Below are positions 1-64,000 of a DNA stretch of 64,000 bases, piece by piece. The translations under genes and the position numbers were made by a program. Below the pieces are notes generated by a model. That model saw nothing but the letters and a program-made list of their open reading frames with translations. It made no database searches and was not told the origin of the DNA. The number at the start of each line of letters is the position of its first letter. Positions within the stretch are counted from its first letter, which is position 1. This DNA is from Mytilus californianus (lineage: Eukaryota), in the NCBI RefSeq assembly GCF_021869535.1, contig NW_026262700.1, positions 806,001-870,000 on the forward strand, in the 5' to 3' direction.

Positions 1-1312
1 GGAACGACGATGTCTCTATAAACCCAGTTAATCCATGGGGTTAATGGCCATAAGGGTATACTGTGTACATGTGAAGTGACGTAAGGTAGTATTCTTTTTT
101 TATCTCAGAATAATCTTATTTGTCTTTTTGCTAGAATATCAGATATACCCAATAAAAGGTAGATAAACGACGTACAGCAGTTGTCGTTCTTTTTAATAGA
201 GAACGGATACAATAACGAAAAACATTAAAAATGGCAATCGGGCTTTGCATATCTGACTGCTAGTATACGCTATCGGATTTGCTCTTTGTTGAAGGCCGCG
301 TACCCTTACCTATAGTTGCTAACATATATGTCATTTGGATTCGTGTATAATAATCTCATTGGCAATCATTAAACATCATTGTATTGTATAGTGTAACGAA
401 GAACAATTACAGTTGTCTTTCTTTTTATGAAATATCGGATAAGCATAACGAATAGTTTTATTGAAAATCGAAGTGAAAAATTATATTAATCAATTATACA
501 CATATTAAAATTTCTCTATTAAAGAAACCACATTGGCTGCATTAGAATGTACTTTATATTTTAGAAACGACATAAATGTTGTATTTTGTCTGGGTTAAAC
601 CATCTTTTTTTAGTGGTTATTGACTTTGAACTGGCTTTCAGTAACTGGGAGTCCTCTAAGATCGGTGCATTGTGTCTTTGTGTCTTTTTTGTTAGTTGTT
701 TGGTTTGCTATGTATCGATCTGACGAGTCAATGCCTTTTCAATTGATTTGTATTGTCAGTTCTTATGTTTTGCTGTTACATCACTGTTTCGGGTTAGGGG
801 ACGGTTGGGCGCCTGCAAACATGCTTAACCCCGCCACATGATATTGTGCCTGTCTCGAGTCAGGAGCCTGTAATTAATTGGTTGTCGTTAGTTGCGATTG
901 ATCATATTTGTTTGTCGTTTTTTTTTTTGTACATTTTGTTCTAGTGTTGTTCTTTTCACCACTGTTCCAGGTTCGGGGAGGGTTGGGCGCCGCTAAAATT
1001 TATAACTCCGCCAAGGTCTGTATTATTAGCAATATAAACTAGTTATATCATATTGTCCGATATTAGTAGATTCAAGTGCATGTACACTAGTAATATGTAT
1101 TGGTTGTTGCTATCCTAGACTCCAATGGCAAATATGTCATGCATATAAAGTAAGACGGTTGCACTTTGTGGTCACATTAAAAAGATCACATTTTTATAAG
1201 TTTTTTTTTTTGGCCAGAAAGATAACAGATATAACCAACTTTACTTACAACTGTACTACAATAAAAACATAAGCATGCGCAATGACAGAAACAGATCTTA
1301 AATCTCAGATAC

Positions 1313-1643
1313 ATGAGGGTCTGGATTGGGTTTACAGAAGAAAAAATAATGGCCCCAAAAAATGATGAATAGGGAAAAAAACAAAGGATAAAGAATAATA
1401 TGATGCAAAAGTATAAAGAATAACTAGGGAAAATAAATGAAATTGATAAAACAATACTAATTACAGAAATGAATGATATACAGCATAAAGAAATCATTTT
1501 ATTATGGAACAAAATCAATAGTAAAATCATTTTCATTAGAATTTTGTAGCATGAGCGTTATTTTTAAAGATAAAGCAAAATGCCCTAAAAATTTAAAGAA
1601 TACAGAAATAAAGGACCCCTCCCCCTGCAATCCAGACCCTCAT
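1313..1643. mobile_element. MITE-like non-autonomous DNA element with terminal inverted repeats
   Basis: ATGAGGGTCTGGATT at 1313 is the exact reverse complement of AATCCAGACCCTCAT ending at 1643. Related copies at about 29042-29270, 30463-30585 (partial) and 63494-63725. Confidence 0.75.
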
Positions 1644-1959
1644 ACAATTTCATTTATAAACCTGTCCCTTTTAGGCCTAACACATGATATATATAGCCTA
1701 TAAGTTGTTGCTTTTTTTTGTGGTTTGTCGAACACACGTGTCTTCGTAAATCATGTACCTTCGTTTTGTCTGAATCATCAAGGTAACTTCAACGAAATGA
1801 TGTCCAATGAACCTTTATCCTTTTATTTTATCCTGTTTTGTATTTTGAGAAAAAGCTATAGAAGATTGAGAGAAACTACAAAAATAAAAAAAATCAGCAA
1901 TACGATATCTACAAAAAAGAGATTTTAGTCATCAATTATCTAGTCTACAATGTTACAGA

Positions 1960-2308
1960 GTGTCTATTTTGGAAGATGCACATATATGTAGGTGACCGAC
2001 ACTGGCTCTTTACAGTCTGTGTGAACCTGACCTAATCCAGGAACCTGATGTTCAGTGGCTGTTGTTTGTTGATGTGGTTCATAATTGTTTCTCGTTTCTC
2101 GTTTTTGATATAGATTAGACCGTTGGTTTTCCTGTTTGAATGGTTTTACACTAGTCATTTTTTAGGCCATTTATAGCTTGCTGTTCGGTGTGAGCCAAGG
2201 CTCCGTGTTGAAGGCCGTACTTTGAGCTATAATGGTTTACTTTTACAAATTGTGACTTGGATGAAGAGTTGTCTCATTGGTACTCATACCACATCTTCTT
2301 ATATCTAT
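1960..2308 (-). repeat. Interspersed SINE-like repeat (GTGGTATGAxTGCCAATGAGACAAC family), reverse orientation
   Basis: Reverse complement aligns by eye with the copies at 3044-3700, 7672-8130, 12236-12490, 36135-36300, 45895-46005 and 50800-51040. Confidence 0.75.
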
Positions 2309-2757
2309 CTAATTTAACGTGACAGGAATTGAAATTGCAGTCATGTTGTTGGGGTGTATTCAGTGCAAAAATAGGCACACTCAAATAAACCTTTCTACCA
2401 TTTCATTCGGGAGCTTTAACAACTGTATTTCTATATCAGATATGAGATACCAAACATCTGTGAAGAAATAAGGATCAAATTAGATTTGAAATCTAGGGAA
2501 AATTCGATCACGTACGAGACAAAGCGAGCGTAGCGAGATAAATTTATGTTTAGACAATTAACGACAAATATAGACAGGGACCATTTGACCATGTCTAGAT
2601 TGGGTTTTCAGAATAGAAACTAATGGGTACAAAAAGAAACCAAAGGAATAAGGGTTGCTTAATTTAAAGACTACAATGTAATAAGCAGAAACAAAATAAG
2701 ATAGAAAAATGGTTCCAACTGACCGCCGGTTTGTTGTAGGTAATTTCAGGGCTATAT

Positions 2758-3720
2758 CATAAAATTGAAAATGGAAATAGGGAATGTGTCAGAGACAACA
2801 ACTCGAGCAAAGAGCAGAAAACAGCCCAAGGCCACCAATGGGTCCTCAAAACAGCGAAAAAATCCTGCACTCGGAGGCGGGCTTCATCTGGCCCCTAAAC
2901 AAAAGTGTGTATTAGTACAGTGAAAATGGACGTCACACTAAACCCCGAAACATATAAATGAACTAAAATAAAAAAATCATTCAAGACTAACAAAGGCCTG
3001 AGGCTCCTGACTTGGGACAGGCGCAAAAATGTGGCGGGGTTAATAGATATAGGAAGATGTGGTATGAGTGCCAATGAGACAACTCTCCATCCAAGTTACA
3101 ATTTATAAAAGTAAACCATTATAGGTCAAGGTACGGCCTTCAACACGGAGTATTGGCTCACACCGAACAGCAAGCTATAAAGGCCCCCAAAAATTACTAG
3201 TGTAAAACCATTTAAACGGAAAAACCAACGGTGAAAATTGGACGTCACACTAAACCCCGAAACATATAAATGAACTAAAATTAAAAAATCATTCAAGACT
3301 AACAAAGGCCTGAGGCTCATGACTTGGGACAGGCGCAAAAATGTGGCGGGGTTAATAGATATAGGAAGATGTGGTATGAGTGCCAATGAGACAACTCTCC
3401 ATCCAAGTTACAATTTATAAAAGTAAACCATTATAGGTCAAGGTACGGCCTTCAACACGGAGTATTGGCTCACACCGAACAGTGAGCCTATATAAAAACG
3501 AGAAACGAGAAACACGTATGAACTACATAAACAGACGACAACTACTGTAATCAGATTCCTGACTTAGGACAGGTGCAAACATTTGCAGCTGGATTAAACG
3601 TTTTAATGGTACCAAACCTTCTCCCTTTTCTGAAACAATAGTATAACATCACAACATAGAATAACACACTATAAAAGATCAATTGGAAGGCTTAACTCAA
3701 TCAAAAAACGTAGGTTAACA
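2758..3720 (+). repeat. Composite interspersed repeats containing a near-identical direct duplication of about 250 bp (period about 311 bp)
   Basis: GTGAAAAT(T)GGACGTCACAC...CACACCGAACAG occurs at 2920-3170 and again at 3231-3482. Confidence 0.8.
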
Positions 3721-4427
3721 CACAATGAACGAATAAATTTGACCTGTGACACCTGAATGCAAATACACAGTTAATAAAAAATTACAAGGGATAAATAATT
3801 AAAGTCAAACGTAAATAAACAGGTTTAAACAAAGTTAAAGTATGATATCACTGTGAAATATCAAACAAAACATGTTTTGTGAGATCTCAACCATCCCCTA
3901 TACCTCATGCAGACTCAAATCGTCTCGCTTCTGGAGCTTATGAATATGCGATTAGCTATATATCAATACATGTATCAAACGTTTTATTGACAACCATTAG
4001 TAGTTGATTTTAGTAACAAATGATAGAAGATAACAGTTTATCAAACATGGAAAAATTTCAAGAAAATCGAATAAAAAATTACCTCCCTAAATTTTTTGAA
4101 ATCTAAGATTCTATTCGAAATGTTAATGTTCATTTTCGGGTTAGTTATATCGTTACATTGATGTATCTATGCTCTTTACTTTAACACGTATATGTGTACG
4201 GCGTATTGCTGTAGCAGTTTTTTTTTTTCAAATGAGAAAAAGCTAACAGTAGAATATCAGACCATCAACATCGCTACATTTAATACTGTTTACAAAAATA
4301 TCTCCTTATCATTATTTTACAAGACATTCCTTTCAATAACTTACGTTATGAAATGATATTAAATAAGATTCAATAAAAGTACGAAGTTCGTCAAAGATAA
4401 AGAACGTCTTTCCAAGTTCAATGCTTT

Positions 4428-4797
4428 TCATTTTCTGTAAACGTTGAAAAAAGAAATGTTCTTTTGTTTATATTCCTTCTCCTTATCTTTACTTCTTTCG
4501 CTTTGTATTTCTGTTTGCATAGTTTTTATTTCTTCGTTTTTCTTTTTGTCTGTTTCTCTGATCTTTTTCAATAAAGCTTCTAGTTTTTCTTTCCATTCAC
4601 GTTCTTCTCTTTCAAGTCTACGTTGAAAATTTTCACTACGTTCCGATTTTACTCTTTCTATCTCTTTAAATTTTATTTCATTTTTTTCTTTTTCAGATTT
4701 TCTTCTCTTCAGCATATTGTCTATACGATATTTTTGTGAAATATTTTCATCTTTGATTTCTTTATCTTTTCGAAGTGATCTTCTTAGGGAAGTCTCT
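4428..4797 (-). CDS. RING/coiled-coil gene 1, coding exon 3 (18-residue repeat coiled coil, to stop)
   Basis: Acceptor ttattttag|A at 4797. Phase 2 joins ...KF-AG|A-ETSLRRS... into ORF MLKRRKSEKEK...; stop at 4428. Confidence 0.75.
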
Positions 4798-5036
4798 CTA
4801 AAATAATAAAAAAATGAATAAAAATTTTAAAATACGAACATTTATAATTCATATCGTTTATATTGTATTGAACTATAATAAGATTTGTTTGTACAGCAGT
4901 TATTCTCTTGCTCGTATGATATCTTTTCAGTTCGCACATTTCTCATGTGAAAAGTGTCAGCTATTACTATTACAATTGCTATTGCTTTGGACTAATATGT
5001 CGGTGTTGGCTAAACTGAAACAATATCTTTGCATAC

Positions 5037-5657
5037 CTGAACTTTTCTTTGGTTAAATCTAGACTTTTAACTCTTCGTTTATTGTTTTCTATTTCTTTAA
5101 GTTTCCTTATCTCCACTTCCTTGATTCTATGAAGCATGCGCATGTCTTCCTCTTCAATGTGGCGTTTTAAATTCATAAAACGACGCTTGACATGTTCTCC
5201 TTTTTTCAACTTTTGCCATTCATCTTCTATGATACGTTTGTATATTTTTTCGAGCTTAGCATGACTTTGTAAATCGAGTTTCTGAATATTTTGGGACAGG
5301 GCGGTGTTTTGTTTCGTGATTGAATGTTCAGTTTTTCGTGACCGTTCACTTTGCCGAGATCGATTCGTATCCATTCCCAGACTACGATATGCATCTCTTC
5401 TATTTCTTTCCACATATACAGTATGCAAATGTGTTTCCAAGTTCGCCAGCGGCCCAGTCCAAAAACATTTTTTCCATTCACATCGTACAATTTTCTGGTT
5501 TATACGATCTTCTAACTCGACATTCTCACGGTAAAGTCCATCCACTCGGCACATTGGACAGGAACCATGAGAAGCTTGGTAACTCCATCTTGTTATGCAG
5601 AAATGACAAAACTGGTGACCATTTTGACACTCATGGGGCTGCCGTAAGATGTGACAA
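5037..5657 (-). CDS. RING/coiled-coil gene 1, coding exon 2 (rest of RING-HC, TRAF/SIAH-like zinc finger, coiled coil)
   Basis: Acceptor ttcttgtag|T at 5657, donor cag|gtatgc at 5037. Encodes CHILRQPHECQNGHQFCHFCITRWSYQASHGSCPMC and VRCEWKKCFWTGPLANLETHL. Confidence 0.85.
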
Positions 5658-6427
5658 CTACAAGAATTATCATCTATATTAATAACACATTACGCTACGT
5701 TGAAATATATATTATTTTCCTCTTTTATTGCAGATCAATACATAATTTTATACTTTTTACTACATTTGACGCATGTATTATTTCTCATAGGGAATACATT
5801 ATTATTAACACGTTTGATTACAATTGGACCAGTGGTTCCATTTCAAAATATGACAATGTATGTAAGTTTAATGATGACAATGGACACCCAGTGATGCAAA
5901 TAGCTCACGATACCTTTCCGATGAACTAAGCTTGCAAACGATGCTTATATGTGAAAATGTGTTTTTTCGGTATAGAAATATATATTCTTTAAAAAAATAA
6001 TTTAGTTTGTCAACAGACTTATCTCCTATGTAAGCACATGGTTGAACAGTTGAACGGATTGGATGTTGCGGTATTTATGTTCAATAGTTGCAAAGAAAAT
6101 ATTGTGATATCTTGAAGCGCGATATAGACGTGGTCATAACGGGCTACAGTAAGCTAAACGGTATGAGTTTTTTTTTCTCGTTGTTGAAGGCCATACGGTG
6201 ACCCATATTTGCTCATACCCACGTTTTTTAACTCCCGTGGATAGTTGGCTCATTAGCATTCATAGCACATCTCCATTTTTTTCATATATAGATAGGCAGA
6301 ATTTTCTTTCTAAATCGCTTTACTCCTATCGATATAACCAAACAAATATTTTACAACTTAGAGTAAAAAATGGCATCTAATTTTAAATTCTAAACAATTA
6401 GAAAAATAAATTAATGGCATTACAAAC

Positions 6428-6507
6428 CATATTGAACACGTGAACTCTTCCTTCTCCTCTTCTGTAAGGTTGAAAAATAAATTCTCCCTATAGCCAACCG
6501 ATGCCAT
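6428..6507 (-). CDS. RING/coiled-coil gene 1, coding exon 1 (spliced product about 356 aa, putative E3 ubiquitin ligase)
   Basis: ATG at 6507, MASVGYRENLFFNLTEEEKEEFTCSI-TG|gtttgt. Splicing to 5657 completes C-x2-C-x9-C-x3-H-x2-C-x2-C-x12-C-x2-C (C3HC4). Confidence 0.85.
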
Positions 6508-6859
6508 AATTGTTTGACTACACGGTACTCGAAATCTTTGTCAGCATTTCTATAATTTTCCCAGGTGTATTTTGTTCGATCTGTCTAATTATGTTTGTCA
6601 ATATTTACACAAGTAATAATTAGCGTTAAAACATGAAATTCAAAAGAGTAATTGATAAGTTAAAGATTGATTTTCAAATTTTCATTTCAATGAAAACAAT
6701 AGCAAACGTAATTATCAATAATTATTGATGTTTTAAAAGTTTGGGAAGTGAGACAATGATTAAATCCTTGTCGCTTTTTAACTGTAGTCTTGTTCTTCAA
6801 TTACCGTTGTTTAAAAAGGTGTATACTCACATCTAAGTGCAATTTAGTTAAAAAATATA

Positions 6860-7420
6860 GATTCCACCACTGCAACAGGTCACCCGTGTGTTTTGATATT
6901 TCTCCACTCGAGACAATTGAATTTTAATGTTTAAAGCGCGAGGCTTGCCGAGCTTTTTAAATAATTAAAATTTGGCTGTTGTAAGTGGGGAAATATTGTA
7001 ATACACGAGTTATAGTGGGGGAATCTGTTTCTCTAAAGATTTTTATCATTCTTTTTTAAAGATTTACAGAAAGTTGTGGTAGTGTTCTTTATATATGTGA
7101 CGTCAACAAGCACGGTCACCTTTTTTCATGACGTCAAAATCGGAAAATCAGAAGAAACCAGAAAATTTGACACCATAATTAAATTTCGACCAATCATTTG
7201 CCGAGAACAGATATTTCACTAGTGAGAAGAACATTTTTTTTCACAATCGGTTGGGCAATGTGAAAATAGTAAAAAAGAGATAGAAAAAAAAAAACGATCT
7301 CGCAGCGCACCTGTTTTTTGATATGCTTTATTGGTGCGAAAAATCAGAAAAAAAGGGTGCAATGCGAGATCGGGTTTGAGTAGATATGAAAAATCCGCAT
7401 ATTCATAGTATTTGTTCATT
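6860..7420. repeat. Probable interspersed repeat with an internal hairpin
   Basis: Imperfect inverted arms around GCGAGGCTTGCCGAGC (about 6946-6962). The core is the near reverse complement of CTCGGCGAGCCTCGC at about 62841. Confidence 0.4.
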
Positions 7421-7671
7421 ATGTTTTATAACTGATATTTCGAATTCTCCCGGTCGTTAATTAACCCCCCTGCTCTCAACGTTCGGAATGTACAAATACA
7501 CAACAACTTCTGATCAGAATAGGGTCGTTAAATACGATTATTATTCTCATCTATAAACTATTACCGTTGGATTGAACTAGTTTTTCATAATTGTGAGTAC
7601 TCTGAGATCGGTTAGGTATGTTCTATATAGTTGTGTGTATCTGGTACCGATCTTAGGGGTCTATATAAAGA

Positions 7672-8130
7672 TAAGGAGATGTGATACGATTGCCAATGAG
7701 ACAACTACATGTATCCACCAAGGTTCAAATGAAGTGGACGTAAGTAATTATAGGCAATCAAACGGCCTTCAACAACGAGAAAAAATCCAGACCGTACGGT
7801 CGGCTTTAAACGGCCCCGACAAGAAAAATATGAAACAATTCAATTGAGAAAAATAACGGCCTAATTTATAACAAAACGATTTAAGAAAAAACAAAAATGA
7901 CAGACATGAACCAACTACAACCATTGAACTACATGCTTCCGACTTGGGACAGGCCCATACATAATGTGACGGGGTTGTACAGGTTTGTAAGAGCTCAACC
8001 CTCCAATAGCCTGGGACAGTGATATATAACAGTACAGCATAAGAACAAATTATAAAAAAATTATTTGAAAAGGATTGACTTATCAGATGGAAACAAGTAG
8101 AAATGCATCTAACAAAAACACACAGTTGAC
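7672..8130 (+). repeat. Interspersed SINE-like repeat (same family as 1960-2308)
   Basis: AAGGAGATGTGATACGATTGCCAATGAGACAAC...ACGGCCTTCAACAA...GACTTGGGACAGGC. Confidence 0.7.
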
Positions 8131-8399
8131 GTGAATATACATGACAGTTGTATACCATTTTCTCTCATATTAATAATTGTGTTCTAATTAAGAACTGTAA
8201 CACCACTGTTCAGATTTGGAGAAGGTCTTTCGATCAATGTCATGATTTTCACAGCCATCTTCATTACGTGTTTTTTTTCTAAATAAAGAGCCAGTACTAA
8301 TGGTTGATGCTGGTTACACTTTCAACCATAATTGTTTGTGATAAGTGTTATTAGAAAATAACAAGCCATTAGTTTTCCGTTTTGATTTGATTCATATTC

Positions 8400-8812
8400 T
8401 GTTTTGAAAGCTTTCAATATTTTTTGTGAAGGCTCAATGTTGGATAACTTTTGCTTTTGAAAGCTTTCAATACTTTTTGTGTAAGCTTAATGTTGAATAA
8501 CTTTTGCTGTGAAAGTTTTCAATATTTTTTGTGTAGGCTCAATGTTGAATAACGTTTGCTTTTGAAAGCTTTCAATACTTTTTGTGAAGGCTCGATGTTG
8601 AATAATTTTCACTTTGAAAGCTTTTAATACTTTTTGTGTAGGCTCAATGTTGAATAACTTTGAAAGCTTTCAATACTTTAAGTGATATCTCAATGTTGAA
8701 TAATTTTCGCTTTGAAAGCTGTAAATACTTTTTTTGTAGGTTCAATGTTAAATAACGTTTGCTTTGAAAGCTTTCAATACATTTTTTTGTGTGGGCTTAA
8801 TGTTGAATAACT
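8400..8812. repeat. Tandem minisatellite, unit about 52 bp, about 8 copies
   Basis: Recurring TTTGAAAGCTTTCAATACTTTTTGTGTAGGCTCAATGTTGAATAAC. Confidence 0.9.
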
Positions 8813-9388
8813 GTGACATGTAGTTGTTTACATCTCTCTCTCCAGACTTTGGAGAAAATTTATCTCATTTGCAGTCATAACATATCTCCTTATTTTCGTT
8901 TTGGAAAAAAAATGTTAAAAGTCAGGTTACCAGATTTTAAACATGAGCACACATGTATATCGCGTTTCAAATACTATTGAAACCTAATTGTTTATTACAT
9001 ATTATATATTACTAAATTAATTGCCATTTTTGAAATTGACGTTTTGTGGAGCTGTTTTGCAACGTTTCCGTAGATTTTATTTTTCCTCTGGATATTTAAT
9101 CTGCTGATAGAAAATGAGACCGTTTTGTGTTTATTTTGATATATTTATCTATGTTCAAAGATGTGCATAATTGCAAATTTAAAGAATACAAATGATTAAG
9201 GCGGGGAATTACGATAGAGCTGATATAAAAATATAAGAAACTTTTACATCTTTCGTTTTTATTAAAGTATTGATATATAATAAGTTGATTAGAATCAGAT
9301 ATTAGAATTTCGTTCAAGTATTAAATAACCATAATATTGAATTTGCTTTTGATATATGATGTTTTCCGTTTATACATTTAATGTCTGC

Positions 9389-10697
9389 TCAACGAATAAA
9401 GGTTGACGATTTATCAGATATATTGCCCATTAGTTTTTTGAAAGCGTCCTTGATTCTCTGTTGTTCTCGTTCTTTTGCTTCCAATTCAAATTTCAGTAAA
9501 GTCTTTGCTTTCTGTGACATTTCGGCTTCAACTTCCGGTTCCGGCTCTTTGTCGCTGATATTTTGTTTGAGTTCCTTTTTCTTCTCTCTGATATCTTGTA
9601 TCGCATCAATCATTTTATCCGTTGCCAATTCTTTCTTACTAGACATATTTCTTATTCTTTTCCACATATTTTCGTCTTCTTTCAACTTTTCCTCGTGCAA
9701 AACCCGTTGTTTTCTGAAAAATGCTAGCTTATCTTTTTCGGCTTTTAATTTAACATCGGCAATGTTTTCATGCATGTCTGATCCTAAGCCACCTTTTGAT
9801 GTTGATACGTTTGATATTCGTGATTTTAAGTTTGATATATATTCTTGTTTCCATTTTTCATCGTTTTGTCTGTGCAAAGAAAATATTTTTCTCCTTCTTT
9901 CGATTTCTTGCTTAAATTTTTCATTTCGCTGACGAAGCATCTCTCTCTGTTTAATTTTCTCACGTTCAAGGTTATTTATTCGTTCTGCAAGGAATACTGC
10001 ATCCTGTTCAAATTGGCGCTCTACACTGCGAAAGTGATGCAACGAATTTTCAAGTTTTTGTTGTCTGTTTCTGTCAATTATGTGCATGGCATGTTCTGCA
10101 TTGACGCTTGCTATGGTTTTCTGTCGTTCAAGTTCATGGACACGTTTTTCCATTGCTTCGACTTGTTCTTTATTTTTCTCTTCTCTAAATTTATTTTCTT
10201 TTTTTATTGCATTTAATTTCCTAATTGCGGATTCCATTAGCTGCTTTTCTCTCTCAAGAGCTTCATTTCGTTCCTTTTCCCTCGCTCTATGTGTACGCGT
10301 TTGAACATTCTGAATCCTTGTTGAAAGAAATTTCATTCTTTCGGCCATATCTTTCTCCATTTTCCTTATTTTCCTACTCGCTGCTTCATTACTATCTCTT
10401 TTTCTTTTTTCTAATTGGTTAATCCTCAAAGACAGAGAACTTGTATTATGTTGCTTATATCTTTCCAATCTTTTTGCACGATCTGCTAATAACTTTTTAT
10501 CTCTTTCCTCCCGTCTGGTTTTCTCAAAAGTACGATTTTTGTCTTTCCGAAATTCCTCGTCCTTTTTAATAAAATCATCAATAAGGACCAATAATGCTAA
10601 CCTATTCTTTGTTCCTATTTGCTTCCATTGTCTCTCATTTTCATGCAAAGATCGCTGTAAAAACATCGATTGTGCTTTCTTGCTTTGATGGCAAAGC
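9389..10697 (-). CDS. Large coiled-coil exon CC-A (K/E/R-rich, 18-residue repeats)
   Basis: 451-codon open frame in the ORF track; acceptor tttccctttTAG|G at 10697 (phase 2); first in-exon ATG at 10666. 18-aa register: LRINQLEKRKRDSNEAAS/RKIRKMEKDMAERMKFLS/TRIQNVQ. Confidence 0.75.
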
Positions 10698-12909
10698 CTA
10701 AAAGGGAAATATTTGATTAGATATATATATGTTGTGTATATCACTGTTTAGTTTCGACAACATTTATAACATGGAGGACAATGCTTAATGTTAGCTTGAA
10801 GTATATAAATTTGTGAGTAAAAAATCAAACTGGATAATTACTGAAAATAAACTTGAATCACCTGGTGAAAGAAGGTGTGCGTCAAAATACTGATATCTGG
10901 TACAAAAACCCTGTACAAATTATAATTTGTACGCAGTTACAACTTGTACATAACATATACATTGTTTATTTGAAAATGTTGTCTTTAGTTCGCTCATATT
11001 TATATTAACTTATATGAATAGTTACGTAAACAACATATATTCTGAACTTACATTTTATAGAATAAAAACAGTATCAACTACCAATCTATCTTAACTCACG
11101 TGCTCGTATATATGAGGACAACAAAATCGGAAATATATATTTAATTAGATTTTATGAACTACCATTATTTACTCAATGTCCAGCGGCAGATGTTTCATTG
11201 AATTTCAGAACGATATTTAAGTATCAATAAATTCAAAAGATAAGTAATAAATTGAATGTCCCTCTGGTATCTTTCGTCCCTCTTTTATAAAAAAAGAAGA
11301 CCGACTTTTCCATACATTTTTACCATATATAATGATAATAATTATGTTTTCACATGACAATTGTCGTTTTATGCGCATAAGATGGGATTATTTAACATTC
11401 TTAAAAATATCGTACAAAACACTCGGTAAAAACTTTAACCAAAAATGAAATGATTCAAATTGCAGACAGTTGCATTTTTAAAGCAGGAAAAATTAGATAA
11501 CACAACTTAACGATAAAGACAAAAAGTTAAAAAAAATCTAGTAAAACTTACCCTAATCTTAAAGATCTACTAAGTATGTAAATGACAGTCCGTGTGATTG
11601 TTTATTAATTTTAAGGTGTACAAAACACGTTTGTAATTATATTTTGTCCTTTTGTCGTAACTCAGGTCTTTTGTATATTATATTTGTTGTTTTTAAATTG
11701 AATATGTTAATGAGAAATTAAAAAAATCAAAGAACGTATTGTTTTCAAATCAAATATCTTAATAAGAATAAGAACAGTTGATTCAAATAAGCATCTGTAT
11801 CAAACCGATATTTTATCTTAAAATTTTTAATTATTCATGTCGCTATTTGTACCACCTGCCATGTTTGTTTTGTTTGTTGCTGAAATCAATAGGTATGATT
11901 TTACGTCTTAGTTTACTCTCTTTAGAAAACTTTGTTTTAAAGTCATCAATTTAGCGGAATATGTTACAGATCATATTTGAATGCTTGAAAGGGTGAAAAC
12001 TATATACTCCTGGGAACCTAGTTTGTTTTGAAACATTAGTATTCAAATAAAATCTTAATTTACCTATCTTATTCAGTTGAGCAATTTTATGATTTTTTAA
12101 ATGTCAGTTTTATCAAAGAAATTGATACAAAGTTAAATTTTAGTAGTTCTACAATTTTGTACTTGTATAAGAAAAACACATAGTACGAAAATGATTAAGT
12201 AGTAAAAAAAATATATATTTAATATTAAAAAAAGATGTGGTATGATTGGCAATGAGAAAACTCTTCACAAGACCAAATGATACCGAAATTAACAATTTAA
12301 GTTGATCGTAAGGCATTCAACAATTAGCAAAGCTTATACGGCATAGTCGGCTATAAAAGGCCCCGGAATACGAAACGTAAAACAATTCAAACGAGAAAAT
12401 AATATACAAAATTAACGAACAACAAATATGTAAGACAGCAACAAACGACAACCACTGAATTGCAGGCTCCTCATATGGGACATGCACATACATGTACATA
12501 CACAATGTTATATATAGCTACAAAAAATATTACAGTTTATCCCATTTCTTGATATTTTGAAAACTCATATTGTACATATTACGAAATATGTGAATGATGA
12601 TTTCTTTTGTGAAGAAAAATATTTATCAAATTGTTTACATTTTCAATTTGACAATAGTTCATCACCATAAATAAAGTGATCTATACTAATATTCTGTAGT
12701 AAAACAAAACTCTTACAAACGAAATTATCATAATTATTTCCCTTGATGTGATTTAATTGAGTATATGCGTTTGTAAATGTAGTTATTCACTTAAATCAGT
12801 AAAGTATGCGATAAATTGAGCTTCTTCTCGTTTTGTTACTTACAATGTGTTCAATTTACACGTTTCTCTATCATTATGTAAGAATAAATGTTAAATCATT
12901 ACACATTAT

Positions 12910-12965
12910 ATGTTAATATATTTGCTGGTTTCTATATGTGTATTCGTAATGTATACATATATAAA
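12910..12965 (+). promoter_or_regulatory. Putative type-3 Pol III promoter of ncRNA-1 (PSE-like motif plus TATA)
   Basis: ATGTTAATATA at 12910 (about -79) and TATATAAA at 12958-12965 (about -31) relative to the stem start at 12989; same spacing at the two paralogues. Confidence 0.6.
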
Positions 12966-12988
12966 CATATCCAAAGCATGTTTCAATT

Positions 12989-13261
12989 GGAGATTGAAAG
13001 AACTGTGTCTACAGAGCGGTTACTTGGATGTGTTGGTGTTTAACAAAACGTTTAGCAAAACGTTTATTACACTACGATACACATGTGTACTGAAATTGAA
13101 AGGCGACAAGGCAACTTTCAACATTAAGCAGAGAAATACATATATGTCTCCGATCAAAGGTACATTGCAACTACAAGCAGACGTATGCTACAGTTATAAG
13201 ACAGTGAATGCCAAAGCTTCGCAAGGTCATACTGAGACACGGTGATTTCAAATCTTCTTTT
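12989..13261 (+). ncRNA. Putative structured ncRNA-1 (about 270 nt), unidentified family
   Basis: 5' arm GGAGATTGAAAGAACTGTGTCT (12989-13010) pairs with 3' arm AGACACGGTGATTTCAAATCTTC (13235-13257), including G-U pairs; TTTT at 13258-13261; internal hairpins such as TTGAAAG 13096 / CTTTCAA 13115. Confidence 0.65.
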
Positions 13262-13879
13262 ATTTCGGGAAAAAAACGTGATGAAATTTAAACAAATGTA
13301 TATAGTTCTATACATTTAACCATACAGTTATATGACATTCTTATACAATACTAGTTGATCCTTTATGTAGTTACTGTTGTTTTGTATAATAAAAAAGGCA
13401 ACTTATGCCCAACTATATTTTCAAACTCTATTTCTCCGTCCAAACATGTTTCGAAACGATAGTATGTTTTATACACTACATGTACGTTAACGGATATCAT
13501 TTCTGTTTATTTATTTTATATATGAATGTCATTGCGGAAATGAAAACACACATTACTATTTTCGATTGCGAGATGTTATAAGTACTACAACTGTTCTATA
13601 TATGGATTGATACGTATCAATAGAGATGACAAGGATATTGTGTATAATGACGAACTAACTAACGAAAGCTTAATATGACGAATTGTACGAAACGGGAGCT
13701 GCTAATGAATACATTGGACACACAAACTCTGATTTAAATTTAGTAATTTTCATCGTTTGCATGTAGTTTAAAGAAGATAATACCTATATCTATATATGAT
13801 TCCTCACATAAATAGTTCAATGTTTTCCACAATAGCAAATGATGCACTTGATATCCCAGACTTTTTTTGACAATATATT

Positions 13880-14165
13880 CATAAAAAGTGAAATAACAAA
13901 AATACCGAACTCCAAGGCAATTTCTAAACGAAAATTCAAAAGGCAAATGACAAAAAAATCAAAAGCTCAAACACATCAAATGAATAACAACTGTCATATT
14001 CTTGACTTCTTACCGGCTTTTCATATTAAGAAAATGGTGGATTAAACCTGGTTTTATAACTAGCTATACCTCTCACTTCTATGACAGCAATTTAAAAATC
14101 CATATTATTCACAACGATGTTTGAACAAAAACAAACAGACATGATAGGTAAAAATGTCAAAATTA
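13880..14165 (-). repeat. Interspersed repeat family B, reverse orientation
   Basis: Reverse complement of the ...AGAGGTTTAGCTAGCTATAAAACCAGGTT...AAGAAAATG... element at about 17960-18200, 24545-24810 and 34200-34565. Confidence 0.65.
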
Positions 14166-14609
14166 TAAGATTGATGATCAATGCATACATAACTTAACGA
14201 AATTGTGGAAACTTTTAAAAAGTTAGGAAAAATCTAATTATGATTTGGTCTATTTCTTTTAGGAGTAGGAAACATCTGAGTTTCTCTTAGTTATTCTGCG
14301 TCCCTACCTTGAGGAAGGCAAATAAATTCAAAAGACATGAAATGTTCAACCCTAACCCTACCCAATCATCAAATCGTCTAAATGATCAATCATATTATTT
14401 GCTTTCCGAGTGTTTTAAGAAATCAATGCTATTGTAAATACATTTACTAATTATTTAAGATTTTATCAAACAAACCATGCCAGAAGAAGCATGTTGCGGT
14501 CCATAAATATTTCCTAAAGGAACGGGTCATTAGAGTTAATAAATTTGAATCCTATTCAGTATGGCTAGAGGTATAGGGGGATGGTTTATATCTCAAAAAC
14601 ATGTTTAAC

Positions 14610-14897
14610 CCCCGCCGCATATTTGCACCTGTACCAAGTCAGGAGCCTCTGGCTTTTGTCAGTCTTGTATGATTTTTAATTTTAGTTTTTGTGAATAATT
14701 CAGAGTTTAGTATGTCGTCCATTATCACTGAACTAATATACATATTATGTGTTTAGGGGCCAGCTGATGGACGCCTCCGGGTGCGGGAGTTTCTATCGCT
14801 TCATTGAAGACCCATTAGTTGCCTTTGGCTGTTGTGTGCTCTATGGTCGGATTGTTGTCTCTTCGACACATTCCCCATGTCCATTCTCAATTTTATT
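14610..14897 (-). repeat. Interspersed repeat, reverse copy of the 2758-3040 element
   Basis: Ends ...GACACATTCCCCATGTCCATTCTCAATTTTAT, the near reverse complement of ATAAAATTGAAAATGGAAATAGGGAATGTGTC at 2758; partial copy at about 30680-30777. Confidence 0.7.
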
Positions 14898-16216
14898 AAT
14901 CATTGCATCTCTTCTCTTAATATCCAAACTTAAAAATGTTGTTCTAGTAATGGATATAAAAATAAGGGGTTGTAAGTCTAACAGATTTTACTCAAAACAA
15001 TGTACGGCATAAGTAGTGGTGATACATATACTTAGTGGTATAAACATAGAAAATCCAATATTCTAATACATAATGATAATCTAAAAATAATTATAAAAAA
15101 GGAAAAAAAGGCTGGTGTACCCGACAAGCGCATGTGGTCTTTTTGACATGAATATTTTTTCTTTTAAATAGTAGAACGTCTTTATACAAAACCAGTTATG
15201 CATTTTGTCTAGGAAACTTCAATAACAAAATTATTCATTCACTCTTATGACCAGGCTTTTACACTAAAATAGTTGCCAAGATTAGAAGTTGACAGATATG
15301 ATAAAGAACTATTTGCAACAGAAATCATTTTTTATTTGAAACAAAACCTTTTTGATTCTTTTTTTTTCTTTTTTAAACGGAGATATTTGTTTGTCTGAAT
15401 CTTGAATACCTAAATGAAAATACAGAGCAAGCATACGATCCAACAAGAATAAAGTTATAAATTATTTCTGCATTCATATTTGATTGAACATTGCACAATT
15501 CATCGATGCACTCGAATATTCATATAAGTGATGTACATTTTATTTGAAATCAACAGTTGCAAACAACAACATTCTATCGTAAGAAAAGTAACACGTTCTG
15601 AAACTTTTAAACGTCTTATTTTATGCTGTCCACTCAGATATACCCTTTAACTCATTTATTGTCGTATAGATATCTATTGTCATTTTATTGTCCATGTCAA
15701 TCATGGATAATAAATACAATACAATACAGTTGTTACCTGAGAGGGAGTATCTCAAAGATTATCTCAATTCAAAATATTTTTACACCTTTTGCAGGATCAT
15801 AAAATAAATGCCAATACAAATCCAAATGGTATTTTGTCTTATTGAAACACAATATGCATTCAACTTTTATGCATGCCAGGCCTCAAAACTTTTTAAACTG
15901 CACAAGTTAGTATGTACACAGAGTAGATTTTCAGCACTTTTTGTCCATTTGTTATGATGAACCTCTAATTCGTTCGTCAATATCGTGGTGATCTCTACTA
16001 TAAGAAAGCTCCATTTGAAATGAACTGTATTGATTGACATGTACAATAGAGAAACTAAACATACCTGACAATAATTGGTGATTTTTTAAACAGTGTCATT
16101 AAGCAGAACATATCAAGTGAAACTCAACTGTTTGGAAATTTAATCATCTTTTGAGATCAAAAACAAAGTGCAGTGCAAAATCCCAAATACTCCAGTGGAC
16201 TACGTTTGTTTCGAAC

Positions 16217-16585
16217 ACTATTACCCGAGTTAAAATCTTAAATTATCTACAATGTACTGTCTCCGCTAATTATCTAAATAACGTGTTATAGTGATCTTTC
16301 AATTCTCGTTGTAAATTGTTGCTTTTATTGTTTAATCCATTTTGGTGGTGTCATTTGACGTGGCTCTGTACTTATACATTCCGTCATTGTGTTATTATAC
16401 TATTACCCGAGTTAAAATCTTAAATTATCTACAATGTACTGTCTCCGCTAATTATCTAAATAACGTGTTATAGTGATCTTTCAATTCTCGTTGTAAATTG
16501 TTGCTTTTATTGTTTAATCCATTTTGGTGGTGTCATTTGACGTGGCTCTGTACTTATACATTCCGTCATTGTGTTATTATACTAT
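16217..16585. repeat. Apparently perfect tandem duplication of a 182-bp unit
   Basis: ACTATTACCCGAGTT...GTGTTATTAT at 16217-16398 and again at 16399-16580. Confidence 0.95.
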
Positions 16586-16717
16586 GGTATATTTGTGTAT
16601 TCTTGTCTTTCGTTTTTGCTATTGTGTTTTGCTTATATGCCTTTATTTTTGAAAATATTGGTTTATTTTTATAGTGATTACAATTATGACACTGTTTTGA
16701 CTGCTGTACCCCTTATA

Positions 16718-17940
16718 GAAGTCGGTCATTTAAAGATGTATCAACTGTATCATATACGTTGACGTATACGCATCTGAAAATATACCAAAAAATAGTATGT
16801 GATCCCGAGCTTTATTTGTATATACTTTCAATAATGCAGATGAGCAACTGATTAATTTCTAATGATAGTACTAATATTTAATTGTGTAGCTGACTTAATT
16901 TTTGGAAAACTTCTTGAATGTGTTTACTTCAATTTCATATGATTTAAATGTCGTTTACTATATGGATTGATGGATATGAAACGTAACGCTATAATGTGTA
17001 TAACATTATTGACAGACATATATTCAAAGATATAAAACACATAGGCATCTTTTGTCAGGATTAGGACAGTGTGAAATTGTGCAGTCAAATCTTATGAAAT
17101 CTAGTCTTGTAATAACTTGTGAACATCCCAAGAAGATCTATAAAAATTTTGTTTTCATTCAAACATATCGATGTGCAGAATATTCACGATGTATACATTT
17201 CATCTTTACGGGCTTTAGAAACAGGACAAATATCGATATCATGGCTTATCTGGTTTTCTCCCGTTTCCATGTATTGATTTTTATTCCTTCTAAATTATAT
17301 CCCTTTCGGGTAAAATAAGCTTATACGTAAATTTCACTTGAACTGATTTCATATTAATAGCTGCACGTGAAACACATGTACATGATATTTTTTCACGTGA
17401 AATTTACTTGAAAATAATTAGGAAATATCGAGTTTTTGTGGAACATGTAACCTACTTTTAAAGTTATTCGAATACTTAGTACAGTTAACAGGCATGATAG
17501 GAGTGAATACGGTGAAGACAGTATATGTATCTATTAATCATTTATGAGAAAATCGCAAAGGAACAATATTCATAGTTCCTTACATGTATATAAGTAATAC
17601 ATTTGATTTTTTGTGTTTATTTGGGTAAGATCTTGCAATATTTTAACGTGTTTTATAAAAGCATTTTGTACTAAACTCGTGTCACTGCCCCACATTCGCT
17701 CCTTTTCAAGAGCATGTAGAAGTCGTTGATATACCCTCTTTTTTGCAAAACACCATTATTGCTAATATTAAAAGTTTGTGTTTGATTGTTTTGAATAGGA
17801 TCCAATTAGATTAAAAAAAAAATAAGCACAACGTATAATAGTCTTCAGCTCGGGATCACATAATATTTTTTGGTATATATGTAGATGCGTATACATCAAC
17901 GTATATGATACGGTTGATACGTTTTTAAATGACCGACCTC
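16718..17940. mobile_element. Non-autonomous DNA transposon, TIRs of about 90 bp, TA target duplication, nested in a family-B repeat
   Basis: TA|GAAGTCGGTCATTTAAAGATGTATCAAC...GATCCCGAGCT mirrors AGCTCGGGATC...TTTAAATGACCGACCTC|TA. Rejoining the flanks restores the sequence seen uninterrupted at about 34262. Confidence 0.85.
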
Positions 17941-19466
17941 TATTATTGGCATTTTTACCTAATATGTCTTTGTATTTTGTTCACGCATTGTTGTTAATGT
18001 AATAGAGTTTTATTTTAAAGTAAGAGGTTTAGCTAGCTATACAACCCCGTTCAATCCACCATTTGATACACAAGAAAATGCCTGTACCGAGTTCGGGATA
18101 TGGCAGTTGTTTTTCCATCCATTTAATGAGTTTAGGTTTTTTGATTTTTGCCATTTCATGAGAGACTTTCCGTTTGGACTTTTTTTCTGAGTCCGGTTCA
18201 TCATGGAATCATTGAAGATGTGTGGCCAGCAGGAGTTAATCGTTCAAAGCATTGACATGCATGTGTTTATTTATTTATCTATAAACTCAATATTCAGCCG
18301 AGGATAACATGAATTTGACTTTCAATATTTTGGTAATCCTTTAGACTCTCTTTCATTGTTCGAACGACATGCATCGATTGTTATTAAGTAAATACCTATC
18401 TAGTTCTTATGCTATTTTACACAATATTTCTTAGGCCAGACTAGACCGAGTTGTCCGTTAGATTTACAAGGCGATGCTGGAGGACACAAAATGATCATTT
18501 AAAATTCACTTATTTTGCTTTAGTCCTTTCAAATTTGCGTTTCTTAAAGTTAGATTTCTTCTAAATTTAATATATATGATTTAATGGTGTCAATTTATTT
18601 GATTAAACACTTAAAATGATTAGAAATCATACTTAAAACACATTTTTGTTGCTGATCAGACAAAAATTAAAAACAGAAGTGTTTAAACTGAACATCTCTC
18701 TTCAATAACATTATTTTGAATTTTAAAACAAAACATAACTAATCCGTATACATAAAAAATGCATGAATTTCCCTAGCTATTCATGTACCCGGTAATATAT
18801 AAAGATAGTAGTCATCCTGAGCTATAAATACCTTTATGTACAGGTATCAATAAACAGGTTAGAACCAGTCACTCAAATGTTCAAACCAGTAGTTATATTC
18901 ATATCACATTATTAAATCAGCCATCCAGTCATAGCAATACATCAGTACGTTGAAATTATGAAAACCTTAAAACCATATTAAGGCCTTTTACTCTTCCTTC
19001 GTGTATTTTTTTATCGTTACATTATATTTCCCTATGCATTTGTTTGCCAATAAAAATTATCCCAACACTATTCAATTATAATTGTTTTCAAAAAAACATA
19101 TAGTAAGAAGATAATTTATCAGCAAAAAAAGATTTTTACAAAAATATATTACAGTTTAAAACACAATTTCCAAATATTTAGACTCTGTTTGTAAAATTCA
19201 TATTGTATAAAATAAAAATATATATGTGACTTGATATTTCTTTTGTGAATACCACAGGTAAAAAAAAATCTTTAAAACAAATTAACAGAATTACCTCCCG
19301 TGATATGCATTAATTTAGAATATTGGTTTGTGATCGGAGTTATTTACTTTAATCAATGGAATATGCGATACATTGAGCTTGTTCTCGTTTTGTTGCTTAA
19401 ACAATACACAAGTTACACGTTTATTTATTTTCAGGATAGTATAAATGTAAAATCAATTTATAATAT

Positions 19467-19523
19467 ATGGTAATATAATCCCTGGGTTTCAAAATTTCTA
19501 TTCGTTATGTATACTTATATATA
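19467..19523 (+). promoter_or_regulatory. Putative type-3 Pol III promoter of ncRNA-2
   Basis: ATGGTAATATA at 19467 (about -80) and TATATATA at 19516-19523 (about -31). Confidence 0.6.
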
Positions 19524-19546
19524 CATTTCCATCGCTGAAGTTAAGT

Positions 19547-19726
19547 GGAGATTGAAGGAACTGTGGCTAAAAGTTCACCGATAATAAGGTTGTTGATATG
19601 GTCATGAACATGTTGCAACATGCGGCGACATCTCAGATAATGCGCAATCTGAGTGCAGTTATTGCGGGCGTAGGCTAAACTATTGCACGAAAAACTTAGC
19701 CACGGTAATTTCAGATCTTCTTTTTT
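19547..19726 (+). ncRNA. Putative structured ncRNA-2 (about 178 nt), paralogue of ncRNA-1
   Basis: 5' arm GGAGATTGAAGGAACTGTGGCTAA (19547-19570) pairs with TTAGCCACGGTAATTTCAGATCTTC (19696-19720); T6 at 19721-19726; internal hairpins CATGTTGCAACATG (19609) and CTCAGAT-N8-ATCTGAG (19632-19653). Confidence 0.65.
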
Positions 19727-20704
19727 CGTCAGAGAAACGTTATATTAACAAATCTAAAGTCACCATGTATAATTGCCACGGGAAATTGGATTCACATGAT
19801 ACAAGAAGATAGGAGAAAAATTGTAAACCAGGTACGAAGTTTTTTAACATGTTCAATCTAAACCATTTTAACTGTTTTTTCTGCATTTACCGCTTATGAA
19901 ACGATTTTCAGATATATAGTGCCTGAAGTTTTTTTGCCAACCAGTAGCAAACAATGACAAATTTTCTGTTAGACTCCAAAACATTGCACTTGGTATCAAA
20001 AGTATTTCCGGACAGCGTCTTGTAATATACTGTGATGTAAAGGGGTACTTACTATATAATGAATAATAACAAAGATGATATGATGTCCATATCAATGCGT
20101 TACCAGCTACCAAATTGACGAAGTTAACCATCCAAATTATTTTGGCTTATAATTCCGATCAAGCTGGTGTTAGGGACCGTCATAAACTTGCAGTAAAGTG
20201 AGAGTTTATTATTTTTATTTTTTTATCCGTGATGAAGACTTAACGATGAATTCAAGATGAAAAACAGCAACAAACGCGTTGTTCCTTTGCTCTTTGTTGG
20301 TTTTATGTGTGCTAGTTAAACATAAATCATTTAGTCAGTTCCTGATAAGAGAACTTGCCCTTTAGTGACTTATTTTTGCGTTTTTGTCTTTTATCTGAAA
20401 AAAAATAATAAATAGATTAGAAACTTTGACAATAAAAAAAAACTGTAAGACATGTTCAACATAAAATTCAAATTGCTGAAATCGTCAGTTCACTCCGTAT
20501 AGGAGTTACCACCCTTAAATGACGGTTTTCTATTTGTTTTTTTGCTTTTGCCTTTAACTTAAAAAAAATATGATATAATTCTATAGTTACAAGCCTCTAA
20601 ATAATGGATGGCTATGAAAAAAATCTAGAAAAATGTTTTCGTCAATTCAAATTCAAAAAAAAAATATTTTCGTTGTCACACATTTCACAAAACAAGTATC
20701 TTAA

Positions 20705-21093
20705 GGATGTTTGCTTGTCATGTTTTGGAATTTTTGTCAGATTTTCGAAATCCTCTGGTTTTATCCATTTGAATGCCTTAAAAAAATTTGCCCATGGACC
20801 CCCATTTTTCTTTTTATAAATCTTTTACATGAATAATTATAAGCCATTTGTAAAAGTCTTACAAAATCTTATTTATTTTTTAATAGTTTTTGAGAACTTT
20901 AACTGGTCAATGATAAAGCTATGAAAAATCAAATGAGAACATTTTCCCGCCAAAATTCCAATGGCTAATATCTCGAAAACAAGCACATTGGCCCCTATAT
21001 TTTTTGACTTTTTTGATTCCTCAATTAATCCCCTATCAATATATACTAGTGTTATGGAAAGCTATCTATTTTGAAACTGAGCAGCGAACTTCC
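20705..21093. mobile_element. Non-autonomous Kolobok-like DNA transposon (TTAA target duplication)
   Basis: TTAA|GGATGTTTGCT...AGCGAACTTCC|TTAA; about 390 bp; second copy at 40488-40877. Confidence 0.8.
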
Positions 21094-22936
21094 TTAAACC
21101 GTTATGTGCAGTTCTTAACGCAAATAAGTTCCATTTAAATACCATATTTTCAATACATATATTTTATTAGACCTGACCTTGCGGTCATAACAGTTCGAGC
21201 ATAATTATTGCAATCAGACTTGAGAATTCAAAAATACTGGATTTGATGCTTCGAGTACAAATTTTGTAATCTGTACTCAGAGACAAGTTTTATCTGCTTG
21301 AACATTTTTACTTCAGATATTAGTTTTGTTTTTTTTAGTTTTCGTGGCTTTAATGATTGCATTATATAGCGAATACACATACATTTTTAGACTCACTAAT
21401 TTTTTTTTCATATGTTTTTTTATTACAAAAAATTACCTTGGTTTCATTTCATGTTGATGTTTGACTACTCATTAGTATTTGTATTTTCTTTTTGGTCAGT
21501 TATTTTATAAAATAGGTAAAATCGCGAAACAATAACGAATTTCAGGTGTGATCGTTGCCCCTTAATATATAGCAAATGCCAATATTATCAACCAAAGCTA
21601 CAAGAACTCAGAAATAAGATTAAGAGTGATAATGGTAAATGTAAGAAATAATTCCTTCATGGCATGATTCATGTTCATTTTACATAAGATCGTCAATATA
21701 TTTATTCCGAAAGCAAGTTTTTGCAGTGGAACAAAGAAACAGCTGAAATAACTGTTTTAAGAGGAATAAATAATTCCAGCTATAAGGTCAAAGTTTAATG
21801 TATTATCGTCTGATAATATTTCAGTCGGCGATTGTATGTAGAAAGCCGAATTTCTATTGAGTGGTCCCGCAGTTCATGTCGCTGCATTCGGAAAAATTTT
21901 GGCAATACCGATTACGGGAAGACATTATTCAATAGCATTATGTTTGTTAAGATTGTAATTAGATAAAGGATTCTAATTTCAAAAGTCTATGTACAATTGT
22001 TTCACAGTAAAACTAAGTCATTCAAGTATGAAAACATTTTGTTCACCTATAAGAGGAAAACAACGCAACAACAGAAACACTGAAATGCAACAAAAACTAA
22101 CAACAATGCAACACACATAGGAACGAACTATAAGATAACAACTGCCATACTCCTGACCTGGTACAGGTAATAATATAATTGTATACCATAAGCCAATGAG
22201 GAAATTAGGATTTCTTAAGTACAAAAAAGTGTATCGATTCAGTATCTTTTAACTTTTTAGTTAAGTCAAAATCATAAATAAAGGATTCTAATTACAAAAG
22301 TCAAAGTACAATTGTTTTATAGTAAAACTAAATCATTCAAGTATAAAAACATTGTGTTCATTTTGAAGTGTCATATGACGCTATAGGAACTAAGATTACA
22401 AAAAAATATATGACTAGATATCATTTGATAATGTTTAATAGCAGATATGGGATAACTGACATCTGTGGGGAAACACCTTAATAATGTTAAAAACAATGTT
22501 GGCAGAATTCGTTATAGCAAATCTATTATTAAAAGTATGTATCTTCAAATATACTATTGGTGTTGCTTGAGGACATTCAATTGTACTATGCGTTCTTTTT
22601 TGAAGGCCATATAATTGTATATCCCGTCATGATGAGGAAATTTTGATTTCGTATGTAAAAAACGTATCGACTAAGTATCATTTAACTTTTTAGTTACTTC
22701 AATATCATAAATAAACACGCCATATTTTTAATTGTAAACAAAAGAATTAAAAAAAAAATGATTTTCGCCCTTAATGAGTTTTAATTTAATTTTTTCATAT
22801 TTTTGTTAGGAAAACTTTATAACTGAATTGTATGATTTAGGCTCGTTCTTTTCTATTTTTGTCTCGTTTTCAATGATATACTATTGTCTTCTTTCTTTTA
22901 GTTTTGATAAAATGTTGGAAAAGTATTACCCGTGAT

Positions 22937-22992
22937 ATGGTAATATAAATCAAAGGCTTGATGAATTTATTCATAGTATTTACCTATATATA
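22937..22992 (+). promoter_or_regulatory. Putative type-3 Pol III promoter of ncRNA-3
   Basis: ATGGTAATATA at 22937 (about -79) and TATATATA at 22985-22992 (about -31). Confidence 0.55.
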
Positions 22993-23015
22993 GTTTTCAA
23001 TATAAACTACTAGTT

Positions 23016-23307
23016 GAGATTTAAATCACCATGTCTATGGTCTATGACATACTAATGGTGGCTCCACGATAACAAGCATCCAAGCCTCTGTTTCGAGATT
23101 GGGTGTGATACTAAGATGAGTCGCAGGTGGTTTAAATGTATGACATATGAATCTGCAAGCACAATGCCACCCTCCTGTAGATTGATTTGTTAGACAAAGA
23201 AATCACTTATCGAGATCCAGTACATGTAACTATAGATGTAACGCGGTATTCATCTGGTGCGGAGAACTGAATTTTACTGAGACCTGGTGATTTCAAATCT
23301 TCGTTTT
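23016..23307 (+). ncRNA. Putative structured ncRNA-3 (about 290 nt), paralogue of ncRNA-1 and -2
   Basis: 5' arm GAGATTTAAATCACCATGTCT (23016-23036) pairs with AGACCTGGTGATTTCAAATCTT (23280-23301); TTTT at 23304-23307; several internal hairpins. Confidence 0.6.
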
Positions 23308-23451
23308 ATCGAGAATAAACTACCTTTAACTCTAAACTCAGTTCTTCGCGCAATATAATTTAAATATTTTGCAATGGTCATGCTGTTTATATTTGAAACA
23401 ATAAACTCTTTTAACTCGCCGTGTAAACATAGTAAAACAGTAGAAGCGTAA

Positions 23452-23764
23452 AATCCTGGTATTTATGATGAGTTTATATGCATTGGTGTTAAAGAACTTC
23501 AACTGGTCATATTTATAAATTAACTGTTTACAAAACTTTTGAATTTTTGAAATACTAAGGCTTTTCTACCTCAAAAAAAGATTACCTTAGCTGTATTTGA
23601 CAAAACTTTTAGGAATTTTGGTGCTCAATGCTTTTTAACTTCGTACTTTATTTGGCCTTTTTAACTTGTTTGGATTCGAGCGTCACTGATGCGTCTTTTG
23701 TAGACGAAACGCGCGTCTGGCGTAAATACAAAATTTAATCCTGGTATCTATGATGAGTTTATAT
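23452..23764 (+). mobile_element. Retrozyme-like / Penelope-derived monomer with a minimal type I hammerhead ribozyme motif
   Basis: Direct repeats AATCCTGGTAT(T/C)TATGATGAGTTTATAT at 23452 and 23737 (period 285). Motif GCGTCA-CTGATGC-GTC-TTTTGTA-GAC-GAAAC-GCGC-GTC-TGGCGT at 23680-23723. Confidence 0.7.
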
Positions 23765-24544
23765 TCAAAAGATTCTTTTTTTTAATTGTTTTTACATCTC
23801 TATAAAAAGCATAGCTAAACTTTGGGTTTTTGAATAACAATGTCCTTATTCTTTTCTAATATATTTTCGCAAATTGATAGATAATAACAGACAAACTTGG
23901 GTAAATTTGACATACTGTTTTAGAGCATTTTATTTTAACACTTGAGCTTTAGTATGGTCAGAAATACGTTACAGAAATGTCACATTCTAACAATAAGGCT
24001 GTGATACTGAAGACTTTAGTGAGAGTTTACTATACTACATGTAACAAGTAGAAATCATATAATGATATGACCAAAAGAAACCCATCAAAGATACCAGGCT
24101 TTGATCAAGCAATCAAATACGGTTTTATCGACATTTCCAATATACTGTTACTGGTGGTGTTAAGGTTAAATTTTGTTAACCCACATGACAATACAGAAAA
24201 AGTTGTACTCGACCAATTTTATAACTCTGGTGGCGCTTAATGAATGCCTAAACAAAATGCATGATATATTTTGAATCTACATGAACTATCCCACAGAGGT
24301 CGAATTATTCACTAGCAAGTGAACAACGGTGTTTCTTAGCTGATTTTGACAAAATTGAACTAAACTGGATACTAAAAGCAAAGCGAATTATCATTTCACT
24401 TTTTCACTTTCATTAATGATTGAACATTAAAAAATCATTTTGTTTTCATATATCTTATATCTAGTGCCCATTTTAACAATAAAGACATATCTTCAATGCA
24501 ACGCCACTAGTCCATATAAAGATAGATTTGCTATTCATGCTATT

Positions 24545-24810
24545 ATGTTTGTTTGTTTTGTTCCCACATTGTTGTCAATATTATGGAATATTATGCAACT
24601 GTCATGCAAGTAAGAGATTAAGCTAGTTTTAAACCCAGGTTTTATCCACCATTTTCTACTTAAGAAAATGTCTGTACCAAGTCAGGAATATGACAGTTGG
24701 AATGCATGCGTTTGATGTGTTTGAGCTTTTGATTTTGCCATTATATTAGAGACTTTTCTTTTTGAATTTTCCTCTTAATTCGGTATTTTTGTTATTGAAT
24801 TTTGTACCTG
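24545..24810 (+). repeat. Interspersed repeat family B
   Basis: Aligns by eye with 34300-34565 (GTCAATA..ATGGAA...CCAGGTT..ATCCACCATTTTCTAC.TAAGAAAATGTCTG). Confidence 0.7.
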
Positions 24811-26210
24811 CTTAACGGTAAGTTTTTTTAACTTCTGTAGTTTGTTGTCATTAACTAAACAAAATAATCCACAATAGTTTATATCTAAATCGTCCAGTGT
24901 TTAAAAATGCAGTAAATACATTCGACATAAAGTATGAAAGATCTGACATATATGCAAAAAACGAAAAAAAACCGTCATCATATTGACTAAAACCCATTAT
25001 TGCCAAGACTTGTAATTAATTTTGGCAACGCGGACCGCTAACATTGGTACCTGTAATGTTTCAAGTAAATAGTCCTCCTCTATATCCTGCATTTACTGTT
25101 ATTTGAAAACCTTAAAGTCCTGTTATTGATCTAGTTTTTGTATGGACTCAATTGATATTCAGATTGTTGGTATCTGATTTGCTCTTTCATCGGTATTGTT
25201 AAGACATAATTTCAGAAGATTGGTTCCTTTTGTGCATTATTAGATACTCAGAGGTATAGTGTCAAATTTCTCAATAATCTGTTTTACTACAAAACCTGCA
25301 AAAAACTCATCAATAAGCTTTTGCATTGCATTGGAGACCAGTAGTGTTTGCTTTTTTATTAATAACTGTTATAATGGCTTATTCTCTATTTTTCTTTCGA
25401 AATACGTAGAAAAATCTCATCAAAAGTCTTGGCTTATATTAAAGGTTTTGAACGCTCATTTCGACTCTTCATGACTTACTAGTGGTGTTCAATGGAAAAC
25501 AAATAGATAAATAACGAATTTGAAGAGCTTACACTAAATATTCTATCCATATTTTTGTATTTTAGATGATTTTGATATTTTTATTGTTACTAGTTTTGAT
25601 ATTTTAAATTAAGTAAGTTAGTAAATACTGTAATTGTTAGATGTTGATCAATTAAATTAATTTACTCGAATCCAAAAAATTGAAATCCTAAGAGGTATAA
25701 TTACTTGAAGAAATTCATGACAAAAATAATTAGCTTAATGTTTGATGAAGATTTTTTGAAGGGTTTTTAAAAAGTACAGAAATGGAGTAACCAGTTCCAC
25801 CTAAGGTCAACTTTGTCTGAGAACGTTTGAATCTTAGTGTCGGAAAAAGCAGTCCACCAGCAGTAGTACTTACCAATTGCTAGAAAGTGATGAAATCGTT
25901 CTTAATATTGTGCATCCAAAATATGTTATGATCAACGTAATAAGATGGAATTAAAATCTAAGTTTTATTACAGGTATATCATTTACATAGTGAACAAAAT
26001 AATACATACAGTAATTTTAATGAATTTATTTAGAAAATCTTATGAAAAAATCTGTATTCCTTTGACAGCTTAGTAGAATACATGTTATTTTAAAACTATA
26101 AGTTTATATATTATAACAATCTAATACCGCTATTCCTCTAGCTAAACGTGAGAAAATAAAAGTATAAAGATAAGTAAAAACTAGAACAAGGATTAAAATA
26201 CTTGAGAAAA

Positions 26211-28568
26211 TTATGCTACTGATATGTCTGTACTGCTAGTCTTCATCATTTTATCTATCCTTCGTTGTACCTCTGATATTCTTTGATCCACTAGAAACAT
26301 GCTGGGATAACTATTTACAGAGAGATTTGTTCTTGGTTTTATTGGAACAGTTAGTTTTTGTCTCCTTTCACGACGGTCTTCTATGGTGGAACGCTTAACA
26401 TTCTCCATTTCGTTATTTTGCAACGTAACTCTCGTTATTTGTTCTACAGTGGTTGTTTTTGGATCCTCTTTTGTGTTAGGATTCCGAAAACCTTCTTCTA
26501 CTTCAGCCGATTTACCAAAGCGATGTTCTGTTTTGGTGTCATTTTCAAGTTCTTTTATTCTAGTCTTTAGTGACACTTTTGTATTGACTGCCCCTGTTCC
26601 CATCTCCGGTGGTTTAACCTGAGTTTTGTCTACAAGAAGTACATTTTTAGTAGTGGGGAGGTTCGGTACATAATCATTCGTTGTCTTTTTATCTGTTTTC
26701 TCCTTGTTTTTACTCTCGGTTTCATCGTCTCCCGTTCGTTTCGGCTTTTTAACTGTAGAAAATAGAAACTCGTAACGTTCTTTCTGATCGTTACTCTTTA
26801 AAATTTGCCCTTCTTTCATTTTTGAACATTGATTGTTAAATTTTGCATTTTCCTCGTTATATTTGTCACTCTTCGGTTCTATACCTGTCGTTAGTGATTG
26901 TTTGCTCTCTGTAAACTTGTTTTCGAAATGGACAGTTTTATTTGTTATACTATCTTTCGCGATTGAGAGAGGCTTAATACCCATAATTTCCTCAACTTCC
27001 GGTTGTCTGAGTTCAAGACTTTTTGGAATCAGCGGGTCAGATAATGTGATAATTTGTTTCCTCTCTTGTAAACGGTTTAGTGAGTTGAAATTACCAGTAG
27101 GTGTTTGAGTTAAATTTGGTTTAATTTGTCCAGGTTTTGATGTGTCCGTTCGACGTGAATTGTTTGTACGGACGGCATGATTGTACATTTGAATTGGGTT
27201 TTCGTTTAATTTCGTTGGTTTTTCTGCAATATCCTCTATTTTTGTTGCTTCTGATTTCTGTTCAAATTCTACTTTGGGATTCTTCGTTTGTTTCATAGAA
27301 GTATTTTGATCGGAATGATTGTTTATTCTGTTATCTTTACGGAGATTGTTGGTATTATTACTACTTTTTTGTCTTTGCGTTTCTGTGTTTTGTTGTGTTT
27401 TACCAAATTCCGCTTTGTTTGTAACGCTATCGACTTTGTTGAGATGAAAAGTTGTACTGACGTCCGTATCGGTTTTTCTAAAGGTGTTTAGGGTTGTTTG
27501 TTTTACTGCATAATTATTCTTTTGTGGAACATAAAAACGTTGAAACCGTTCTGAGTTGGAACGTCGCACTATATCTGTCTGTGACGTAAATTGTTCTGAT
27601 TTTACAACGGGTTTAGTAATACGTTGTTTTTTTGCGCCTATTCTAGGTGTAATTTTCTTTTTGCCTACGTCAAGTAAAATAGGATCTTCTTCGTTTACAG
27701 TGGACAAAATCGTCTTGACAACGCGATTATTTATTGCCTTTTTGTTCATGTTTTTATGCAATTGATCTTTTCCACTAAGATATGTCTTGTTTTCCCATTC
27801 TACCTCAACCTTTCGTTGAGATTTATAAACTTTATTGCCCTCTCCTTGTTTTGACTTTTCAAGCGACTGTTTTTTCTTCTCAACTGTCTTTCGTCCAATT
27901 TCCCAAAGCTTTTTACCAGATACTTTCTTCCCACTTTCAATTCGTCTTGCGGCCAGAAGTTTGTGTTGCCAAATCATACGCTCCTGTACAATCTTCTTCT
28001 CAATGTATGATATTCTGCGTTCAGCTTTTACAATATCTTTATTTCTTTCCTGTTCAGCGGTTGTAACTCTGCGCATAAACAGCTTCCGGTCCTCCGCGTG
28101 TTTCTTTTCTATTGTTTTAATTCGTTTTTTCGTCTCCTCTTTTGACTTTTCCGCTCTTTTTTCGATATTCTCTATATTTTTGGCAATTATCTTTGATTCC
28201 TTTTTAATGTGTTCTTCCATCTGTCTTGTGCTCCTATTAGAAAGAGAAGAACTCAGTCTTTTCCTTTCCTCAATTTTTCGTTCTCTTAACTTCAATTTTT
28301 TCTTGTTTGATATTTTCTCTTTTTCGATATTTTGAACATACATTTCCATCAGTTCTTCGTCTTTTTTCATTCTCTCCTTCTCTTGCTCTTTCCAAGCTTT
28401 TTCTTTTCTTTCAGCAATTTCTCTTTTATGTAGTTCCTCTTGTCTGATATTCCAGGCTATACAAGCTTGGAAAATTTGTCGTTCCTTCTCTGTCTGTTTT
28501 TTGCGCTCTTCAATTTTCTTACGGTACAAAATGTCAACAGCATTACCCATGGCAGCTTTTCTATCCAC
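26211..28568 (-). CDS. Large coiled-coil plus low-complexity exon CC-B (first ATG at 28550, 779 aa)
   Basis: 785-codon open frame; probable acceptor ttttcgacag| at 28619. N-terminal 18-aa repeats (KNIENIE.../KRIKTIE.../RRVTTAE.../RRISYIE...ERMIW), then a T/N/K-rich disordered tail. Confidence 0.8.
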   Translation of the reverse strand: MDRKAAMGNAVDILYRKKIEERKKQTEKERQIFQACIAWNIRQEELHKREIAERKEKAWKEQEKERMKKDEELMEMYVQNIEKEKISNKKKLKLRERKIEERKRLSSSLSNRSTRQMEEHIKKESKIIAKNIENIEKRAEKSKEETKKRIKTIEKKHAEDRKLFMRRVTTAEQERNKDIVKAERRISYIEKKIVQERMIWQHKLLAARRIESGKKVSGKKLWEIGRKTVEKKKQSLEKSKQGEGNKVYKSQRKVEVEWENKTYLSGKDQLHKNMNKKAINNRVVKTILSTVNEEDPILLDVGKKKITPRIGAKKQRITKPVVKSEQFTSQTDIVRRSNSERFQRFYVPQKNNYAVKQTTLNTFRKTDTDVSTTFHLNKVDSVTNKAEFGKTQQNTETQRQKSSNNTNNLRKDNRINNHSDQNTSMKQTKNPKVEFEQKSEATKIEDIAEKPTKLNENPIQMYNHAVRTNNSRRTDTSKPGQIKPNLTQTPTGNFNSLNRLQERKQIITLSDPLIPKSLELRQPEVEEIMGIKPLSIAKDSITNKTVHFENKFTESKQSLTTGIEPKSDKYNEENAKFNNQCSKMKEGQILKSNDQKERYEFLFSTVKKPKRTGDDETESKNKEKTDKKTTNDYVPNLPTTKNVLLVDKTQVKPPEMGTGAVNTKVSLKTRIKELENDTKTEHRFGKSAEVEEGFRNPNTKEDPKTTTVEQITRVTLQNNEMENVKRSTIEDRRERRQKLTVPIKPRTNLSVNSYPSMFLVDQRISEVQRRIDKMMKTSSTDISVA

Positions 28569-29041
28569 TCCATTTCCTTGTCATAACGATTAGTATGCAG
28601 TTGTTCTCGATGTGTTCATCTGTCGAAAAGAAAACATTATACACAAAATGTATTTTTCTCTTTGATGATTTAGAAAACTACAATCCATGCTGCACACATG
28701 TGTTGGTTTATGACATACTTAGTTATAATAACAGTCTGTAACTACAAGATCTGAATCTAGTAAAGGTATCCAACGCAATAAGCTGAATGAGATGTGAAAC
28801 ATATCATATATAAAATGTGTGGCCTAAACGTGTTTGCTACAGAAATTACTTTATTTACATACTAGTAGCTCTTTTAAATCATTTGACTTGACTTATTGTG
28901 TATATATACGTAATATGGTTTTCAAAATAACGATGATTTAACCACATAAGATCAAATACCTTGATGTCTATAATCTGTTTTTAAAGAAATGCGTCTCATC
29001 CTCTTTGTCATCATTTCAAAATTTGTAGGGCAGTGGATATG

Positions 29042-29270
29042 TGAGGGTCCTGATCTGATCTCTTATGTCTTTATTCTTTATTTTTTTAGACCTTTCTTCC
29101 ATATTTTTTCTATAATTATTTTGCCCAATATTCTCAAGTCTTCATTATTAAGCAACCTAGTATTGTTAATTTGCTTTTCGCTATTCTTCTCTATAATTCA
29201 ATCTGTGTTTGACCTTCAATCTGCACTGTTAGACCATAACCATTATTCTTTAAACCCAATACAGACCCTT
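29042..29270. mobile_element. Degenerate MITE of the GAGGGTCTGGAT family, reverse orientation
   Basis: Ends TAAACCCAATACAGACCCT, matching the reverse complement of the left end of the 1313 copy. Confidence 0.55.
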
Positions 29271-32200
29271 AGAAAAAAGTGATTGTTTGGTTGTCCTTAA
29301 TTTGAATCTGAACTGTGTTTTAAAGTTCAACAAAAATAATTATTTCAGTTCAAAGCTTCACAAAATCTTCAGTACTTAATAATATTGTGAAGCTCTTGTA
29401 TTATTTCTTTGTCTACTTGATAAAGATACCCGTAAAGAAAGATGTCTTTCGACATAAAGACAGCATTTGCGGGGTTTTTGTTGTTTTTTTTAGCGGGGGA
29501 TCTCGTGTGAAATTGATTGTTAAGCAATAACACAATTAAAACGGATTACATATTTGAAACTAACAATTTTTTTTGGGCTCAATATTAACCAAGAATCGTG
29601 TCAAAAAAGATTTCAATTGTTTTACATTCTATACTTACACATACTCATGATTTCATGTTTAAATAGATATAGAATGAGCAATGTCATATCAGCTTTGAAT
29701 ATGCGCAATATGTGTTTGTGTTAATGCTTGCATTTCTAAGCTTGATAGAAAAGAGAGAATTCCATTTGTTTACATTTTTTCATTCAATATTTCAACATTT
29801 GGACAATGTTATATTTTGATATCAAAGAAAATGCTAGATTTTAATATTTAAAAAATATCTTTATAGATCTTTTACATCCATGAAATTTTTTTTTCTTACC
29901 ATATTTCCACAAGTTCATAATCTTCCCCCGTATGATAATAATTGCATGTTATTATGCATATGATATTATTGTCCGCCATCTTGTAAACAAAACTAATTTA
30001 AACAATGGTTGAACATAAATGCTTACTCACCCTAAACAATCAAACGAAACTTTAAATTAAAATAATTGAGACAATATTTAAAATATGTTGTTTAAAAAAT
30101 TGTTAATAATACATGAATATTCGAGCTTACACTGCAGTATTTTCAAATACTGCTATTGTTATCTTTGAAATGATTTTGTTTTGTTCATAAAATAGAAGAT
30201 TATTGGTAATTAGACACTTAATTTTATAATAACTGTGTTTATGACTTTGATAAAATGTCGACAAATTGATGTTTTTATTAATAAGGACAAACAAATTATC
30301 TCGCCTTTATGCGATCATGAGTAAATAGTCTGCAGAATATTTTTATGAAATAGTTGTAACGGTTGTTTTTAATTAAATCGGATGGTTACTTACTTTTATT
30401 AGCTTTAAAGTCAATATGAGACTATATAATTGCAAGTGATTTGGCTGCATAAATTCATATAGATGAGGGTCTGGATGGAGGTTTACAGAAACGAAAATAT
30501 TAGGCAAAAAGTGAAGAATAGATGACAAAATAAATTACAGAATAAAAAATATAGAAAAATGGCAAACTAGTAAAGAAACAGTAATGTGCTTGCAAAGTTG
30601 CCACGTCAAAACTATGATCGTTAATTAAATTTCGTACAATATTTGCACCTGAAGTTAAAATCATCAAGTATATTTGAAGCATTGAAGACCCATTGGTGGC
30701 CATAGGCTGTTGTCGGCTCTTTGGTCGGGTTGTTGTCTCTTTGACACATTCCTCATTTCATTTCTCAATTTTATTTGACAAATATAATCAAGTCTTAAAA
30801 ATTTCCTATTATTTTAATTTGTTTGTAAATTTATTACGTTGTGTTCGTAATAGTTGCAGCTTCATGGATATGAGAATCTATATGATTTGTACAAACTAGA
30901 CTAGAGACGTATAATGCAAGACGTTATATAATATATTTCTATATTTTAAATCGCAATATACCCGGTATGTGTCTATTGATGGCCAAACATAGGAAACATA
31001 TGTATCAAATGTTTAATATCTTGAATTTCAGATTAATACAAAAATATTGATATCTTCAATGCCACGTTTTATCAACTTAGGTGAAGAGCTTTCCCTATAA
31101 TCATTCAATATAAGTACGTTTATTTATTTTATTATATTTCATTAGGACACGTTAAACATATCATAATTCATAATTCAAGAAAACCAAAAAAAAAATATTC
31201 AAAAAGTAAGTGTATTAAGAGCCAATCCGCCAGAAAACCATGCAATATTCAGAAAATCGTCCAAATCGACAATCACAACTAGACAAATTTTTATACATCA
31301 TCTTAATCCTTGACATAAAATAAAAGAATTTGACCACTTAATTTTTCCCAGAATCGTATCTATTTTTAGTAACAGCCTCATTTGCATAATTCTGTAAATT
31401 CATAATGAAACCAAGGAAAAATCCAACTTTTTTATCCCTTTTAAGAATGACTCAGAAGCATATTAAATGGGGTAGTTGAGTTTTTAGAGTAATGTCAGCT
31501 GAAACTCATCCATTTTACTATGTTATGATCAAAACAAATGAAAATTTAAACGATTTGGCACATTGCCAGGAGCAGGGACACAAAGGCGGGGTTTTTCATA
31601 CATGAATTTACGTGGTTTACATTCGCTTCTATCTTGCAAGACCCATTCCGGATTTGTTTGCAACTTATATCGGTTTTAACTATGGGGTATGTTTTATATC
31701 AAAACAAAATATTAAGCTTTTCAAATGACTATTATATGTTAGTTTATGCCTTGGAAGAATGGTGATTTTAGTCCCAAATTGACACATTTTGATTTTGATT
31801 TTAATTAAATTCTAAACACAATTGGTACTAAAATGGCTCATAAAATCATTCGAACAAGTAAAATCAATTTGTCTGAAAAATTAAATAAGACGTATGTGTA
31901 CTGCAAGTCCAAAAATCAATAAATTGTCTGAAACCAGGGAGTCCATCTTTTATGCTCTTCCATTGACTTATCTCCCTTGGGTAAGATCTCAAACATGTCA
32001 GCTCCCAGTGATGGTTTGGCAGACAAATGTTTACAGTGAAGTTTGTGACTTAAATAATCTAGGATGAGCATGTGGGCTATCCCAGCCTTATACATCTACA
32101 TATTACAAACTATTTAAGATATCTGAATGCACTAAAGACCAAAATAGCATTTCCAAAAAAAATAATTACTGCCAAGAAATTTGACAATCATGACAATAAT

Positions 32201-32469
32201 TTAGTGAATAAACATGATAAATATTGATTGGAAAGTCCATGAACAGCAAAAATGTTTTTAGATTTCAACGAGCAAAACAAAAGTATTCTAAATCATTCTT
32301 CTTAAAAAAAAAGTGAGCGAGTGGAACCACCTTGCTCGCACCAAAATTGAAATTGAGAGTGTCAAAACTGCTCTGGCGCACCATCAATAAATCAACGACA
32401 CTCTCTCTGCCGTGGTATTGAAACCAGCATTGGTAACCAAACATATTCATACAGATACAGACTACCATT

Positions 32470-32759
32470 CTTCTACATTTAGGAAGTCTGAATAATACTG
32501 AAAACTATGGTGTAGAATTTCCAACAGGACTCCTTATTTTATATAAGACAAGGAGTGGTTTATTTTCCCATGGTTGTTACATCATCTTGTCTTTGAATAT
32601 GCTCGAAGTACAGGGACTTTTATGGAATTCATTGACATGATAGTCAAGCAAGATGTCAACATCTCGTCCAACCCTCTTCCAGCAAAGCCAAAGCTGACCA
32701 AGGATCTTCACCCTTTCAAAACAGGCTGTATACAGGACGAGTTATTCCAGTAGGAACAG
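32470..32759 (+). pseudogene. Disrupted exon of a transposon-borne Cys-rich protein gene
   Basis: Reads LILYKTRSGLF (one frame) then ICSKYRDFYGIH*HDSQARCQHLVQPSSSKAKADQGSSPFQNRLYTGRVIPVGTG (another frame); TGA at 32633 where Trp is expected; donor G|gtacaa at 32759. Confidence 0.55.
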
Positions 32760-33585
32760 GTACAAATCTTACAATCAATTTTCATTTGTTCCATATAGTC
32801 AATCTGAAATTAGGGGACCAACAATTGATACATTAGCTAGATTAAAAAAAGGGGGGTGCTGAAGGGGCATGTGAATATTCTTTTACACCTGACCTGTTTC
32901 TAAGACATCTTATTTATTTCCTATAGCAAAGTGCAAGCAAATAATATATATCCGTATATACATTGTTCTGTCTTGGGACCATTTGGTTAAAAAAGCAAGG
33001 GGGAGGGTTAGAATGGTCAAAATATTTATGTCCTTGTCAGCTTAGGACAGAATTTTAATTTTCAAGCTATTAACCAGGGTACAATATATAATTATTTTCT
33101 GCTTTAAAAAATCAATTTATAGACCAGAATCATGATAATAATCAAAATCTATTTCAACATATTCAACGTTTAGCAGGTCATATTTATATTTTCAGTTCTT
33201 ACTGGAAGTTGTTCAGCTCTTTGTCTACTAAAAAAAACTTTTATCTCGTGGAAAAGACTCCTACAAATACATGTTTTACATACAACATACTGTACATGTA
33301 ACACTAGACAACTTTATCCAGAGAATAATATTTTTTTAATGAACTAATAGGCCATGGAGACTAAAAAAATCAAAAGCATTGCAAACTTTTGTAAAGTTCA
33401 ATTTTAGGACCCTACATGTACATGTATGTAGATTACTTATAGAGCCCTTTTTAAAAGAAAAAACATACATTTAAACTACATGCACAGTGATGCTACACTA
33501 CCCTACATTTCCTGTCTGATATATTTTATTTCATGTAAAACAAAATTGAAGAATTATTTTATAGTTTAACACTTTTTATTTGTAG

Positions 33586-33681
33586 GGCTATATATATGCA
33601 AGCAATGCTCAATTAAGATGAATTTTTGTAAAAGTGACAATAGCCAGATCAAACTAAATACATGTATAGAAGAAGATATTG
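33586..33681 (+). pseudogene. Next exon of the same gene (phase 1 to phase 1, 96 nt)
   Basis: ttttatttgtag|GG...ATTG|gtaagt; encodes (G)LYICKQCSIKMNFCKSDNSQIKLNTCIEEDI, continuing ...IPVGTG. Confidence 0.65.
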
Positions 33682-34199
33682 GTAAGTTATTATTAACTTA
33701 TATATTAATTTAACTGTTTGTATAACATGGTAATCATACAAAGTATATGTAATCTCTTATATAATAACATAATTATACAATTACATATTATACATTTGTA
33801 CATCAGTTTCATTAAACAGGTCTTTGTTAACTTGGTTTTCCCATTGAAAAATCACTTTGCTAATTTTAATTTGTAGTACTATATTGGGCGGCTCCTTTAG
33901 TTTCCATTCAATAACTAACAATGACTAATGAACTGTTCATATATTCCATTTCAATTATTTTATTTATTAATACGTATTACTTTTACTGTTAAGTCTGTTT
34001 TTTGTGACTCTGTATTTATGTATCCCGTCATACTTTGAACGACAAAATTATTTTATGTCTACATTGTATCTGTGCGAATTTCGAACGCGCGATTTTACGC
34101 CAGTACTTAAAACCTTCCATCCTTTATGGGTGGATTTTACATAGATATAAAAAAAATCGTATAATATAAGCAAAATGAGGATGTTAAATTTGATGTATG

Positions 34200-34565
34200 C
34201 CTTTTTGTGCTTCTTCGTCACATTTGTTTGTTTTTATAGTGATTAAGATGATAACACAATGTTGACTGCTGTACCCTTATTTTTGACAATTTTACCTATT
34301 GTGTCTGTTTGTTTTGTTCACGCATCGTTGTCAATATAATGGAATTTGATGCGACTGTCATACAAGTGAGAGGTTTATTATCTAGCTATAAAACCAGGTT
34401 CAATCCACCATTTTCTACATAAGAAAATGTCTGAACCAAGTCAGGAATATGATAGTTGTTATCCATTCGTTTGATGTGTTTGAACTTTTGATTTTGCCAT
34501 TTGATTGGAGACTTTCCTTTTTGAATTTTCCTCAGAGTCCAGTATTTTTGTGATTTTACTTTTTC
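34200..34565 (+). repeat. Interspersed repeat family B (near-complete copy)
   Basis: Shared with about 16600-16715 plus 17941-18200, 24545-24810 and 13880-14165. Confidence 0.75.
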
Positions 34566-34699
34566 AAATATAAAAGGGGGAGATTTTTATTGGTACTTTT
34601 GAAGATATTTCACCTGTTCGATTAATTGATTGGTTGTTGGTAATGCTAATGTCCAATGGCAAATGGTTCATGCATGTTTAGGACAAGAACAAATTAAAA

Positions 34700-35310
34700 T
34701 AAATACATTATTTGGGTTCTTAATATGCTAAATCTAACAATGTATTTAAATAATTTAAGATGTTGCAAATGGGCCACATTTTAAATTGGTTCTCATTGAT
34801 TTCAAAATGGTCCAAAATTTTTTTCTTATTTCTACACAACTTGAATTCTTGAGGTTCTTTTGATATACAAAATGCAAATGTTTTATATTTATATTTTTTA
34901 TTTTGGTCCGGTTTTCAAATTTGTCCACATTTTAAAGTCCAAAGGGTCCAAATTTTAACTTAGTTTAATTTTAACAAAACTTGAACTCTAATTACAATGA
35001 ATTAGGGTTCTTTGAATGATAAACAGAAATAATCAAATATCCTGAATATAAATATGTACTTAGATTTATGATTTTGGTCCAAGTTTTCAAGTTGGTTCAA
35101 ATGGGGTCCATAATTTAACTGTGTTTGATTTCAACAATAATTTTAAAGATGCTGATTCAGCATGAATCTAACCTGTATTTAGTTTTTGGGTCCTATTATG
35201 AAATTGGTTTACATTGTAGTCCAAAGGGTCCAAAATTAAACTAAATTTTAAATCTTAATTTGATCTTGGGGTTCTCTGATATGCTGAATCTATTAAACTT
35301 TATCTTTATA
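34700..35310. repeat. Degenerate tandem repeat, unit about 140-150 bp, 4-5 copies
   Basis: Recurring GGGTTCT(T/C)TGATATGCTGAATCTA and TTTTGGTCC...TTTTCAA...GGTCCA(A)AATT motifs. Confidence 0.55.
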
Positions 35311-36333
35311 CCATATTTATTCTGTGTTAGAAACCTATTCTTTGTCAAATATTTAATCCCATTACAAATTTAGAGCTGTTATAGCTTGAATGTTCTGTCC
35401 AAACTTGCATTTTTTCTTCATCTTCCACAAAATTTGTCCTTTTCTGAGATAACTGGTGTTATCTTTTTAAATGAAACTTTAGTGAAAAGAAAAGCACAAT
35501 ATGTGGATGATTATCTGATGTCAAACATTTTCAAGATGGCCACCAATGATGGCACAAATTTCAACACTGGTTAATTTAATGAAAATTGTTAATTAGGGAT
35601 AGTCGTGGTAGTTTGACTTGCTAAACAAAGTAAGGTTGTTTTTTCTTCCAAAATGGCAAACATTTTTAAGATGGCCTTATATGAAAATTGACATTAAGGA
35701 ATTATACTTTTGACATGCCAACAAAACAATGAAATTTTTTTTAAAGATGGACACAGCAAATAAAGGGTAAAATTTTCAATTTTGTTGAGTTTGATTTTAA
35801 AGAATATTGATATTTAGCTGTACTTTGACACAGAGAACAGATATAAAGATGGCCACCATTTCAAAGATTGTCACTAAAAGCGGTCAAATTATCACCATTG
35901 TCTGTTTTCAATGTAAAACTATATTGAGAGGTAATTTGACGTGCCAAACCAAATGGAGGCAATTTTTATTGTTGTAAAGATGTTAAAGGCTATTTGGACA
36001 TGCTTAAAAGGAATGGATAATAACTATTCTGCAAAAATGATTTAGCTTTAGTTGGGAGAATTTTGTAACTGTATCCACTTACAGTAAAAGTTGTCAATTT
36101 TATTTCCTGTCAGTGGTATATATGAAATTAAAAAATGTGGTATGATTGCCAATGAGAACAAATGACATAGAAGTAAAGCTATAGGTCTTCATATGCCATA
36201 TGGCCTTCAACAATGAGCAAGACCTATACTGCATATATATTCAGCCATAAAAGGCCCCAAAATAAGAAAATGAAAAAATATGAAAACTAACAGCTTGATT
36301 TATGTATGTATGTTTTGTGGTTTTCATATCTAG

Positions 36334-36500
36334 ACTCGCAGCTCACCTTTCTGTCAGTGTCAACAACAACTGAACTTTCACAGCAGTCAACATCAGATTG
36401 GGAGACTGATAATGCTTCTAACAGAAACAATTTCAACCAACCAAACAAGCAACAGAAAATTTCTAACTTTAAAACATCAGTTAAATCTTCCATGGGATGA
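36334..36500 (+). pseudogene. Probable third exon of the transposon-borne gene (S/T/N/Q-rich)
   Basis: ttttcatatctag|AC is phase-1 compatible with the 33681 donor; DSQLTFLSVSTTTELSQQSTSDWETDN...G*. Confidence 0.45.
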
Positions 36501-37053
36501 TGTCTCAAAAAAATAACAGTTCATCATTTATGGAGATTTTAATGTTATGGTTTTTCCTTTACAAGAAAGTTAATGTACACTTGTTTTATAGTAAAACCTA
36601 TAGCCATTCAAATATAAAAAAACACATTCAACTTTATTGAAATTTGAAGATTCATATGACTTATTTTAATTCTGTTATCTCCGAGGATGTGATGTAGAGC
36701 ATTATAGGTACAGTAATCTTAACAGCTATCCAATTTCATTCAAAATTCTTTATAAATTTTGCACTGGTATATATAGACTAAGTAATTTGTTTTTCGTCTA
36801 GTTATGGGATTTTTTTTTTAGAAGCATTTATGATTTTCATGTTTGTATTGACCACATTGCAGCAACATAGATATAGGTACCTGGCAAATCTTGCCTTGTT
36901 AGCATACTAGGCTCAAAGGGTCATAAAAAAATTTCCATCACTAAGTGTCTGTTAAAATCATCTGTTTACAGTTTTCACTTTTAAACCATCATCTTAATAA
37001 CTTTAGAAGAAGTGTCATACATATATATATGTATACAAAATTTAAAAACTTTT

Positions 37054-37056
<3 letters not shown>

Positions 37057-37085
<29 letters not shown>
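37057..37085. repeat. (TA)n microsatellite
   Basis: Visible TA run; a second one at about 38112-38153. Confidence 0.95.
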
Positions 37086-37088
<3 letters not shown>

Positions 37089-38022
37089 TTGCCTAACAAT
37101 GTAATTTTAACACACTATTTAGTATGTAAATATAAGAATGTTTAAAATATTTACAAAATGATGAAAATAAACGCAATATTTCGCTAGACTAACTAGCTTT
37201 ATCAAGCGTGCATCTATCAAGGTGAAATCGGATGTAGATGATAAGAAACTTTTGCAGCTCAATGTATATGTTGCACTTGAATTTAGCTGCCTTGAAAATA
37301 ATACATAATTTGGATGAAGTTCAAGATTTTTACAAAATTGGTAGTTGAAGTTAGCAACGTCCATTGGCCAATATTACAGGATAAAAAGGACGATGCTGTG
37401 TACTAAATTATTCTTTATCTTTCCTGTATCTTTTCTCATCTTTTTCGTTAAGACCATCAGGTTCTAAAGTGTGGAGTTGGTGGATCCAAAAATTTTCTCT
37501 TCTCCTTCTCGCCGTGGTGTCCCACTCGGTATTGACTTCTATGATTTGGAAGGTAACATTATCAAAAGAATGTTTCGTTGAACGAAGATGTCTTGTGAGA
37601 GGACAGTTTTTGTTGGTTTTGTACCATGAACGATGGTTATTGAGCCGAATATTAAATTTGTCCATTGTTTCTCCCACATACTGAATGCCACATGTGTCAC
37701 ATGTTAATATATAAATTGAGTTCTCCGTTTTACAGTTGGAATTTGAGTAGATGGTATAATTTTGTTTAGTAACGGAGCTGATGAAAGAACTGCTTGTATT
37801 GGCAGCTTTACAACACAAGCAGTTCCTTCGACCACATTGTTTGTAGCAACCGGGAGATGGAGTAGGCTGCTTTGCTAATACAGATGATCTAAATACAGCT
37901 TGATAAAGCTAGTTAGTCTAGCGAAATATTGCGTTTATTTTCATCATTTTGTAAATATTTTAAACATTCTTATATTTACATACTAAATAGTGTGTTAAAA
38001 TTACATTGTTAGGCAATCTATA
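37082..38022 (-). mobile_element. 5'-truncated Penelope-like retroelement with an inverted copy of its 3' terminus
   Basis: 37082-37206 and 37899-38022 are about 125-bp inverted repeats enclosing a GIY-YIG frame; the left end abuts (TA)n. Confidence 0.85.
37408..37897 (-). CDS. GIY-YIG endonuclease domain with upstream Cys-rich linker (Penelope-like ORF C-terminus, no RT)
   Basis: PGCYKQCGRRNCLCC...NSIYILTCDTCGIQYVGET...RLNNHRS...RRRRENFWIHQLHTLEPDGLN. Confidence 0.9.
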
Positions 38023-38109
38023 ATTTTATTTGTGTAATTGAATTAATCTCTGTACTGATTAATCCACACTCCCATAGATTTGTATGTCATGTGCTGCTAT
38101 TTATAGGCA

Positions 38110-38156
<47 letters not shown>

Positions 38157-40044
38157 CATCTATGAGCTATTGTCCCTGAAATGTGTAAATTTACAAATTT
38201 TCACAGTTTTCTGCTACTATCCGACAACTATATCAATATATTATAAGAAAAAATTGCAAAATTGGTCAGAAGAAACCTTTTTTTTTTACAGTCTGAACTT
38301 ATTCTGAATTGTTTAACTTCTAATTTAAATTGATTGCGTTTGAAATATGTGTTTTTTATCGTTTTAGGTGCACAATTTGTCAATACGATCTATTTCGGCT
38401 CCTGGGAGCCTCTAGATTTATAATGAATAATTTGTATTTATGTATGATTATTTTCTTAATGTTTTAAATGAAACATTAATTATTCTTTTCCATTTGTTGT
38501 TAAACTTATTTATAAGTCCAGATCCTATCATATGTCAGTAGTTACAAATTAGACGGCAAAATTGAGAAAATTTGAATATGCAGGTTACCCCATTTTGTTG
38601 TGGCATTTACTAGACACCAACATTATTTGCCGAGCTTGATATTCTTTTTGATTGGGTATATATAGTTATACTTTGCAAGTAGATATGTTGTTTTACAATA
38701 ATATACGGGTCTTGGAGTATTTTGGCTCTGAAAGATGACCAAAATCAGCCATTTTGGACATGTAGCTAAATAAGACATATTGAAACAGTTAGATTATACA
38801 TACACTTAATAGACAGCATTGTTAATTCTATGCATTCTTACACTTAAAGTGATGTATTACTAGGAACAACTATCAAAAAATTATAAATGTTACCATATTT
38901 TTTTATTTAAACCCGCGAAATATGCCAAAAAAGGCTTATTTTTGCTGTTTTCGAGCAATTTCATCTGTTAAAACATGGCGCTCAAAAAATATCCAGATCG
39001 GTTCAATATTTTCCCAAAAAAATTTGTGTGGTTATTTACATTACTAAGGTGCACCAATATGCCAAATATGAACTCATTTGGAAAAAGTGACATTCGGACA
39101 GTTTTGCATGGTTTTCTGGCAGATTGGCTCTTAAGAAAAATAAACAAGATAAAACTTTATAGTGATGGTTTTTCTTGTTTAGACTTTGTTATGCTGTCCA
39201 GCCACATGATTTATGTTTCTGGATTTCCACATACTGGTAATTTTTTGGAGTTATTCTAAAGAAACATTTCGCGTTCATAGAAATCATATCGAACGTTTTT
39301 CGCTTCCAGTTGGTCATTACTGATGATAGTATCGTAATTTAAAATAATATTTGCCTTCAAGCCCGTGCTTTAGTATCGGCATAATGCAAATAAATAATGG
39401 TCTGTAATTTTTTATTCATAACATCATTTCGGTATATAATATTAAGTCCCCCATTCCCTTAAGAAAAGATGGTTCCGGACACTTTTGGTGTTTTGTGTTC
39501 CCTTAAGGAATTAGTGCTTTCAAACATTTACTATATTTCTATCAAAATGTTTGATTCCAGCTTACCTGATGCAAGTTATTCTATAATCACTTGATTCGTG
39601 GTATCTTTGATGAGTTAAGTAAACAATTGTATTCCAAACAAAAATGTTTGGCACCTTCGGGTTGATTGTTATATAAGACAAAAACCACAAGACACAACTA
39701 GAGATAAAAATACACAAACATGACAAAAGACACGTGACTGTGCAATATGTCTAACCCTATCTCATCTGAGTCCAGAAAAGCCGATAGCTTTTGCATAAGT
39801 ATCTTTGACTATATGTTAAATATAGGATTCTACACATAACAATAAAATATTACCTTTTACAGTACTGTGTTTGCATACATTGTTCTTGCCAAATGTTTGA
39901 TTCATTGGACTCGATATGTTCTATAGTAACACAAATGGGTCTGCATGGTTAAGTACCTTTTCTTTCTTCTACAAATTCCACAGAAGAATATAACTTATAA
40001 AGACATTGAAATTTGTATAAATGTCTGTTAGAGAATTTGTATTG

Positions 40045-40310
40045 ATTGATTGATTGTTGTTAAAGACCACTTTAAGCACTGTTGTACAGGACGCGACAAG
40101 AGAGCTGCTGAAGACTAGTAACCAGTTAACCCAGTGCTATATCGTGGCGGTTAGTTTTTTAATGGTGGAGGAAGCCGGAGTACCCGGATATAACCAATAA
40201 ACTTCGGTAGGAAAACTGACAATACTAGCATATTAAGAATGGAGTCGAACATAACTGTATCGTGCCGGATTCGAATTCACAACCTCAGTATTGACAGGCT
40301 GTGATATACT
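40045..40310 (-). mobile_element. tRNA-derived SINE-like element, reverse orientation
   Basis: Minus strand has B-box-like GGTTGTGAATTCGAATCC near its 5' end and ends in a (CAAT)n tail (ATTG repeats at about 40040-40055 on plus). Confidence 0.6.
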
Positions 40311-40487
40311 CTGTATTGATCATATGTGGTACACTTTTAATATCATTGTATATAATATATAGTAGGTTACCTCGATGACAAAATTATTTTTGTTAAATGT
40401 AAAAATAGAGAGAAGATACCAAGTAGAAAAATCCTTTTCAACAGACACCGTGGCCAAAATAAACGACGAAAAGACAAACAACATTAA

Positions 40488-40877
40488 GGATGTTCGCTCC
40501 TTTTGTTTTAGATTTTTTGCCAGATATTCGGAATCCTCTGGTTTTATCCATGTAGTGCCATTAAAAATTTTGCCCACTAACCCATACTTTTCTTTTTCAT
40601 AATTTTATTACATATAGTTTAAAAAGCCATATTTGAAAATACTATAAAATCCTTGTTATGTTCTCATCATTTTTTAAAGAAAACAGGTGCCAATGTTAAA
40701 TGTACGAAAAGTCTAGAGAGGATTATTTCCCGCCAAATTTTCAATGGCTTTTATCTCGAAAACAAGCACACGGACCCTTCATTTTTTTCTGCTTTTTTAG
40801 TTCCTTTATTTATATACTCCCAATTTATAACAGTCTTTTAAAAAGCTTGTTATTTTGAAACAGAGTAGCGAACATCC
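40488..40877. mobile_element. Non-autonomous Kolobok-like DNA transposon (TTAA target duplication)
   Basis: TTAA|GGATGTTCGCT...AGCGAACATCC|TTAA; internal sequence similar to 20705-21093. Confidence 0.85.
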
Positions 40878-41483
40878 TTAACAAGACGTTTCACGGAAAA
40901 TTAAGTATGAGCAACACAAACCCGAATACAACCATTTCAATGATTGAATAGAATATGTTCTATACTACCAAGCATTCAATACCGTTTAATAATTATAGAT
41001 ACTTATTGTCGTGAATACTCTTATTGAGGTTTCTATCCCTTCAAGTTAATCCTACAGCTCTTGTATTGCTCCTTTACGTTAATGTCAACCAAACAAGATG
41101 TTGAAAGACTAAATTGAGACAAAATATGTTAGAAACTTCTGCAACGCATATTATTTTATATTATAGTTTAATGATTAAAATTACATTCCTCAAATAAACA
41201 TTGATATGACTAAAAAGTTATAAGGGGTACATACAAAACACAAAATCATCATAGTTGATTTATTGGTAATTACTATATGTACACATATAACATTTTTAAT
41301 GTTTATGGTATGATGTGGAGTCTAGAAACGTAAATTCAATTTGATACTGTGACATTTTGTCTTAAATCTTCAGTATTATCTTGTATGCTTCCACTATGTA
41401 AAGACTTCTCAGTTGCTGTAACACTTAAATCGCCATAATCTTTTTCCTTTTTCTTTCTTGATTTTGCTCCATCCGTTTTAACC

Positions 41484-42350
41484 TTACCTATCAGACCTCG
41501 TTTTTGGTATTTTAGGAAGCGTTAAGGCACGTGGTGTGATTCGATTACTAACATTTTCCATGACTCTTGCTTGGTCCTTCACGTTCTTAACGATGTTCTG
41601 ATTATGTAATACTTCTTGGTCACGTGATTGTTCAAATGTATCTGTTGTTCTGGGTTCGCCGTCTAAGGGCTGGACAGACCTCTTGAAAACTTCCTTCTTT
41701 AATCCTTCTATCTTTTGAACATGTAAAAGCCAAGCTTTTCTTTCGTTATATTTGCGTTTTTCAATTTCTTGAAAACGTTTTTGTGACGCTTCGAACTCCT
41801 CTTCTCTTTTGTGTTCCAATTCTTGCATGCGATGAAGAAATGCTTCCTGTTCTTGTTGTTTCCTCTCTTCAAGGTGACTTACTCTGGTTTTTAATTTTTC
41901 AACGTTCTTCTGTTTTTGTTTCTCGATTTCAAGAATTCTTTGTTGTAAAGCATCATTTTCTATTTGGAATTCTTTATCCTTTCTCTGAAGCATTCGACAA
42001 AAAGCAAAATTGTTCGCTCTTCGTCTCTTTTCAAATTCAACCATTCTCCTTTTAAGCATTAGATTATCAGTCTTTTTCTTTTTCTCTATTTTTCTTATTT
42101 GTGTTTGAATTTCTTCCCTATAAGTTTGTTCTAGTTCCCTTTCGTCATTTTTTCTTGTCAACTTCCGTTCCAATAGCCTCTGCCACTGAATTTCTTCCAT
42201 TCGGATATGGGACGTGATTGGTTCAAGATTACGTATTGTCCCCACTATCCGACTTTTTTGTTGTTCAAATGGTTCATGCTTCCAAGTGTAAGGTAATATT
42301 CTACTATCAGTGTCAGTGTTTTCTTGGTCATCATTTTTTGCGCGAATCAT
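41484..42350 (-). CDS. Coiled-coil ORF CC-C (288 aa, eight consecutive 18-residue repeats)
   Basis: QIRKIE.../RMVEFE.../MLQRKD.../RILEIE.../RVSHLE.../RMQELE.../RFQEIE...ERKAW/HVQKIE recur at 18-aa spacing. Confidence 0.8.
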   Translation of the reverse strand: MIRAKNDDQENTDTDSRILPYTWKHEPFEQQKSRIVGTIRNLEPITSHIRMEEIQWQRLLERKLTRKNDERELEQTYREEIQTQIRKIEKKKKTDNLMLKRRMVEFEKRRRANNFAFCRMLQRKDKEFQIENDALQQRILEIEKQKQKNVEKLKTRVSHLEERKQQEQEAFLHRMQELEHKREEEFEASQKRFQEIEKRKYNERKAWLLHVQKIEGLKKEVFKRSVQPLDGEPRTTDTFEQSRDQEVLHNQNIVKNVKDQARVMENVSNRITPRALTLPKIPKTRSDR

Positions 42351-42884
42351 TTCCTTTGCCTTAGTAAGCTTATTTTTGTATGTTAGCTACGTTCATCGCG
42401 CGGGTCTTTCTCTTGTTCGTGAACAGCTGGTATTGCAGAGCTACTGTATACTGATTCCTTTCTGTATTGGTTGTTCTTCTCGTTTATGTTTTCCTTAATT
42501 TCTTCGTCTTTGACGTTCTTATTTTCGTCTTGTCTTCCCGCCACTTGATGAGCTCCTTTTGCAGAGCCACTATATACAAAATCGTTTCTTTCTCGATTAA
42601 TCTTTTCATTTACATTTTCTTTCAATGCCTCGTCTTTTTTTATCGGTATTTTCGTCTTTTCGTACTGCCTGTTGGTGTCCAAATTCTTGCTCATCAATAA
42701 TCGCGCTTATTGAATTGATAGCATTCATTTGTTCTGTAGTAACGTCTCGTAAATTCATTGAACTAACTTTCTTATCACGTGCTTCTTCTTTCTTTCCATT
42801 TACCACGTTTCTTGTTTCACTTTGATCGCTAATTTTGTTTACATAATGACTTTCATATTATTCGGTTAAAATAATGTGTATTCT
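42351..42884 (-). pseudogene. Frame-disrupted 5' part of the CC-C exon
   Basis: Acceptor ttttttccag| at 42884 and in-frame TAA at 42858. ORFs 42606-42806 and 42383-42697 join if the A7 run (plus-strand T7 at 42635-42641) were A6; the joined frame has an internal repeat (HQ..VR.DEN...DE..KEN.NEK.N...VYS.SA) twice. Confidence 0.55.
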
Positions 42885-44309
42885 CTGGAAAAAATAAGTC
42901 CTTTGTTAATAACTTCGATACATTCTTTGAGATAGGATTTGTTTAATTTAAAAAAAAAAAAGTTTTCTGTATTGTCTTTAGGGTTGGTTTTCAAATTAAT
43001 TTGCCTGATGCTATTTGTTGTTTACGGAGAAATGACATTTGTATCTACTTTTTAATATACTATTAGCATCTGTCTAGCTCAGGTTGTCCTAAGTATACAT
43101 GAAATATTTGCCACTGGGCAATAAGCCAACAACAAAAAAGTATCTTACAACTGGTTATCTTTAATTATGTTGATGATTTTGTTATTAAAGGAATTTGGCT
43201 TTGATGAAGATATTTTGCACAGGGGCATCGGGCATGGACCTCATTTTTCTAATGTGTTTACATTAAAGAGATTTTCTTATTAAATTTTCTTACTGTCCCT
43301 TATTTTATGTCTTCTTGATCTTATTTATACACTCTTACTATAGCTGTAGTTTGTACGTGCTGTCACTCTACTATTACTTTCCAGGATTAGAGGAGCATAA
43401 CGTATAAATCACGGTTATTGTAAGAATGCACGGATAAAAGCAAAAACAAGTAAAGTAAGAGGAAATAAGTATAGATATAAAGAAAATAAGATAAAAATTA
43501 ACTTGAAAAGAAACAGAAACGACAACAAAAAAGTAGAAATTTAAAGAGAGGTCGATATCCCAAGCGCATGTGATCTTAGGAAGTCACTGTTAAACTTTTC
43601 GACACTCCGAACGATTGAGATGTTGAAATATTATGTAGAGGAATGTTTGCTGACTTTCAAATGTCTTTTATTTCTTGTGTCGTTGGGATGCTGTCTAATT
43701 GACGTATACCAGTATCTCCTAATAATCTTTTAGTGTTAATCCAGGTATCATTAATTTTGCAAAACTGTTACTGTAAAAGGTTGTTAAACAACTTGTACTG
43801 TATCAGATTTGAAAACAAAGAGGATTGTTCAAAGCGTATTTTTCTTATCCCAAAACACATACGATAAATTTCTGATTTTAAATTTAATTGCTATCCCAAA
43901 TTTGATTACATTCTGAACTAAATATAATACTTTAAAATTCGCAAAATAACACACAAAAAAAGATGAATAAAGAATAAATCTTCAGGACACGAATAGAAAA
44001 ACATATAGTTTATTATCATATTATCGTCATAAATAACAGCTGATTACCTCTTACATCAAGTCCATATTTATATAGTCTTTGATAAGATTCATTGATAGTG
44101 AAAATATTCAACACAAAGCTACAATGATTACATTTTGTCATACATTTCGTAACATAAGCAACATAATTTCATGTATAATTGAAATGCATGAATAATGAAT
44201 TACCGAATCGATCTTACAGTTATAATAGGGTATAATTACAAAAACCAATAACTTTCCTTAGTCAAAAAGATAATTATAGTTTAAATTAAAAAAAAAATTG
44301 TTTTTAACA

Positions 44310-44762
44310 GCTGCTCACAAGGAAGCTATTAAACCAAGAGTTCCAAATGGTGAAGTTGAAGTCATCCCTTCGTAAATTTTACGGACGCCATCACGAGTTG
44401 GTTGACCGTTATGGAATTACCGTTTCACAGATGATATCGGATATGTTCCTTATGTCGTAACTACAATACCCTTCCCTTTTCACGAATGTGACTTACCGAA
44501 TTAGACTATTTACCGGATTTGTAATAACATAAGCAACTCGACGGGTGCCACATGTGGAGCAGGATCTGCTTACCCTTCCGGAGCACCTGAGATCACCCCC
44601 AGTTTTTGGTGGGGTTCGTGTTGCTTAGTCTTTAGTTTTCTATGTTGTGTCATCTGTACTATTATTTGTCTGTTTGTCTTTTTATTTTTGGCCATGACGT
44701 TGTCAGTTTGTTTTCGATCTATGAGTTTGACTGTCCCTCTGGTATCTTTCGTCCCTCTCTTT
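44310..44762 (+). mobile_element. 3' end of an RT-type retroelement with its 3' UTR
   Basis: Reads LLTRKLLNQEFQMVKLKSSLRKFYGRHHELVDRYGITVSQMISDMFLMS*, then the GCAGGATCTGCTTACCCTTCCGGAGCACCTGAGATCACC repeat; shorter copies at about 45765-45870 and 50285-50472. Confidence 0.65.
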
Positions 44763-45137
44763 TAAAGCAATCTGAAACTAAATATTATATATTTGTCGAA
44801 TATTGTTTTTAAATAAAAGCACTTATAACTGACTAGATATTTCAAAAGTACTTTTGAGTCTTCAACATATTTTCCTCCATACTATTGTGTCCATGACTAT
44901 TCTATTCAGGTGTGCTTGAGACCAAAGGTTGTATAAATCAATAGCCGTTTGCTTTACGTCAAGTGACAAGTATTACACGCATATTATGGACGACAATGCA
45001 TTCACTAATAAATCGAAAGTATAAATTCTGCAAAAGCGTTGAAGTTAGAAGATAGGCAATTACAATAAGAAGGACCGTGACTTTTTCTGGAGACGGATTC
45101 ATCCAAAAACGAAAAACAAAGATTTTCCAGTTTTTTA

Positions 45138-45447
45138 TTACGGTTTGATGGTACTTTTCATATTATGAGGGGTCATTTTATCATTTTTCATTTTGACCTT
45201 GATCACACTTATATGTCTCTGCCATGTTGCGTGTCCATCTTTGTTTTTCTTTTCTTTTTCTGAAAGTTTCCTTTGAAAAGCATCTTTTTCCTCCCTCATT
45301 TTTCTCTCTATTTGCAAAATTCTTTGTTCAGAGTTATATCTATTTTCCTGTTGTTTTTGTTCAATGTCTTGTATTTTTCTGTATAAACTGTGCCTTTCTG
45401 CAACTTTTCGACTTTCGATTTGTTCCAGTTTTTTTCGTGTTATTTCC
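45138..45447 (-). CDS. RING/coiled-coil gene 2, coding exon 3 (18-residue repeats, to stop)
   Basis: Acceptor gtatttcag|G at 45447 (phase 2); EITRKKLEQIESRKVAERHSLYRKIQDIE...TWQRHISVIK...TIKP*. Missed by the ORF track because it has no start codon. Confidence 0.75.
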
Positions 45448-46324
45448 CTGAAATACGTAATATAAGGTATTTAAAGTATTAGTAACTGTTTTATCTTTAT
45501 GTATAGGAGTATACACAATTTGAATACTTTTTTCCCAAGTCTTCTCGAAATGGGGTGTTAAATCGGAGGATTCGTGTTGTGAGAGTGTCACCTTGCTAGA
45601 CGTTAAGGGACCTCAGTGGCCTAGTGGTCTAAGTCGTTCATATCCTTAAACCATAGCCTGTCAACATTACATATATCGAGTCAATTACCAATCCTCCATT
45701 GTGTGATACCTAATCACTTGATATAACTAAACAACGCAATTTATAAGACTAACACATCGCTTGTCACATGTGAAGCAGGATCTGAAGTGGGGTTGCTCAG
45801 TCTTTAGTTTTCTATGTTGTGTTTTGCAGAGTGCTTTTTGTCTTTTGGTAGTTTTTCGTTTTTTTGCTATGGCTTTGTTAATATAAAAAAGAAGATGTGG
45901 TATGATTGCCAATGATACAACTCTCCACAAGAGACCAAATGACACAGCAATTAACAACTATAGGTCACCGTACGGCCTTCAACAATGAGCAAAGCCCATA
46001 CCGCATGTAAGTTTATCTTCGAATTATGAGTTTGAATATCCCTTTATTATCTCATGCCTCTCTTTTAATTAACCGATTCATTGTTTTATTTTTTCGATTC
46101 CTAAATAAACAAGAAATATTTGTCCCTGAACGTTATGCACGAAACTTGCAATCGCAATCGTCTAAGAAAATTAATATACCAATGATCAATAGTTCTTCAA
46201 AGGAATAGCATTTGATCATATACTTTTGTAAGATCGCCGTATGATTTAATGTTGCTTTTCATACACGTTTTTATCAAATCATAAACTATAATACGATGAA
46301 GTAACCATGGTAAATAAATCTGAC

Positions 46325-46927
46325 CTTTTTTTCTGCTTGACATTTTCAATATCTTCCAGTTTTTGATAGAAGTTCCCTCTGTTAGTATGTGCTTGTTGCA
46401 ATGCAATCGCAGGCAATTTGTCCGTTTTCCTGTCGGTTATATCCGTAAGTGGTCGGTAATAGTCGGAACGAGAAGTGTTTGATTCTAAAGGAGGTAACGT
46501 CTGTGCGCTTTGCCTATCTAACACATTTTGTCTCTTAATCTTTTCCATCTTTTTTATCCGACGTTGGACAACCTCCTTTTTCAAATGGTGTATTTTGTCA
46601 ACCTCCTTAGCTACTTTGTGATATTCTATTCGGTCGTCAGTTGATAACGTGTCTCTCTCGGTACTAACGCTGGATTCTGACGAATGGTGAGAATCGGCAA
46701 CATGATGTTTAAGCCTTTCAAGTCTACCTTTCCATGCACACATAGAAGACTCGCATCGTACATATTTGCTCTCTATTTTATTTCTCAAATCAGTATTATC
46801 ACTGTACGTAGCCTGTGCTCCACAGGTAGGGCACGTTTTGTTCCCCCGTCTAGTCCATTCTTTGACGCATGACAAGCAATATACATGTCCGTTACAACAT
46901 TGTTGGGGTTGATTCAGAATTAATCGA
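46325..46927 (-). CDS. RING/coiled-coil gene 2, coding exon 2
   Basis: Acceptor ttttcag|T at 46927, at the same RING position as gene 1; RLILNQPQQCCNGHVYCLSCVKEW...CPTC and VRCESSMCAWKGRLERLKHH. Donor AG|gtcaga at 46325 is a weaker match. Confidence 0.8.
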
Positions 46928-48021
46928 CTGAAAATAAACAAAATGTATACAAGTTATGCTATTAAAAAAAAACTTCATAGATTTTCATTTAACTTTCCTT
47001 AAAAAAATATTATAAGGCTTAGTTTAATTTTGTGTTGTTGTATTTATTTATATATTAATAAATTATTTTGTGAAAACTTCTTCCAAAATCAAGGAAAATA
47101 GAAAAATAATCACCTTTTTTTGTTTACTCTTTTTTCATTTTTTTTTTTTTTACAATAATGGCATTGATACAAATTCAGAACCACGAATGTCAGTATTTTG
47201 CCAAAATTAACGCATTTCTTCAATTTTTTTTGTATTTTTCTTTCAAAAACAAGTTGATTTATTTGTTATTTGTTTAAGGATGTCCTTCGATACGAAATTT
47301 CAGACAAAAGACATGTAATTTTATAAAAAGTATATTAAATATGTTTTCAACATTACTGTAAAACGCTATTGAACAGTTTCATTTCATGGACATATGCCAA
47401 ATAGTTGACACTCTTTTCAGTGTATTTTAAAGACTCTTTTTAAAATCAAGTCGGTCACACAAACTTGTTTATTCTAACCCTGCAAGTGAAACAAGTAATG
47501 AGTATATTGGCCCTATCTCTTTGTACTGCAATTTTTTATCATTGTAAACTTACTCAAACAAAGCAGATTACAATGGATTCTCTAGATTCGTTTGGATATT
47601 ACATAAAACATTAAACGTATTTGCTTGTCTCGTCCGTTCGTTTTTCGTTGACAGGAGAAGGCTTATATAAAATGAACTAGTACTTAGATATATCTTTAAA
47701 ATTTAACACGCTGTTTAATTAAAAAAAACAACAAAGACACGGAGAGCGCTTTGCAATTTCATAAGTTGTATCAACAGTAAAATAATTCCTCCTACACAAT
47801 CTTGATTTGAACATATTCATGCACTTTAACTATTTCTTTAGAAAAAATTATTAACTTGACTGTGTAAGTATATTTTTCATATGTTATCTCATCTCACCCT
47901 TTTTATGCATGTTAATTCTTATTTGAATTTCTCTTTAATCTTTGTTCCTGCGTGTTTTATGAGAATGAACTATCTATCTATCATATAATTTTGTTTATAT
48001 AAAGTCTAATAATATTCTTAC

Positions 48022-48116
48022 CAAATAGAACACGTATATTCTAGTCTTTCTCTTTTAGAGAGGTCCAGGAATATTTCATTATCATGTCCGCCTACGTCAA
48101 CCAGTGTTTCATCCAT
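48022..48116 (-). CDS. RING/coiled-coil gene 2, coding exon 1 (spliced product about 335 aa)
   Basis: ATG at 48116; MDETLVDVGGHDNEIFLDLSKRERLEYTCSI-TG|gtaaga; paralogous to exon 6428-6507. Confidence 0.85.
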
Positions 48117-49895
48117 TTATATCATGAACTCTGAGCGAATTATATCCCATGTATACTAAAAGCAAATCGGTCTTCAATTCATACGAACTCTCTTAATTAT
48201 AACATTTTGTTTTGTAGAATCATCGAAGAACAGCAAGTCAAATAGCACTCCAATGGTGAAATAAATTATTATTCCATCATTTTTTATGGATGCTGCACAT
48301 AAAAATAAACTTAATGCACTTGCTTGACCTTTAGACGAACCGAAAATTCAATAAAAATCAAAGTATTAACTGATTTAATTTAGAAATAATCTCCAGAAAT
48401 ACAAAACTAAATTCAGATGAATTTTTTTGTCAAATCGAAACACAAAACTGAAACAAACGAAACAAAATACTAGTATAAATCGTGAATTCTACTTTTTTTC
48501 AAATATTTTAGAACACACAATGACAAATTAAAAAGTCCTCATAGATAGTTTTAAACAATAATAGAACGATTATTTGAATATAAACATTAAATACCTTAAG
48601 GGTTCAAAATATAATAAATGACTATCAATTTCAGTTTAAAAAGTGTAAAATGTAATTTGATATTTAAAATTATATGCACCGTTTCATCTCGATACCTCTT
48701 ATTATTATAAACAAATTGAACATAAGGTCAAAATAGTGTTAATAATTCAGTTGAACATAAAGGTGTGCACACAATTCTAAGCCTGTTTTTTCCCTTAAAT
48801 ACGTCATTATTAAAGACTTTGCAATGAGATGCTAGATACTATACCAGTACTCATAATATCAAAAGATTTATTCACATTATAATAAAAAAAATTCTACAAA
48901 AGCGGATTCAAGGGGTGGGAGTAAATTTGCCCCTGTACTACACCAATGTATTTCGCAAAAAAAGTTCTTAAACTACACTAATCTGATTGTAATACTTATC
49001 CTTTATCCACGCTTAGCTTACAGGTATCTAACAACACTCCGGTATTTACATGCCATATCTGTCATATGAAGGTCACAGCGACCTCGGAATCTTGAGAAAC
49101 GATCCCTTAAGATTTGAATGTTTTACCACTGAAAGTAACACAGCCTTTAAATTTAGATTTAAAGAGCATCTTTCATGTTTTCATAATAAGTGGCTAGTAT
49201 CTTGCTTTTTATAAAAGAAAATCAAATTAAAAATACATGTCTTTTTTGAGTGGCAACAAACAATTGTTTCAAAGCATTATGTCCGTTCCCACTGGTAAAA
49301 GTTGTAATTGAATCTATTCATATCATGGTTCAAGTATCTAATTACTGTACTTATTGATTGTTGTTTGCTTATCGTCCAGTGGCAAATGCTTTATGCATAT
49401 TAAGGGCGAGAACAGATTACCAAAAATATCTATAAGTATTTACTACAAAATGGGTCGACCGGAATTAGAACTGCGAAATACGACTTGGAAAATGAGTGTA
49501 TTTTGGACAGGCGCAGAAATTTTGCCTTGTTACAGGCTATCTACGGACACGTTATTAAAGTTTGAGCGTGGCACTTTCTCTACACAAATTTCCAGCCGGG
49601 CATGGCTTCATATTCATACATCCAGCACAACCAAACGAACGATCCTCTTTAGTTTATCTTTTATTGCCGGATAGGGTAAGTTCGGGGATGATCATATTTC
49701 TATAGACAATCTATCCTTGGAGATTTAAAAGAGATAAGTTAGTTCAGGATAAATTTATAGAGTGAGAAAACTTTCCCATTTAAACAAGGAAATAATTTAA
49801 CTGTATTTCCTCAATAACTAAAAACGAGGAAGTAATATTAAAAAATCACATGTCAATTAGTTCCTGTATAAAATGGTGTTCTGATTTTAGCGAAC

Positions 49896-49993
49896 ATGTA
49901 TCGAACGATGTTTGTGTTTGTGTTTCTGTGTATGCTTGTTCATGCTATTTTTTGTATGGAGTGCAGATCGCAGACTAATAAACCAGTTGATTG
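49896..49993 (+). CDS. DNASE2: DNase II (plancitoxin-like acid DNase), coding exon 1 with signal peptide
   Basis: MYRTMFVFVFLCMLVHAIFCMECRSQTNKPVD-TG|gtaaga matches the family N-terminal C...PVDW motif. Probable 5'-UTR intron 49676-49890 (gtaagt...ttttag). Confidence 0.9.
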
Positions 49994-50524
49994 GTAAGAT
50001 TTAAGTCAACTTATAACATTTAAAACTTTATATTATCTTACATCTATAGCAACTTTACAGTTGTCATTCTTTTTGTACTTGTTTAAACACTTCGGGGATT
50101 TTAATTGACAAAAAACAATTGAAAATTAGATAAAAAACTGAATTCTGAAATTTTTTGCCAAATACGACTTAAGAAATCTATGCCCGGGGGTAGAAAAACC
50201 TTAATATTCTGCTAACCTTTCAGTAAAATCACATATAGAATCTAGCTCAGCATATCGGTCTAACACAAAGAACATAAACATGTTAACGACAGGAGCCACA
50301 TGTGGAGCAGGATCTGTTTACCCGGATCACCTGAGATCATCGCGGTTTCTGGTGGTGTTCGTGTTGCTCAGTCTTTAGTTTTCTATGTTGCGTTTTGTAC
50401 ACTGTCGTTAGTCTTTTGTTAGTTCATTTTCGACTTATGAGTTTGACTTTCCCTTGGGTATCTTTTTGCCTCTCTTTTTTAGTACTGAATATGCCTTCAT
50501 TAAATATAGATTATATATTGCAAG

Positions 50525-50699
50525 GTTCATAGTGTACAAGATACCTAAGCTGGGAAGTCATACTCATCCTAATTTCAAAGCTGGGACGGGATTTTATTAC
50601 ATGGATAATGATTCTCCTGAACTGACACTTTCTGACAGAGGATTAGATGCTAAGAGTGATGCCTTGTTCCATACACTCGACCAAATCTACAGTAACAAG
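50525..50699 (+). CDS. DNASE2: DNase II coding exon 2
   Basis: ttgcaag|G FIVYKIPK...GFYYMD...DALFHTLDQIYSNK|gtaagt. Confidence 0.9.
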
Positions 50700-51173
50700 G
50701 TAAGTTCAATGCAATGTTGCGATGACAAACTGACAACGTCATAGCAGAAAGCGAAAAAGACAAAACAACAGTATACGAACAGTACATAAATATAAGAAAT
50801 TGTGGTATGAGTGCCAATGAAACAACTCTCCATCCAAGTCACAATTTGTAAAAGTAAACCATTATAGGTCAAAGTACCGTCTTCAACACGGAGCCTCGGC
50901 TCGCACCGAACAGCAAGCTATAAAGGGCCCCAAAATGACTAGTGTAAAATAATTCAAACAGGGAAACCAACGGTCTAATCTATATAAAGAAACGAGAAAC
51001 ACTTAAGAACCACATCAACAAACGACAACCACTGAAAAATCATGTCTTAATTCTTATAAAAAAAAATTGTCCATCATTGTGATGAGCAGTGAATTTAACT
51101 CAAATAGACTTCCTTATTGGAAGCTTGTTTTGCTGAGTGGTCATGACAGGTGCCACGCACTGAGCAAGATATA

Positions 51174-54100
51174 ACACTGTGCGGGACAAATTTGCCATTC
51201 AAGAATTGGCAAATCTGACTTTGTCGGTTTACAAGATATCAAAAATATTTTTTGCCCAAGTGATAGATAATCAAAAAAATTAAATCTCCCCATATGTCCC
51301 AACATGTCACCGTTGTCACTGTTGTCACCACAGCTTATTAAAAGTACATTTCCCATGGGAAATTTAAAAATTCCCATGGGAATATTCGAAGTTCCCATGG
51401 GAAAAGTTAAAGTTCCCATCGGAAAAAGTACTTTTCCCATGGGAATTTTAAAGTTCCCATCGGAACTACAATTTCCCATGGGAACATAAGTAGATAGTTT
51501 CTTCCCATGGGAATTTGTGTTCCCAAGGGAACTAATTTTTCTTCTCATGGGAACACATTTTTCCCTTGGGAACATTTATTCTTCCCATGGGAATTAAAAT
51601 TCTTCCCATGGGAAGATATATTTTTCCATGGGAACATTATTTCAGAATTTGTACAAGAGCTATGAAATATCGCAATGGACTGGCAGTTACTAGTAACCAT
51701 GACTGGAACAGTTTAACAAGCATTCCATTTGATAAAAAAAAAATGTAATTTCAATAAATTAAAAGTATTTCTATCATACTTTTACACTCAAAAGTCTTTT
51801 ATTACCGTTGAATGATTGATAGAAATTCTACCGTCCAGCGGCTGATTTTACAATTTGAATCTCTCACCTTTGTTTTCGATCAATAGCATCGTGCATTTCA
51901 TGTAATAGTGTTCGCTGAACTGTCAAGTATCGGAGCCATGCCTTTGTATTTCAGAATTTAATTTAAGAATAAAAATTATAAATCTGTTTTAATCTATATA
52001 CATGGGAAATCACGAGTCGTGTTTAAGATTGTTTTCTAATTATAATCCTATAATTTCATGAAATTGACTTCATAATTATTATTAATGTACTTATTCTTTT
52101 TCGTCGACGTAACTCGACATGCGTGGTTTTCGCCACTAGAAAGATGTGCACTTACTTTTTTAAAGTTTATTTCATTCATTTGGTCAAATTTCCTAATCAT
52201 GCTAATGCAATATTGTTACTCGTCTGCACAAAAATCTTTTATTTCAATTCATTTTTGGCAAACACATTTGAAAGTCTTGTTAGATTTGTCTTTTATGATC
52301 TCTCAGGTAAATATCAAAGAGAATCCAGAGTTTTGCATTTACAAGGACGGATGAGGATTTATTATATACTTTATGATATATTCACTTGTACTTTACCGGT
52401 AGGCTGTCTTCGTGTAATTTATGGTTTAAAGGAATACGAATACTTTATTTCTCATAAAATTTCAATTACTAGTTATCGAGAACATACATAAACATAACTA
52501 TAAGGTAAAAGTATTACATGCATGTGTAAACGATACAATTAAATTAACTTGGAGGACTAACTTTCACATTTATAACTTTTACATAGTTTTTCTAATATTA
52601 CAATATTTGATGAGTTAAATTGTTGATCAACTTTAAAGATATTAGGGTTTGACTAACAGTAGTTTCGTAAATATTTCCTTCTTTCTATAGTTTAAATGTT
52701 CTACAATTCATAATGTAATGGTACTGTCTCGTCACCAATGTTGTTTGTGTCACAGAGACGGCAGATTATGTTTTCTCTCTGTAAATCTTGCCACCTTCCA
52801 GACTCAATCGGCAAGTGGTGACTACCACATCTATATTTGCATAATATATAAATGAATTTAGTAAGGTAAAAATGAAAAGTATTTTTTCAAATCGTTTAAT
52901 TCTTTTTAAAAATACGATAACATTACGTTTTATGCGATTCTGCAATAAAAGCAAAGCATTCTTGTTGAAACTGGTCTTTGGGTTTTTGTTTAATAAATTT
53001 TGACACCCATTTATCACAAACTATAATATTAGACATAATCATACCGCAGATCATACCGTAATTATCAAAAATATTTTTCATAAATGATATCCACTTAGTT
53101 TCTATTCCGTTATTAGCATAATATAAAAACAGAAGTTTGTATAATTCAACACAAATTTTACTTTCTTTTCCATTAAGAAGTGTACTCTAGAAATGTATCA
53201 TTCGCAACTTTACATAGGACAGTAATGGGTATCTGTCAAGCTCTGCATACGGTATGAAATTTGGAGTAGACTGTTTTAACTGTAAGGAGCATTGTCGTCT
53301 TTTGCATCTAGATCAAAGACTAAATTGAATTATTTTTCCGATTGGATACAGGTGAAACAAATATTTGATTTTTTAATTGCTGATGATTTTTTGTACGAAT
53401 AGACTGAGACTACTATAACACATAGAGAACATTCGAAATAGTTTTAATTTGCACATTTTTTTAAATTTGTATTTTTTCCTCACTAGGTAGGTGAAATTAT
53501 GTATAAACTTTATTGTAAAATTGCGAAACTTGCATTACGGGCATATTCTATACTTCTAAGTTTGAATTAAGAGTCTAAACTTTTTTCAAATATTGAATAC
53601 GCAACCAAATCTCTGTAATCTTATCCATGTATTATTTATGTTTCTGTCAAAGGCGTTTGATTGGGTATTAGTTTAAAGTAGGCGAGGTTTTCGGTAACTT
53701 TCCTCCAATCAACTGGCCTATTCGACAAACCTGTGTGCGCTGATGCGTGTAAACTGGCTATTTTAACGGTACGTGTCTTACATCGGAATCTGTCGTGCGT
53801 GACCAATGTTTATTGTAGAATTTCTTGTCATGTGGTCAAATTATCTGACATACAAGTTTTAAAGGTTAAAACTTAAATTTGCTTTTTGAAAGATTATTTT
53901 CGGCAGTGCCCCCGATATACGGTCCTAAAGTGTTTAAGAAAAACAAGACTTTAAAAGAAGGATGCATATTAACAGATAATATAATCTGGGACTATTATAC
54001 TTAGTATTATAGTCCCAGATATAATACATGTATGATATGGCTCTGATATTAACTATAACGTGTTCTGGAAAAAAATTAAGTGTCCGAGAATTTGAATTAC

Positions 54101-57100
54101 CTAATAAGGGCATCTCGATCACTTTCGACAAAATATTATTGCATGAATGGTAAATCGCTGATTTTTAATTCTAGAAGTGGTTTGTGACTGTTATAATAGT
54201 GACATTTATACGCATTCTGGTTTAAGTTTACAATGAACACACTCAGAGAACACACTATACATTTTTCTTTGAAATATCAATCTTTTTTGGGCCGACTTGC
54301 CTTATCATACGTTTCATTATATTTGAATGCTTCAAAACTGCTTCAAAATACTATAAGCCTGTATTGTTGTTATGTTTTAGGGTCAATGACTCCCTCCCCC
54401 CCCCCCCCCCCTCCAAAAGTAAAATAATTGTATATTTAATTTCAATAATTGTTTTAAAACGTAATATCAATTAAGGTCAGCCAAACCCGAATTCAACAAC
54501 AAGGAGTGTCATTCACCGGGTTTATTTTCTTTTAGAGGTTTTGATCTTTTTATTGTATTCAATAAATAATAGTAAAATTTACTTTCCATATACATGTTTG
54601 ACTTCCTAAATAGCACTTGAAAATAAATTTTGAACAACGAATTTGTCACAATTTCGCTTTTGTCGTCTGCCCAACTTAGTTTGGTCTTGCAATATGCATG
54701 AGATACTTGTCACTGAACGTTGAACAAACAGTAACTATCCACCAATCCATCTGCAATTGCGATACCTCTGTTACATACCCGTCATTTTGTCACATGCTTG
54801 GTACTATTCTTTGAACAAATTTCGTGTTGTAAGCCGATTTTGTCCTACATTTAAATTGTTCTTGTCAAGTAATACATTCCTTGAACAGGTTAAAATGTTT
54901 AACTAAATCCTATAAAATCAATTTGGTGCATTGGTTCTTTGAAACACAATTTTGTTAATTTTAGCGTGTCAACCCCTCGTCTAGTAGTGATTTCGGTTTG
55001 TATAATCATACAACAAAAGTCTATATTTGTATACTAGTAGTAAGTTATTGTTTCATTTTATATGTTTACTATTGGTGACATCAAATAAAATGTTTTGCAG
55101 GTTGTACTAAGCCATACGAAATTTAAATATCATATTTAAATGCAAACTGAAGGATCTAAAATTTAAATGATTTAAGTAAAAACTATAATGAATACGGAGC
55201 AGGGGTATTGCACGAAGTCATCCAGACTAGCCGAATTATAAATCCTAGCCTCCGTACTTGTATGATCACTTGATCCAAAATCAAGCTTGTCTGATGGAGA
55301 AAAAAACAACGCTTTTGGTTAAGGACTACAGTTGAAAAGTAACATTTGCTACCAATCCATGCAAAATAGTAAGATGTATGTTCCTGGGCGTATAATGCAC
55401 AAAGAAAGGGTTGTTATGTACTTTTGAACTTAGTAAGGTAGTATGGTTACCATACGCCTTCCTGCTACAGATACGATCGACGTGCACTACAGCAGAATTA
55501 CGGTTTCAGTTGTTAAAGTACACAAACAAATTAATTGGGCTAATTTGAAATCTCCTGCATAGTTTATTTCATTGGCAATCATATTCAAGAAAAGTTGTAA
55601 ATCTTGAATATTCTGTTATATCTTTATGAAGCTTGATTGAGACGTAGATTCACTCAGATACCGATCATTGTTATCTTTTCTTCATTTACACAAATGAATG
55701 TCCGGGATTCGGAATATGGCAGTTATACATATATTCTCAGTTTACATTTAGTTTGAAGCATTATCGAACTAATACGACTTTCATCTTTAAAATTTACTTT
55801 GCATTAAATATCTAAATGAGATTACATAGGAATAACTTGTGGTGTATTCATGTATATGTAATAAAAAAAAAAGAAAAGAAACCAACAGCAATATTTGACG
55901 AAGACGAAATTAATGATGGAATTTTAACGTCGAGTGACATATATTACAATGCATGTCGAAACAGAACTTGAAATTGACAATAGGAATTAATAGAACAGTC
56001 GCTTTTCCAAAGAATTCACGCTTAGTTGGGATTTCACGTGCTATTTCACATGGTTCGCATTATAGTTATGCATGTACAAAGTAACTAACAATTGTAATGA
56101 TTTCTTTAACTGTTCTAAAACGTTCTAGTTGAAATAAAAATCTGTGATTTTTCTATATTCGTACTTTCGACGAAGCAAAGTAAGTTCTATATAGATCTGG
56201 ATATATATGCATAAAACAATATCCAATCGTAGTATAAATTTATTGTAGAACATGTAGAAAAATCCGTCCGTTCGGGTCAAATCTTAACTTAAGTACCATA
56301 TGCATATACGGACCCTGGATTTAAATCAGATCTGTTCTGGCGGTTTTTGTCTTTTTTTCAAAATACATATTTTTAATTGTGACTATCTTTAGTTCCGAAC
56401 CTTTCTATCTTTCTAAACCAACGATCGGCAAGTGCGTTCATTTTTGTGAATTAATATTTGAATGTTTTGAAATATCCATTATTATTGACAAGAAGTATAA
56501 ACTTACATTTTCAAATTTTACCGATGGAAAATATCTCAATAAATTGTTAATTCCTCAAATCTTTGGTTGGAATTAAATATCATTCATTGCACGAGAACTG
56601 TATTTCATAAACAACTGGTGGTAAAATTGACCACACGTATGAGTTTAGTAATATATAGTATATCAATGTACACATGATGTATATTATAACAGATGATTTT
56701 TTAAAATAAAGTTCCAAATTACCGTCCGCGCGTACACTGCTCAGCAGGCGGTGCGGTGCGTAAACCTGCATTACGTGTAATAAGAGTTTTTAAGCCCGAC
56801 AGGAAATCGCTTGAATACCTGGAAGTGTCACCTCACAGTACCTCTGGCAATAATTTCTTTAGCCATGCTGATGGTCAAGTTAAGGAATTAAATAAAGGTA
56901 TTATATAAATACTGTGACATAAAAAGATTTTATAAATGTATATTAGTCCCAGATAAAAAAAATATTGGAAACAATTTTACACGGAACACCGCTAGTTAAT
57001 TAGGGTTTCTAACTATATATGAGAGAATCCATAAAAGAAATTGCTCTCAATTAATTCCCCTATATTTACTTGAAAACTTGAAATATGCATTATAAAGAAA

Positions 57101-59900
57101 TAAACTTGATCGCATAAACTTAACCTTTATTATACTAATTATGGAATATGCATAGTTTTACATATGTCAGTCGTTAATCTACATATTTCGTTTAGGTGTC
57201 AGACCACCAATTACTCCTTCCAATTTAGAACGTATGTAAAAGTAGCCCTACTCTGACACAAAATAGTGCTTTTGATGTCATTGTTTACTTAAACTAACCA
57301 ACAAATTTGCAGAAATGAAACTTTTGGTGAAAGGGAAATATATTTAGACTGGGAATTATACTAACGGGATTGGAAACGTTACACCAATCAGTGTAATAAT
57401 ACTCACATCACTGTAGTTAGAACGAGACTTTACGTTAGTATATTAGTCCCAGATTTAGACCATTTTGAGCCAAAATTCACTTGTCTATGAGTTTGCATTA
57501 AAAATTCAGGATTATTGTGCTACATAGTATACATATTTCCAGAAAACCGGGAGTTATTAGTACCTGTGTTTTCAAGATCAGAATTTTCTTATAAGACTTT
57601 AAAAATGAGTTGAAAATTGGCATGTAGAAAGCACGGTGATACATGTACAATTCAGGATATACCTGGTTTCTTTGAAGTTATACTTAAGGTTAAATATTTA
57701 GAAAGCTGTGAAAATTGAAAAATTTGGTTGAACAGATTGGATTTTTAATTGGTGGTCTGACACCTCGAAATAGGCCGGAAATTGCTAGTAGACAGAAGAA
57801 AGTCAAGAAAGCTCATTGTGTTATATTCTTTACATAAAGAGACTGCCCTTGATTATCTCTGAGATTAAATGCTCCCAATTATTGGTCAAATTCAAATTAT
57901 GATTTACGAATTAGTAACAACTATGTAGTACCCCGCGTCATAGACTAGATATAATTAAAACATCTTTTTTTCCCATCTACTTCTATTGAATGGAATTTTA
58001 AACCCCGACATATGGACTTTCTGAAATCTAAAAACACCCACCCTTCTTCTTTAGTTGTGGTGTAAGAAAACTTAATATCATTAATGGTTCAGAAGTATGC
58101 GAAGCTCCTCAAATGCAGATCTGTGTTAATATTAAACTAAATCCTGCATGCATGTAGCCATGCTGTTTAGGATTGTATTTACAATTTTTTCGAGTGCCCA
58201 TTTCACAATGAAGTAAGAGAAATATTGTTTTTGATTTTAAAAAGATATGTTATACCAATTGAGCTGTTCACTGTGACCTTTATACATTTCAGCGAAGTAA
58301 AGCAACTTTTGAATCTGTGCAATCTTATATCAGAATTACACAAAGATTCAGAACTTCGCATACAATTAAAATTCTGCCTTCCTACTTTTCACGCCAGTTC
58401 ATATTACAAAAAATATCATATTGCGTTTTCGTTTTTGTTTATAGTTTGTATTACATCTATTTCTATTTTGTTTTTCGTTATTATCTTATGTATTTTGTGT
58501 TCAATCCCATATGCTACTTTTGAAAATAAAATGTGTTTAAACAAAAACAAAACAAAAACGAAGATAAGTCACACAAAAAAAACCTCAAAATAACAAACTT
58601 GTACATTTGATACATGTACATGTATATGTCACAGAAATCACTAATCCATGTCAATGTTAAGTTTTTAAAACAATACAACGGAGACTAATAATATGACTTC
58701 AATTTACTTTGTTTCTGTTCTTGTAATTCATCTACATAAACTGCCTATACAAAATATAATACGAAAGGAATCAAAATATTGAAATAAAGACGTCCGTAGA
58801 AATACCACAAATGACCACCTCAATAATACGCACTAGAGACTTGATGTGATGATACAGTTGCCACAAAGGACATGAAATATAAAAGTAGGCTATGTTATTT
58901 TAAATTAAAAAAATAAAAAAATAATTCCAAATTATATAATCACATCTTAAGTAATTACCATGTAAATGTTTTAACGACATGTGCCACACTCTATTGATCG
59001 TCATCTGTGTGTAATCGATCGAAATTCATGTTCATTCAACCAGAACCCGTTAATTACGCACGTGTATACAGATTGTAAATGAATATTATCTCAGCATGTT
59101 ATCATGGTTATAGTGTTTTTGTTTTATGGGCCTTGTATTTTGCAAAAAAAAAAATTTTAAATGGAGTTTTTCTAAGCACCGGAAAAAAGTTGTTAAACAT
59201 TTATTATCTATTTTCCAATAAGTTCAATAATAGAAATTTGTATTCACAACACACACGCACAACTTATTTAAAAACTTACTTGCCATTACTTCATATTTAA
59301 CTGGATAATCAGAGTTTTTATGGAAGTTGCATGTTGAGAGCAGCTTTAGATTTGAAACCATATTGACATTTTGTAGAAAACCTGCATACTGCAATAATTT
59401 AACATAAATCCTGCATTTTCAACAAATTTTTATTTTTCTAGGAGAAACACAATCAAACGGAAAACATGTTCCATACATAAAATATCTGTTTCAATGAAAA
59501 GAAAAATTGTTCCCATAGGTAGACAAATTTTTCCATGGGAAGAAAAATTGTTCCCGTGGAAAGAAAAATTGTTCCCATGGGAAGATAAACTATTCCCATC
59601 GGAAAAGTTAAATTCCCATGGGAACTCTCTGTATTCGTCTTTTCCCATGGGAACTGTAAAGTTCCGATGGGAACTTTAAAATTCCCATGGGAAAAGTACT
59701 TTCCCACGGGAATTTTTAAATATCCCATGGGAAATGTACTTTTAATCAGCTGTGGTGACAACAGTGACATGTTGGGACATATGGGGAAATTTAATTTTTT
59801 TGATTATCTATCACTTGGGCAAAAAATATTTTTGATATCTTGTAAACCGACAAAGTCAGATTTGCCAATTCTGGAATGGCAAATTTGTCCCGCACAGTGT
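51174..59900. mobile_element. 8.7-kb foldback-like element with long inverted termini, inside DNase II intron 2; no transposase ORF seen
   Basis: ACACTGTGCGGGACAAATTTGCC... at 51174 mirrors ...GGCAAATTTGTCCCGCACAGTGT at 59900; the arms match over more than 400 bp and are flanked by TATA on both sides. Confidence 0.9.
57194..57765. mobile_element. Segment of about 570 bp bounded by 20-bp inverted repeats (MITE-like), nested in the foldback element
   Basis: AGGTGTCAGACCACCAATTA (57194) and TAATTGGTGGTCTGACACCT (57746-57765) are exact reverse complements. Confidence 0.6.
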
Positions 59901-60028
59901 TATATACTTTCCTTTCGGTGCATTTATAATATTCTATTTTTTTTAATCTTTAATTGCACAAGCTTTAGTGGCTTGATAACCTAATAGTTTTGAAATTTCC
60001 TGCTCAACTTGAGTGATTTGTATTTCAG

Positions 60029-60107
60029 ACAGACGTTGGCTATTTTATGTATAGTGATCACACACCAGACAATAGAACTGGCGCTGACCCAAGAGGACAT
60101 TCTAAAG
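60029..60107 (+). CDS. DNASE2: DNase II coding exon 3 (first catalytic HxK motif)
   Basis: gtatttcag|TDVGYFMYSDHTPDNRTGADPRGHSK-G|gtaaaa. Confidence 0.93.
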
Positions 60108-60909
60108 GTAAAAAATGACAAATGTAGAGAGGCTTGTTTTCTTAAGCTGTGTCATTTTAAATGATTCTTTGTAGGAAATTGTATTTTGTATAATCATGAT
60201 AACGGCCATTTGACATGATATGCTCCAAAACCTTGTTTCATATGCATTTTATCAGAGACATATAATACAAATGTATAAGTTGTCTCTAATTTCATGCAAA
60301 ACTGGAAGTTGACGCCGATCTCGCAGCATTTCAAAAAGTTGAGATTGCTCCTGAAACAACGTTTTTTTTTACAGTTTACCTTGCAGACTTTTATGAAAAA
60401 CAATGTGTGAACATTTTATTCTTACTATTTGGAAGTTAGAAGTTATAAGTTGTAACTTTATAAAATGGAGAAGGGTAGGTAAGGCGCAAATAGGAATAAA
60501 TAAAATATGAAACAAACCGCTGCTCTGGGCTGTCTTCCCCCGCCGGAGGGTTGACCCTAGTGTAACCAGCTTTTAGATACCAACTAGATTCAAATGACAG
60601 TTTAGTTAGTTTAAACACATTGTATTGCGAAATACACAAAAAATTCGGACAATAAATGTTCCAAATTATTAATAAACAAACACACTAATACACATGCATC
60701 AGCGATAAGTATATAAAGAAATGATACATTCGTAGTAATTTCATGCAGTATTAATCATTTTTAATTCTAAACTTATATCAAGAATTTATATAGTTGCAGC
60801 TAGCACACCAAACCAAAAATACATCTGATAAAGGCTATTTTTGAAATACGCTTTACGCGCACTCAATTAAATTGATAAAAAAAATGTATAGCAATGTTTT
60901 GTTTTTCAG

Positions 60910-61071
60910 GAGTTTTGGGATTTGAACAATCAGGTGGATTTTGGATGGTACATAGCGCGCCTCAATTCCCGCCATTGAGGTCTGATGGCTACAAATGGCA
61001 AGATAAGGCCTCTAAAAATGGACAGACTTTCCTGTGTATATCTTTAGACTACGCCATCGTTAATCGTACAG
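60910..61071 (+). CDS. DNASE2: DNase II coding exon 4
   Basis: tttttcag|GVLGFEQSGGFWMVHSAPQFPP...KNGQTFLCISLDYAIVNRT-G|gtacga. Confidence 0.95.
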
Positions 61072-62239
61072 GTACGACACATATAAATGTAGAGTGTACT
61101 CAATAGAGATACATGTATGCAAGTATATATAAATTATAGGCCGTGCTTTTGTATATTGCTTCGCATAAATTAAAAAGCACATTTTGATTATCAGTTTTTC
61201 CGAATTCAAGTCATATAATATAATATATATAAACAATGTAATTATGATAACATTATCACAAGTCAAGTTGTTCTTATAAATATGGTTTTGGTTGTTCTGT
61301 GTATGTACTGTTGGGTCTTACGCTTATAAACATGAAAAAGGTTTTGAGCACATGGATTCCAAAATTTTTGTCAAAAGCTTGCCTTAAAAAGTAGGTGTTG
61401 TATGATTGCCAATGAGACAACTAAACATCAAACACCCAAGGTCGAGAGTGTAAATAAGTACAAGTCAACGCATGATGGTGATACCAAAAACGCATATCGT
61501 TCGCACTAGGTTTCATAAATCAAGGTCAGATATCGTAACAAGAATTGCAGTCTGGTAACCTCAGTATTTTTGTGGTAAGATTTCGTCTCAAGATGTGTGG
61601 TTAGATATCCTCACACGTATTGTTGTTATATATATCCTTACAATGATTGTTTCCAGATATCGTTTCATGTATTTTCTCCAGATTTATAATTTGTATCTCC
61701 AGATATCGTCACACGTATTTTCTTCGGATATAATCACACGTATTGTCGTGCGATGTATAGATCAAAAAGTTTCCTTCAGCCAACAGCCAGAATGCGAAAT
61801 GTTTTGTCTAGTAAACGCATCGAACGAGACAAAAAAGCTTTACATTGTGTCGCGTGGTTGATATTTAACAATATTCCTTTCGCAGAAAACTCGTAAATTA
61901 TAACTAACCATATCCTTACGCGGGAAAAACGAAAATCTATTTAACGTAACTTCCTAGTCTCCATTAAATACAGTGTGATGCTTGGATGTCCTAACGAAAG
62001 TAAACTTGATAAGTTACGCTCTCATTTTATGACGTCTATAAAGTCTCATCACACACGCTTATCACTTCACCTCATACGATAAGTTCTGATGAGGTCTGAA
62101 TGTCGTGATACGATAATTACGAAACGACTGAGCAGGATGATATAGGCATGTGGAAAGTCTTAATTAACGGTTTGTTCACTTATATCTTCATTCTTTTGTC
62201 TTATGATAATAACTGGAGTGTATTCCTTCGTCTTGTGTT

Positions 62240-63295
62240 TTAAAACTTCATTACTTTGTCTTGTGTTTATTTGTAAATTTGTGTTAAGATATCTATTTAT
62301 TTATAAATTTGTGTTAATATTTCTATATTCATTTGAATTGTCTTTAGATATCTTTATTCCTTTGAATTGTCTTTAGATATCTGTATTTCTTTGTATTTTT
62401 TAAAAATATCCTTATTTCGTTGATTTGTGTTCAGATATCTTTATTTCTTTGATTTGTGTTCAGATAAAATTGAGAATGGAAATGGGGAATATCTTTATTC
62501 CTTTTTATCCTGCAATTAGCCAACTATTGTACAAATAACAGGTACACAAATAATTTTTTGCTTTATTTGTACTTGTACAAATAAAGTCTCCTGTTACTCC
62601 TCTTCCATGTTGAGCAAGCGGTAATGTGGATATTTCTTTTTGCGTACCAGTTCATTTTGGGGTCCTCTTCGTGGTCCGCGTTTAAACTATGTCGATTTCT
62701 TTGAAAAAAATAGAGACAATGATTTAGATTTTAACAACTAAAGTTTCAAGTGTTGGGTGTATATTTCAGGATAAAAACAATATATGTACATTGTCGGAAA
62801 TATAAAATTTATTTGTACTCGCTGTGAAACAGGAGAAAAACTCGGCGAGCCTCGCTTTTCGTCCTGTTTCTAAAGCTCATACAAATAAATTTTATATTTT
62901 CCGACAATGTACATATATTGTATTTGTATTGTGTTAAGATATCTTTATTCCTTTGTGTTGGGCTAATATATCTTTATTTCTTTGTATCGTGCTAATGTAT
63001 CTTGAGTTTTGTGTTGTGGTAATATATCTTCATTCCTTTGTATTGTGCTAAGAAATATTTATTCCTTTGTATTTTGCCAAGATATCTTCATTCCTTTTGT
63101 GTCGTACTCCTTCGTATTGTGTGTATATATCTTTATGCTTTTGCATTGTGCTAATACTAGTATATGGTTATTCCTTTGAATTTTGTTTAACATCTTTATT
63201 CCTTTGTATCGTGCTGAGACATCTTTATTCCTATGTATTGTGCTAAGATATCTTTATTCTTTGTACTGTGCTCAGGTATATTTATTCTTCATTCA
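62240..63295. repeat. Degenerate minisatellite (unit about 32 bp), interrupted at about 62490-62920
   Basis: Recurring ATATCTTTATTCCTTTGTATTGTGCTAAG. Confidence 0.8.
62781..62917. repeat. Palindromic hairpin element of about 137 bp
   Basis: TATATGTACATTGTCGGAAATATAAAATTTATTTGTA ... TACAAATAAATTTTATATTTTCCGACAATGTACATATA around a CTCGGCGAGCCTCGC core. Confidence 0.8.
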
Positions 63296-63493
63296 CATGT
63301 TTTGTCTATAGATATATTTATATGCTCATTGCTGCATGGTAATGCATTGACAATTGTCTCTTGATGGGTTGTTGACTTATTGGTACATACCCATTACTCA
63401 TCATTTAGCTTTATGTATGTATATTCAAATGAATTGTGCTTAGATATAGACTTCATTAACGATTATTGTTTTCAGACGTCTTTATTCAAATAT

Positions 63494-63725
63494 ATGAGGG
63501 TCTGGATGGGGTTTACAGAATAGAGAATAATGCGCCAATACTGTAGAAAAGAGAGCCAACAAATAAAGAATAGAAAAAAATAGGCAAACAAGTAAAGAAT
63601 AGAGCATAACGGAGTGCTGATATATCAAGAATAGAGAATAATAAACAAAATTTATAAAGAATAGAGAAAAATGGTTTAAAATTTTAAAGAATACAGTATT
63701 GAAGGAAACCTTATCCACATCCTCA
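63494..63725. mobile_element. MITE of the GAGGGTCTGGAT family
   Basis: Left end ATGAGGGTCTGGATGGGG as at 1313; degenerate right end ATCCACATCCTC. Confidence 0.6.
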
Positions 63726-63795
63726 CATATGCTTTCTCACAGATACATTTTTTAAAACATTTTTTATATTAGTCCTAATAATATTCTATTCACAG

Positions 63796-64000
63796 GAACG
63801 GTATTTAGATACATTTTCCCTTATATATACGATGTTGCCTTTCCTGCAATGTTCAACAAAGATTATCCGATGTTAAGACGTTTTAGTGTAGACAAAGGTA
63901 CAAGGCAGCTTCATGTACAAAAGCCGCCATGGTGTGACGTCAATGAATTGCCAACAAAAGATGGTGTGGGTTTCTTTAGTTTTTCTAAGTATGGAAAGTT
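63796..64000 (+). CDS. DNASE2: DNase II coding exon 5 (cut by the window end)
   Basis: ctattcacag|GTVFRYIFPYIYDVAFP...KPPWCDVNELPTKDGVGFFSFSKYGK; phase matches exon 4. Confidence 0.92.

What the first reader, a model, noticed from the sequence alone, without database searches (positions are those of the whole stretch)
4428..48116. Five-locus minus-strand family built on an 18-residue coiled-coil repeat, two members fused to a RING-HC and zinc finger
Seen: RING gene 1, CC-A, CC-B, CC-C and RING gene 2 all contain runs of the unit R/K-[IVMF]-x-x-[IL]-E-(x9)-[FLW]-x-x at 18-aa spacing. CC-B, CC-C and RING gene 2 exon 3 place a Trp at the same register (ERMIW, ERKAW, GHATW). The two RING genes share intron positions and phases. 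Established: 18 residues is five alpha-helical turns (7+11 periodicity), which gives a nearly unsupercoiled helix bundle, and C3HC4 RINGs are usually E3 ligases. Inference: a lineage-specific, rapidly diverging tandem family of filament or scaffold proteins, some with ligase heads. I recognise no named family.
Basis: partly seen in the sequence, partly recalled or inferred. Interest (0 to 1): 0.7.

Follow-up and report, generated by a model that had tools for sequence, protein, structure and literature searches.

The report
Mussel RING and 18-residue-repeat rod family
Five neighbouring mussel genes, at least three of them expressed or annotated, encode long helical rods built from an exact 18-residue repeat that carries a known three-strand "trimerisation" motif, and two also carry a TRAF-type ubiquitin-ligase head; the family is real, conserved and so far found only in mussels, but its function is untested.

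Summary
The window is Mytilus californianus. All five minus-strand loci share an 18-residue unit: R, hydrophobic, x, x, hydrophobic, E, K, x, K, then a hydrophobic residue at position 16. Hydrophobic periodicity peaks at 3.60 residues per turn, with essentially no power at 3.5. The two RING genes have the same two phase-2 introns, and the register runs unbroken across the second one.

New here:
- The unit is anchored on the published R-hxxhE parallel-trimer motif.
- The RING plus zinc-finger head matches TRAF2/5/6 RING-ZnF1 by sequence and by fold, but there is no MATH domain. NCBI's name "TRAF3-like" therefore fits the head only.
- AlphaFold2 models the repeat as one unbroken helix: 187 residues in CC-C and 109 in RING gene 2.
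- The family is not rapidly diverging between species. dN/dS is 0.03-0.18 in the rods and 0.35-0.87 in the disordered flanks.
- A profile search of 1.84 billion proteins found only orthologues of these five genes. Gene order is kept in M. edulis, M. trossulus and a more distant source.
- CC-C in this window has lost its start codon and has three frameshifts.

Most likely these are nearly untwisted parallel three-stranded rods, some with ligase heads. Function is untested.

The parts
4428..4797 (-). RING gene 1, exon 3. It holds the tail of the 18-residue array and the stop codon at 4428-4430.
   Evidence: Acceptor tag|A at 4797, read. The joint 4797->5037 appears in transcript contigs of three runs. 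Repeat units are in register with exon 2.
5037..5657 (-). RING gene 1, exon 2. It holds the rest of the C3HC4 RING, one TRAF/Sina-type zinc finger, a linker and the first 18-residue units.
   Evidence: Sequence read. Sina_ZnF match, sub-threshold. Joints 4797->5037 and 5657->6428, with GT..AG on the minus strand. Periodicity 3.60, p=0.003.
6428..6507 (-). RING gene 1, coding exon 1. It runs from the Met to C-S-I-(TG), which is the first Cys pair of the RING split by a phase-2 intron.
   Evidence: The joint to 5657 appears in contigs and in 2 raw RNA reads.
9389..10666 (-). CC-A, an intronless CDS of 425 aa with about 11 units of 18 residues in two register blocks.
   Evidence: ORF. Orthologues of 419-425 aa in M. 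edulis, M. galloprovincialis and M. coruscus. Unspliced transcript contigs over 9321-10419, which is as far as the laid stretch reached. Periodicity 3.60 with power 12.6.
26211..28550 (-). CC-B, an intronless CDS of 779 aa. The 18-residue array lies within residues 53-215 of an N-terminal helical region, followed by a disordered tail of about 560 residues rich in Lys, Asn, Ser and Thr.
   Evidence: ORF. Orthologues of 769-770 aa with the same start. BLASTP to CC-C 2e-8. dN/dS 0.18 for residues 1-215 and 0.41 for the tail.
41484..42833 (-). CC-C, a damaged copy. The start codon is ATT, and there are frameshifts near 42634, 42376 and 41505. The 288-aa ORF at 41484-42350 still holds all ten units.
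   Evidence: Aligned to the intact 497-aa copy on contig C24 (L002, P0001). Units listed. AlphaFold2 of P0001 gives one helix at 202-388 with pLDDT 94-98.
45138..45447 (-). RING gene 2, exon 3. It holds five 18-residue units, including the Trp unit, and the stop codon.
   Evidence: Mapping of the NCBI model P0008. Register 6, 24, 42, 60. Part of the modelled helix 215-323.
46325..46927 (-). RING gene 2, exon 2. It holds the rest of the RING, the TRAF-type zinc finger (C90, C95, H106/107, H112/113), a helix, a disordered linker and the first unit of the tail array.
   Evidence: TRAF2 3knv at 4.7e-7. Foldseek match to TRAF6/TRAF5 RING-ZnF1 with TM 0.71-0.75.
48022..48116 (-). RING gene 2, coding exon 1. 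It runs from the Met to C-S-I-(TG), with the same phase-2 split as RING gene 1.
   Evidence: P0008 is 100% identical to the window.

Best explanation
This is a five-gene tandem family, so far found only in mytilid mussels. Each member contains a long, uninterrupted alpha-helical rod of about 90-190 residues.

The rod is made of 18-residue units, which read as 7+7+4 residues, or five helical turns. Each unit begins with a canonical heptad R(g)-h(a)-x-x-h(d)-E(e)-K, which is the published R-hxxhE parallel-trimer motif. Next comes a heptad whose core positions are mostly Lys and Glu. A four-residue stutter with one hydrophobic residue at position 16 closes the unit.

[quoted passage not shown] The most likely assembly is a nearly untwisted, parallel, three-stranded coiled coil.

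Two members carry a TRAF-type C3HC4 RING plus one TRAF/Sina-type zinc finger at the N-terminus of such a rod. They would act as oligomerisation-dependent E3 ubiquitin ligases, resembling a TRAF without its receptor-binding MATH domain. The three head-less members pair the same rod with long disordered tails. All five repeat the same R/h/h/E knuckle at the same spacing, so they could form mixed rods with the ligases, as scaffolds, adaptors or regulators.

Shown here: the genes, splicing and expression of RING1, expression of CC-A, the periodicity, the motif, the fold of the head, conservation and restriction to mussels. Inferred: helix continuity (AlphaFold2 monomer), trimeric state, ligase activity and co-assembly.
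For: - Periodicity is exactly 3.60, with no heptad signal, and it is conserved in distant orthologues.
- Consensus from 46 units: position 1 basic in 70%, position 2 hydrophobic in 80%, position 5 hydrophobic in 70%, position 6 acidic in 78%, position 16 hydrophobic in 63%. Pro plus Gly make up 1.1%.
- The strict motif R[ILVM]xx[LIV]E occurs 11 times against about 0.8 expected from shuffles. Its definition and its parallel-trimer specificity come from PMC3653964 and PMC5940361. Ile is the commonest residue at both a and d.
- The meaning of 18/5 is taken from PMC4786415.
- AlphaFold2 gives single helices at 202-388 (pLDDT 94-98) and 215-323 (block means 79-93 up to residue 320), with disordered flanks.
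- The head matches TRAF2 at 4.7e-7 and TRAF6 at 8e-6 by sequence. Foldseek matches TRAF6/5/2 RING-ZnF1 at E about 1e-6, TM 0.71-0.75.
- RING ligands and the Trp and Pro of the RING are invariant.
- Purifying selection: dN/dS 0.03-0.18.
- RING1 is spliced and, like CC-A, expressed.
- Gene order is conserved in three other sources.
- The family profile hits only these loci in the 1.65-Gb genome, and only their orthologues among 1.84 billion proteins.
Against: - No oligomer was modelled or measured.
- Only 3 of the 5 geometric core positions per unit are hydrophobic, and position 9 is mostly Lys. The seam is therefore weak, and the rods could be metastable or need a partner.
- CC-B is less regular, at 3.64-3.65.
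- The rod shows no detectable similarity to TRAF coiled coils or to any solved chain.
- Ligase activity and co-assembly are inferred. Tissue and condition of expression are unknown, and one deep RNA run had almost no reads.
Confidence: 0.6

Rival explanations
1. The family and its periodicity are real, but the rods form two-stranded, four-stranded or antiparallel bundles rather than parallel trimers. The R-hxxhE match would then be incidental to ordinary g-e' salt bridging.
For: [quoted passage not shown] The seam is narrow and partly polar. TRAF-type RING-ZnF1 modules and the RAG1 N-terminal domain are themselves dimerisation units (entry titles).
Against: There are 11 strict motifs against 0.8 expected, with Ile favoured at both a and d. 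Basic residues at position 1 and acidic residues at position 6 would face like charges in an in-register antiparallel pairing (inference).
Confidence: 0.22
2. The rods are not self-associating coiled coils. They are basic amphipathic or largely single alpha-helices that lie along a periodic acidic partner such as a nucleic acid, a cytoskeletal filament or a membrane, with one hydrophobic patch every 18 residues, about 2.7 nm.
For: Net positive charge, with K+R 0.29 against E+D 0.18, and only 25% hydrophobic residues. The stripe is straight at 3.60. The AlphaFold2 monomer is a very confident lone helix. By my own arithmetic, 18 x 0.15 nm is close to the roughly 2.75 nm rise per actin subunit, and 54 residues is close to the 8 nm tubulin dimer.
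Against: The conserved R and E flanking the hydrophobic pair form the classic interhelical g/e arrangement. No partner is known. There is no 36- or 54-residue super-repeat beyond the decay of the 18-residue signal in CC-C. The TRAF-type heads fit an oligomerising stalk.
Confidence: 0.12
3. The resemblance among the five loci is low-complexity chance similarity of Glu/Lys/Arg-rich sequence, not common descent.
For: HMMER with CC-C alone did not retrieve CC-A or CC-B in the genome. The wide profile search also picked up unrelated bacterial repeat proteins with R-V-x-x-L-E motifs.
Against: - A composition-adjusted, nearly gapless CC-B/CC-C alignment at 2e-8, ending in the same Trp unit and IE-G-KK.
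- Five-way in-register alignment.
- Shared intron positions and phases in the RING genes.
- Adjacency and conserved gene order.
- Shuffles that keep composition do not reproduce the register.
Confidence: 0.03

Closest known systems
TRAF proteins (TRAF2/5/6 RING-ZnF1 module plus trimeric coiled coil)
   Same: A C3HC4 RING is followed directly by a C-x4-C-x11-H-x4/5-H zinc finger with the C.W.G.L..L..H signature. These are the best sequence and fold matches. The head sits on a coiled coil that is probably parallel and trimeric. NCBI names RING gene 2 'TRAF3-like'.
   Different: There is one zinc finger rather than several. There is no TRAF-C/MATH domain in the protein or downstream. The coiled coil has an 18/5 repeat and no detectable similarity to TRAF-N. 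Head-less paralogues lie in the same cluster.
Coiled coils carrying the R-hxxhE trimerisation motif (coronin-1, ccbeta, L1ORF1p; Kammerer et al. 2005 as cited in PMC3653964 and PMC5940361)
   Same: The same Arg(g)-h(a)-x-x-h(d)-Glu(e) motif is present, with Ile/Leu/Val/Met at the core positions.
   Different: Known examples have one to four motifs in heptad coiled coils. Here the motif recurs once per 18-residue unit along rods of up to ten units. The oligomeric state is not measured.
Non-heptad coiled coils with 18/5 periodicity (7+7+4; Hartmann et al. 2016, PMC4786415)
   Same: Hydrophobic periodicity is 3.60, that is, a stutter delocalised over two heptads.
   Different: In the literature read here this periodicity is described as a local feature. 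In this family it is a true sequence repeat kept for 90-190 residues. An unrelated protein from the wide search (P0043) also has a strong 18-residue period, so the principle is not unique.
TRIM/RBCC ligases
   Same: The layout is RING, then a zinc finger, then a coiled coil.
   Different: The zinc finger is TRAF/Sina-type, not a B-box, and no B-box family was matched. TRIM coiled coils are antiparallel dimers (my knowledge).
Trichohyalin / CFAP58 (automatic NCBI names of CC-C and CC-A orthologues)
   Same: The sequence is Glu/Lys/Arg-rich and helical.
   Different: There is no match to any Pfam family, including trichohyalin-plectin-homology-type families. The names reflect composition only.

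Membership tests
TRAF family | N-terminal C3HC4 RING | tested here: met
   Ligands are C29, C32, C42/43, H46, C49, C52, C64 and C67. RING Pfam matches are just below cut-off. Fold matches TRAF6 RING.
TRAF family | TRAF-type zinc finger(s) after the RING | tested here: met
   One finger only. The TRAF2 3knv alignment spans the RING and ZnF1 at 4.7e-7. Foldseek match to TRAF6/5 RING-ZnF1 has TM 0.71-0.75. Pfam Sina_ZnF scores 22 bits, below its 32-bit cut-off, and zf-TRAF was not matched.
TRAF family | C-terminal TRAF-C/MATH domain | tested here: not met
   No MATH match in P0008 at E<=1. The NCBI model and the transcripts end in the rod. No domain was found in ORFs downstream of either RING gene.
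TRIM/RBCC | B-box zinc finger between the RING and the coiled coil | tested here: not met
   No B-box family among the Pfam matches. The finger aligns to TRAF, Sina, RNF125 and LNX fingers.
SIAH/Sina | RING, two zinc fingers and the substrate-binding domain | tested here: not met
   Sina_ZnF and Sina_RING are both below cut-off and there is no further Sina domain. SIAH1 RING-ZnF1 is only rank 21 by fold.
R-hxxhE trimerisation-motif coiled coils | The sequence motif Arg-[ILVM]-x-x-[LIV]-Glu at positions g, a, d and e | tested here: met
   11 strict occurrences against about 0.8 expected, and 21 relaxed occurrences spaced 18 residues apart. Definition read.
R-hxxhE trimerisation-motif coiled coils | Parallel three-stranded assembly | not testable with these tools
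   Only monomer AlphaFold2 was available.
18/5 non-heptad coiled coil | Hydrophobic periodicity of 3.6 rather than 3.5 over a continuous helix | tested here: met
   Peaks at 3.58-3.62 with p<=0.005 and no signal at 3.5. CC-B peaks at 3.64-3.65. Continuous helices in the models. Knobs-into-holes packing was not tested.
Trichohyalin / TPH-domain and CFAP58 (database names) | Match to the family profile | tested here: not met
   No Pfam family for CC-A, CC-B or CC-C or their orthologues at E<=0.1.

The most novel reading that the evidence does not exclude
The five proteins co-assemble through their shared 18-residue R-hxxhE units into straight, mixed three-stranded rods. These rods would set TRAF-type RING-ZnF heads at fixed distances and carry the disordered tails of the head-less members. 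The result would be a mussel-specific ubiquitin-ligase scaffold of a build not described before, perhaps in innate-immune signalling. A natural coiled coil that keeps exact 18/5 periodicity with alternating hydrophobic and Lys/Glu core layers for up to 28 nm would also be a new model system for non-heptad coiled coils.
Probability: 0.15. Interest if true: 0.6.

Novelty: new variant of a known kind. Interest (0 to 1): 0.42.

Why it matters
For coiled-coil structural biology, this is a natural, conserved rod that holds exact 18/5 periodicity over ten repeats. Each repeat pairs a textbook trimerisation motif with a polar-core heptad. That makes it a ready test case for how untwisted bundles with polar cores are stabilised.

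For mussel biology, it defines a small, conserved, lineage-restricted gene cluster. In it, TRAF-type ligase heads have been put on a new stalk in place of the receptor-binding domain, next to head-less paralogues that could regulate them.

It also corrects three misleading automatic names: TRAF3-like, trichohyalin-like and CFAP58-like. The function remains unknown, so the interest is moderate.

Tried and rejected
- Pfam on all ORFs and on orthologues gave no family for the rods.
- The protein atlas gave nothing above chance for CC-C, and only generic RING clusters for the head.
- A profile of the five rods against all solved chains gave nothing below E 0.1.
- A PSSM seeded on CC-C units overfitted CC-C and was dropped in favour of register and Fourier tests. 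The local hmmsearch call failed.
- I looked for MATH or other domains downstream of both RING genes and found none.
- I considered a TRIM reading and rejected it, because there is no B-box.
- I considered that the intronless CC genes with R-hxxhE coiled coils might be retrotransposon ORF1-like. I rejected this on copy number (only two clusters in 1.65 Gb), conserved gene order and purifying selection.
- The look-up of NCBI neighbours of P0008 is withheld for this genome.
- The source organisms of the distant homologues (ENA ERZ21930238, SRR26215658/9) could not be named.
- Literature searches for these genes in Mytilus found nothing.
- The joined, spliced RING gene 1 protein was not sent to any search. 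Its exons were searched and analysed separately by reference, and register continuity across the junction was obtained by counting residues.

Full report
**Source and loci.** Protein searches return 100%-identical NCBI entries from Mytilus californianus. The window is contig C120:806001-870000 of a 1.65-Gb assembly. On the minus strand, 5' to 3', lie:
- RING gene 2 (48116-45138)
- CC-C (42833-41484)
- CC-B (28550-26211)
- CC-A (10666-9389)
- RING gene 1 (6507-4428)

A DNase II exon sits upstream on the plus strand (50454-50744).

**Gene models.**
- RING gene 2 is the NCBI model P0008, 335 aa, named "TNF receptor-associated factor 3-like". It maps to three exons: 48116-48022, 46927-46325 and 45447-45138.
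- RING gene 1 has the same build, with exons at 6507-6428, 5657-5037 and 4797-4428.
- In both genes the first intron splits the second Cys codon of the RING (TG|T). The second splits an Arg codon just before "E-[IT]-[TS]". Both introns are phase 2.
- Transcript contigs from three runs of two studies carry the RING gene 1 joints 4797->5037 and 5657->6428. These read CT..AC on the plus strand, which is GT..AG on the minus strand. Two raw RNA reads show the second joint.
- The same contigs cover CC-A without a splice over 9321-10419, which is as far as the laid stretch reached. RING gene 1 and CC-A are therefore expressed.
- CC-A (425 aa), CC-B (779 aa) and CC-C (497 aa when intact) are intronless in their coding parts. 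Their orthologues have matching lengths.
- I did not send a joined RING gene 1 protein to any search. Its exons were handled by reference.

**The repeat is real.**
- Autocorrelation peaks at lags 18, 36 and 54.
- Fourier analysis of hydrophobic residues peaks at 3.60 residues per turn in CC-A, CC-C, RING gene 1 exon 2 and RING gene 2 exon 3. Power at 3.5 is essentially nil. CC-B peaks at 3.64-3.65.
- In-register motif pairs exceed composition-preserving shuffles by 20- to 70-fold in four of the five genes. CC-B is weaker, at 2 vs 0.4, p=0.054.
- By residue counting, the register continues across the exon 2/3 junction in both RING genes: 177 -> 249 in RING gene 1 and 189 -> 207 in RING gene 2.
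- MAFFT aligns all five rods in register.
- From 46 units the consensus is: position 1 R/K, 2 I/V/L/F/M, 5 I/L, 6 E/D, 7 K/R, 9 K (or I/M), 16 L/F/W. Only 1.1% of residues are Pro or Gly, and the net charge is positive.
- Trp occupies position 16 of the last-but-one unit in CC-B, CC-C and RING gene 2. This points to duplication of whole arrays rather than convergence.

**Common descent.**
- Composition-adjusted BLASTP gives CC-C/CC-B 2e-8 (28% over 179 aa with four gaps), CC-C/CC-A 4e-5, CC-A/CC-B 0.009 and RING1/RING2 2e-8.
- A profile of the five rods hits only these five loci and five counterparts on contig C24 in the whole genome.
- Among 1.84 billion representative proteins, 30 reach E<=0.001. 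About 15 of these are orthologue clusters or fragments of the five genes. The rest are unrelated repeat proteins, mostly tail-fibre-like.
- The order DNase II / RING2 / CC-C / CC-B is kept in M. edulis and M. trossulus. RING2 / CC-C / CC-B is also kept in a more distant unnamed source, where CC-C is 61% and CC-B 37% identical.

**What the unit means.**
- In heptad notation, positions 1-7 read g-a-b-c-d-e-f = R-h-x-x-h-E-K. [quoted passage not shown]
- The strict motif occurs 11 times against about 0.8 expected. Ile is the commonest residue at both a and d. From my own knowledge this also favours trimers.
- Positions 8-14 form a second heptad whose core positions are mostly Lys (9) and Glu/Asp (12).
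- Positions 15-18 are a stutter with a hydrophobic residue at 16.
- 7+7+4 = 18 residues over five turns is the 18/5 periodicity described by Hartmann et al. [quoted passage not shown]
- AlphaFold2 models CC-C as disorder, then one helix at 202-388 (pLDDT 94-98), then disorder. It models RING gene 2 as RING-ZnF, a helix, a disordered linker and one helix at 215-323.

**The head.**
- P0008 matches TRAF2 RING-ZnF1 (3knv, 4.7e-7), RNF125, TRAF6 and RAG1 by sequence.
- Its model matches TRAF6/TRAF5/TRAF2 RING-ZnF1 by Foldseek at E about 1e-6, TM 0.71-0.75. RAG1, RNF125, LNX and SIAH1 follow.
- All eight RING ligands and the four finger ligands are present.
- There is no MATH domain, B-box or Sina substrate-binding domain in the protein or in downstream ORFs.
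- The head is therefore TRAF-type, but the protein is not a TRAF in the strict sense.

**Selection.**
- Between Mytilus species the rods have dN/dS of 0.07-0.08 (CC-C), 0.18 (CC-B) and 0.03-0.14 (RING gene 2 exon 3).
- The RING-ZnF head has 0.06-0.09.
- The disordered flanks have 0.35-0.87.
- "Rapidly diverging" is therefore wrong for orthologues.

**State of the copies.**
- Compared with the intact C24 copy and its orthologues, CC-C in this window has ATT for ATG at 42833. It has net frameshifts near 42634 (in an A-run), 42376 and 41505.
- The ten-unit core ORF survives. This could be real decay or assembly error.
- The two clusters are 83-97% identical in DNA.

**Verdict.** The most likely working is parallel, nearly straight three-stranded rods, with TRAF-like ligase heads on two members and possible mixed assembly with the head-less members. 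The trimeric state, ligase activity and co-assembly are inferred, not shown.

Noticed in passing
G000 contig C24: 52941380-52949583 and 53113570-53123567 (loci L002, L004-L006, L010-L012, L016, L018, L020, L023, L024): There is a second copy of the whole five-gene cluster in the same assembly, 83-97% identical in DNA. The CC-A to CC-B gap there is about 164 kb, against about 15 kb in the window. Defects are reciprocal: the C24 copies of CC-B (one TAA) and CC-A (several stops in its N-terminal part) are interrupted, while CC-C is the broken one in the window. Whether this is a divergent haplotype or a segmental duplication is not resolved.
   Followed up: partly
window 37408-37818 (-): An ORF with a GIY-YIG nuclease domain (Pfam 3.5e-7) lies between CC-C and CC-B. 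It is probably a fragment of a mobile element.
   Followed up: no
window 50454-50744 (+): A DNase II exon (Pfam 2e-8). The same neighbour lies head to head with RING gene 2 in M. edulis and M. trossulus.
   Followed up: partly
window 6820-8019: Transcript-contig word depth is very high here, up to about 3000 at 7820-8019, with many loose ends. This looks like an abundant expressed repeat between RING gene 1 and CC-A.
   Followed up: no
window 12738-23307: Other first-stage notes flag three putative ncRNA cassettes in the interval between CC-A and CC-B. I did not examine them.
   Followed up: no
L007:1456-2409 (G000 C1:69509010 region): Another gene has a RING plus the same type of zinc finger (38% identical over 79 aa). 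It is followed by a Ser/Arg-rich linker and a short C-terminal Arg/Glu-rich helix, with no 18-residue array. It may be the nearest relative of the head outside the cluster.
   Followed up: partly
protein P0043 (from the wide search, source unknown): An unrelated 441-aa protein has an even stronger 18-residue, 3.60 periodicity (power 37.8), built of ...KVDALEKKVDKKFDAMDQ... units. Long 18/5 arrays therefore exist elsewhere.
   Followed up: no

Follow-up and report, generated by a model that had tools for sequence, protein, structure and literature searches.

Three tandem Mytilus cassettes resembling small RNA genes with a gene-external, type 3-like Pol III promoter

The window, which is the whole 64-kb stretch of Mytilus californianus DNA analyzed here, contains three cassettes (c1, c2, and c3), each with conserved upstream blocks, a predicted RNA, and a closing T-run. 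Signed positions are relative to the G that begins GAGATT, where the stem formed by the ends of the predicted RNA has its first G. A divergent copy, c4, was found on another scaffold of the M. californianus assembly GCA_021869535.1. The features are as follows.

12730-12762, + strand: c1 distal block ..ATTA..TCCCTTGATG..TTTAATT.., about -260 to -228; kept in all lineages, including c3 and c4
12805-12837, + strand: c1 block at -185 to -153, conserved in its 3' part (GAGCTTCTTCTCGTTTTG) only
12908-12920, + strand: c1 upstream box ATATGTTAATATA at -82 to -70
12941-12956, + strand: c1 block TATTCGTAATGTATAC at -49 to -34, conserved in c1, cX, and c2, partly in c3, and not in c4
12958-12965, + strand: c1 TATA box TATATAAA
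12989-13257, + strand: c1 predicted RNA of 269 nt, with arms at 12989-13014 and 13231-13257
13258-13265, + strand: c1 T-run TTTTATTT
19286-19318, + strand: c2 distal block
19372-19404, + strand: c2 block at -176 to -144
19465-19477, + strand: c2 upstream box ATATGGTAATATA
19516-19523, + strand: c2 TATA box TATATATA
19547-19720, + strand: c2 predicted RNA of 174 nt
19721-19726, + strand: c2 T-run TTTTTT
22758-22789, + strand: c3 distal block ..ATCGCCCTTAATGAGTTTTAATTTA, almost invariant among five c3 orthologues
22840-22875, + strand: c3 counterpart of the -170 block
22935-22947, + strand: c3 upstream box ATATGGTAATATA, its core ATGGTAATATA invariant across five species
22985-22992, + strand: c3 TATA box TATATATA
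23015-23302, + strand: c3 predicted RNA of 288 nt
23303-23307, + strand: c3 end GTTTT, invariant across five species

Sequence reading and pattern search placed the start of the box at 12910 in c1 (ATGTTAATATA) and at 19467 and 22937 in c2 and c3 (ATGGTAATATA). TATA starts at 12958 (TATATAAA), 19516, and 22985 (both TATATATA), and the first G of the stem is at 12989, 19547, and 23016, respectively. Distances to this G were 79, 80, and 79 bp from the box and 31 bp from TATA in every cassette, and the box-to-TATA spacing, start to start, was 48, 49, and 48 bp. These values confirmed, for 3/3 cassettes, the initial annotation of ATG(G/T)TAATATA at 79-80 bp and of TATATA(A/T)A at about 31 bp upstream of the closing stem. 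The TCCC.TGAT motif reported near -250 in c1 and c2 is present as TCCCTTGAT at 12739 and TCCCGTGAT at 19296 (-251/-252), one base away from where it had been placed. A motif said to be shared by c1 and c2 at about -180 was also found (TATGCGATA, at 12805 and 19372), but it lies at -185 in c1 and -176 in c2, so its spacing is not identical. For c3, the likely first base of the RNA is G 23016, since position 23015 carries T in this genome and G in the remaining four species.

M. galloprovincialis, M. edulis, M. trossulus, and M. coruscus were found to have syntenic orthologues as well as additional paralogues; intact cassettes numbered 13 in five Mytilus species, in at least five paralogue lineages. 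The c2 orthologue of M. galloprovincialis showed 86% identity. The box was located at -79 to -81 in 12 of the 13 intact copies, and TATA(T/A)A(T/A)A started 31-32 bp ahead of the G of GAGATT in all 13. The box-less exception is an M. coruscus copy with a 48-nt deletion (-88 to -41), which retained TATA, the arms, and a T8 run. The box alone is common, with 13 matches at ≤1 mismatch against 10.9 expected in the pattern search, and a fourth exact box, at 37701, was rejected as a chance match because TATA and cassette were absent. A search of both strands of 216,894 bases of Mytilus DNA found the composite pattern box-N33-42-TATA 13 times, and 13/13 occurrences preceded a GAGATT cassette.

With paralogous cassettes, the fair test is a conservation footprint, and its result was positive among c3 orthologues, between lineages, and in c4. 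Among five c3 orthologues, box and TATA were invariant at 19 of 23 sites and the arms at 38 of 53, compared with 198 of 408 sites in the interior and downstream (Fisher p = 0.001 for each; p = 1.3e-5 for box/TATA and arms combined). Between lineages, the box was the most conserved decamer within 320 nt upstream; -80 to -71 scored 1.0 and -50 to -21 scored 0.8-0.9, against a background of 0.3-0.6. Conservation above background was also observed for TATA, the stem arms, and the block at -265 to -231, with identities of 0.7-0.8 vs. 0.3-0.6 in the distal stretch from -250 to -231. A block at -170 to -161 was conserved as well, and TATGCGATA was not kept in other species except for its 3' part, GAGCTTCTTCTCGTTTTG. 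Conservation was poor at -68 to -51, the least conserved stretch of the proximal promoter. The conserved upstream blocks stop at +1, and within the RNAs the arms are the only part common to the lineages. The c3 interior evolves at the flank rate, with indels of 10-33 nt. The flanks of c4 are wholly unalignable, yet the distal block, box, TATA, arms, and T-run are retained. Decayed copies exist, and the decayed-looking ones lack TATA or an arm.

Predicted RNA lengths ranged from 174 to 358 nt across copies. The fold energy was -73.3 kcal/mol for the c1 RNA (z -3.8) and -57.5 kcal/mol for the c2 RNA (z -4.1). Folded alone, the arms were more stable on the + strand than on the - strand in 13/13 copies (c1, -25.9 vs. 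-17.7 kcal/mol), and the stem contained 2-5 G·U pairs per copy in 12/12 copies counted (c4 left out). Four compensatory double changes were found in the stem, namely U-A to G-C in c2, G-C to A-U between c1 and c3, C-G to A-U in M. edulis c3, and U-A to C-G in c4. The G·U pairs, strand asymmetry, and compensatory changes show that the stem is under RNA-level selection. Inverted ends of about 25 nt flanking variable interiors could also belong to a terminal-inverted-repeat mobile element (MITE), with the arms as its inverted repeats. We rejected this candidate and regard it as highly improbable: the copies are syntenic across five species, pairing relies on G·U and, in 13/13 copies, is less stable on the opposite strand, and no target-site duplication was visible around c1-c3. 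Moreover, neither the composite motif nor the 3' arm revealed extra copies in the window, and one-sided upstream conservation of about 300 nt lies outside the "repeat".

A T-run closes each of the three cassettes, and in 13/13 intact copies a T4-T8 run lay ≤1 base from the 3' arm. Runs of T5 or longer were absent from the interior of the RNAs in all intact copies. In the 12 copies counted, there were 8 internal T4 runs against 13.7±3.4 in shuffles (P = 0.057), a modest depletion, and 61 T4 runs in the 320 nt upstream; c4 had no internal T4 run. The 8 internal runs speak against a type 3 Pol III reading. The terminators of c3 and c1 are themselves only T4. Neither a conserved AATAAA nor a conserved ORF was found at the cassettes, and a 111-aa ORF starting at the c1 box had no counterpart in c2 or c3.

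The same features bear on whether the cassettes might be Pol II TATA-box genes, encoding a long non-coding RNA or snRNA-type transcript, in which the stem would signal processing or stability and the T-run would be incidental. A position of -31 is the canonical one for a Pol II TATA box and thus fits this reading too, and the cassettes tolerate 8 internal T4 runs. In plants, snRNA genes transcribed by Pol II combine an upstream element with TATA, at a longer spacing than in Pol III genes. Type 3 promoters can reportedly have Pol II activity (PMC6023835). Against Pol II, the T4-T8 run follows the last paired base by ≤1 base in 13/13 copies with no internal T5 or longer, neither AATAAA nor an ORF is conserved, poly(A)-type reads were not found in the RNA-seq sample described below, and the conserved stem is built from exactly the first and last transcribed bases. 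We consider Pol II genes unlikely.

Among about 10.3 million RNA-seq reads of the same species (6% of the run), 0 fell on c2 or c3, and the only reads placed around them were repeat-derived, at 20700-21100 and 22043-22084. The c2 and c3 sequences had no match in three contig sets, and exact-protein look-ups of c1 and c3 internal ORFs, aimed at RNA-derived contigs, returned nothing. Short structured RNAs are often missing from cDNA libraries. The RNA-seq miss is weak counter-evidence to transcription, because 6% of the run was read and such libraries often lose RNAs of this kind; the library type is unfavourable to them, and absence is therefore not demonstrated. Together with the c3 interior evolving at the flank rate with its 10-33-nt indels and the known decayed copies, the zero reads would fit untranscribed loci, either regulatory DNA under conservation or remnants of a local duplication in slow decay. 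We find this distinctly unlikely in view of a stem with compensatory changes and G·U pairing specific to one strand, the above-background conservation of boxes and arms, and their retention in c4 amid unalignable flanks. The lack of TATA or an arm in decayed-looking copies is also expected if those parts are normally selected.

Rfam searches matched no cassette at gathering thresholds over the whole window, at E up to 10 on 12600-23500, or on the orthologous loci, and ARAGORN found no tRNA. Inspection by eye for a telomerase-type CCCTAA template, RNase P/MRP conserved regions, and the 7SK GAUC hairpin found none; these checks are weak. The cassette interiors had no other match within the window, and the flanking large ORFs had no Pfam domain and no visible connection to the RNAs. 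Box + TATA + U6 core gave nothing in bacterial and archaeal genome contigs. The same scan of metagenome contigs returned two plant-type U6 genes with chance TAATATA matches, and a scan of viral contigs with the composite promoter pattern returned two chance matches in phage coding DNA. Literature searches for mollusc U6 or PSE, and with the motifs as text strings, found nothing.

The best reading of the sequence, and one we consider fairly probable, is that the cassettes are small non-coding RNA genes with a gene-external, U6/7SK-type (type 3-like) Pol III promoter. The promoter appears wholly upstream, with no tRNA-like gene (ARAGORN) and no A/B boxes as judged by eye only. TATA lies where type 3 promoters have it (about -30 to -25), conserved blocks match the distal enhancer (about -170 to -250) by position only, and termination at oligo-T is matched in 13/13 copies; as for a Pol III transcript, c2 and c3 had 0 reads in the RNA-seq sample. 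In such promoters, the PSE is placed 40-70 bp upstream and the DSE within -250 to -170, and TATA downstream of the PSE specifies Pol III (PMC9652321). We infer the acting polymerase, the bound factors, and RNA production itself. In the proposed mechanism, TATA at -32 to -25 would bind TBP and a TFIIIB-type factor, which would fix the start at the G opening the closing stem. An element of roughly 24 bp (-82 to -58), comprising ATATGGTAATATA and then a weaker ..CTGG.TT, would be required alongside TATA, and the blocks near -170 and at -265 to -231 may act as the distal enhancer. Termination would occur at the T4-T8 run immediately 3' of the arm. The predicted product is a 174-358-nt RNA whose first and last ~25 nt would pair as a ~23 bp helix with a short U tail, while the interior outside the helix would be free to vary.

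The initial annotation had interpreted the motifs as the PSE, TATA, and distal elements of this species. The fixed gene-external layout upholds this in part; the -80 box is at most a candidate PSE and falls outside the 40-70 bp window, as the conserved element spans -82 to -70 and continues weakly to -58, and the box is 37-38 bp from TATA. That the box is the mussel PSE equivalent is a tentative assignment, with a substantial but less than even chance. These positions, the poor conservation at -68 to -51, and the M. coruscus copy without -88 to -41 count against the type 3-like Pol III reading.

Within a Pol III external promoter, an activator could bind the box instead (a POU/homeodomain-like site, ATG.TAAT, in a compact promoter), with SNAPc binding the weaker stretch at about -68 to -35 (..CTGG.TT.., TATTCGTAATGTATAC). 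ATGGTAAT agrees at 6/8 positions with the octamer ATGCAAAT, and the box-less M. coruscus copy retains all else. The -50 to -33 block, which scores 0.8 between lineages, also favors an activator site, as do the location of PSEs 40-70 bp upstream (PMC9652321) and the human H1 promoter, in which the octamer is at -97 to -90, a Staf site lies between octamer and PSE, and all are within 100 bp (PMC7949045). However, c4 lacks the -50 to -33 block, this block adjoins TATA too closely for known SNAPc-TBP geometry, and -68 to -51 is the least conserved stretch of the proximal promoter. The box is the strongest element, which is usual for PSEs among a species' snRNA-type genes. We regard an activator site as nearly as probable as a PSE, again at less than even chance.

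No described type 3 Pol III promoter was found for any mollusc in the literature searched. Speculatively, the cassettes could form a mussel-specific birth-and-death Pol III RNA family, in which the ~23 bp end helix and U tail are selected and the 120-300-nt interior is turned over completely between paralogues. Such RNAs might act as a new scaffold akin to Y or vault RNAs, or as an Exportin-5/Dicer-type substrate, and the box might be the first molluscan PSE to be defined, about 15 bp more distal than its fly and vertebrate counterparts. If the interpretation is true, the cassettes supply the positions and sequences of box, TATA, distal blocks, and terminator, which may inform the design of bivalve vectors that express small RNAs or guide RNAs, and function could be tested in a new family of structured RNAs that evolves fast and is conserved in at least five Mytilus species. 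If the box is the PSE, its long distance from TATA would inform SNAPc vs. TBP/Brf2 spacing outside model animals.

Compared with known systems, the cassettes resemble vault RNA clusters in comprising three tandem paralogues with a terminal stem and a variable center. Unlike vault RNA genes, which have internal A and B boxes, none were seen in the cassettes and their RNAs are longer; vault RNA identity was rejected, with no Rfam Vault match and no box B-like GGTTCGA in any copy. As in Y RNA clusters, several paralogues are separated by a few kb and have individual external promoters, and the RNA ends form a long conserved bulged stem with a 3' U tail around an interior that is unalignable between paralogues. 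However, Y RNAs are about 70-115 nt, whereas the cassette RNAs are 174-358 nt, and the cassette stem (GGAGAUU.AAA.. / ..UUUCAAAUCUUC) presumably lacks a Ro60-binding helix. Y RNA identity was rejected on length, on stem sequence, and on the absence of an Rfam Y_RNA match even at E up to 10.

[quoted passage not shown] They differ in that the main element is centered near -76 (-82 to -70, perhaps to -58) rather than within -70 to -40, and lies 25-37 bp from TATA, counting the possible extension. The PSE-TATA distance is roughly 12-17 bp in fly and human, and to our knowledge the box sequence resembles no known PSE consensus. For a type 3 promoter that depends on an essential element at about -80 to -97, compact human H1 (RPPH1) is a precedent (PMC7949045); the H1 element is an octamer/Staf enhancer beside a separate PSE, whereas the cassettes have no second strong element between the box and the TATA region.

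The promoter layout seen upstream of three predicted small-RNA cassettes (c1, c2 and c3) in the window is genuine, and it is conserved between species and between paralogues far beyond chance. Each cassette began with (G)GAGATT and ended with GGT(G/A)ATTTCA(A/G)ATCTTC followed by a T-run. Negative positions count bp upstream of the G of GAGATT, the first G in the stem; the conserved ATG(G/T)TAATATA motif near -80 is called the box, and the paired RNA ends forming the closing stem are called arms.

12989-13257, + strand, c1 cassette
19547-19720, + strand, c2 cassette
23015-23302, + strand, c3 cassette
12910, + strand, c1 box ATGTTAATATA
19467 and 22937, + strand, c2 and c3 box ATGGTAATATA
12958, + strand, c1 TATA TATATAAA
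19516 and 22985, + strand, c2 and c3 TATA TATATATA

The initial annotation had placed the box 79-80 bp and the TATA about 31 bp upstream of the stem. Both were confirmed, with start-to-first-G distances of 79, 80 and 79 bp for the boxes of c1, c2 and c3, and 31 bp for all three TATA elements. The distal motifs it described were present, one base away from the coordinates it gave. Its claim of identical spacing held for the proximal promoter only, because the distal TATGCGATA motif lies at -185 in c1 and at -176 in c2. A 111-aa ORF (12910-13245, + strand) runs from the ATG of the c1 box through nearly the whole c1 RNA; as c2 and c3 have no counterpart, it was taken as chance.

The cluster is flanked on both sides by single-exon ORFs for K/E-rich coiled-coil proteins.

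9389-10744, - strand, K/E-rich ORF of 451 aa
26211-28568, - strand, K/E-rich ORF of 785 aa

These had no Pfam match and were 28% identical to each other over 131 aa; their orthologues in four other Mytilus species were 76-90% identical. A related copy (P0007), on the M. californianus scaffold JAKFGE010000012.1 (L012), again has a cassette about 3 kb past its 3' end. Between c1 and c2, 16217-16580 holds a 182-nt perfect tandem duplication. Elsewhere in the window, the palindrome TTCCCATGGGAA forms arrays with a 21-nt period at 51347-51648 and 59466-59737, ORFs at 46279-46941 (- strand) and 4979-5554 (- strand) matched Sina/RING zinc-finger domains weakly and below cutoff, and a SINE-like dispersed repeat with the core GATGTGGTATGATTGCCAATGAGACAAC occurs in eight copies.

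3032-3101, 3344-3413, 7654-7723 and 12210-12279, SINE-like repeat copies
36110-36179, 45870-45939, 50775-50844 and 61386-61439, SINE-like repeat copies

Cassette relatives were sought in the 10-kb flanks of orthologues of both flanking ORFs, from Mytilus galloprovincialis, M. edulis, M. trossulus, M. coruscus and M. californianus (names per source records). Syntenic copies of c3 were found in all five species. For c2, a syntenic copy was present in M. galloprovincialis and a truncated one in M. trossulus, while c1 was intact in M. edulis and only truncated in M. galloprovincialis. The flanks also held the additional c1-like copies cX and, from M. coruscus, Mcor_c1, as well as decayed copies. 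A divergent 358-nt copy of a fifth lineage, c4, with an entirely different interior, lay on a different scaffold of the M. californianus assembly.

L012:14982-15339, - strand, c4

The flanks of c4 do not align with the window, and its neighbouring gene is nonetheless about 85% identical; c4 may represent a divergent haplotype or have arisen by segmental duplication. Intact cassettes numbered 13, in at least five lineages. That they are a mobile element is very improbable, and less likely than the Pol III reading. Among the decayed copies, a c3-like one in M. coruscus (L006:21350-22070, - strand) has a near-intact box, a degraded TATA and 3' arm, and an interior lengthened by a GAGTCCACGATAATA-containing unit repeated several times in tandem. 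Two M. edulis cassettes have between them a sub-threshold Hammerhead_1 match (30.2 vs 34 bits; L007:4711-4754, - strand), and a histone 3' stem-loop match of 36.8 bits lies in M. coruscus (L009:20294-20339, + strand) with no adjoining histone ORF.

In all intact copies having the box, it started 79-81 bp upstream of the GAGATT G; the TATA started 31-32 bp upstream of that G in all intact copies. DNA surrounding the five c3 orthologues is about 80% identical, which limits the power of the footprint test: invariant sites made up 19/23 of the box plus TATA, 38/53 of the arms and 198/408 of the interior plus downstream DNA (p = 0.001 for each excess over the last class, 1.3e-5 together). The footprint between lineages is sharper. 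Scored as identity of lineage consensus sequences (background 0.3-0.6), it reached 1.0 at -80 to -71, the top decamer in 320 nt, 0.8-0.9 at -50 to -21, and 0.7-0.8 at -250 to -231, -200 to -181 and -170 to -161. Despite its unalignable flanks, c4 retains the distal block, ATGGTAATTTA then ..CCTGG.., both arms and GTTTT, and its TATA lies at -32; the -50 block is not kept. With c4 included, the upstream element spans about 24 bp (-82 to -58) and consists of ATATGGTAATATA and, more weakly, ..(C)CTGG.TT.

By itself, the box is no rarity in the window (30% G+C), with 13 matches at up to one mismatch against 10.9 expected; the fourth exact copy, at 37701, is followed by neither a TATA nor a cassette. 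The composite box-N33-42-TATA occurred 13 times on both strands of 216,894 bases of mussel DNA, each time with a cassette downstream. The composite plus GAGATT had only two matches among 2.9 million viral contigs, both rejected as chance occurrences in phage coding DNA.

In the folds of c1-c3, the first and last ~25 nt formed a closing helix, about 23 bp long and with fixed bulges. The + strand arms folded better than the - strand in 13/13 copies, and each of 12 copies counted had 2-5 G·U pairs. Four compensatory double changes were found in the stem.

c2 lineage, U-A to G-C
between c1 and c3, G-C to A-U
M. edulis c3, C-G to A-U
c4, U-A to C-G

Two compensatory pairs also occur in one interior hairpin of c3; the rest of its interior changes as fast as the flanks, and indels of 10-33 nt are tolerated there. 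Homology was seen between the interiors of c1 and cX, a 3' hairpin is common to c2 and c1/cX, and the interiors of c3 and c4 have nothing in common with other cassettes. In 13/13 copies a T4-T8 run began no more than one base past the 3' arm, and no copy had T5 or longer inside the RNA. Internal T4 runs were modestly depleted (8 in 12 copies counted vs 13.7±3.4 in shuffles; 61 in the 320 nt upstream), with none in c4. These patterns are evidence of selection acting on a + strand RNA.

In one RNA-seq run from the same species and study, no read fell on c2 or c3 among about 10.3 million (~6% of the run), nor did any contig in three sets; the reads that did land were confined to repeat pieces, which they matched at 95-99% identity. 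Within 19250-23350 the sole read-bearing places were 20700-21100 and 22043-22084, whose reads, 95-99% identical and loose-ended, derive from other repeat copies. Structured RNAs of 170-300 nt are often lost from cDNA libraries, so this absence is weak negative evidence. That the cassettes are untranscribed DNA is quite unlikely, and less likely than the Pol III reading.

The best reading, and probably the right one, is that a gene-external, type-3-like Pol III promoter precedes the members of a new stem-closed RNA family. In the published scheme, PSEs (proximal sequence elements) lie 40-70 bp upstream and DSEs (distal ones) at -250 to -170, with the choice of Pol III set by a TATA that lies downstream of the PSE (PMC9652321). 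The distal blocks and TATA of the cassettes fit this scheme, whereas the box lies just beyond the PSE range. Its distance from the TATA is 37-38 bp, falling to 25 bp if its possible weak 3' extension is counted in. A Pol II TATA promoter is unlikely, and less likely than one for Pol III. The box, taken as the PSE in the initial annotation, may tentatively be called a candidate PSE, a reasonable guess. An activator site is a fair and only slightly less likely alternative, given that the compact human H1 promoter has an essential octamer at -97 to -90 (PMC7949045). One M. coruscus copy lacks -88 to -41 and keeps the rest; its weaker stem (-14.6 kcal/mol) suggests that it may be a young pseudogene. 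No U6, 7SK or U1 gene was present in ~280 kb of fetched DNA, collection scans for U6 genes gave plant-type U6 or nothing, and neither a mollusc U6 promoter nor the promoter motifs as text were found in the literature searched.

As for the RNAs, no Rfam family matched the window or the orthologous loci at gathering thresholds or at E up to 10, no tRNA-like part was found, and the cassette interiors had no match elsewhere in the window. Although the cassettes do not share the defining features of either, the architecturally closest known systems are the Y RNA and vault RNA clusters.

Follow-up and report, generated by a model that had tools for sequence, protein, structure and literature searches.

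Putative Pol III type-3 non-coding RNA genes with a structured closing helix in the Mytilus lineage

Y RNAs and nematode sbRNAs are the closest described systems, in which paralogues clustered on one strand are transcribed from an upstream Pol III promoter into RNAs whose ends form a helix with a small bulge, followed by a variable loop and an oligo-U tail. Y RNAs are about 100 ± 20 nt in size, and their Ro60 site, conserved in sequence, comprises a 7-bp helix and a single bulged C that faces a three-base bulge in the other strand (PMC4726728). Vault RNAs combine a terminal helix and a variable centre with small tandem clusters, an upstream TATA box and internal A/B boxes. The U6, 7SK, RNase MRP and H1 genes have a TATA box at about −30, boxes farther upstream, no internal promoter and a T-run terminator. 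Lineage-restricted Pol III RNAs are represented by snaR, BC200, BC1, the 4.5S RNAs and the Dictyostelium class I RNAs, which are young, clade-specific, multi-copy and fast-evolving outside a short conserved stem or motif; those of known origin derive from tRNA, 7SL or Alu. Dicer-type release of small RNAs has been reported for vault RNA, VA RNA and some viral Pol III hairpins. To our knowledge, almost nothing is known about mollusc Pol III ncRNAs beyond the universal ones.

In this study, a window of 64,000 nucleotides of Mytilus californianus DNA was analysed, in which three plus-strand cassettes, namely, c1 (12989-13261), c2 (19547-19726) and c3 (23015-23307), share a 3' motif, a complementary 5' arm and a T run. 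We consider that the cassettes are probably paralogous ncRNA genes of the Mytilus lineage, most likely of Pol III type 3, with a structured closing helix; transcription, RNA ends and polymerase are deduced here from the sequence. The best reading is that of a lineage-specific, apparently undescribed family of structured RNAs, which has the build of a Y or vault RNA and belongs to neither. Their upstream TATA box, farther upstream boxes, lack of an internal promoter and T-run terminator resemble the U6, 7SK, RNase MRP and H1 genes, whereas the RNA bodies are unrelated to these (no Rfam match). They resemble the lineage-restricted Pol III RNAs in being young, clade-specific, multi-copy and fast-evolving outside the conserved stem, but have no sequence relationship with them and no detectable parent.

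The original prediction had placed the cassettes outside known families, and this position was maintained: Rfam 15 gave no match at gathering score, nor did single cassettes match at E ≤ 10. Nothing relevant was found by Rfam in the whole window, in the six orthologous loci, in the 10.9-kb region at E ≤ 10, or in c1 and c2 alone with lax filters, and 7SK, RNase P/MRP, SRP, U6/U6atac and telomerase RNA had no Rfam match. Telomerase RNA was also rejected on its template, since no copy carries a CCCTAA-repeat stretch of at least 8 nt and thus none has a TTAGGG template. A tRNA scan found none. A coding gene was likewise rejected; just one long ORF is present (111 aa, 12910-13245), which lacks a homologue and whose frame is disrupted in the M. 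edulis orthologue, and no conserved ORF was detected across the cassettes. Searching metagenome, viral and prokaryotic collections (mussel genomes not included) for the 3' motif plus T run yielded 37 chance matches in bacterial-type DNA, with no 5' arm.

Cassettes with putative promoters and terminators

The 3' motif GGTRATTTCARATCTTC occurs exactly three times on the plus strand of the window (13241, 19704 and 23286), with a shuffle expectation of 0.07 and three occurrences reached in 0 of 100 shuffles. Each 3' arm pairs with its own 5' arm, as had been claimed, and this helix closes the minimum-free-energy fold of the whole cassette in c1, c2 and c3, with fold z-scores versus dinucleotide shuffles of −3.3, −4.6 and −3.2, respectively. 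The predicted c1 RNA (269 nt plus UUUU) has its 5' arm at 12989-13010, its 3' arm at 13235-13257 and the T run at 13258-13261. The predicted c2 RNA (174 nt plus U6) has these elements at 19547-19568, 19698-19720 and 19721-19726, and the predicted c3 RNA (288 nt plus GUUUU) at 23015-23036, 23280-23302 and 23304-23307, all on the plus strand. The lengths given earlier (about 270, 178 and 290 nt) are correct, and the T run reported after each stem is present as TTTT (c1), TTTTTT (c2) and (G)TTTT (c3). Gene bodies have a GC content of 39-43% versus 24-33% in the flanks. Other genuine repeat families lie near the cassettes.

The same upstream layout precedes c1, c2 and c3 at fixed spacing, consisting of TATGGTAATATA at about −80, a second box and TATATAWA. 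The c1 promoter block (12879..12988, plus strand) is conserved across the three window copies and the mussel copies, and contains a PSE-like box TATGTTAATATA (12909-12920), box 2 TATTCGTAATGTATAC (12941-12956) and the TATA box TATATAAA (12958-12965, −31 to −24). The c2 block (19437..19546, plus strand) contains TATGGTAATATA at 19466-19477, box 2 at 19499-19514 and TATATATA at 19516-19523; the c3 block (22905..23014, plus strand) contains TATGGTAATATA at 22936-22947, box 2 TATTCATAGTATTTAC at 22968-22983 and TATATATA at 22985-22992. TATATAWA lies at −31 to −24 in c1 and c2 and at −30 to −23 in c3, and was found in 12 of the 14 promoters listed. The upstream boxes (−80 to −69 and −51 to −36) keep their spacing in at least 13 mussel copies, and the upstream box starts 79-81 nt 5' of GGAGATT in 12 of the 13 copies checked. 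A promoter HMM matched cassette promoters only in 240 kb of mussel DNA. In type-3 Pol III genes, SNAPc binds a proximal sequence element (PSE) placed at a constant distance 5' of the TATA box; the boxes seen here are candidates for such an element, and Rfam identified no U6 or 7SK gene in 196 kb whose promoter could be compared with them. Internal box A or B sequences within two mismatches were absent from 11 of 13 copies, and both together were found in none.

A T4-T8 run lies at most 1 nt from the stem end in all 13 copies. TTTT occurs at 2.4 per kb inside the genes versus 25.3 per kb in the window, being about 10-fold rarer inside (AAAA, 8.2 per kb), and as few TTTT were obtained in just 2 of 500 shuffles. 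No copy has T5 inside the gene, and internal TTTT is present in six of 13 copies, one or two each, including one at 23272 in c3 (plus strand). A TATA box about 25-30 nt ahead of the start site and a T-run terminator with few internal T runs are features of type-3 Pol III genes. Pol III would transcribe the cassettes from a purely upstream type-3 (U6-like) promoter formed by the TATA box and two boxes farther up, starting at the G of GGAGAUU and stopping at the T4-T6 run directly after the last paired base. The U tail would then be expected to bind La, and the terminal helix may shield both RNA ends.

Closing helix and evolution of the cluster

The closing helix was aligned for 13 complete members from six mussel genomes. 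The first ~22 nt pair with the last ~23 nt in each predicted RNA, leaving the short U tail as a 3' overhang, and the 22-pair helix has 87% canonical cells versus 33-51% in slid registers. It is ordered as a 7-bp terminal segment, a one-base bulge, 4 bp, a 2×2 G-A/A-G loop and 9 bp; two Watson–Crick pairs replace the 2×2 loop in the c3 type. The terminal segment contains an invariant G2-U wobble, the first seven bases (GGAGAUU) are nearly invariant, and conservation is symmetrical, falling on the 7 nt that open the 5' arm and the 7 nt that end the 3' arm. The 3' strand carries the single bulge, either A or C, and no three-base bulge faces it. At pairs 17-19/402-404, the seven copies of the c1 and c2 types have GUG/CAC and the M. 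californianus copy has GUG/CAU; the five c3-type copies all have AUG/CCU, which contains a U-C mismatch.

The arm changes quoted in the original prediction are real: pair 20-401 changes from U-A to G-C in c2, and pairs 17-404 and 16-405 change from G-C to A-U and from U-G to C-G in c3. Its argument for selection on an RNA stem, and not a decaying DNA terminal repeat, gained support from the retention of the helix in the 13 members of six genomes, with two-sided changes at five pairs. The covariation score was reached by none of 1000 column shuffles, and the shuffle statistics overstate the significance because the members are related. Independent compensatory events number approximately four or five versus approximately a dozen pair-breaking events. 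The remark that other differences become G-U on the plus strand was also borne out, with 28 G-U and four A-C cells across the members. Compensatory changes, this G-U strand bias and the strand-specific depletion of T runs therefore indicate selection on a plus-strand transcript.

The cluster is flanked by the same pair of genes in M. edulis, M. galloprovincialis, M. trossulus, M. coruscus and M. californianus; the copies are orthologous in position and on the same strand in the six genomes, and all copies within 240 kb of mussel DNA belong to one syntenic cluster. Orthologues are found for c1 in M. edulis (locus L043, 7370-7112), for c2 in M. galloprovincialis (locus L041, 20257-20075) and for c3 in M. 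edulis, M. galloprovincialis, M. trossulus and M. coruscus. The predicted RNAs of the 13 copies are about 174-358 nt long. Several copies are truncated or degenerate: in M. trossulus this applies to c2 (truncated; locus L039, 16801 onward) and to c3 in its 3' part, in M. galloprovincialis to c1, and in M. coruscus to a second copy. Constraint is thus weak, and individual genes can be dispensed with. The cluster would have evolved by local duplication, decay and loss.

The interiors had been described as variable, and their Smith–Waterman scores indeed equal those of shuffles; they are not all unalignable, however, since a c1-type profile can be aligned with c2 over its final ~68 nt (E 1e-9), extending ~40 nt past the arm. 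Profiles revealed one 3' module common to the c1 and c2 types and another common to the c3 type and the M. californianus copy, and no interior k-mer is common to all copies. The c1/c2 and c3 subfamilies have diverged past detection beyond the promoter boxes and arms. Among close orthologues, the interiors (0.77-0.89) are no better conserved than the flanks (0.76-0.93). The interiors had no match outside the cassettes in 240 kb of mussel DNA, and thus gave no sign of capture from, or antisense to, neighbouring sequence.

Alternative explanations

Release of small RNAs is an unlikely alternative, in which the cassettes would be Pol III-driven precursors and Dicer would cut the ~22-bp terminal helix, thereby freeing conserved ~22-nt arm species. 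The 22-23-nt arms, paired 5' end and short 3' overhang suit a Dicer/exportin-5 substrate, and the start sequence is nearly invariant; however, the symmetry of conservation across the arms is not the focus on the seed region of one strand, the helix is interrupted by a bulge and an internal loop, and a triphosphate would be present at the 5' end. In the literature searched, neither the arm sequences nor anything relevant on mussel Pol III RNAs was found.

Enlarged mollusc Y RNAs or sbRNA homologues, with Ro60 bound through the terminal helix, are quite improbable. The resemblance had been pointed out in the original prediction, and it stands for the layout, in that the cassettes combine a type-3 promoter, a same-strand paralogue cluster, an end-to-end helix, a variable loop and a U tail; it fails for membership in Rfam, in size and at the Ro60 site. 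Rfam gave neither a Y_RNA nor an sbRNA match, even when single cassettes were searched at E ≤ 10 with relaxed filters, and the cassettes (174-358 nt) are two to three times longer than Y RNAs. A one-base bulge follows the 7-bp terminal helix as in the Ro60 site, but this bulge (A or C) lies in the 3' strand, the combination of a bulged C facing three bulged bases is lacking, and the helix sequence bears no relation to that site. The GUG/CAC (or CAU) trio of the upper helix, which recalls the A/GUG-CAC/U motif in the upper stem of Y RNAs, is present in only part of the family (eight of 13 copies) and broken by the U-C mismatch in every c3-type copy. UUAUC is found in the loop of four of five c3-type copies; in AU-rich RNA this long, motifs of only 3-5 nt should arise by chance.

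We give similarly little credence to locally duplicated promoter-like DNA that is untranscribed or yields transcriptional noise, its stem being kept by chance or recent common descent. Interiors that evolve like flanks among close species and the decay of several copies agree with this explanation. However, the compensatory changes, the G-U strand bias and the T-run depletion each demand selection on a plus-strand transcript, and outside the promoter boxes and arms c1/c2 and c3 have diverged past detection.

Non-autonomous DNA transposons (MITE or foldback elements), of which the closing stem would be the terminal inverted repeats, are very improbable. The arms are imperfect ~22-nt inverted repeats flanking a variable interior, those of c3 are nearly perfect (5' end versus own 3' end, 90% over 21 nt), and real repeat families occur nearby. 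Nevertheless, no target-site duplication lies beside the arms and the flanks differ (for example, AATT...TTTT and AAGT...TTTT). Homology passes the repeat ends by ~110 nt upstream and ~25 nt downstream, and the duplicated unit is therefore not bounded by the repeats; for c1/c2 the upstream homology reaches ~450 nt, with 12555..12931 (plus strand) 74-78% identical to 19188-19488 and this extension absent from c3. In addition, copy positions are orthologous on the same strand in six genomes, the arms differ by compensatory changes or by changes that give G-U pairs on the plus strand alone (28 to 4), and a T run always follows the right arm. In 240 kb of mussel DNA, no further copies occur outside the cluster, and the copies lie at syntenic, not dispersed, positions.

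Vault RNA homology is the most remote of these explanations: the terminal helix with a variable centre, the small same-strand cluster, the upstream TATA box and the c1-type AGCGGTTACTT, which we take to resemble the box A region of human vault RNA, agree with it, but that 11-nt resemblance is restricted to the c1 subfamily, 11 of 13 copies have neither box A nor box B within two mismatches and none has both, Rfam gave no Vault match, and the cassettes exceed vault RNAs two- to fourfold in length.

Implications for mussel RNA biology

For the paralogous Pol III-type genes preferred here, the conserved helix would serve as the place where a specific protein docks and the interior would drift or diversify, as in a Y- or vault-like scaffold, and the helix with its 3' overhang resembles an exportin-5 minihelix. 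A more specific proposal, which we put forward tentatively as a minor possibility, is an undescribed mytilid class of RNP RNAs, in which the conserved helix with its invariant G-U wobble and bulge would be the handle for a dedicated protein and would display interchangeable, fast-evolving interior modules. This protein could be Ro60-like, La-related, or a dsRNA-binding or innate-immune protein. Mussel genomes are well known for presence/absence variation, and gene gain and loss in the cluster might track such variation or an arms race.

The family can be defined from sequence alone by its promoter, start, stop and covariation-supported helix, and its orthologues in at least six mussel genomes make gene birth and death visible. 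It thereby provides a concrete set of predicted ~175-360-nt RNAs to seek in mussels, a Pol III promoter that is a candidate for strong expression of guide RNAs or hairpins in bivalves, and a test case for the origin of new families of structured RNA. Should the terminal helix prove to bind Ro60 or an immune sensor, the family would provide a link to Y-like RNAs outside vertebrates and nematodes.

Cassettes and closing helix

The 17-nt motif GGTRATTTCARATCTTC occurred three times on the plus strand of the window (13241, 19704 and 23286), against 0.07 matches expected from dinucleotide shuffles. These occurrences belong to three cassettes, namely, c1 (12989–13261), c2 (19547–19726) and c3 (23015–23307). 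As read from the sequence, each motif forms the 3′ side of a helix, the 5′ side of which lies 175–290 nt upstream (12989–13010, 19547–19568 and 23015–23036, respectively), and TTTT, TTTTTT or GTTTT, depending on the cassette, directly follows the motif. Whole-cassette RNA folding yielded minimum-free-energy structures closed by exactly this arm–arm helix in all three cases, with z-scores of − 3.3, − 4.6 and − 3.2 for c1, c2 and c3, respectively. The GC content was 39–43% in cassette bodies versus 24–33% in the flanks and 31.7% in the window. The original prediction of three cassettes with a common 3′ motif, a pairing 5′ arm of their own and a T run was confirmed by the motif count, the shuffles and the folding.

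Thirteen complete members were aligned, and pairs were scored in the 22-pair register of c1; every arm base change quoted in the prediction was found in this alignment. Standard pairs filled 87% of cells, versus 33–51% when the 3′ partner was slid by 1–3 columns, and five pairs were changed on both sides (8–413, 12–409, 15–406, 17–404 and 20–401). The observed covariation score and fraction paired were reached in 0/1000 column shuffles, and the number of doubly changed pairs was matched in 6/1000, figures that overstate independence because the members are related by descent. Counting by eye gave four or five compensatory events that are independent of one another and roughly a dozen that break a pair, many of the latter in copies of decayed appearance; several copies of the family are decaying. 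G–U or U–G cells numbered 28, versus 4 A–C cells; the closing helix can form only from the plus strand. A G2–U420 wobble was present in 13/13 copies. RNAalifold retained the helix both for the c3 orthologues and for the c1-type paralogues, and added a few more compensatory changes in a long c3 hairpin. The pairing across thirteen members, the double changes and the excess of G–U over A–C cells support selection on an RNA stem rather than a decaying DNA terminal inverted repeat (TIR).

Putative promoter and terminator

Alignment of copies with their flanks revealed approximately 110 nt of upstream sequence common to c1, c2 and c3. Each cassette carries a TATGGTAATATA box whose start lies 79–81 nt ahead of the first G, another box (TATTCRTARTRTATAC) at − 51 to − 36, and a TATA box, TATATAWA, at − 31 to − 24. 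A promoter HMM built from cassette copies matched only cassette promoters in 240 kb, and no internal A or B boxes were found in the cassettes. The T run began at most 1 nt from the stem end in 13/13 copies. Within gene bodies, TTTT occurred 8 times in 3.3 kb (2.4 per kb, versus 25.3 per kb in the window), a count as low as this being obtained in 2/500 composition-matched shuffles, and T5 was absent from the gene bodies of every copy. The same 3.3 kb contained 27 AAAA, so the depletion of T runs is strand-specific. Several features, namely, the TATA position, the fixed upstream boxes, the lack of A/B boxes, the T run and the T-run depletion, fit a putative upstream-promoter (type-3) Pol III gene on the plus strand. 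The aligned sequences show that the promoter is conserved, that the start and stop positions are fixed and that compensatory changes have kept the helix paired.

The approximately 25 nt that follow the terminator (13258–13285 in c1) are likewise conserved in c1- and c2-type copies (TTTTATTTCG..AAAAATAAACGTT); this T-rich and then A-rich stretch could fold into a weak hairpin or serve as a back-up terminator.

Distribution and divergence in Mytilus

The cluster is flanked by two intronless minus-strand ORFs without Pfam domains, of 451 aa (9389–10744) and 785 aa (26211–28568). Orthologues of both were found only in Mytilus (M. edulis, M. galloprovincialis, M. trossulus, M. coruscus and M. californianus), with 76–90% protein identity; their automatically assigned names include CFAP58-like and ‘repetitive organellar protein-like’. 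These ORFs were used as synteny anchors, and 10 kb either side of the orthologues was examined. Cassettes were present at the orthologous loci, with their strand relative to the flanking genes unchanged: c1 in M. edulis and in M. galloprovincialis, where a poly-T tract and unrelated sequence break up the copy; c2 in M. galloprovincialis and, shortened, in M. trossulus; and c3 in M. edulis, M. galloprovincialis, M. trossulus and M. coruscus. At the M. trossulus locus (L039, minus strand), c2 (from 16801) ends after approximately 90 nt, c3 has lost approximately 33 nt of interior adjoining the 3′ arm, and the two are only approximately 480 nt apart (16801–16500 and 16321–16067), which suggests a deletion-prone cluster. 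Additional paralogues occur in M. edulis and M. coruscus, and M. californianus has one 358-nt member and one copy reduced to its 5′ arm. A degenerate c3-like copy in M. coruscus (L042, ~ 21400–21830, minus strand) has lost its TATA box and contains approximately four tandem copies of the interior segment GAGTCCACGATAATAAGCATCCACTGATACTGGGATGAG.

Between the window and close orthologues, interior identity was 0.77–0.89 and flank identity about equal (0.76–0.93), with 0.87–1.00 for the arms and 0.78–0.94 for the promoter block. Only the comparison with the more distant M. coruscus placed the c3 interior (0.88) clearly above the flanks (0.45–0.80), where flank alignment partly failed. Pairwise Smith–Waterman scores of interiors between subfamilies equalled shuffle scores, and interior sequences had no matches outside cassettes in 240 kb of mussel DNA. 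Profiles showed that the c1 type and c2 have approximately 40 nt of interior in common, which adjoins the 3′ arm and forms a CAGUU/AACUG helix plus hairpin; that the 3′ half of the c3 type is common to the M. californianus copy; and that c1/c2 and c3 have the arms alone in common. These comparisons indicate that constraint acts on the arms and promoter and is weak in the interior. Divergence between c1 and c2 is far greater in the interiors than in the upstream DNA common to both (approximately 450 nt, 74–78% identity), which suggests either that the upstream block is subject to constraint or gene conversion, or that indels have remodelled the interiors.

Other features were observed around the cassettes. 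Between c1 and c2, a 182-nt unit is perfectly duplicated in tandem (16217–16580; two copies with 100% identity). An inverted repeat with 97-nt arms (16715–16811 and 17847–17943; 91% complementary, 1035 nt apart) could represent a TIR element or a foldback insertion. Dispersed repeats of approximately 100–250 nt in both orientations (13882–14165, 18018–18197, 22135–22167 and 24556–24806; 72–94% identity) are probably a SINE or MITE family unrelated to the RNA genes. Elsewhere on the minus strand, the ORF at 37408–37818 has a GIY-YIG nuclease domain (E 3.5e-7), a domain that occurs in Penelope-like retroelements, and those at 46279–46941 and 4979–5554 have weak RING/Sina zinc-finger matches (SIAH- or TRAF-like), below Pfam cut-offs except for one borderline zf-C3HC4 match.

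Identity of the family

No tRNA genes or Rfam families were found in the whole window, and searches at E ≤ 10 of a 10.9-kb region, and with lax filters of c1 and c2 individually, returned only chance-level matches to unrelated families. Y and vault RNAs resemble the proposed cassette RNA in layout, an analogy rather than evidence of homology. Membership in the Y RNA, sbRNA or vault families was rejected on unmatched models and wrong size; the Ro60-type double bulge of Y RNA/sbRNA and the A/B boxes of vault RNAs are absent, and the short motifs GUG/CAC and UUAUC are each limited to part of the cassette family. The predicted placement outside known families, with a likeness to Y RNA/sbRNA in layout only, was supported. 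A MITE, which the prediction had listed among the outcomes that would count against it, was rejected: no target-site duplication was seen, homology runs past both ‘repeats’, the copies in 240 kb of mussel DNA are syntenic and the helix is workable only as plus-strand RNA. Protein coding was also rejected, the sole long ORF (111 aa from ATG, 12910–13245, plus strand, through the c1 promoter and body) being a chance ORF because no homologue was found among 5.8 billion proteins and the M. edulis orthologue contains stops and frameshifts. Telomerase RNA was rejected, as no template was found.

Under the proposed mechanism, Pol III would transcribe the cassettes and La would bind the U tail. The stem of > 14 bp, with its paired 5′ end and short 3′ overhang, would form an end-protecting, exportin-5-competent platform, and a specific protein may read the invariant terminal 7 bp, the G–U wobble and the adjacent bulge, with the interiors serving as variable passengers or adaptors. 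The cassette family is clearly delimited and seems not to have been described before, as it has no entry in Rfam 15 and no account was found in the literature searched. Pol III RNAs that are specific to one clade are well known, and on present comparisons the candidate genes are best regarded as a new family, restricted to one lineage, of the upstream-promoter Pol III structured RNAs, which are a known class.
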